Shown: piece by piece, positions 1 to 13,663 of the stretch | Layout of the letters: every line of letters starts with the position of its first letter | Position numbering within the stretch: the first letter of the stretch is position 1 | Origin: a virus | Direction: 5' to 3' (one strand) | IMG/VR virus record: IMGVR_UViG_3300045988_016520 | Coordinates: 1 to 13,663 of that record | Length of the DNA stretch: 13,663 bases | Notes under the pieces: model-generated | Database searches by the model: none | Told to the model about the DNA's origin: nothing | What the model saw: the letters and a program-made list of their open reading frames with translations, nothing else | Position numbers and translations under genes: made by a program

Positions 1-85
1 AAATTTTCCCCCAACCCCCTATTTTTTTGTGCAAAATGTCAATAGACACAAAATATAGTGCCCACGCCCCATAGGGTAGGGGAGT
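1..85. repeat. Left inverted terminal repeat (85 bp)
   Basis: Positions 1-85 (aaattttcccccaaccccct...atagggtaggggagt) are the exact reverse complement of 13579-13663. Identity stops at 86 (a, versus the complement of c13578). The repeat starts 5'-AAA, contains C5-AA-C5 tracts, and carries a 7-bp internal inverted repeat ttttgtg (25-31) / cacaaaa (47-53). Confidence 0.97.
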
Positions 86-123
86 ATAGCAATTTTTACA
101 ATGTATATAGCAACATATACAAT
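85..123 (+). repeat. Two imperfect 18-nt direct repeats spaced 21 bp apart, immediately inside the left ITR
   Basis: tatagcaatttttacaat (85-102) and tatagcaacatatacaat (106-123). They share tatagcaa and acaat, and each ends in a TACAAT -10-like hexamer. Confidence 0.5.
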
Positions 124-131
124 TTGCTGTG

Positions 132-140
132 TGGTATAAT
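132..140 (+). promoter_or_regulatory. Candidate extended -10 promoter (TGgTATAAT) for the rightward early operon
   Basis: tggtataat at 132-140 matches TGnTATAAT. No good -35 hexamer sits 16-18 bp upstream (aacata). It lies about 180 nt upstream of the first gene, in an AT-rich non-coding stretch. Confidence 0.4.
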
Positions 141-320
141 ATAGACAACGAAAAAACACAGAAAGTAGGGTTGACGAATGAACAGCTTATTCAATTCTGT
201 ATTAGAAACTGCCTCTTTGTTTAAAAAACTGTGATGGCTATTCGCAAAGTACAATATTAAAAGCGGAAGTAAATAAAAAATACAATAAGTATCATTTTTT
301 GAAAAGCGAGGTGAAAACCC

Positions 321-506
321 ATGAAAGAAAAAATTAAGATTACAATCACTTTAACCGATGATAACATCGTTTTGTATGGTGAGAATACGCAAGACTTGAC
401 CGAAGATGACATCATTGACATCAACAAGATGCTAGCCAGTCTCGCTAAGACTCCAAGTATTTTACAGGAAGGATACCCAACAAATGAAAAAAGAAGTCGT
501 GATTAA
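321..506 (+). CDS. Small acidic early protein, paralogue A (61 aa), unknown function
   Basis: ATG at 321 is preceded by gaggtg (309-314). The gene sits in an AT-rich region. About 57% identical (29 of 51 aligned positions, by eye) to the adjacent 484-660 product. Confidence 0.7.
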   Translation: MKEKIKITITLTDDNIVLYGENTQDLTEDDIIDINKMLASLAKTPSILQEGYPTNEKRSRD

Positions 507-660
507 AATTACTTTGACCGATGATAACATTACTCTTGATGGTCAGAACTTGCCAGAACTGACCGAGAATGACATTATTGATAGTATCAAGGTGCTTGTC
601 ACTCTTGCCAAGACTATGAATCTTATATGGGAAGGAGACTCAACAGATGGAAATGCGTAA
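484..660 (+). CDS. Small acidic early protein, paralogue B (58 aa), not in the supplied ORF track
   Basis: Hand translation from ATG 484 gives MKKEVVIKITLTDDNITLDGQNLPELTENDIIDSIKVLVTLAKTMNLIWEGDSTDGNA, with TAA at 658-660. RBS aggaagga at 468-475. It overlaps the upstream gene by 23 nt and the downstream gene by 14 nt. It shares the ITLTDDNI..L.G.N...LTE.DIID..K.L..LAKT core with paralogue A. Confidence 0.7.
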   Translation: MKKEVVIKITLTDDNITLDGQNLPELTENDIIDSIKVLVTLAKTMNLIWEGDSTDGNA

Positions 661-919
661 ATTCGTCATCGAGATTCACCCCGACGGCACGTTGACGTGC
701 TGCGAGTATGAGGACCCTAAAGAATCCTTCCGGGCCGCAACTGAACGTGCGTGGCTGGCCGGTTATCGGCAAGCACTCAAGCATTGCGACGAGCAGGTGA
801 ACACGCTTAAGGGTTACAAAGGCACTTGCCAATCATCCGCTCTCATGTACCAGGGGGCCGAATCCGTTCGCTATGTGGTGTTATCGGCCTATCGTAAATA
901 CCTTAACACAAAAAAATAA
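647..919 (+). CDS. Hypothetical early protein (90 aa, four Cys)
   Basis: ATG at 647 with RBS gaaggaga (631-638). Codon usage shifts to the GC-rich style of the rest of the genome. No motif recognised. Confidence 0.65.
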   Translation: MEMRKFVIEIHPDGTLTCCEYEDPKESFRAATERAWLAGYRQALKHCDEQVNTLKGYKGTCQSSALMYQGAESVRYVVLSAYRKYLNTKK

Positions 920-925
920 GTCGAA

Positions 926-964
926 ACGGCCCTCGGGCCGTCCACCGGGACCGCCCGCCCGGTG
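926..964 (+). promoter_or_regulatory. Two back-to-back GC-rich hairpins without a U-tract
   Basis: acggccc-tc-gggccgt (926-941) and caccggg-accgcccg-cccggtg (943-964), 7 nt after the stop codon at 919. The following sequence is ttgataag, not a T-run. Confidence 0.4.
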
Positions 965-1001
965 TTGATAAGACAGGGCACATATTGAAAGGAGTTATAT
1001 T

Positions 1002-1310
1002 ATGGATTTTCGTAACAAAAAGAGTGCAACCCGCAAGAGTGCCCATAAAACTGCTATGACATTCGTTAAATTGAATGAAGTGGAGGGGCCCCTGCAGATC
1101 GAGGATGGCGCCATGTGGCTTAAATCTGGCAAGTATGATGCTCCATCAGTGTCTATTAAGGTAGATCCGGATGCGACGCTGTTCGACTGGGTGCGCAAGA
1201 TCTTTTTGCGCAACGTTGAGCTGTCCGTTGAGGAGAACGAGAAGGGCTATTCTGAACTTATCATCTCCGGCCAGAGCGGTACCGATGACACCGGCGATCT
1301 ACCATTCTAA
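1002..1310 (+). CDS. Hypothetical early protein (102 aa). Possible DNA-binding or SSB-type replication accessory protein, by position only
   Basis: ATG at 1002 with RBS gaaaggag (988-995). The N-terminus is basic (RNKKSATRKSAHK). It lies upstream of the TP/polymerase pair, as phi29 genes 6 and 5 do in transcription order. No motif recognised. Confidence 0.6.
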   Translation: MDFRNKKSATRKSAHKTAMTFVKLNEVEGPLQIEDGAMWLKSGKYDAPSVSIKVDPDATLFDWVRKIFLRNVELSVEENEKGYSELIISGQSGTDDTGDLPF

Positions 1311-1345
1311 ACGGTGGGAGATCTACCATTCTAAACGGTGGGCGA
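1293..1345 (+). repeat. 24-bp tandem repeat, about 2.2 copies, spanning the stop codon of the 102-aa gene
   Basis: ggcgatctaccattctaaacggtg (1293-1316), ggagatctaccattctaaacggtg (1317-1340), then partial ggcga (1341-1345). Each full unit carries a GATC (1296-1299 and 1320-1323) and a TAA. Confidence 0.9.
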
Positions 1346-1367
1346 CCTATGGTCGCCCTTATTTTAT
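1340..1367 (+). terminator. Intrinsic terminator or attenuator
   Basis: 8-bp stem gggcgacc (1340-1347) / ggtcgccc (1351-1358) with loop tat, followed by ttatttta. It merges into the shared 15-nt box ttattttataggagg (1359-1373). Confidence 0.6.
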
Positions 1368-1377
1368 AGGAGGCCAC

Positions 1378-1608
1378 ATGAAAAGTAAAGACAACAGAGT
1401 GTCCTTGCTGAATTGCGATGACTCCCTGATATATATAGCATCTGCCATTGTATACAGTGGAGTCGCGGCAGAAGATGTTAATTTTTTCCGTTCTGAATGG
1501 GCCAAAATCATTTTCGATGGTCTTGGCATTGAAGCGGACCCTCTGGACTGGTATTATATGATCCTAAATAGGAAGGAGCGTTTGAAGCATGGCAGCAGGC
1601 GCAGCTAA
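1378..1608 (+). CDS. Hypothetical early protein (76 aa)
   Basis: Internal ATG of track ORF 1171-1608, preceded by aggagg (1368-1373) and placed just after the terminator hairpin. The upstream part of the track ORF overlaps gene 1002-1310 and the repeat/terminator. Confidence 0.6.
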   Translation: MKSKDNRVSLLNCDDSLIYIASAIVYSGVAAEDVNFFRSEWAKIIFDGLGIEADPLDWYYMILNRKERLKHGSRRS

Positions 1609-2188
1609 AGCAAGAGCAACCCTTAAATACAGTCCAGAGCTATACACCCCGTACGCTTTGGAGTCGTGGCCCGATAGTCAGATGCGCAAAGAATACACTC
1701 GATTGCGTGACATTGCGCAGAAACGTATTAAGCGCTTATCAAAAGACCCCATCAGCGGCACCAGCGACATTTATAAAGAATTTGCCGGGGGGTTCCCAAC
1801 TCTAAAGGCAATGCGCGGAGACCGTAAAGCATCGGAGCAGGCCCTTGCAGATGTAGCGCGGTTTGTTCGCTCCAAAGGCTCTACCGTTGGTGGTGCGCGT
1901 GCAGAATTTGAGCAAAAAATGAAAGTGGGCGGTATTGATATAGCCGACGTTCCCGAGGATCAATACACATCCATGTCCGAGTGGTGGGAGATCGTTAAAG
2001 CGTCGGGCGTGTATTACTATCCGTCTGACCAGCCGGTCATGTACTGGCGCGAGAAAGGCGGCTACAACGTCAGTATTGACGATTTTGTAAAGTGGCAGCA
2101 AGGTGAGGTCAACTATGGCACAGAGTGGGACTATAGCGAGGGGAGCAGCTCTGCCGACTTGCGCGGAGGTTTTGGTGGAGGCTTGTAA
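1589..2188 (+). CDS. Candidate terminal protein (199 aa), assigned by position and composition only
   Basis: Directly upstream of and overlapping the protein-primed PolB gene, the usual TP position. RBS aggaaggag (1571-1579). The N-terminal half is basic (KRIKRLSK). The C-terminal half is acidic and rich in Tyr and Ser (YYYPSD, NYGTEWDYSEGSSS). No sequence motif recognised. Confidence 0.4.
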   Translation: MAAGAAKARATLKYSPELYTPYALESWPDSQMRKEYTRLRDIAQKRIKRLSKDPISGTSDIYKEFAGGFPTLKAMRGDRKASEQALADVARFVRSKGSTVGGARAEFEQKMKVGGIDIADVPEDQYTSMSEWWEIVKASGVYYYPSDQPVMYWREKGGYNVSIDDFVKWQQGEVNYGTEWDYSEGSSSADLRGGFGGGL

Positions 2189-4205
2189 TTACAATCCGGT
2201 TCCCTGGCTCATGGAGCACCTGGACAGAAAGCACACTAAAGGCAAGAAGCGCAAAACAAACAAAAAACGATTGTATGTGGATATGCCTTGCGCATTTGAT
2301 ATTGAGACTAGCCGAGTATGTATTGACGCCGACGACAACCCCCACACCATTATGTATATATGGCAATGTCAACTTGGTTTGGATATTACCATTATTGGCA
2401 GGACGTGGGATGAGTGGTTAAATTTTACAGGTGCGATCAGCGACTACTTGCAAGCTAACAGCGGCCCGCAAGGTGACTGGTTTCTGTGTATGTACGTTCA
2501 CAATTTGGCCCACGAATTCCAATATTTGTCGGGTGTTCTGGATTTTGGTCCCGGTGACGTATTCGCCAGCAAGCCCCGGCGCGTTCTGAAATGTGACAAC
2601 CGCGCTATTGAATATAGGTGCAGTATGAGACACAGTAACTTGTCCCTTGATGCTTGGGGTAAGCAGCTGGGTGCCCCACATGCCAAATTGACCGGTACAC
2701 TCGATTATTCAAAAGTGCGGTATCCCTGGACTCCCCTGACATCTACAGAATTAGCGTATTGTGTCAATGATGTCCGGTGTATTGTAGAGTGCTTGTTAAT
2801 TGAGATGAAGCGAGACGGCGACGACCTGTATACATTACCATTAACGCGCACCGGGTACGTCAGACGAATGGCCCGTGAAGCAATGTACAAATGGGGCATT
2901 AACCGGGTCAAGCGTCTACTGCCATCGTGGGAATTGTATCAAATGCTGCGTGAGGCATTCCGAGGTGGCGACACGCACGCCAACCGCTATTATGTGGGTC
3001 TGCACCTAGAAAACGTCGGATCCGTGGATATGTCGAGCGCTTACCCCGCAGTGCAATGCGAATGCTATTTCCCAATGACTCCATTTAGGCAGGAGCCAGC
3101 CACCGTCGAGCGGCTGATGCAATGTATGAGACACGGCAAGGCGTGCCTCATGCGCTTGCAAGTAAAAGGCTTGCGCCAGCGGTTCAAGTGGTGGGGATTT
3201 CCCTATATCCCACTTGCAAAAGTTCGGCACTGTGAAGGATACATAAACGACAATGGCCGCTTGCTGTCTGCCGATCATTTTGAAATCACCATTACAGATA
3301 TAGATTTTAGAATCATTGCCAAAGAATATGATTGGTACGCCCTTAACGTTCTGGACCTTTACACTTCTGATTATGGCAAATTGCCTAAACCGTTGACGGA
3401 CTGTGTTAAAGAGAGTTACACCGGCAAGACATCCCTTAAAGGTGTAGCCGGTCAAGATTTGTATTATGTTAAGGCCAAGGGCGATCTTAACAGCTATTAC
3501 GGTATGACTGCGCAGGACCCCTTGCAGCTGGATACACTTTTTGACGAGGACGACTCCGACAATCTTTGGAGCGAATGCACTGACGACCCAGAGGGCAGTT
3601 ATAACGAGCACCGCCCCCATTTGTTTCTACCGTACCAATGGGGCGTGTGGACAACGGCCCACACGCGAAAGCGCTTGAAAATAGCGCAATGGGCAGCTGG
3701 CAAGAATGGCGTGTACTGTGATACCGATTCCGTCAAATACATGGGCAATATTGATTTGTCGGGCTTTAACAAAGCCGTAAAGCAACTTGCAAAAGACAAC
3801 GGCGCTTGTGCCACCGACCCAAAAGGCCACACCCATTATATGGGTGTGTACGAGCAGGAGCGCAGCTATGCGGAGTTTATGACGTGGGGCGCTAAAAAAT
3901 ACGCGACTACTTATAAAAAAGGCGGGCCTATCACTACTACCATAGCAGGAGTTAGCAAGCGTAAAGGCGGTTTGGAGCTGGCCCTGTGGGGCGGTTTCGA
4001 AGTATTCAAGCCCGGGTTTACGTTTTGTCTTGCCGCCGGAAATCAGGTTATTTATAATGATCGTCCAAACGTGCCGGATTTTGTGGTAGATGGACATACT
4101 GTCCACATCACCCGCAATTTGTGTATTTGTGATAATACCTATACACTCGGCATTACGGACGAGTATGCAAAGATACTCGGGTATAAGATCATGGAGGTTA
4201 CATAA
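2115..4205 (+). CDS. Family B DNA polymerase, protein-primed (phi29 gp2-like) type
   Basis: Exo I FDIET (D codon at 2298). Exo II HNLAHEF. Exo III YCVNDV. Motif A DMSSAYP. Motif B KGDLNSYYG. Motif C YCDTDS (3714-3731). KxY as GAKKY. The start is uncertain: ATG 2115 has gagg 6 nt upstream, and alternatives are GTG 2103, GTG 2175 and ATG 2211. Confidence 0.93.
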   Translation: MAQSGTIARGAALPTCAEVLVEACNYNPVPWLMEHLDRKHTKGKKRKTNKKRLYVDMPCAFDIETSRVCIDADDNPHTIMYIWQCQLGLDITIIGRTWDEWLNFTGAISDYLQANSGPQGDWFLCMYVHNLAHEFQYLSGVLDFGPGDVFASKPRRVLKCDNRAIEYRCSMRHSNLSLDAWGKQLGAPHAKLTGTLDYSKVRYPWTPLTSTELAYCVNDVRCIVECLLIEMKRDGDDLYTLPLTRTGYVRRMAREAMYKWGINRVKRLLPSWELYQMLREAFRGGDTHANRYYVGLHLENVGSVDMSSAYPAVQCECYFPMTPFRQEPATVERLMQCMRHGKACLMRLQVKGLRQRFKWWGFPYIPLAKVRHCEGYINDNGRLLSADHFEITITDIDFRIIAKEYDWYALNVLDLYTSDYGKLPKPLTDCVKESYTGKTSLKGVAGQDLYYVKAKGDLNSYYGMTAQDPLQLDTLFDEDDSDNLWSECTDDPEGSYNEHRPHLFLPYQWGVWTTAHTRKRLKIAQWAAGKNGVYCDTDSVKYMGNIDLSGFNKAVKQLAKDNGACATDPKGHTHYMGVYEQERSYAEFMTWGAKKYATTYKKGGPITTTIAGVSKRKGGLELALWGGFEVFKPGFTFCLAAGNQVIYNDRPNVPDFVVDGHTVHITRNLCICDNTYTLGITDEYAKILGYKIMEVT

Positions 4206-4621
4206 TGAACAACGCGTTGTTTACAAGCAAAACGGGACTGTGGGAAACTCCACAAGAATTTTTCGATAAGCTGAACCGGGAGTTCGATTTCACATTAGAC
4301 GCTTGTGCGACACCAGAGAATGCCAAGTGTATAAACTTTTATTCTCCAGAGCAAGACGGCCTGAGCATGCCGTGGAATGGGCGCGTTTGGTGCAATCCGC
4401 CGTATGGCAGACAGGTTGGCCAGTGGGTCAAAAAAGCGTATATGAGTGCACAGACCGGAGCTCTTGTGGTGTTGCTGCTGCCCGCTAGAACCGACACCGC
4501 ATGGTTCCATGATTATATTTACCGGAGAGCGGAGATCCGTTTTGTTAGAGGAAGACTAAAGTTTGGAGGAAGCAGAAACAGTGCTCCATTCCCTTCCATG
4601 GTATGTTTTTTTAGGGGGTAA
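4205..4621 (+). CDS. DNA N6-adenine methyltransferase, phage Dam-like family (138 aa)
   Basis: Catalytic NPPY (WCNPPYG). Family-typical WETPQEFFDKLNREFDFTLDACA, LLPARTDTAWFH and RGRLKFGG..NSAPFPS. TAATG overlap with polB. RBS ggagg at 4193-4197. Confidence 0.88.
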   Translation: MNNALFTSKTGLWETPQEFFDKLNREFDFTLDACATPENAKCINFYSPEQDGLSMPWNGRVWCNPPYGRQVGQWVKKAYMSAQTGALVVLLLPARTDTAWFHDYIYRRAEIRFVRGRLKFGGSRNSAPFPSMVCFFRG

Positions 4622-4625
4622 CAAG

Positions 4626-5687
4626 ATGATTAAACTTTATACCGATGAAGGTTGGCCGAACTTTTCCGAAAAGGACGGCATCTTGTCAACTGGGGTACCC
4701 ATTATTTTTATATGGGGCGGACGTGGCACCGGAAAGACCTATGGAGCGCTAAAGCACGTCCACCAGACCGAAGAGGAATTTCTGTATTTGCGTCGCACGC
4801 CACAGCAGGCGGAACTTATTTGTGCGTCACCCAGTATGTGGCCGTGGTCTCCGTTGAACGACGATTTACAAACGCATTACGCCCCGTTCAAATTGCCCAA
4901 GATAGCGGGACTATATGAAGTGGGCAACGCAGGAGCCTACACGGATACAGGAGCGCCCATTAAACCAGCCAAGATGTCGGGCGTAGTGGGTAGTGTGGTC
5001 ACTCTTGCCCGCACCCGTGGTTTTTCAAGTCCCCACACCAATATAATCATCTTGGATGAATACCAGAAAGAAGAGTCCGACTATTACCGGCGCGGTGAGG
5101 GCGTGGGCCTTGCTAACATTTATGAAACGGTCAACCGAAACCGCGAATTACAAGGGCAAAAGCCCCTGACGCTGCTGTGTATGTCGAATGCTGTTGGCAT
5201 GGCGAACCCCTATTATATGCAATGGGAGATAACCGACACAGTAGAAAAGATGATCGGCAAGAAAGAGCGCGTAAAGCTGCTTGCTGATAAAGGCATTCTT
5301 TTGATTGATCTTGTGGATAGCCCTATTGCAAAGGAAAAAGCAAATACGGCCCTCTATAGGTCCATGACCGGCACAGATTTTTACAGATCAGCTATCGAGA
5401 ATCAGTACAGCGCCGAAGAAAAGAGTTTGGTTGTGTCCCGGCCCTTGCGTGAATACTACCCGCTTGTACAAATTGGGCGGTGTTGCATCTACGAACATAA
5501 GAGCAGACCACTATATTATGTATGCCGCCACAGGTCTGGCGAGATGCCCACCTATGGCACCGGCGACTATGAGCGAAAACGTTTTAGGGCCGCGTATGGG
5601 TACATCTGGCCCGCATACTTGCAGCGGCAACTTGAATTTGAGCGGTACTCGGATGAAATTTTCTTCCGTGAATATTGCGGTACTTGA
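4626..5687 (+). CDS. DNA encapsidation (packaging) ATPase, phi29 gp16-like (353 aa)
   Basis: Walker A GGRGTGKT, followed by YLRR as in gp16 (GARGIGKS...YVRR from memory). Walker B IIILDE. ATG 4626 follows aggggg (4613-4618) and the methyltransferase stop at 4621. The TTG 4563 extension in the track overlaps the methyltransferase. Confidence 0.85.
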   Translation: MIKLYTDEGWPNFSEKDGILSTGVPIIFIWGGRGTGKTYGALKHVHQTEEEFLYLRRTPQQAELICASPSMWPWSPLNDDLQTHYAPFKLPKIAGLYEVGNAGAYTDTGAPIKPAKMSGVVGSVVTLARTRGFSSPHTNIIILDEYQKEESDYYRRGEGVGLANIYETVNRNRELQGQKPLTLLCMSNAVGMANPYYMQWEITDTVEKMIGKKERVKLLADKGILLIDLVDSPIAKEKANTALYRSMTGTDFYRSAIENQYSAEEKSLVVSRPLREYYPLVQIGRCCIYEHKSRPLYYVCRHRSGEMPTYGTGDYERKRFRAAYGYIWPAYLQRQLEFERYSDEIFFREYCGT

Positions 5688-5712
5688 CTTTTTTACGCAG
5701 TTGTTATATATT
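5684..5712 (+). promoter_or_regulatory. Sigma-A-type promoter TTGACT-17-TATATT (candidate late promoter)
   Basis: ttgact (5684-5689, overlapping the ATPase stop), a 17-nt spacer, then tatatt (5707-5712). The predicted start near 5719-5720 coincides with the base of the downstream long helix. Confidence 0.55.
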
Positions 5713-5714
5713 AA

Positions 5715-5792
5715 AGTTAATCCCCGGTGCCCACAGGCAGCCCCCAGAAGGGGCGGGCAAGCGTCAGCCAGCGCAAGAACCGGGGATTTACT
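5715..5792 (+). ncRNA. Structured RNA element (three-helix junction) between the ATPase and late genes. Could be a leader, a terminator or a small RNA
   Basis: Perfect 10-bp closing helix aatccccggt (5719-5728) / accggggatt (5779-5788), extendable to 5715-5792 with one mismatch. Inner hairpin gcccc (5740-5744) / ggggc (5750-5754), stacked on gccc (5729-5732) / gggc (5755-5758) with a 7-nt bulge. A small third hairpin lies at 5761-5774. Confidence 0.5.
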
Positions 5793-5817
5793 TGTATCTG
5801 CATTGGAGGTGTACAAA

Positions 5818-5976
5818 ATGGATGCTAATAGTATGATTCAGGCTATTTCTAACGTGGGTTTTCCCATTGCCGCGTTCTTGCTGATGTGGTATCAGTGCAA
5901 CACCGTTGTTAAGGAGAACACGGCGGCTATCACCGAGATGCGGCTTGCTCTGGACGACATCAAGAAGGAGAGTTGA
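5818..5976 (+). CDS. YvrJ-like small membrane protein (52 aa), possible holin
   Basis: ATG 5818 with ggagg (5805-5809). Single hydrophobic segment ISNVGFPIAAFLLMWY. The N.GFPI motif resembles the YvrJ family as recalled. It is the internal part of track ORF 5431-5976. Confidence 0.55.
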   Translation: MDANSMIQAISNVGFPIAAFLLMWYQCNTVVKENTAAITEMRLALDDIKKES

Positions 5977-5979
5977 CTA

Positions 5980-6213
5980 ATGGGTTGTTATATCATTTTC
6001 GCCCAATCTATCACAAACGCACGCGCGTACCTGCTGGCTGATTTGTGCGCTCGTTTGGGCATTGCCTATTATAGCGACTGGGCCGACGCCGACCACACGC
6101 GGCAGAGCTGCGCAGTGGGCCCAGTCACCAAAGGAGACAAAGACCTCATCGTTAAGTGTCTGGGACATGACACATATGTTGATATGGAGGCAACCAAAGT
6201 TGAAAATCAGTGA
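5980..6213 (+). CDS. Hypothetical protein (77 aa)
   Basis: ATG 5980 with gaaggagag (5964-5972). Its codon choice (gac, gcc, ctg, atc) matches neighbouring genes better than the overlapping frame does upstream of about 6200. Confidence 0.5.
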   Translation: MGCYIIFAQSITNARAYLLADLCARLGIAYYSDWADADHTRQSCAVGPVTKGDKDLIVKCLGHDTYVDMEATKVENQ

Positions 6214-6496
6214 AAAAGCGGCCCTCGCTATGGCCGGATATACCAAATCAGAGATCGAAGCTATGGAGAAGCCGCAGCCCGCGCCGCAGCCCGCGCCGCA
6301 GCAGTACGAGGGCCTTGAGACCCTGCTGCAGCAGCTTTTGCAGGGTCAGCAGACCACCGCCCAGGCAATGCAGACCATGACGCAGACGTTGCAGGCGAAC
6401 GCGCTGGGCCTTGGCATCCAGCAGCAGCCGACGGCAGATGCTGCCACTGTGACGGCCCGAATTATCGACCCGACCTATGGAAAGGAAGTGAAGTAA
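6200..6496 (+). CDS. Candidate scaffolding protein (98 aa, Q/A/L-rich helical)
   Basis: Immediately upstream of the capsid gene, with stop TAA 6494-6496 and capsid ATG at 6498. Similar size and position to phi29 gp7. Contains PQPAPQPAPQ then LETLLQQLLQGQQTTAQAMQTMTQTLQ. The start is uncertain: TTG 6200 lies 9 nt after ggagg (6186-6190), with alternatives ATG 6167 and ATG 6230. Confidence 0.55.
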   Translation: MKISEKAALAMAGYTKSEIEAMEKPQPAPQPAPQQYEGLETLLQQLLQGQQTTAQAMQTMTQTLQANALGLGIQQQPTADAATVTARIIDPTYGKEVK

Positions 6497-6497
6497 T

Positions 6498-7772
6498 ATG
6501 CCCCTTGGCATGGATTTTGCGGACATTGCCGCCATTTTGACCGAGATCAACAAACTGGCCACGGGCCAGACACCAACGTCGCCCATCGTGGACACGTCTA
6601 GTTTCGTTTCCGTGGCGCAGGCCACTTTGCTGACCGGCACCGACAACTACACCAAAGCGATCAGTCAGGTGCTGGGCCGTACCATTTTTGCCGTCCGCCC
6701 CTACGATGCCCCGCTCAAGCGCTTGCAGGTCACGGGCGACGACTGGTCGAACCATGTACGGAAGATCAATTTTTGCGACACTGACCCCGTCACCGACGAG
6801 GCGTGGGCGCTGCAAGACGGCCAGAGCGTGGACATGTACGAAGTCCACAAGCCCGAAGTGCTTCAGACAAACTACTACGGCCAGACCAATTACAGCCGCG
6901 TGTACACGCAGGCAGACACCCAGATGGAAGCAGCATTCAAGGGGCCCGAGGAACTGGCGCAGTTCTGGTCGTCCTTCGTGCTTCACCTGTCGAACCAGAT
7001 CGAGGCTGACCGGCGCAACCTTGCCAACAACCTGATGGCCAACCATCTGACCGGCATGACTGTGACCAGCCCCGACAGCGTCGTATATCTGCTTGATGAG
7101 TATAACGCCCAGCAGGGCACCCAGCTGACGGTGCAGGACGTCTACAAAGAAGCGAACTTCCCGGGGTTCGCAAAGTACGCTTATGGCCGTATCAACGATA
7201 TTTCCCGCCTGATGAAAGAGCGCTCCATCAATTGGCACCAAAATTGGAAGATCGGCAGCACGACGTACAACATTATGCGGCACACACCGTATGACAGACA
7301 GCACCTCTACCTGTACAGCGGCACGCAGAGTCAGATCGACGCCCGCGTGATTCCCGAGGTGTTCCATGACAACATGCTGAAGTATCGTGACGCCGAGCAG
7401 GTCACGTTCTGGCAGAACATCGACGAGCGGGAGACCATCTCCGCGACGCCTGTTGTGACCACTGCCGCCGGTGTGGCATCCAAGAATGCCGCGGTGCAGC
7501 TGTCGAATGTGTTTGGCTGCCTGCTGGATTGGGACGCCATCGGCTACACTCCGAAGCTGTCCCGTGTGGTCCCGACCCCCATGAACGCCCGTGGCCTGTA
7601 TACAAATTTCTGGTATCACTACGGTTGGTCGTGGTACGATGACTTCACCGAGAACGCCGTTCTGTTCCTGATGACCGCCGAAGACGTCACCGCGCCCAGT
7701 ACGGGCAAAGCATCCAGAGCCTCCACCCTGAAAACCACCACGCACAAGGACGAAGACCCCTCGAAGTCCTGA
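6498..7772 (+). CDS. Major capsid protein, phi29 gp8-like (424 aa)
   Basis: C-terminal signature NARGLYTNFWYHYGW resembles NPRGLYWNYYYH of phi29-type head proteins (from memory). The size, the position after the scaffold gene and the strong terminator downstream all fit. This is the most GC-rich gene in the window. Confidence 0.85.
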   Translation: MPLGMDFADIAAILTEINKLATGQTPTSPIVDTSSFVSVAQATLLTGTDNYTKAISQVLGRTIFAVRPYDAPLKRLQVTGDDWSNHVRKINFCDTDPVTDEAWALQDGQSVDMYEVHKPEVLQTNYYGQTNYSRVYTQADTQMEAAFKGPEELAQFWSSFVLHLSNQIEADRRNLANNLMANHLTGMTVTSPDSVVYLLDEYNAQQGTQLTVQDVYKEANFPGFAKYAYGRINDISRLMKERSINWHQNWKIGSTTYNIMRHTPYDRQHLYLYSGTQSQIDARVIPEVFHDNMLKYRDAEQVTFWQNIDERETISATPVVTTAAGVASKNAAVQLSNVFGCLLDWDAIGYTPKLSRVVPTPMNARGLYTNFWYHYGWSWYDDFTENAVLFLMTAEDVTAPSTGKASRASTLKTTTHKDEDPSKS

Positions 7773-7777
7773 CCGGC

Positions 7778-7809
7778 ACCGGCGGGCGTTTGCCCGCCGG
7801 TTATTTTAT
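7778..7809 (+). terminator. Strong intrinsic terminator after the capsid gene
   Basis: 10-bp stem accggcgggc (7778-7787) / gcccgccggt (7792-7801) with loop gttt, followed by tattttat. It merges into the shared box ttattttataggagg (7801-7815). Confidence 0.8.
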
Positions 7810-7821
7810 AGGAGGTGCAAA

Positions 7822-9225
7822 ATGCAAGCTACATTTTACCAGTTTGCAAAGCGCACAAACAGCACAAAACGGCCCAGCGGTGGGCAGGAGTTCGGAATTG
7901 ACCTTAAAGCCCCTTGCAATATCATTGACCCAGAGATCAAAATTGCAACGCAGAGCGACCCCACCGTGTTCAATTATTGTTACCTTCCTACGTTCAGCCG
8001 GTACTACTGGGTGAAGAACTGGACATATTCGGACGGGCTCTGGAATGCCTCGCTGACTGTTGACACGCTGGCAAGCTATCGCGACCAGATCGGAAATAGT
8101 ACGGAGTATGTCACAAGATCGTCGGCGCAGTATGATGGTACAATTTCAGATGGACTTTACCCGGCATCGGCTAAAGTGCAAAGTGTAACAACCGCTTTTC
8201 AAGGGGGCTTCGCGGAAACAATTAGTGGGGGATTCTTTGTTATTGGGTTTATAGCTAAAGCCGCAAACTCCATCGGGGCTATTACATATGTAGTAATGAC
8301 CCCCACAAATGCTAAAAAACTATCTGCAAAATTGCTGACTGATGTGTCATACCTTAGTATTGATAACTCCGAAATCAGCGACAATTTGACAAAGGTCCTT
8401 TTCAATCCGTATCAGTATATCGTAAGTTGCAACTATTTTCCATTTGACATCGCTAAACTCACCGCGCATTTGCCGCTTGTGGCTAAGATCGATGTGGGGT
8501 GGTGGTCTGTGGATGTACCTGGCTGGATTTTGGGCGAAGATAACAATAACTTCAAAAAATCGGTAAGTGTGACTGTACCGAAGCACCCCCAGGCGGCAAA
8601 TCGTGGCGAGTATTGCAATGTTGCCCCTTACACGGATTACACTATTTATTTGCAGCCCTTTGGAGTGATACCCCTTGATGCCTCTAAAATGTGGGGGGCT
8701 GCCACATTATCTATACAATATGTGGCGGACCTTTTCACCGGTGACAGCGTACTGCGCATATTTACCAATGGTAACCAGCTGGTATACGAGACAACCGCAA
8801 AACTAGGTGTATCGGTGCAGCTGTCAAATATTAACTTTGGTATCCCCTCCGGCAGTGGGGGTCTTTTGCAAACTGGTATTGCTGCAGCGTTTGGAGGTCT
8901 ACAAGCGGCATTATCTGGCGGAACTTTATCGGACGTCGGAAATGGTATTTTAAATGCCGCCCAAGCAACAAATGCGGATGTCGCAAGCAAGGGCGCCACA
9001 GGGTCGACAATAGCCTTTGATACAATACCCTATATGGTAGCCCGGTTTAAAATTCTTGTGGACGACAACAATGAGGACCACGGCAGGCCCCTTTGCCAGC
9101 GCGTCCAGCTGTTCAGTATTCCGGGGTTCATTATGGTAGATGACCCCGACATCGCATTAACCGCGACTGCCGCCGAGATTGACAGCGTTAAAAGTTATAT
9201 GAAAAATGGATTCTTTTTAGAGTAG
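7822..9225 (+). CDS. Tail knob / distal tube protein, phi29 gp9-like (467 aa)
   Basis: N-terminal pattern NYCYLPTFSRYYWV...LTVDTLASY parallels gp9 YIMFQN..WFYAFV...EIDVLQTW. A Gly/Ala-rich hydrophobic loop (GGLLQTGIAAAFGGLQAALSGG) is followed by GSTIAFD and a C-terminal EIDSVKSYMKNGFF, as in gp9 (comparison from memory). Confidence 0.7.
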   Translation: MQATFYQFAKRTNSTKRPSGGQEFGIDLKAPCNIIDPEIKIATQSDPTVFNYCYLPTFSRYYWVKNWTYSDGLWNASLTVDTLASYRDQIGNSTEYVTRSSAQYDGTISDGLYPASAKVQSVTTAFQGGFAETISGGFFVIGFIAKAANSIGAITYVVMTPTNAKKLSAKLLTDVSYLSIDNSEISDNLTKVLFNPYQYIVSCNYFPFDIAKLTAHLPLVAKIDVGWWSVDVPGWILGEDNNNFKKSVSVTVPKHPQAANRGEYCNVAPYTDYTIYLQPFGVIPLDASKMWGAATLSIQYVADLFTGDSVLRIFTNGNQLVYETTAKLGVSVQLSNINFGIPSGSGGLLQTGIAAAFGGLQAALSGGTLSDVGNGILNAAQATNADVASKGATGSTIAFDTIPYMVARFKILVDDNNEDHGRPLCQRVQLFSIPGFIMVDDPDIALTATAAEIDSVKSYMKNGFFLE

Positions 9226-9237
9226 GAGGCATAAACG

Positions 9238-9789
9238 ATGGCAGTATATAAACAGTGCATTACTGATGTATCACCGATCAGAGTGACCGCCGGTTATCCT
9301 GCATACCAGGATGGCAGCCCTCACCGGGGCATTGACACAGTCCACGGAGATCATAAAGCCTACGCGCCCGAGGCGGGCGTTGTGGTCGTGGCTCAGCACT
9401 GGAATGGCAGCACCTCGGGCGACCAGTCATGGGGTAACATGATTAAAGTGCGGATGGCCGACGGCACGACATGGCGGGCCGCGCACTTCGCTACGCAAAT
9501 TTGGAACGTGGGCGACACGATCTCTAAGGGGCAATTCATCGGCACACAGGGCGATACCGGCTACGTTACGGGCATACACACGCACTGGGAATATGCCGAT
9601 GCCGCCGGAAACCTGAGGGACCCGTCCAGCATTATCAGAATCCCGAATCAGGTGGGGACATGGGACGTAGAGTGGGACTCGGGCGGGGGCCCTGGCCCGG
9701 GTCCCGGGCCGGGTCCCGGGCCGTGGCCTACTGGCAAATTGCCGGTATGGTTGCTGTTTAAGATGGCGAAGGGAGGTCGTCTGTTGTGA
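9238..9789 (+). CDS. M23 family (LytM-like) peptidoglycan endopeptidase with a (GP)n linker and short C-terminal amphipathic tail (183 aa)
   Basis: Zinc-ligand motifs HxxxD (HRGID) and HxH (HTHWE). GGGPGPGPGPGPGPWP is encoded at 9682-9729. The C-terminal tail is TGKLPVWLLFKMAKGGRLL. RBS aggagg lies upstream of ATG 9238. Confidence 0.85.
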   Translation: MAVYKQCITDVSPIRVTAGYPAYQDGSPHRGIDTVHGDHKAYAPEAGVVVVAQHWNGSTSGDQSWGNMIKVRMADGTTWRAAHFATQIWNVGDTISKGQFIGTQGDTGYVTGIHTHWEYADAAGNLRDPSSIIRIPNQVGTWDVEWDSGGGPGPGPGPGPGPWPTGKLPVWLLFKMAKGGRLL

Positions 9790-10727
9790 GTGCTCCCTAC
9801 AGCTACGAACAGATTAACGCCCATGTGTCGCCGGTGACTCCCTCTGTGATGCACACAAAAGGAAATAGCCTGTCCTATTATTTCCGCAAGTATCTATTTC
9901 TTGAGGCCGTGTCTATGGTCCGATGGACATTGCCCGAAACATGGCCCAGTAACCGCTTGCAGTATCTTGTCTTTGGCTCGGGTGGTGTTACGGTGTTTAA
10001 CACTGACCGCTATGGCTTAGTCTATGACAGAATGGGACTAACCGGCCTTAACATCTTCTACAATCCCACACACTCCATCATTGCAAACCCTTTTATCAAA
10101 GGGTCCCCATATTTGCAGATCGGAAAGCAATGCGAGATCATCAATTTACAGCCCGATTACCGCGGAATGGTTGATATTGTGGCATATTATGGGGACATGA
10201 TGGCACTTGCCGCCCAGACCATCCAGAGCAATTTAATCAATAGCCGACTTGCCTACGTGTTTGCGGCAGGCAACAAAGCGGGTGCAGAATCTTTCAAAAA
10301 GATGTTTGACGAAATTATGCAGGGCGACCCCGCTGTATTCGTTGATTCGTCTTTGCTCAAAGCACCCAAGAATGGGGCATCCGGGCAGGCCCCATGGATG
10401 TATTTTGCAACTGACCTTAAAGGGAACTTCATCACCAACGAACTGCTTACAGCCCTTAAAACCATTAAAGCACTGTTCGATACCGAGGTAGGCATCCCCA
10501 ACACGAATACCAGCAAGAAAGAACGGATGCTAACCGATGAAGTCAATTCAAACAACGTCGAAACAGCTGCCAAAGCGTCGCTCTGGTTGGATAGCTTGCA
10601 GCGTGGTTGTGAGCGGGTACACAAACTGTTTGGAATTGACAAGTCTACTTTGTGGGTTGACTGGCGTTTTCCGCCCGATACTAATACGCAGGAGGTGAAC
10701 AACGATGCACGCGACCTTGAGCTTTAA
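9786..10727 (+). CDS. Portal / connector (upper collar) protein, phi29 gp10-like (313 aa)
   Basis: KKERMLTDEVNSNN matches the gp10 signature KKERMVTDEVSSN (from memory). The size is close to gp10 (about 309 aa). GTG start in a GTGA overlap with the M23 gene, 9 nt after ggagg (9772-9776). Confidence 0.85.
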   Translation: MSAPYSYEQINAHVSPVTPSVMHTKGNSLSYYFRKYLFLEAVSMVRWTLPETWPSNRLQYLVFGSGGVTVFNTDRYGLVYDRMGLTGLNIFYNPTHSIIANPFIKGSPYLQIGKQCEIINLQPDYRGMVDIVAYYGDMMALAAQTIQSNLINSRLAYVFAAGNKAGAESFKKMFDEIMQGDPAVFVDSSLLKAPKNGASGQAPWMYFATDLKGNFITNELLTALKTIKALFDTEVGIPNTNTSKKERMLTDEVNSNNVETAAKASLWLDSLQRGCERVHKLFGIDKSTLWVDWRFPPDTNTQEVNNDARDLEL

Positions 10728-11370
10728 CGGGTTGTTGGCAGGATACCCGGAGCTGTTCGACGACTTGAAAGTCCCTGACAGTGTATCTAAAGATACTGTC
10801 TGCAATCAATTACTGTTTGATACGCTGGAATTAGAGGTACTATATGCAGACGGCCCAACAATGCGCCGGGCGATGGGCGTCTATTCTGAAACCATGCTCC
10901 CGAGCTGGACCCGGTACGCTGAGGCCCTGGGCCTTAAATACGATGCCTTGGCGTCGGATGACCGAACCAGAACCACCGACCACTCAGGGACCAGCATCGG
11001 CACAAACGGCGTCAAGGGAACGACAACCAGAGTGCCGAACTTGACCACCACTGGCCAGAATAACGGAAGTGACAGCACTACCCGGGATGTCACGGGGTTT
11101 GACAGCGGGACATTGCAAACCGCAGAGAGGAGCACTACGGCCCTCGGTACTGGGAACACCATTACCAGCAGCGGTACAGATACGACCACCACCGATCAGA
11201 CAACCACCTCGGAGTCGCACGACGGCTACAACGACACCGTGACCGAGAATGGCCGGGCAGGGCGAGACCCGCAAGACCTTATTGCAAAAGAGTTGGCCCT
11301 TGCAATGGAAAATGCAGTTCATAAAATCGTTACGGACATCCGGGCAAACTTTTGCCTGCTGGTATATTAA
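10705..11370 (+). CDS. Candidate lower collar / head-tail adaptor protein (221 aa) with a T/S/G-rich central region
   Basis: Sits directly after the portal gene, as phi29 gp11 does. ATG 10705 lies 9 nt after ggagg (10691-10695) and overlaps the portal gene by 23 nt. The assignment rests on synteny only. Confidence 0.45.
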   Translation: MHATLSFNGLLAGYPELFDDLKVPDSVSKDTVCNQLLFDTLELEVLYADGPTMRRAMGVYSETMLPSWTRYAEALGLKYDALASDDRTRTTDHSGTSIGTNGVKGTTTRVPNLTTTGQNNGSDSTTRDVTGFDSGTLQTAERSTTALGTGNTITSSGTDTTTTDQTTTSESHDGYNDTVTENGRAGRDPQDLIAKELALAMENAVHKIVTDIRANFCLLVY

Positions 11371-11383
11371 GGAGATGCAATAA

Positions 11384-13549
11384 ATGGGTATCATCAATCC
11401 TATTCACAAAGCACCCTACACCGACTTCCATGATCTCAATCTTGATTGGATTATTGAAGTGCTTAACGAATTTAACACCAAACTGACGGATTTCGTCAGT
11501 TTGGCCACGATCAAGTATGCAGACCCCCTCCAGTGGGACATTACAAATCAGTACGAAGCAAACACCGTGGTTGTGGACAGCAATGGCAACGCATATCTGT
11601 CTGTGAGGCCGGTGCCGTCCGGTGTCTCTCTGGACCGTACCGAGTTCTGGACAAAAATTGGCAATTTTGATGAGCTTTGGGCCGATGTGAAACGGGCCAT
11701 CACTCCCATCGATGAGGGCCACAGCCCCACCGCCACAGCCGATAGAGCTGTCAACGATCTTGTCTGGGTCGATGGGTCGCTGGTGCGCGTCACAAAAGCA
11801 ATGACCGCCGGTGACGCCTACGTGCCCGGCTCTAACTGCGTGAGCAGCTCCACAAATGAAGTCTTGCATTACCTTATCACGGCATTTAATGAGGGCCTGC
11901 GCGCCGAGCAGACGGCCCGGGAGGATGCCGACAGCGACCTCCAGACAGCCATCGACACCGAGAAACAGACCCGGGAGGATGCCGACAGCGACCTTCAGAC
12001 AGCCATCGACACTGAGAAACAGACCCGGGAGGATGCCGACAACCAGCTCCAGACGGCTATTGACGCGGAGCAGACGGCCCGGGAGAACGCCGACAACCAG
12101 CTACAAAATAGCATCAATCAAATGCAGACATATGTGTCGGCGCCGGGAGCAGGTATTAAAGCAAACGATCAGAGCGCAGCAGCACAAAATACATCGACGC
12201 TACAACAGCTGTTGGATGCCGGAAAAACAGTATATTTTCCAAGCGGAACATATTATATGTCCGCAGCCCTATATATGAAAAGAGGTTGCGGAATAATCGG
12301 CGAGAACATGCGAGACACCGCCCTTATATGGATTACCGCCAGCAATGGAATTATTTACGACCTCGAATACAAGGCCCCCAATACATACGATGACATTTAT
12401 TTTACGATTCGTATCGAATCGCTGGCGCTTTATGGAGTAGGGGCCATCAACGGGGCAGGATCCGGCATTTATATCCGTAACAAAACATGGATGGTCACGG
12501 CTAACCAAAATCACGAAGAATATCGCAAGATCAAAGGTGATTCCTATGCGCTGGAGTGCCGCAATAGTGTTATCAGGGACATTATTGTCTCTGGGTGGTC
12601 CATTGGAATCAATTCGAGCTTATATATTGCATATGTATCCATTATCAACGCTTTTGTGGATACCTGCGATTTGGGAATCGACGCAAAATTTTCTGATTCG
12701 GAATTATGTAATATTGTAGTGACTTTTTGCTATAATGGCGTTTTGTGCGAAACCGAGGCGAACAAATGGTGTAACCTGGCAATTAAGATGAATGGATGGC
12801 GTGCATCTTATGATGCTACGCACACCATTACGGGCTCAATCGCTTTACATTTGTATCACACAAAACGTGAACTATTTTGCAACACTGAGGTACAAGAGAG
12901 CTACGCTAATGGAGTAGTCGTCGAAGAAACAAGTAACAGCATCGTGTTTTCCGGATTATTGCTCGATGCAAATGGATTTAAGATTCCTGTAGGAACCGAG
13001 ACATTTGATATTGGTATCCAAATACTGGGAGGTTCCTACAATATTCGGGGCACGATCCTTGCTACAAACAAAAATGATGTAAAATGTCAGCGAGTCGGCA
13101 TTTATGTATCACCCGATTGCGGCAATATTGATCTCCAATATGCCGAATATGACCAACAGATTAGCGCATGGACCCTTGGCCGGAATACTTGCCGCAGCAT
13201 CACGACAGCTAAGATCAACAACATTACAAAGATTACAGCGACCAGCTTTACAAACGGGGCTGATGCAAGTTATGCATCTTTCGATGGTAGGAATTTGCAT
13301 ATTGCAATTCACGGCTATTTCATCGCTGATGTCCCTACAGACACAAAATTTTCAGTTGCGTCCGCGTTTGGTGATATACCTTTTGCAAGTCTCCCCGGTA
13401 ACGTTTACAGAGACATTTGTCTGTATAATTCTACTGACAACGCCCTTGTTCCTGCTGCATATGATAATACTACCGCAAGTGTTATCATTAAAGCCCCTGT
13501 ACCAACAGGTAAACAAATCAACTGTGAAATCACATTTGATATGCTTTAA
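11384..13549 (+). CDS. Tail fibre / appendage with a coiled-coil repeat region and a pectate-lyase-like beta-helix (putative depolymerase and receptor-binding protein, 721 aa)
   Basis: The N-terminal FHDLNLDWII motif is common in Firmicutes phage fibre N-termini (recollection). There are 4 x 18-aa repeats. AAAQNTSTLQQLLDAGKTVYFPSGTYYMS resembles the start of Pectate_lyase_3-type beta-helix domains. It occupies the position of phi29 gp12. Confidence 0.8.
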   Translation: MGIINPIHKAPYTDFHDLNLDWIIEVLNEFNTKLTDFVSLATIKYADPLQWDITNQYEANTVVVDSNGNAYLSVRPVPSGVSLDRTEFWTKIGNFDELWADVKRAITPIDEGHSPTATADRAVNDLVWVDGSLVRVTKAMTAGDAYVPGSNCVSSSTNEVLHYLITAFNEGLRAEQTAREDADSDLQTAIDTEKQTREDADSDLQTAIDTEKQTREDADNQLQTAIDAEQTARENADNQLQNSINQMQTYVSAPGAGIKANDQSAAAQNTSTLQQLLDAGKTVYFPSGTYYMSAALYMKRGCGIIGENMRDTALIWITASNGIIYDLEYKAPNTYDDIYFTIRIESLALYGVGAINGAGSGIYIRNKTWMVTANQNHEEYRKIKGDSYALECRNSVIRDIIVSGWSIGINSSLYIAYVSIINAFVDTCDLGIDAKFSDSELCNIVVTFCYNGVLCETEANKWCNLAIKMNGWRASYDATHTITGSIALHLYHTKRELFCNTEVQESYANGVVVEETSNSIVFSGLLLDANGFKIPVGTETFDIGIQILGGSYNIRGTILATNKNDVKCQRVGIYVSPDCGNIDLQYAEYDQQISAWTLGRNTCRSITTAKINNITKITATSFTNGADASYASFDGRNLHIAIHGYFIADVPTDTKFSVASAFGDIPFASLPGNVYRDICLYNSTDNALVPAAYDNTTASVIIKAPVPTGKQINCEITFDML
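11906..12121 (+). repeat. Four in-frame 54-bp tandem repeats inside the fibre gene
   Basis: Units start at 11906, 11960, 12014 and 12068. They encode EQTAREDADSDLQTAIDT, EKQTREDADSDLQTAIDT, EKQTREDADNQLQTAIDA and EQTARENADNQLQNSINQ. Units 1 and 2 are nearly identical at the DNA level. Confidence 0.95.
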
Positions 13550-13578
13550 TATCTAGGAATAGTTCCTATTTTGTGCCC

Positions 13579-13663
13579 ACTCCCCTACCCTATGGGGCGT
13601 GGGCACTATATTTTGTGTCTATTGACATTTTGCACAAAAAAATAGGGGGTTGGGGGAAAATTT
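13579..13663. repeat. Right inverted terminal repeat (85 bp)
   Basis: Exact reverse complement of 1-85, ending ...gggggaaaattt-3'. Confidence 0.97.

What the first reader, a model, noticed from the sequence alone, without database searches (positions are those of the whole stretch)
1..13663. The window is a complete, ITR-bounded, unidirectional miniature phi29-like phage genome
Perfect 85-bp ITRs lie at the exact window ends. They enclose a protein-primed-type PolB, a gp16-like ATPase, and gp8-, gp9- and gp10-like structural genes plus a fibre. At 13.66 kb the genome is clearly smaller than phi29 (about 19 kb) and most described picoviruses (about 16-20 kb). Every gene is on one strand, unlike phi29, whose early and late genes are divergent. 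The packaging ATPase follows the polymerase and methyltransferase instead of closing the late operon. No head fibre and no canonical endolysin/holin pair is visible. This is a candidate new lineage with a near-minimal tailed-virion gene set.
Basis: partly seen in the sequence, partly recalled or inferred. Interest (0 to 1): 0.8.

Follow-up and report, generated by a model that had tools for sequence, protein, structure and literature searches.

The report
Common gut phi29-like phage genome
The window is a nearly complete 13.7-kb genome of a very common, uncultured human-gut relative of phage phi29; the genome type is already known, but it carries a self-cleaving hammerhead ribozyme and a conserved, undescribed folded RNA at the start of its virion-gene operon.

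Summary
Perfect 85-nt ITRs bound the window. All supported genes are on the + strand. PolB, a gp16-type ATPase, a phi29-type capsid protein and a gp10 portal pass Pfam cut-offs. The ATPase follows PolB and the methyltransferase.

The interpretation needs three corrections.

1. The window is not fully complete. An identical public contig (13,705 bp, 0 mismatches) runs 22 and 20 nt past its ends. Relatives end about 26 nt further out, at 5'-GGGACACGTAATAGC. The true ITR is about 111 nt and the genome about 13,715 bp.
2. It is not a new lineage. At least 190 IMG/VR contigs share ≥94% capsid identity, and the 90% capsid cluster holds 8,632 sequences. A 2024 survey catalogued 12-14-kb gut phi29-like genomes. 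The isolated Amedibacillus phages AD70P2/P3 (12.3 kb) have the same layout, and isolates of 10.4-11.9 kb are smaller.
3. A holin and a gp13-like M23 peptidase are present.

Two things came up in passing. A type II hammerhead ribozyme lies at 919-982. A 70-nt three-way-junction RNA lies at 5719-5788, straight after a consensus promoter at the head of the late operon. Its bulge and loop pair, 26 of its 27 pairs covary, and Rfam has no match. Its topology matches the phi29 pRNA core, but its function is unknown.

The parts
1..85 (.). Left inverted terminal repeat: the inner 85 nt of an ITR of about 111 nt. It contains the inverted motif pair TTGCACAAAA / TTTTGTGCAA in the full-length version.
   Evidence: 100% complementary to 13579-13663. 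The identical contig L168 extends it by 22 nt. Relatives end 26 nt further out.
13579..13663 (.). Right inverted terminal repeat (inner 85 nt).
95..123 (+). Sigma-70-like promoter (TTTACA-17-TACAAT), a candidate early promoter.
   Evidence: Consensus scan only; function is inferred.
321..660 (+). Two tandem paralogous small early genes: 321-506 (61 aa) and 484-660 (58 aa). Function unknown.
   Evidence: Direct repeat 316-478 / 479-641 at 71% identity. Relative L001 has one copy. No family hit.
647..919 (+). Early gene, 90 aa, unknown function.
   Evidence: ORF with a ribosome-binding site. Also called on L168.
919..982 (+). Type II hammerhead ribozyme. Cleavage is predicted after C942. The core is UUGAUAA (U3-A8 in place of C3-G8). 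Stem I loop GCCC can pair with the 3' tail GGGC.
   Evidence: Rfam RF02276 at 35.8 bits (gathering score 37), E 3e-4. The same site passes the gathering score in 6 of 11 close relatives and in L082, L083 and L111.
1002..1310 (+). Early gene, 102 aa, unknown function. This segment is replaced in relatives.
1293..1358 (+). A 24-nt tandem repeat (two copies, 1293-1340), then a terminator-like hairpin with a T-run (1340-1358).
1378..1608 (+). Gene, 76 aa, unknown function.
   Evidence: AGGAGG ribosome-binding site. Also called on L168.
1589..2188 (+). Terminal-protein candidate (199 aa). It is all-helical with a basic N-terminal helix. The motif S98-T99-V100-x-G102 and serines 146, 186 and 188 are invariant.
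   Evidence: It sits immediately upstream of PolB and overlaps it. Profile match to the Phanie protein encoded at 498-1106: probability 92.7%, E 4e-7. The review reports a p3-like TP in that group. There is no significant match to phi29 p3 itself.
2175..4205 (+). Protein-primed-type family B DNA polymerase (676 aa).
   Evidence: PF03175. The only PDB match is phi29 DNA polymerase, E 2e-8, aligned across the ExoIII, Dx2SLYP, Kx3NSxYG and YCDTDS motifs. The start codon is set by homologues and the ribosome-binding site.
4205..4621 (+). Dam-type N6-adenine DNA methyltransferase, an accessory gene.
   Evidence: PF05869, E 5e-30. Present in only 18 of 163 related loci and absent from L001 and L157.
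4626..5687 (+). gp16-type DNA packaging ATPase (353 aa).
   Evidence: PF05894, E 6e-14; phrog_2150. Start codon.
5684..5712 (+). Consensus sigma-70 promoter TTGACT-17-TATATT. Its -35 element overlaps the ATPase stop codon.
   Evidence: A promoter in the same position, ending 5-9 nt before the RNA, is present in every lineage examined.
5719..5788 (+). Conserved structured leader RNA with a three-way junction. P1 (9 bp); P2 (4 bp); a 7-nt 5' bulge ACAGGCA; P3 (5 bp) with pentaloop CAGAA; P4 (4 bp) with loop CAGCCA; junction AAGAA. The bulge pairs with the P4 loop.
   Evidence: Covariance-model hits in 77 of 82 sources, one per genome. 96.3% of cells paired, against 62% after shuffling; 26 of 27 pairs change on both sides. 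The bulge-loop helix was not part of the model, and 4 of its 5 pairs covary. No Rfam hit.
5818..5976 (+). Holin-like protein with one transmembrane segment (52 aa).
   Evidence: phrog_4898 (holin), E 1.8e-6. Conserved downstream of the RNA in relatives.
5980..6213 (+). Conserved 77-aa protein of unknown function.
   Evidence: 40% identical homologue at the same position in L161. No family hit.
6200..6496 (+). Scaffolding-protein candidate (98 aa, Q/A/P-rich, TTG start).
   Evidence: Position directly before the capsid gene. N-terminal motif shared with the homologues in L082, L083 and L084. Also called on L168. The function is inferred.
6498..7772 (+). phi29-type major capsid protein (424 aa).
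   Evidence: PF25622, E 1e-17.
7778..7801 (+). Strong terminator-like hairpin (10 bp, 9 of them G-C) followed by a T-run, just after the capsid gene.
7822..9225 (+). Tail knob / distal tube protein, gp9-like (467 aa).
   Evidence: Position after the capsid gene. Profile comparison with a gp9 family: 73% probability, E 3e-5, C-terminal ends collinear. A weak N-terminal match, E 0.018. An 88%-identical NCBI homologue is named 'major tail protein'. The AlphaFold2 model failed.
9238..9789 (+). M23 peptidoglycan endopeptidase, similar to the C-terminal domain of phi29 gp13, with a (GP)n linker tail.
   Evidence: PF01551. BLASTP against phi29 gp13 residues 182-285, E 1e-7.
9786..10727 (+). Portal / upper collar connector (gp10).
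   Evidence: PF05352, E 2e-16; phrog_2038.
10705..11370 (+). Lower collar / adaptor candidate (gp11-like, 221 aa).
   Evidence: Position. Two of six family members hit the PHROG families 'lower collar' and 'adaptor'. Profile comparison with phi29 gp11: E 4e-4, probability 34%.
11384..13549 (+). Tail fibre or spike. It has a conserved N-terminal anchor, a coiled coil encoded by 54-nt repeats (11916-12105), and a pectate-lyase-like beta-helix (residues 260-452).
   Evidence: PF12708, E 1e-5, just below the cut-off. Repeats. The N-terminal 147 aa are 56% identical in L161. A weak match to the start of the phi29 gp12 beta-helix.

Best explanation
The window is the genome of an uncultured, very prevalent human-gut podophage of the phi29-related, protein-primed group. 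It lacks about 26 nt at each terminus.

Shown:
- ITRs bound the sequence.
- One-strand gene order: small early genes, terminal-protein candidate, PolB, accessory Dam methyltransferase, gp16-type ATPase, holin, 77-aa protein, scaffold, capsid, tail knob, M23 hydrolase, portal, lower collar, fibre.

Inferred:
- A terminal protein covalently primes PolB at both ends. The true 3' end reads CCC, which suits sliding-back initiation with dGMP.
- An early transcript from the left end is cut by a type II hammerhead between the third and fourth genes.
- A consensus sigma-70 promoter overlapping the ATPase stop codon starts the morphogenesis/lysis transcript. That transcript begins with a 70-nt folded leader RNA.
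- A hairpin after the capsid gene attenuates transcription into the tail genes.
- The ATPase packages TP-DNA through the gp10 portal.
- The M23 enzyme and the holin serve cell-wall penetration and lysis.
For: - ITR.
- Termini: an identical, longer contig; recurrent ends and adapter junctions in relatives.
- Hallmark genes above Pfam cut-offs, supported by PHROGs.
- PolB matches only phi29 DNA polymerase in the PDB.
- Terminal-protein candidate is homologous to the protein upstream of PolB in Phanie.
- gp9, gp11 and gp13 links.
- Holin.
- No support for any minus-strand gene.
- The same architecture in relatives down to 47% PolB identity and in the isolate AD70P2.
- Prevalence.
- Hammerhead.
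- Leader RNA and its promoter.
Against: - No experimental data exist: no evidence of a 5'-linked protein, no virion and no host.
- The terminal-protein candidate has no detectable similarity to phi29 p3 (hhalign E 0.31; Foldseek found nothing).
- The tail-knob assignment rests on a 73% profile match over 82 columns, and the structure model failed (pLDDT 28.5).
- Promoters and terminators are consensus matches only.
- The window's hammerhead scores 1.2 bits below Rfam's gathering score.
- Host remains unknown. Related contigs are binned into Collinsella, Prevotella and Butyricicoccus MAGs, which is inconsistent and therefore uninformative.
Confidence: 0.9

Rival explanations
1. The 70-nt RNA at 5719-5788 is a miniature packaging RNA (pRNA) that bridges prohead and ATPase, as in phi29. 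It would be released from the 5' end of the late transcript, and the bulge-loop pairing would be intermolecular ('hand in hand').
For: - Its topology matches the Rfam pRNA consensus element for element: outer helix, 1-nt junction, helix, 5'-side bulge of 7-9 nt with 0 nt opposite, hairpin, short junction, second hairpin.
- As in pRNA, the 3' part of the bulge is complementary to the loop of the second hairpin, and this pairing covaries. The CE-loop/D-loop pairing of pRNA is described in PMC5066667.
- The phage has a gp16-type ATPase.
- The RNA starts at a transcription start, and in several lineages P1 is followed by a U-run.
Against: - The Rfam pRNA model does not hit the window.
- The new model does not hit phi29, Phanie or AD70P2.
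- In most lineages no terminator follows, so the RNA is a leader rather than a separate gene.
- In MT835998 the element stays with the late operon while the ATPase gene is on the other strand, 8 kb away.
- P2 and P4 are both 4 bp in all lineages, which favours an intramolecular docked fold.
- The outer helix is 9 bp, against about 25 bp in pRNA.
Confidence: 0.25
2. The same RNA is a cis-acting leader of the late operon. It could make RNA polymerase terminator-resistant (like put of phage HK022), act as a protein- or ligand-controlled attenuator, or stabilise the 5' end. The bulge-loop pairing would then be an intramolecular pseudoknot.
For: - It always begins 5-9 nt after the -10 element of a consensus promoter and precedes the holin, scaffold and capsid genes.
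- This linkage to the late operon survives a genome rearrangement.
- A strong hairpin terminator lies between the capsid and tail genes.
- P2 and P4 have equal length.
- Loop and junction nucleotides are conserved (CNGAA, AAGAA), as expected of a binding site.
Against: - No known antiterminator or riboswitch family matches.
- The U-run after P1 is not universal.
- No candidate binding partner has been identified.
Confidence: 0.5
3. The phage is a helper-dependent satellite-like virus, like Acinetobacter phage Phanie, which must borrow a myophage tail.
For: Its capsid protein, PolB and terminal-protein candidate are closer to the Astrithrvirus/Phanie group than to phi29. Phanie's helper dependence is described in PMC11476376.
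Against: - Unlike Phanie, it has a single full-length tail-knob gene, a lower-collar candidate and a 721-aa fibre with a beta-helix domain.
- The review notes that the Phanie group lacks fibre and spike genes and splits the knob into two genes.
- The isolate AD70P2 has the same layout. Whether it propagates without a helper was not checked here.
Confidence: 0.05
4. The ITRs are an assembly artefact and the molecule is not a linear ITR genome.
For: Some related contigs do show fold-back chimeras or adapter remnants at their ends (L053, L067, L014, L034).
Against: - Many independent assemblies carry ITRs of 55-189 nt with the same sequence.
- At least 17 contig ends stop at the same base.
- Protein-primed PolB genomes are expected to have ITRs.
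Confidence: 0.03

Closest known systems
ENA contig ERZ919543 k127_60220 (run ERR414397, PRJEB5224, human gut; locus L168)
   Same: It contains the whole window with 0 mismatches and has the same 18 gene calls.
   Different: It is 42 nt longer (22 on the left, 20 on the right), which shows that the window's ends are trimmed. It is unannotated and unclassified.
GenBank MT836263.1 (Bacteriophage sp., human faeces, Mexico), CALDWI010000036.1 (a contig binned into a Collinsella MAG) and about 190 IMG/VR UViGs
   Same: The same virus group: 85-92% nucleotide identity over 80-96% of the window, capsid identity ≥94%, and the same ITR, hammerhead and leader RNA.
   Different: - The best pairing is about 85% (coverage × identity), below the usual 95% species level.
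- MT836263 and CALDWI010000036.1 lack the methyltransferase.
- Segment 1005-1353 is replaced.
- MT836263 has one copy of the duplicated early gene, and its fibre C-terminus differs.
Amedibacillus phages AD70P2/AD70P3 (OP172638/OP172639, 12.3 kb; filed under Guelinviridae by NCBI)
   Same: These are the closest cultured relatives. The gene order is the same and 14 of 15 genes are on one strand. By manual and descriptor parsing, a promoter plus an RNA of the same topology precedes the scaffold and capsid genes.
   Different: PolB is 35% and the capsid protein 29% identical. No M23 gene lies between knob and portal. The RNA is too divergent for the covariance model.
Astrithrvirus (Salmonella phages astrithr and Astrid), Acinetobacter phage Phanie, Pectobacterium phage DU_PP_III, Vibrio phage K58 g2 (10.4-11.9 kb)
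   Same: Small, ITR-type genomes with PolB followed by the ATPase on one strand. The terminal-protein candidates are homologous. PolB is 32-35% identical.
   Different: They infect Gram-negative hosts. The capsid protein is only 22-25% identical. The tail knob is split into two genes and there is no fibre. Phanie needs a helper tail. Neither the leader RNA nor an intergenic gap after the ATPase gene is present.
Bacillus phage phi29 (Salasmaviridae)
   Same: Protein-primed PolB. Homologues or candidates for gp8, gp9, gp10, gp11, gp13 and gp16. The late-gene order 7-8-9-10-11-12 is largely conserved.
   Different: - phi29 is 19.3 kb with 6-nt ITRs and divergent early and late operons.
- Its ATPase is the last late gene, and it has a head fibre.
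- Its pRNA gene is at the left end.
- PolB is 25% identical over half its length.
Type II hammerhead ribozymes of prophages and phages (Perreault et al. 2011, PMC3088659)
   Same: Same core and stem order, and the same pseudoknot between the stem I loop and the 3' tail. Natural U3-A8 covariation and an intergenic position in a polycistronic phage transcript are both described there.
   Different: I found no report of a hammerhead in a phi29-related phage in the papers searched. The window copy scores just below Rfam's cut-off.

Membership tests
phi29-related protein-primed podophages (sensu Evseev et al. 2024) | Linear genome with inverted terminal repeats | tested here: met
   85-nt perfect ITR in the window. 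It extends to at least 105 nt in the identical contig and to about 111 nt in relatives.
phi29-related protein-primed podophages (sensu Evseev et al. 2024) | phi29-type family B DNA polymerase (p2) | tested here: met
   PF03175 at 35.9 bits against a cut-off of 25.8. The sole PDB match is phi29 DNA polymerase, with the catalytic motifs aligned.
phi29-related protein-primed podophages (sensu Evseev et al. 2024) | Terminal protein covalently bound to the 5' ends | not testable with these tools
   Only a candidate gene (1589-2188) can be named. It is homologous to the protein upstream of PolB in Phanie but not detectably to phi29 p3.
phi29-related protein-primed podophages (sensu Evseev et al. 2024) | gp16-type packaging ATPase, phi29-type capsid protein (p8) and upper collar (p10) | tested here: met
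   PF05894, PF25622 and PF05352 are all above their cut-offs.
phi29-related protein-primed podophages (sensu Evseev et al. 2024) | Tail knob (p9) and lower collar (p11) homologues | tested here: inconclusive
   p9: hhalign 73% probability, E 3e-5, over 82 C-terminal columns. p11: E 4e-4 at 34% probability, and PHROG 'lower collar' hits in 2 of 6 family members. The structure model failed.
Salasmaviridae (phi29 proper) | Close protein similarity, divergent early and late operons, and an Rfam-type pRNA gene | tested here: not met
   PolB is 25% identical over 51% of its length. All genes are on one strand. RF00044 has no hit at E ≤ 1 in the window, whereas phi29 scores 145 bits.
Astrithrvirus | Genome similarity above the genus threshold; two-gene tail knob; no fibre gene | tested here: not met
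   No nucleotide match. The capsid protein is 22-25% identical. The window has a single 467-aa knob gene and a 721-aa fibre.
Hammerhead ribozyme, type II (RF02276) | Conserved core (CUGAUGA ... GAAA ... UH cleavage site), three stems with stem II open, loop I to 3'-tail pseudoknot | tested here: met
   The full-length model alignment scores 35.8 bits against a gathering score of 37 in the window. The orthologous site scores 38-50 bits in 9 relatives. Core positions 3 and 8 occur as C-G (18), U-G (6) and U-A (38), never as C-A. Self-cleavage was not tested.
phi29 pRNA (RF00044) | Sequence and structure match to the family model | tested here: not met
   The window has no hit at E ≤ 1. The new model R2 has no hit in phi29 with filters off.
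phi29 pRNA (RF00044) | Three-way junction with a CE-type 5' bulge complementary to the D-type hairpin loop | tested here: met
   Same order of elements as the Rfam consensus. The bulge-loop pairs covary. This shows resemblance, not membership.
phi29 pRNA (RF00044) | Binds the prohead or portal, and is required for ATPase docking and packaging | not testable with these tools
   This needs experiments. The isolate AD70P2 carries a version of the element.

The most novel reading that the evidence does not exclude
The conserved 70-nt three-way-junction RNA at the head of the morphogenesis operon (5719-5788) is a miniature functional counterpart of phi29 pRNA. That would extend RNA-dependent packaging motors from Bacillus phages to a huge clade of gut phi29-related phages. 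Even if it is not a pRNA, it is an undescribed structured RNA class with very strong covariation and a covarying tertiary contact.
Probability: 0.25. Interest if true: 0.85.

Novelty: new member of a known kind. Interest (0 to 1): 0.5.

Why it matters
The genome itself adds little. It is one more member of an abundant, already catalogued clade of 12-14-kb gut phi29-related phages. It shows that 'miniature, unidirectional, ATPase next to PolB' is the normal layout of that clade.

The value lies in what the clade's diversity reveals.

- **Leader RNA.** A previously undescribed, strongly covarying structured RNA opens the virion-gene operon in every lineage examined. Its topology is that of the pRNA core. 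The 2024 review states that pRNA is regarded as unique to Bacillus phi29-like phages. Whether other gp16-type motors use an RNA is an open question. That question becomes testable with the cultured Amedibacillus phages, which carry a version of the element.
- **Hammerhead.** A self-cleaving ribozyme conserved in the early operon of a lytic protein-primed phage gives a clean system for studying ribozyme-based mRNA processing. The population itself samples C3-G8, U3-G8 and U3-A8 but never C3-A8.
- **Termini.** The recurrent terminus 5'-GGGACACG gives the likely replication origin and the likely initiating nucleotide.

Tried and rejected
- AlphaFold2 model of the 467-aa protein, built from a shallow alignment (88-96% identity): pLDDT 28.5, unusable, so no fold search was run.
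- AlphaFold2 model of the terminal-protein candidate (pLDDT 72) searched with Foldseek against the PDB: no hit below E 0.7.
- Sequence and profile searches of the PDB with the 467-aa, 221-aa, 199-aa and fibre proteins: nothing.
- Host inference from GTDB genomes: three MAG contigs in three unrelated genera, taken as mis-binning. CRISPR-spacer matching was not possible with the tools.
- Left non-coding region 86-320 as a pRNA locus: folding z-score -0.1, so rejected.
- The 102-aa protein (1002-1310) as a phi29-type SSB: no similarity to the PF17427-positive protein at the same position in L083.
- A MAFFT alignment of divergent RNA copies put the helices out of register. It was replaced by covariance-model alignments.
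- The idea that the RNA is linked to the ATPase gene was dropped after MT835998 showed that it travels with the late operon.
- No tRNA genes were found.

Full report
**1. The observation**

The first 85 and last 85 bases of the window are perfectly complementary. On the + strand there is a continuous series of genes.

- Pfam places six of them above the curated cut-offs: PolB (PF03175), Dam methyltransferase (PF05869), gp16 packaging ATPase (PF05894), phi29-type major capsid protein (PF25622), M23 peptidase (PF01551) and gp10 connector (PF05352). PHROGs agrees.
- The six longest minus-strand ORFs lie inside these genes and hit nothing.
- Independent gene calls on an identical public contig list 18 genes, all on the + strand.
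- PolB's only match among solved structures is phi29 DNA polymerase. The ExoIII, Dx2SLYP, Kx3NSxYG and YCDTDS motifs align.

**2. The ends**

The window is not quite a complete genome.

- The ENA contig L168 (ERZ919543, run ERR414397, human gut, 13,705 bp) contains the window with zero mismatches. It continues 22 nt to the left (CACGTAATAGCAGATTGCACAA) and 20 nt to the right with the complementary sequence.
- I aligned the ends of the IMG/VR relatives on a conserved anchor. At least 17 contig ends stop at exactly 5'-GGGACACGTAATAGCAGATTGCAC, 26 nt outside window base 1.
- In L055 both ends are joined directly to an Illumina adapter at GGACACG, the signature of a physical DNA end.
- ITRs in relatives measure 55-189 nt. 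L070 shares the window's inner ITR boundary and has 111 nt.

The real molecule is therefore about 13,715 bp with an ITR of about 111 nt, and it starts with GGG, not AAA. A 3'-CCC template end suits sliding-back initiation with dGMP. That step is my inference from established knowledge of phi29 and PRD1 replication.

**3. Gene map**

Start codons were set from homologue lengths, ribosome-binding sites and the L168 gene calls.

*Early region*
- Two tandem paralogues lie at 321-506 and 484-660 (a 163-nt duplication). Relative L001 has a single copy.
- Genes of unknown function follow at 647-919, 1002-1310 and 1378-1608.
- A 24-nt repeat in two copies and a terminator-like hairpin occupy 1293-1358.

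*Terminal-protein candidate (1589-2188)*
- It overlaps the PolB start.
- It has a basic N-terminal helix and invariant serines near the C-terminus.
- Its model is all-helical (pLDDT 72).
- It is not detectably similar to phi29 p3. Its profile does match the protein upstream of PolB in Acinetobacter phage Phanie (92.7% probability, E 4e-7). The 2024 review reports a p3-like terminal protein in that group.

*Replication and packaging*
- PolB is 2175-4205.
- The methyltransferase (4205-4621) is accessory. Only 18 of 163 related loci have it, and L001 and L157 lack it.
- The ATPase is 4626-5687.

*Late genes*
- Holin, 5818-5976 (phrog_4898, E 1.8e-6).
- A conserved 77-aa protein.
- Scaffold candidate, 6200-6496.
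- Capsid protein, 6498-7772, followed by a strong hairpin with a T-run at 7778-7801.
- A 467-aa protein, the gp9-like tail knob (see below).
- M23 peptidase, which aligns with the C-terminal domain of phi29 gp13 (E 1e-7).
- Portal.
- A 221-aa lower-collar candidate.
- A 721-aa fibre with a coiled coil and a pectate-lyase-like beta-helix.

*The 467-aa protein.* A deep family alignment matches a gp9 family built from phi29, Harambe, two gut Clostridium phages and a Curtobacterium phage. The match has 73% probability and E 3e-5, and it covers the C-terminal ends of both proteins. This is moderate support for 'gp9-like'.

A holin and a peptidoglycan hydrolase are present, but there is no dedicated endolysin beside the holin. 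Some relatives have one at that spot: an M23 peptidase in L084 and a NAGPA-domain protein in L085.

**4. How common, and how new**

*Abundance in public data*
- The capsid protein finds 190 IMG/VR contigs at ≥94% identity, most of them 13-13.9 kb.
- The capsid 90% cluster holds 8,632 sequences and the top PolB cluster 6,656.
- The tail-knob family comprises 5,213 clusters at 50% identity.
- Contigs with PolB only 47-64% identical have the same length, the same order and the same single strand.
- Among the sequences I fetched, the closest non-identical ones are about 85% similar (coverage × identity). GenBank MT836263.1 is another member.

*Prior description*
- Evseev et al. 2024 (PMC11476376) surveyed more than 2,000 phi29-related sequences. 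Their table of cluster representatives includes human-metagenome genomes of 12.3-15 kb, for example a 13,382-bp one with 49.8% G+C and Clostridia as the suggested host. I could not test whether the window belongs to that cluster.

*Cultured relatives*
- The nearest are Amedibacillus phages AD70P2/P3: 12.3 kb, PolB 35% and capsid 29% identical, same order, 14 of 15 genes on one strand.
- Next comes the Astrithrvirus/Phanie group at 10.4-11.9 kb.

Small size, one-strand coding and an ATPase next to PolB are thus the norm for this clade, not a novelty.

The layout is not universal, however. In MT835998 (PolB 46% identical) the TP-PolB-ATPase block is on the opposite strand at the far end of the genome.

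Host remains unknown. Three related contigs sit in MAGs of three unrelated genera. The cultured relatives and the M23-plus-holin lysis set point to Bacillota, but that is inference.

**5. Hammerhead ribozyme (noticed in passing)**

- Rfam finds a type II hammerhead at 919-982 in the gap between the third and fourth genes: 35.8 bits against a gathering score of 37, E 3e-4.
- The orthologous site passes the gathering score in 6 of 11 close relatives and in three distant ones. A pattern search finds the motif in 64 of 82 sequences.
- The window's score is lowered by a core that reads UUGAUAA. Across the population, positions 3 and 8 occur as C-G (18), U-G (6) and U-A (38), never as C-A.
- Perreault et al. 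2011 describe exactly this natural U3-A8 covariation, report such variants as active in vitro, and describe the loop I to 3'-tail pseudoknot. The window can form that pseudoknot (GCCC with GGGC).
- Predicted cleavage is after C942. The likely role is processing of the early polycistronic transcript, as that paper proposed for prophage hammerheads.

This is a new member of a known kind.

**6. Conserved leader RNA (noticed in passing, and the most interesting item)**

*Location.* The 133-nt gap between the ATPase and holin genes contains a consensus promoter, TTGACT-17-TATATT, at 5684-5712. Six nucleotides later a branched structure begins.

*Conservation.*
- Distant relatives have the same architecture at the same place, with entirely different helix sequences.
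- A covariance model built from seven copies and then rebuilt from its 34 hits finds exactly one copy, on the + strand, in 77 of 82 sources.

*Structure.*
- P1, 9 bp.
- One unpaired nucleotide.
- P2, 4 bp.
- A 7-nt bulge on the 5' side only.
- P3, 4-5 bp, with a C(A/G)GAA pentaloop.
- Two unpaired nucleotides.
- P4, 4 bp, with a 5-7-nt loop.
- A purine-rich AAGAA junction.

*Covariation (45 distinct sequences).*
- 96.3% of cells are paired, against 62% after shuffling and 34-39% with slid partners.
- 26 of 27 pairs change on both sides.

*Bulge-loop pairing.*
- The 3' part of the bulge is complementary to the P4 loop in every lineage. Examples are GGC/GCC, AGUCA/UGACU, GACCA/UGGUC, GGUCA/UGACC, AACCA/UGGUU, UGUCA/UGACA, GUGC/GCAC, GAGC/GCUC and ACGC/GCGU.
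- This helix was not part of the model, so the alignment was not fitted to it. Even so, 4 of its 5 pairs covary.

*Context.*
- Rfam 15 has no match.
- In all lineages the element starts 5-9 nt after the -10 of a near-consensus promoter. It is therefore the 5' end of the morphogenesis transcript.
- In MT835998 it stays, with its promoter, in front of the holin-capsid operon although the ATPase gene is elsewhere.
- AD70P2 and L083 have versions that only a descriptor search detects.

**7. What the leader RNA may be**

*Resemblance to pRNA.* Its topology is the same, element for element, as the Rfam consensus of phi29 pRNA. That consensus has an outer A helix, a 1-nt junction, and a C helix with the CE bulge on the 5' side only. 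Then come the E hairpin, a short junction and the D hairpin. In pRNA the CE bulge pairs with the D loop of a neighbouring molecule (PMC5066667).

*Arguments against a pRNA role.*
- There is no sequence-model match in either direction.
- Most lineages lack a terminator after the element.
- The linkage is to the late operon, not to the ATPase gene.
- P2 and P4 have equal 4-bp lengths, which suit an intramolecular docked fold.

*My estimates.*
- About 0.5 that it is a cis-acting leader: antitermination across the post-capsid hairpin, attenuation, or stabilisation.
- About 0.25 that it is a pRNA-type packaging RNA.
- The rest for something else.

Either way it is a well-supported new RNA motif.

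**8. Verdict**

The finding is a correct description of an ordinary member of a large, already catalogued clade, so as a 'new lineage' it scores low. It is about 52 nt short of complete. The two RNA elements, especially the leader RNA, raise the interest of the locus to moderate.

Noticed in passing
window 5719-5788 (+), with promoter 5684-5712: A conserved 70-nt three-way-junction RNA with a covarying bulge-loop contact. It begins at the transcription start of the holin-scaffold-capsid operon. It is found in 77 of 82 related genomes and is absent from Rfam. Its topology equals the phi29 pRNA core.
   Followed up: yes
window 919-982 (+): A type II hammerhead ribozyme in an early intergenic gap, with predicted cleavage after C942. 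Across the population, core positions 3 and 8 occur as C-G, U-G or U-A, never C-A.
   Followed up: yes
outside window base 1 and base 13663 (L168 1-22 and 13686-13705; relatives L002, L011, L070 and others): The true termini lie about 26 nt beyond the window and read 5'-GGGACACGTAATAGCAGATTGCAC. An adapter abuts this end in L055.
   Followed up: yes
window 316-641: A tandem 163-nt duplication gives two paralogous small genes (61 and 58 aa, 71% nucleotide identity). Relative MT836263 has one copy.
   Followed up: partly
window 4205-4621: The Dam-type methyltransferase is an accessory insertion between PolB and the ATPase, present in 18 of 163 related loci. Other lineages carry a phi29-type SSB gene at that spot (L085).
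   Followed up: partly
window 1293-1358: A 24-nt unit (GG[C/A]GATCTACCATTCTAAACGGTG) in two tandem copies spans the stop of gene 1002-1310. A G+C-rich hairpin with a T-run follows. The whole 1005-1353 segment is replaced in close relatives.
   Followed up: no
window 7778-7801: A strong terminator-like hairpin (10 bp, 9 of them G-C, then a T-run) lies between the capsid and tail-knob genes. It implies attenuation or a need for read-through.
   Followed up: no
window 11916-12105: Three copies of an 82-nt unit, overlapping at a 54-nt period, encode an 18-aa coiled-coil repeat (REDADSDLQTAIDTEKQT) in the fibre.
   Followed up: no
L161 (MT835998.1): A relative (PolB 46% identical) has TP-PolB-ATPase on the opposite strand at the right end, convergent with the virion operon. 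One-strand coding is therefore not universal in the clade. In this genome P1 of the leader RNA is followed by TTTTT.
   Followed up: partly
L157, L158, L159 (GTDB MAG contigs): Whole phage genomes of this clade are binned into Collinsella, Prevotella and Butyricicoccus MAGs. This is likely mis-binning and contaminates those MAGs.
   Followed up: no
window 9238-9789, C-terminal part: The M23 peptidase ends in a (GP)6 linker and a short hydrophobic or basic tail. The corresponding DNA is a GGGCC-rich palindromic stretch in relatives (L001 3906-3996).
   Followed up: no

What the first reader, a model, noticed from the sequence alone, without database searches (positions are those of the whole stretch)
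5684..5817. Near-consensus promoter firing directly into a 75-nt three-helix RNA next to the packaging ATPase gene
TTGACT-17-TATATT (5684-5712) places the transcription start at about 5719. That is exactly the first base of a perfect 10-bp helix (5719-5728 / 5779-5788), which encloses two further hairpins and so forms a three-way-junction layout. The bulge acaggca (5733-5739) and the loop tcagccag (5764-5771) share a ggc/gcc complementarity that could support a tertiary or intermolecular contact. There are three options: (a) a 5' stabiliser or regulatory leader for the late operon; (b) an early-operon terminator for transcripts arriving from the ATPase gene, though the trailing U-tract (tttactt) is weak; (c) a compact packaging-RNA analogue for the gp16-like motor. 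pRNAs are so far known only in Bacillus phi29 relatives, so option (c) would be a novel finding.
Basis: partly seen in the sequence, partly recalled or inferred. Interest (0 to 1): 0.65.

Follow-up and report, generated by a model that had tools for sequence, protein, structure and literature searches.

The report
Miniature pRNA-like RNA in gut phages
A strong promoter in this 13.7-kb phi29-like gut phage fires straight into a 70-nt RNA whose fold is conserved across a large phage family and looks like a half-size copy of the phi29 packaging RNA, a molecule so far known only from Bacillus phages.

Summary
Window 5719-5788 (+) is a real structured RNA. It has terminal helix A, a first arm (helix C, a 7-nt 5'-side bulge, helix E and a CNGAA loop) and a second arm (hairpin D).

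Relatives whose ATPase is only 29-57% identical keep the fold. 93% of pair cells are paired, against 56% in shuffles, and 24 of 25 pairs show double-sided changes. The bulge and D loop are complementary and covary, with about 20 different pairing cores (GGC/GCC here).

A consensus sigma-A promoter sits so that transcription starts at the first base of helix A. The most common gap from the -10 box is 6 nt.

The element marks the start of the late operon (holin, capsid). In rearranged genomes it moves with that operon, not with the ATPase gene. It has no family-wide terminator and no Rfam match.

Its layout matches phi29 pRNA domain I, but at 67-80 nt instead of about 117. The host genomes encode gp16-type ATPase and gp10 connector homologues.

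Best reading (about 0.5): a miniature packaging RNA made from the 5' end of the late transcript. Main rival (about 0.35): a cis-acting 5' leader with an intramolecular pseudoknot. I found no prior description.

The parts
4614..5687 (+). gp16-type DNA encapsidation ATPase gene, the last gene of the left (replication) block. Its stop codon overlaps the -35 box.
   Evidence: Pfam PF05894 Podovirus_Gp16, E = 6e-14. PHROG terminase. The family profile matches phi29 gp16 chain 7JQQ_A residues 108-285 of 332, E = 2.6e-16. Most relatives align from residue 18 of the TTG ORF.
5684..5689 (+). -35 hexamer TTGACT
   Evidence: Kept as TTGACT or TTGACA in close and distant relatives while the spacer varies.
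5707..5712 (+). -10 hexamer TATATT, with a 17-nt spacer. The predicted transcription start is about 5719.
   Evidence: Across the family the most common distance from the end of the -10 box to the first paired base of helix A is 6 nt, and most values are 4-8. The transcription start itself is inferred, not measured.
5719..5728 (+). Helix A, 5' strand (AAUCCCCGGU). It pairs with 5779-5788.
   Evidence: All 9 modelled pairs have double-sided changes.
5729..5732 (+). Helix C, 5' strand (GCCC). It pairs with 5755-5758.
   Evidence: All 4 pairs covary and 97.6% of cells are paired.
5733..5739 (+). 5'-side bulge ACAGGCA, the counterpart of the pRNA CE loop. G5736, G5737 and C5738 pair with C5769, C5768 and G5767.
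   Evidence: Bulge and D loop from the same sequence give a mean Watson-Crick run of 4.1 bp, against 2.4 bp when bulges are paired with loops from other sequences. About 20 different pairing cores occur. Pseudoknot columns were counted.
5740..5744 (+). Helix E, 5' strand (GCCCC). It pairs with 5750-5754.
   Evidence: All four modelled pairs covary and 100% of cells are paired; the fifth pair (5744-5750) exists only in the window's clade and was not in the model. A GCUCC/GGAGC variant occurs in close relatives.
5745..5749 (+). E loop CAGAA (family consensus C-N-G-A-A)
   Evidence: Only 6 loop variants occur among 63 distinct sequences. Amedibacillus phage AD70P3 has CCGAA.
5750..5758 (+). 3' strands of helix E (5750-5754) and helix C (5755-5758). 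They are contiguous, with no unpaired base between them.
5759..5760 (+). Junction from helix C to helix D (AA), variable in relatives
5761..5774 (+). Hairpin D: stem GCG/CGC (5761-5763/5772-5774) and loop UCAGCCAG (5764-5771). The loop is the counterpart of the pRNA D loop, and G5767, C5768 and C5769 pair with the bulge.
   Evidence: All 4 modelled pairs covary and 98% of cells are paired. Loop complementarity to the bulge is shown.
5775..5778 (+). Junction from helix D to helix A (AAGA), moderately conserved as NNGA/AAGAA
5779..5788 (+). Helix A, 3' strand (ACCGGGGAUU)
5789..5817 (+). Variable A/U-rich spacer with the Shine-Dalgarno sequence GGAGG (5805-5809). The U tract is weak (UACUUGUAU). 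It contains UCUG (5797-5800), which is complementary to the E loop but not statistically significant.
   Evidence: Sequence and length vary among close relatives. The test of E-loop/spacer pairing gave p = 0.5 for the window.
5818..5976 (+). First late gene: a 52-aa single-pass membrane protein that resembles a holin
   Evidence: PHROG 4898 holin, E = 1.9e-6. A homologue follows the element in the rearranged L243-type genomes. Other clades have a different holin, an endolysin or a scaffold-like gene first.

Best explanation
Window 5719-5788 encodes a miniature counterpart of the phi29 prohead/packaging RNA (pRNA).

Shown:
- A conserved consensus-type sigma-A promoter sits so that transcription should start at the first base of helix A.
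- The RNA folds into a three-way junction. Its first arm carries a 5'-strand-only bulge next to a short capping hairpin (helix E, CNGAA loop). Its second arm is a short hairpin (D) whose loop is Watson-Crick complementary to the 3' part of that bulge.
- All four helices and the bulge/loop pairing covary across a large family of about 13-kb phi29-like phages. These phages encode gp16-type ATPase, gp10-type connector and phi29-type capsid proteins.

Inferred:
- As in phi29, the bulge of one molecule pairs with the D loop of the next. This would close a ring around the connector of the prohead.
- The E and C arm would contact the prohead. Helix A, formed by the 5' and 3' ends, would project outward as the docking site for the ATPase, whose vestigial C-terminal domain cannot hold the connector by itself.
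- The RNA would be made as the 5' end of every late transcript. It would then be freed by partial termination or by endonuclease cleavage in the A/U-rich spacer. In one relative RNase P processing of an adjoining tRNA would do this. RNA supply would thereby be coupled to capsid-protein supply.
For: 1. The structure is real. z = -3.6. RNAalifold gives 20 of 20 covarying pairs. 93% of cells are paired against 56.5% in shuffles, and covariation is 0.876 against 0.183. Model R1 hits exactly once per locus in 83 of 90 sources, with E from 1e-8 to 1e-21.

2. The bulge/D-loop pairing covaries. Examples are GGTCA/TGACC, GACCA/TGGTC, AGTCA/TGACT, TAGCA/TGCTA, GTCCA/TGGAC, GCACA/TGTGC, GTATCA/TGATAC and AAAAGGAA/TTCCTTTT, with GGC/GCC in the window. 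This is the defining feature of pRNAs. PMC12670572 reports right-hand/left-hand loop covariation and states that two G/C pairs are enough.

3. The topology matches pRNA domain I as described in PMC5066667. [quoted passage not shown] By my own knowledge of the phi29 sequence, the pairing bases also lie at the 3' end of the bulge next to helix E.

4. The motor is homologous. Hits are PF05894 gp16, PF05352 connector and PF25622 phi29 capsid protein. The ATPase family profile aligns to gp16 of the phi29 motor structure 7JQQ through residue 285, which reaches into the C-terminal domain. In phi29 that domain makes no contact with the connector, and pRNA is the bridge (PMC7672431).

5. The genome has an 85-nt inverted terminal repeat and is densely coding. 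Only two sizeable non-coding gaps exist, 920-1001 and 5688-5817. If the phage has a pRNA, this element is the only candidate with the right shape.

6. The distributions are complementary. RF00044 hits phi29 but not the window or relatives L253 and L255-L258. R1 finds nothing in phi29 or Enterococcus phage Athos.

7. In L258 a tRNA-Gln gene starts 4-5 nt after helix A, ahead of the late genes. tRNA processing would release the element as a free RNA of about 75 nt. This argues that it need not stay attached to the mRNA.

8. G-U pairs at several positions fix the strand as +.
Against: - Size. The element is 67-80 nt, against about 117 nt for pRNA domain I. Helix A is a plain 8-15 bp duplex without the 3-nt bulge that binds gp16 in phi29. 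There is no domain II (for the phi29 features).
- No family-wide 3'-end signal. U-richness after helix A varies from 0 to 8 of 10 nt, and one clade has the RBS about 12 nt downstream.
- Position. The element is always the first thing transcribed in the late operon, and it moves with that operon in rearranged genomes. A cis-acting leader would behave the same way.
- The junction strands differ from phi29: 0, 2 and 4 nt here, against 1, 3 and 0 in phi29. Helices C and D are about equally long, so an intramolecular bulge/loop pseudoknot cannot be excluded.
- The pairing region does not evolve faster than the helices, so there is no sign of selection for private kissing codes.
- The E loop is nearly invariant across very divergent phages. 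That fits a conserved host partner or a tertiary contact at least as well as contact with fast-evolving capsid proteins.
- There is no similarity to RF00044.
- No experimental data exist.
Confidence: 0.5

Rival explanations
1. The element is a cis-acting 5' leader of the late operon, and the bulge/D-loop pairing is an intramolecular pseudoknot that compacts the three-way junction. The compact, 5'-flush fold would act on the transcript that carries it. It could block 5'-end-dependent decay by RppH and RNase J or Y. It could act on RNA polymerase as a processive antiterminator, like HK022 put or the Bacillus EAR element. It could also bind a phage or host protein that times late (holin and capsid) expression.
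For: - The element always sits at the exact 5' end of the late transcription unit, 12-60 nt ahead of the first RBS, with no universal terminator between them.
- It stays with the late operon when that operon lies on the opposite arm from the ATPase gene.
- The late promoter is a near-perfect sigma-A consensus. Some post-initiation control of holin and capsid expression would therefore be useful.
- A strong terminator-like hairpin follows the capsid gene at 7778-7801, upstream of essential tail and connector genes.
- Helices C and D are about equally long, so the D loop and the bulge can lie at the same height.
- The pairing region evolves at the same rate as ordinary helices.
- The near-invariant CNGAA loop suggests a conserved partner.
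- In some clades a segment 8-12 nt after helix A is complementary to the E loop.
Against: - A simple hairpin is enough for 5' stabilisation. Deep conservation of a three-way junction plus pseudoknot across phages with ATPases only 25-40% identical needs a more specific role.
- The junction bases are variable, unlike a ligand-binding riboswitch core.
- There is no conserved expression platform, and the spacer to the RBS varies freely in sequence and length.
- The first downstream gene differs between clades: two unrelated holins, an endolysin, or a scaffold-like gene.
- In L258 a tRNA gene separates the element from the mRNA.
- E-loop/spacer pairing is not family-wide. Only 9 of 54 spacer clusters reach p < 0.05, and the window gives p = 0.5.
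- This reading does not explain why the layout copies pRNA in phages that carry the pRNA-dependent type of motor.
Confidence: 0.35
2. The element is a trans-acting small RNA with a role other than packaging. It could be a decoy or sponge for a host RNA-binding protein or defence factor, or a self-dimerising regulatory RNA.
For: - It has a strong constitutive-type promoter and a highly stable compact fold with an invariant purine-rich pentaloop.
- It is potentially released by tRNA processing in L258.
- No target-complementary single-stranded region is conserved, which fits protein binding.
Against: No specific partner or known family can be named, and neither Rfam nor the literature searches gave a match. 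This reading does not explain the point-by-point match to the pRNA layout.
Confidence: 0.1
3. The element is an intrinsic terminator for transcripts that arrive from the ATPase gene and the early block. Helix A would be the terminator stem and the three-way junction would be its loop.
For: - A GC-rich 10-bp closing helix is followed by UUUACUUGUAU in the window.
- Several clades have good U tracts directly after helix A, for example L241 TTTTATTT, L219 TTTTATTTAT and L243 GCTTTTTGTATTT.
Against: - U-richness is not conserved, and the L195-L202 clade has 1 T in 10.
- The window's tract is weak, and the terminator scan did not report the site.
- A promoter placed to start exactly at helix A, the covarying inner arms and the pseudoknot are all unnecessary for a terminator.
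- The late genes downstream must be transcribed through it.
Confidence: 0.03

Closest known systems
phi29 prohead/packaging RNA, pRNA (Rfam RF00044; Bacillus phages phi29, PZA, M2/Nf, B103, SF5, GA-1, DLc1 group)
   Same: - Encoded by a protein-primed podophage with a gp16 ATPase, a gp10 connector and a phi29-type capsid protein.
- Transcription starts at the first base of a terminal helix made from the 5' and 3' ends.
- Three-way junction.
- The first arm is a helix, then a bulge on the 5' strand only, then a short helix and a loop.
- The second arm is a hairpin whose loop is complementary to the 3' part of the bulge, and the two covary.
- Primary sequence is poorly conserved but the secondary structure is kept.
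- My nearest-neighbour estimate is that the 3-bp GGC/GCC contact has about the same stacking energy as phi29's AACC/GGUU.
   Different: - 67-80 nt, against 117-120 nt for domain I and 174 nt in full.
- Helix C is 4-5 bp against about 10, and helix A is 8-15 bp against about 26.
- No CCA bulge in helix A, no U-rich junction and no domain II.
- Junction strands are 0, 2 and 4 nt instead of 1, 3 and 0.
- No terminator of its own, because it is co-transcribed as the 5' end of the late operon.
- No RF00044 hit.
- Intermolecular pairing and prohead binding are untested.
HK022 put RNAs and the Bacillus EAR element (cis-acting processive antiterminator RNAs)
   Same: A structured RNA of about 70 nt that is transcribed immediately after a phage promoter, at the head of a long operon containing a terminator-like site.
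   Different: By my own knowledge, put consists of two simple stem-loops without a junction or pseudoknot and occurs in lambdoid coliphages. EAR is larger and lies inside an operon. No sequence or model similarity was found. No effect on termination has been shown here.
5'-terminal stabiliser stem-loops of Firmicute and phage mRNAs (aprE leader, ermC, SP82 stabiliser)
   Same: A stable helix flush with the 5' end of the transcript, in a phage of Gram-positive gut bacteria.
   Different: Those elements are single hairpins with no conserved loops or tertiary pairing. Here a three-way junction, a pseudoknot and an invariant pentaloop are conserved at great evolutionary depth.
Tuning-fork three-way-junction riboswitches (purine class)
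   Same: A three-way junction of about 70 nt in which two side-by-side arms are tied together by Watson-Crick contacts, located in a 5' leader.
   Different: Riboswitches have a highly conserved junction core and an expression platform. Here the junction bases vary, there is no alternative-pairing platform and there is no Rfam hit.
Lambda and P22 boxB hairpins of nut sites
   Same: Helix E with its loop (GCCC-CNGAA-GGGC) resembles a GC-rich 4-5 bp stem capped by a purine-rich pentaloop near the 5' end of a phage operon. This resemblance comes from memory and is only a lead.
   Different: boxB is a free-standing hairpin bound by N protein. No N-like protein or boxA was identified, and here the hairpin is embedded in a larger fold.

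Membership tests
phi29-type pRNA | Encoded in a phage that has a gp16-type encapsidation ATPase and a gp10-type connector | tested here: met
   PF05894, PF05352 and PF25622 hits. The ATPase profile matches phi29 gp16 chain 7JQQ_A at E = 2.6e-16. The genome is linear with an 85-nt inverted terminal repeat and a family-B DNA polymerase.
phi29-type pRNA | Three-way junction with a terminal helix A made from the 5' and 3' ends, an arm of C helix, bulge and E helix, and a D hairpin | tested here: met
   Covariation-supported consensus structure. The layout was compared with the description in PMC5066667.
phi29-type pRNA | CE (right-hand) bulge and D (left-hand) loop are complementary and covary | tested here: met
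   Mean run of 4.1 bp for bulge and loop from the same sequence, against 2.4 bp for mismatched partners, with about 20 pairing cores. The criterion is as used in PMC12670572.
phi29-type pRNA | The loop/loop pairing is intermolecular and builds a ring on the prohead | not testable with these tools
   Sequence cannot separate intramolecular from intermolecular pairing. In phi29 itself this was settled only by mixing complementary mutants.
phi29-type pRNA | Domain I of about 117 nt with a long helix A that carries the 3-base bulge bound by gp16 | tested here: not met
   The element is 67-80 nt. Helix A is an uninterrupted 8-15 bp duplex with no conserved bulge. The phi29 features are given.
phi29-type pRNA | Domain II (helices B and F) and its own terminator, giving a discrete 174-nt transcript | tested here: not met
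   Helix A is followed by 12-60 nt of variable spacer and the first late gene. There is no second domain and no conserved terminator.
phi29-type pRNA | Match to the Rfam model RF00044 | tested here: not met
   No hit at E <= 10 in the window and none at the gathering threshold in relatives. phi29 itself scores 145 bits.
phi29-type pRNA | Bound to proheads, required for DNA packaging, absent from virions | not testable with these tools
   This needs experiments. Cultured relatives exist: Amedibacillus phages AD70P2 and AD70P3.
Intrinsic terminator | GC-rich stem directly followed by a run of U, conserved in relatives | tested here: not met
   T counts in the 10 nt after helix A range from 0 to 8. 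The window site was not reported by the terminator scan.
Riboswitch | Highly conserved junction or ligand-pocket bases plus an expression platform with alternative pairing | tested here: not met
   The junction bases are among the most variable positions. The spacer to the RBS is variable. There is no Rfam hit.
put-like processive antiterminator RNA | Promoter-proximal RNA that makes RNA polymerase read through downstream terminators | tested here: inconclusive
   The position fits, and a terminator-like hairpin lies inside the late operon at 7778-7801. There is no structural similarity to put, and function cannot be tested here.
tRNA, tmRNA or any described RNA family | Match to ARAGORN or to any Rfam 15 model | tested here: not met

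The most novel reading that the evidence does not exclude
pRNA may not be peculiar to Bacillus phages. A half-size version of about 70 nt could be an essential motor part in a very abundant family of about 13-kb phi29-like phages of the human gut, and in cultured Guelinviridae such as Amedibacillus phages AD70P2 and AD70P3. It would be produced by cutting or terminating the 5' end of the late mRNA. This would define the minimal RNA able to bridge connector and ATPase. It would also suggest that an RNA adaptor is ancestral to the phi29-type packaging motor.
Probability: 0.5. Interest if true: 0.92.

Novelty: new variant of a known kind. Interest (0 to 1): 0.85.

Why it matters
For almost 40 years pRNA has been treated as unique to phi29 and its Bacillus relatives. 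A 2024 review says so (PMC11476376). A 2025 structure-based search added only more Bacillus-phage pRNAs (PMC12670572).

Whether other phi29-like motors also need an RNA has stayed open. Those motors include the Staphylococcus, Streptococcus, Clostridium and gut phage groups.

This element is a concrete candidate backed by covariation. It occurs in hundreds of metagenomic genomes and in at least one cultured phage pair, so the question can be tested directly.

If it is a pRNA, it gives three things:
- the minimal natural architecture for the RNA ring
- a new small building block for RNA nanotechnology
- evidence on whether the RNA adaptor is ancestral

If it is not a pRNA, it is still a new, widespread structured RNA that heads the late operon of a major gut phage group, and its mechanism would be new.

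Tried and rejected
- **tRNA or tmRNA and all Rfam families at E <= 10:** no match at the element.
- **Coding explanation.** Three mechanical ORFs cross the region (5431..5976, 5511..5816 minus strand, and 5675..5836). This is rejected because relatives show paired compensatory changes and indels.
- **Opposite-strand RNA.** Rejected because of G-U pairs and because all hits are on the + strand.
- **Extension of helix A upstream of 5719 (AAGU/ACUU).** Not conserved. Relatives have AAAGAT without a compensating change.
- **Generic structure-only descriptor on whole genomes.** Not specific. Shuffled genomes score 23-29 and the window element scores 26.7. It is useful only because its top hit falls in the expected gap in L253, L256 and L258.
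- **Model R1 on Amedibacillus phage AD70P3.** No significant hit. Membership there rests on the MFE fold, manual parsing and the descriptor's top hit.
- **A second pseudoknot between the E loop and the spacer.** Suggestive in some clades but not family-wide, and not significant in the window.
- **Diversifying selection on the bulge/loop pairing.** Not seen.
- **tRNA adjacency.** Found in only one genome, L258.
- **Host assignment through bacterial genomes.** Gave only two metagenome bins, labelled Collinsella and Prevotella, which is probably a binning artefact.
- **Single-protein search with P0007 in viral contigs.** Gave one locus only.
- **Literature searches for a prior description.** None found.
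Full report
**What the window is.** The 13,663-bp window is a complete linear phage genome with a perfect 85-nt inverted terminal repeat. All genes are on the + strand.
- It encodes a family-B DNA polymerase (2103-4205), a Dam methylase, a gp16-type encapsidation ATPase (4614-5687) and a small holin-like protein (5818-5976).
- It also encodes a phi29-type major capsid protein (6498-7772), an M23 peptidase and a gp10-type connector (9786-10727).
- Its nearest database record is an unannotated human faecal contig, MT836263, at 90% identity.
- The ATPase belongs to a very large metagenomic family. One 90%-identity cluster alone holds 5,613 member sequences, and 597 proteins reached E <= 1e-5.
- The nearest cultured relatives are Amedibacillus phages AD70P2 and AD70P3 (Guelinviridae), with about 26% ATPase identity.

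**Check of the observation.**
- TTGACT-17-TATATT occupies 5684-5712, and the ATPase stop codon lies inside the -35 box.
- 5719-5728 pairs perfectly with 5779-5788.
- The 70-mer folds at -36.3 kcal/mol, z = -3.6, and none of 200 shuffles folds as well.
- ARAGORN and Rfam find nothing there.

**Close relatives.** I looked at 80 IMG/VR contigs with 95-99% identical ATPases.
- The -35 and -10 hexamers and their spacing are kept while the spacer sequence drifts.
- Helix A switches between CCCCGG/CCGGGG, CCCAGG/CCTGGG, CCTCGG/CCGAGG and CTCAGG/CCTGAG. Helix E switches between GCCCC/GGGGC and GCTCC/GGAGC.
- The bulge, the E loop and hairpin D are almost invariant, and the junction bases vary.
- This supports both the promoter and the fold.

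**Distant relatives.** I used alignments of ATPase homologues at 32-60% identity to fetch more than 160 further loci.
- The same element sits after a consensus promoter in nearly all of them.
- A hand-written descriptor recovered it in 233 of 242 regions; seven of those were later set aside as spurious matches.
- Covariance model R1, built from 54 diverse copies, hits exactly once per locus in 83 of 90 sources, with E from 1e-8 to 1e-21. The window scores 71.8 bits at 5720-5787.
- On that alignment 93.0% of pair cells are standard pairs, against 56.5% in shuffles. 24 of 25 pairs have double-sided changes. The covariation score is 0.876 against 0.183, and slid-register controls give 0.11-0.16.
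- RNAalifold predicts the same three-way junction on its own, and 20 of 20 pairs are compensated.
- Frequent G-U pairs fix the strand as +.

**The bulge/loop contact.**
- In every clade the 3' part of the bulge is complementary to the D loop, and the sequences differ between clades. Examples are GGTCA/TGACC, GACCA/TGGTC, AGTCA/TGACT, TAGCA/TGCTA, GTCCA/TGGAC, GCACA/TGTGC, GTGC/GCAC, GAGC/GCTC and GTATCA/TGATAC.
- More remote genomes have AAUCA/UGAUU, GUCG/CGAC and an 8-bp AAAAGGAA/UUCCUUUU.
- The mean Watson-Crick run is 4.1 bp for bulge and loop from the same sequence and 2.4 bp for mismatched partners. About 20 different cores occur.
- The pairing is therefore selected. Sequence alone cannot tell whether it forms within one molecule or between molecules.

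**Promoter and 3' side.**
- A TTGACA-16/18-TATAAT promoter precedes the element in almost all clades.
- The distance from the -10 box to the first paired base of the fully extended helix A is most often 6 nt, and mostly 4-8 nt. A start at the first base of helix A is thus a family trait. It is inferred, not measured.
- Downstream there is no common terminator. The number of T in the next 10 nt runs from 0 to 8, and the L195-L202 clade has an A-rich spacer with the RBS about 12 nt away.
- The 'early-operon terminator' reading is therefore not the conserved function.

**What the element travels with.**
- In a subgroup whose ATPase gene ends at a terminator facing convergent genes, the loci around the ATPase gene lack the element.
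- Whole contigs show it near the other genome end, on the opposite strand. There it again lies behind a consensus promoter and in front of a homologue of the window's holin-like gene, followed by the capsid gene.
- In L195 it lies 840 nt past the ATPase gene.
- The first downstream gene differs among clades: two unrelated holins, an endolysin, or a scaffold-like protein.
- The element therefore belongs to the head of the late transcription unit, not to the ATPase gene or to any particular downstream gene.
- In one genome (L258) a tRNA-Gln gene is wedged 4-5 nt after helix A, before the late genes. tRNA processing would detach the element from the mRNA.

**Cultured phage.** Amedibacillus phage AD70P3 has a 123-nt gap between its packaging ATPase gene and the next gene.
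- The gap holds TTGACA-17-TATATT, followed by helix A (UGAGGG/CCCUCA) and helix C (GUUGC/GCAAC).
- Next come the bulge AUAUCCAA, helix E with loop CCGAA, and hairpin D with loop GGGA, which is complementary to the UCC of the bulge.
- R1 does not reach it. However, it is the top hit of a structure-only descriptor over the whole genome.

**Comparison with pRNA.**
[quoted passage not shown] It also lists a 3-base bulge in helix A that binds gp16, and a second domain (PMC5066667).
- The present element has the same topology point by point. This includes, by my knowledge of the phi29 sequence, the placement of the pairing bases at the 3' end of a bulge on the 5' strand only, next to helix E.
- The differences are:
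  - it is about half the size
  - its helix A is plain
  - it has no domain II and no terminator of its own
  - its junction strands are arranged differently
  - it does not match RF00044, while phi29 scores 145 bits
- The motor proteins are homologous. The ATPase family profile aligns with gp16 of the phi29 motor structure through residue 285 of 332.
- In phi29 the ATPase C-terminal domain makes no contact with the connector, so pRNA is the bridge (PMC7672431).
- The window has only two sizeable non-coding gaps.
- R1 finds nothing in phi29 or in Enterococcus phage Athos. Athos instead has a separate structured RNA gene of about 125 nt, with its own terminator, at the early/late boundary.

**Weighing the readings.** For a packaging RNA:
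- the specific match in topology
- the homologous pRNA-dependent type of motor
- the lack of any other candidate RNA in the genome
- the complementary distribution with full-size pRNA
- the tRNA insertion in L258

For a cis-acting leader with an intramolecular pseudoknot:
- the invariable position at the 5' end of the late operon
- the absence of a shared 3'-end signal
- the similar lengths of helices C and D
- an E loop that is nearly invariant across very divergent phages
- a pairing region that evolves no faster than the helices

A possible E-loop/spacer contact exists in some clades only.

I put the miniature-pRNA reading at about 0.5, the cis-leader reading at about 0.35, another trans-acting role at about 0.1 and a terminator at about 0.03.

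**Novelty.**
- There is no Rfam family.
- Four full-text searches returned no paper that describes it.
- The 2024 review states that pRNA is unique to phi29 and related Bacillus phages.
- The 2025 structure-based search found only further Bacillus-phage pRNAs.
- Whatever its function, this is an undescribed, widespread RNA family with strong covariation support. If it is a pRNA, it is a new variant of a known kind.

Noticed in passing
window 919-982 (+): A near-threshold match to the type II hammerhead ribozyme (RF02276): 35.8 bits against a gathering score of 37, E = 3e-4, over the full model. It lies in the gap after ORF 647-919. The core reads UUGAUAA instead of CUGAUGA, so C3 and G8 are both changed in a way that would keep that pair as U-A. 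It is conserved in MT836263 with one compensatory C-G to U-A change in a stem. It was not found at the gathering threshold in five more distant relatives.
   Followed up: partly
window 1-85 and 13579-13663: A perfect 85-nt inverted terminal repeat. The window is therefore a complete linear genome, presumably replicated by protein priming.
   Followed up: partly
L258 (MT836587) 8489-8564, minus strand: A tRNA-Gln gene starts 4-5 nt after helix A of the element (8568-8633, minus strand) and lies ahead of the RBS of a scaffold-like late gene. The order is promoter, element, tRNA, late operon. It is the only such case among about 260 loci.
   Followed up: yes
L260 (Enterococcus phage Athos, LR990834) about 4585-4775 (+): An unannotated 266-nt gap between the polymerase operon and the late operon. 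It holds a TTTACA-17-TAAAAT promoter, an RNA of about 125 nt with a long interrupted helix from its 5' and 3' ends and a multibranch core (z = -3.4), and a clean intrinsic terminator. There is no Rfam hit. It may be a full-size pRNA of Enterococcus Salasmaviridae.
   Followed up: partly
window 5797-5800, and 8-12 nt after helix A in several clades (for example L173, L164, L231, L208): A short segment complementary to the E loop: UCCGG for CGGAA loops, UCUG for CAGAA loops and UCAGG for a CUGAA loop. The match follows the loop variant. It is present in only about a third of spacers and is not significant in most clades.
   Followed up: yes
window 7778-7801 (+): A strong terminator-like hairpin (10-bp stem, 9 GC pairs, then TATTTTAT) directly after the major capsid gene and upstream of the essential tail and connector genes. 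It probably sets the ratio of capsid protein to the other proteins, and it bears on the antitermination rival.
   Followed up: no
window 4205-4621 (+): A Dam-type N6-adenine methyltransferase gene (PF05869, E = 5e-30) sits between the polymerase and packaging ATPase genes of a tiny protein-primed phage.
   Followed up: no
L084, L082 and L195-L202 compared with the window: The first gene after the element is one of two unrelated small membrane proteins. The window has a YvrJ/PHROG-4898 type. Some clades have an 'MKMAWFVAVLVFILLDIVSGL...' type. Elsewhere it is an endolysin or a scaffold-like gene. The cargo at the head of the late operon is therefore swapped while the RNA stays.
   Followed up: partly
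L262 and L263 (genome contigs): The only bacterial 'genomes' that carry this phage family are two metagenome bins labelled Collinsella and Prevotella. Each holds a whole contig of about 13.3 kb. This is most likely mis-binning and gives no host evidence.
   Followed up: no
L001 (MT836263) 3917-3993, minus strand: The closest GenBank relative carries a tRNA-Pro gene that the window lacks.
   Followed up: no
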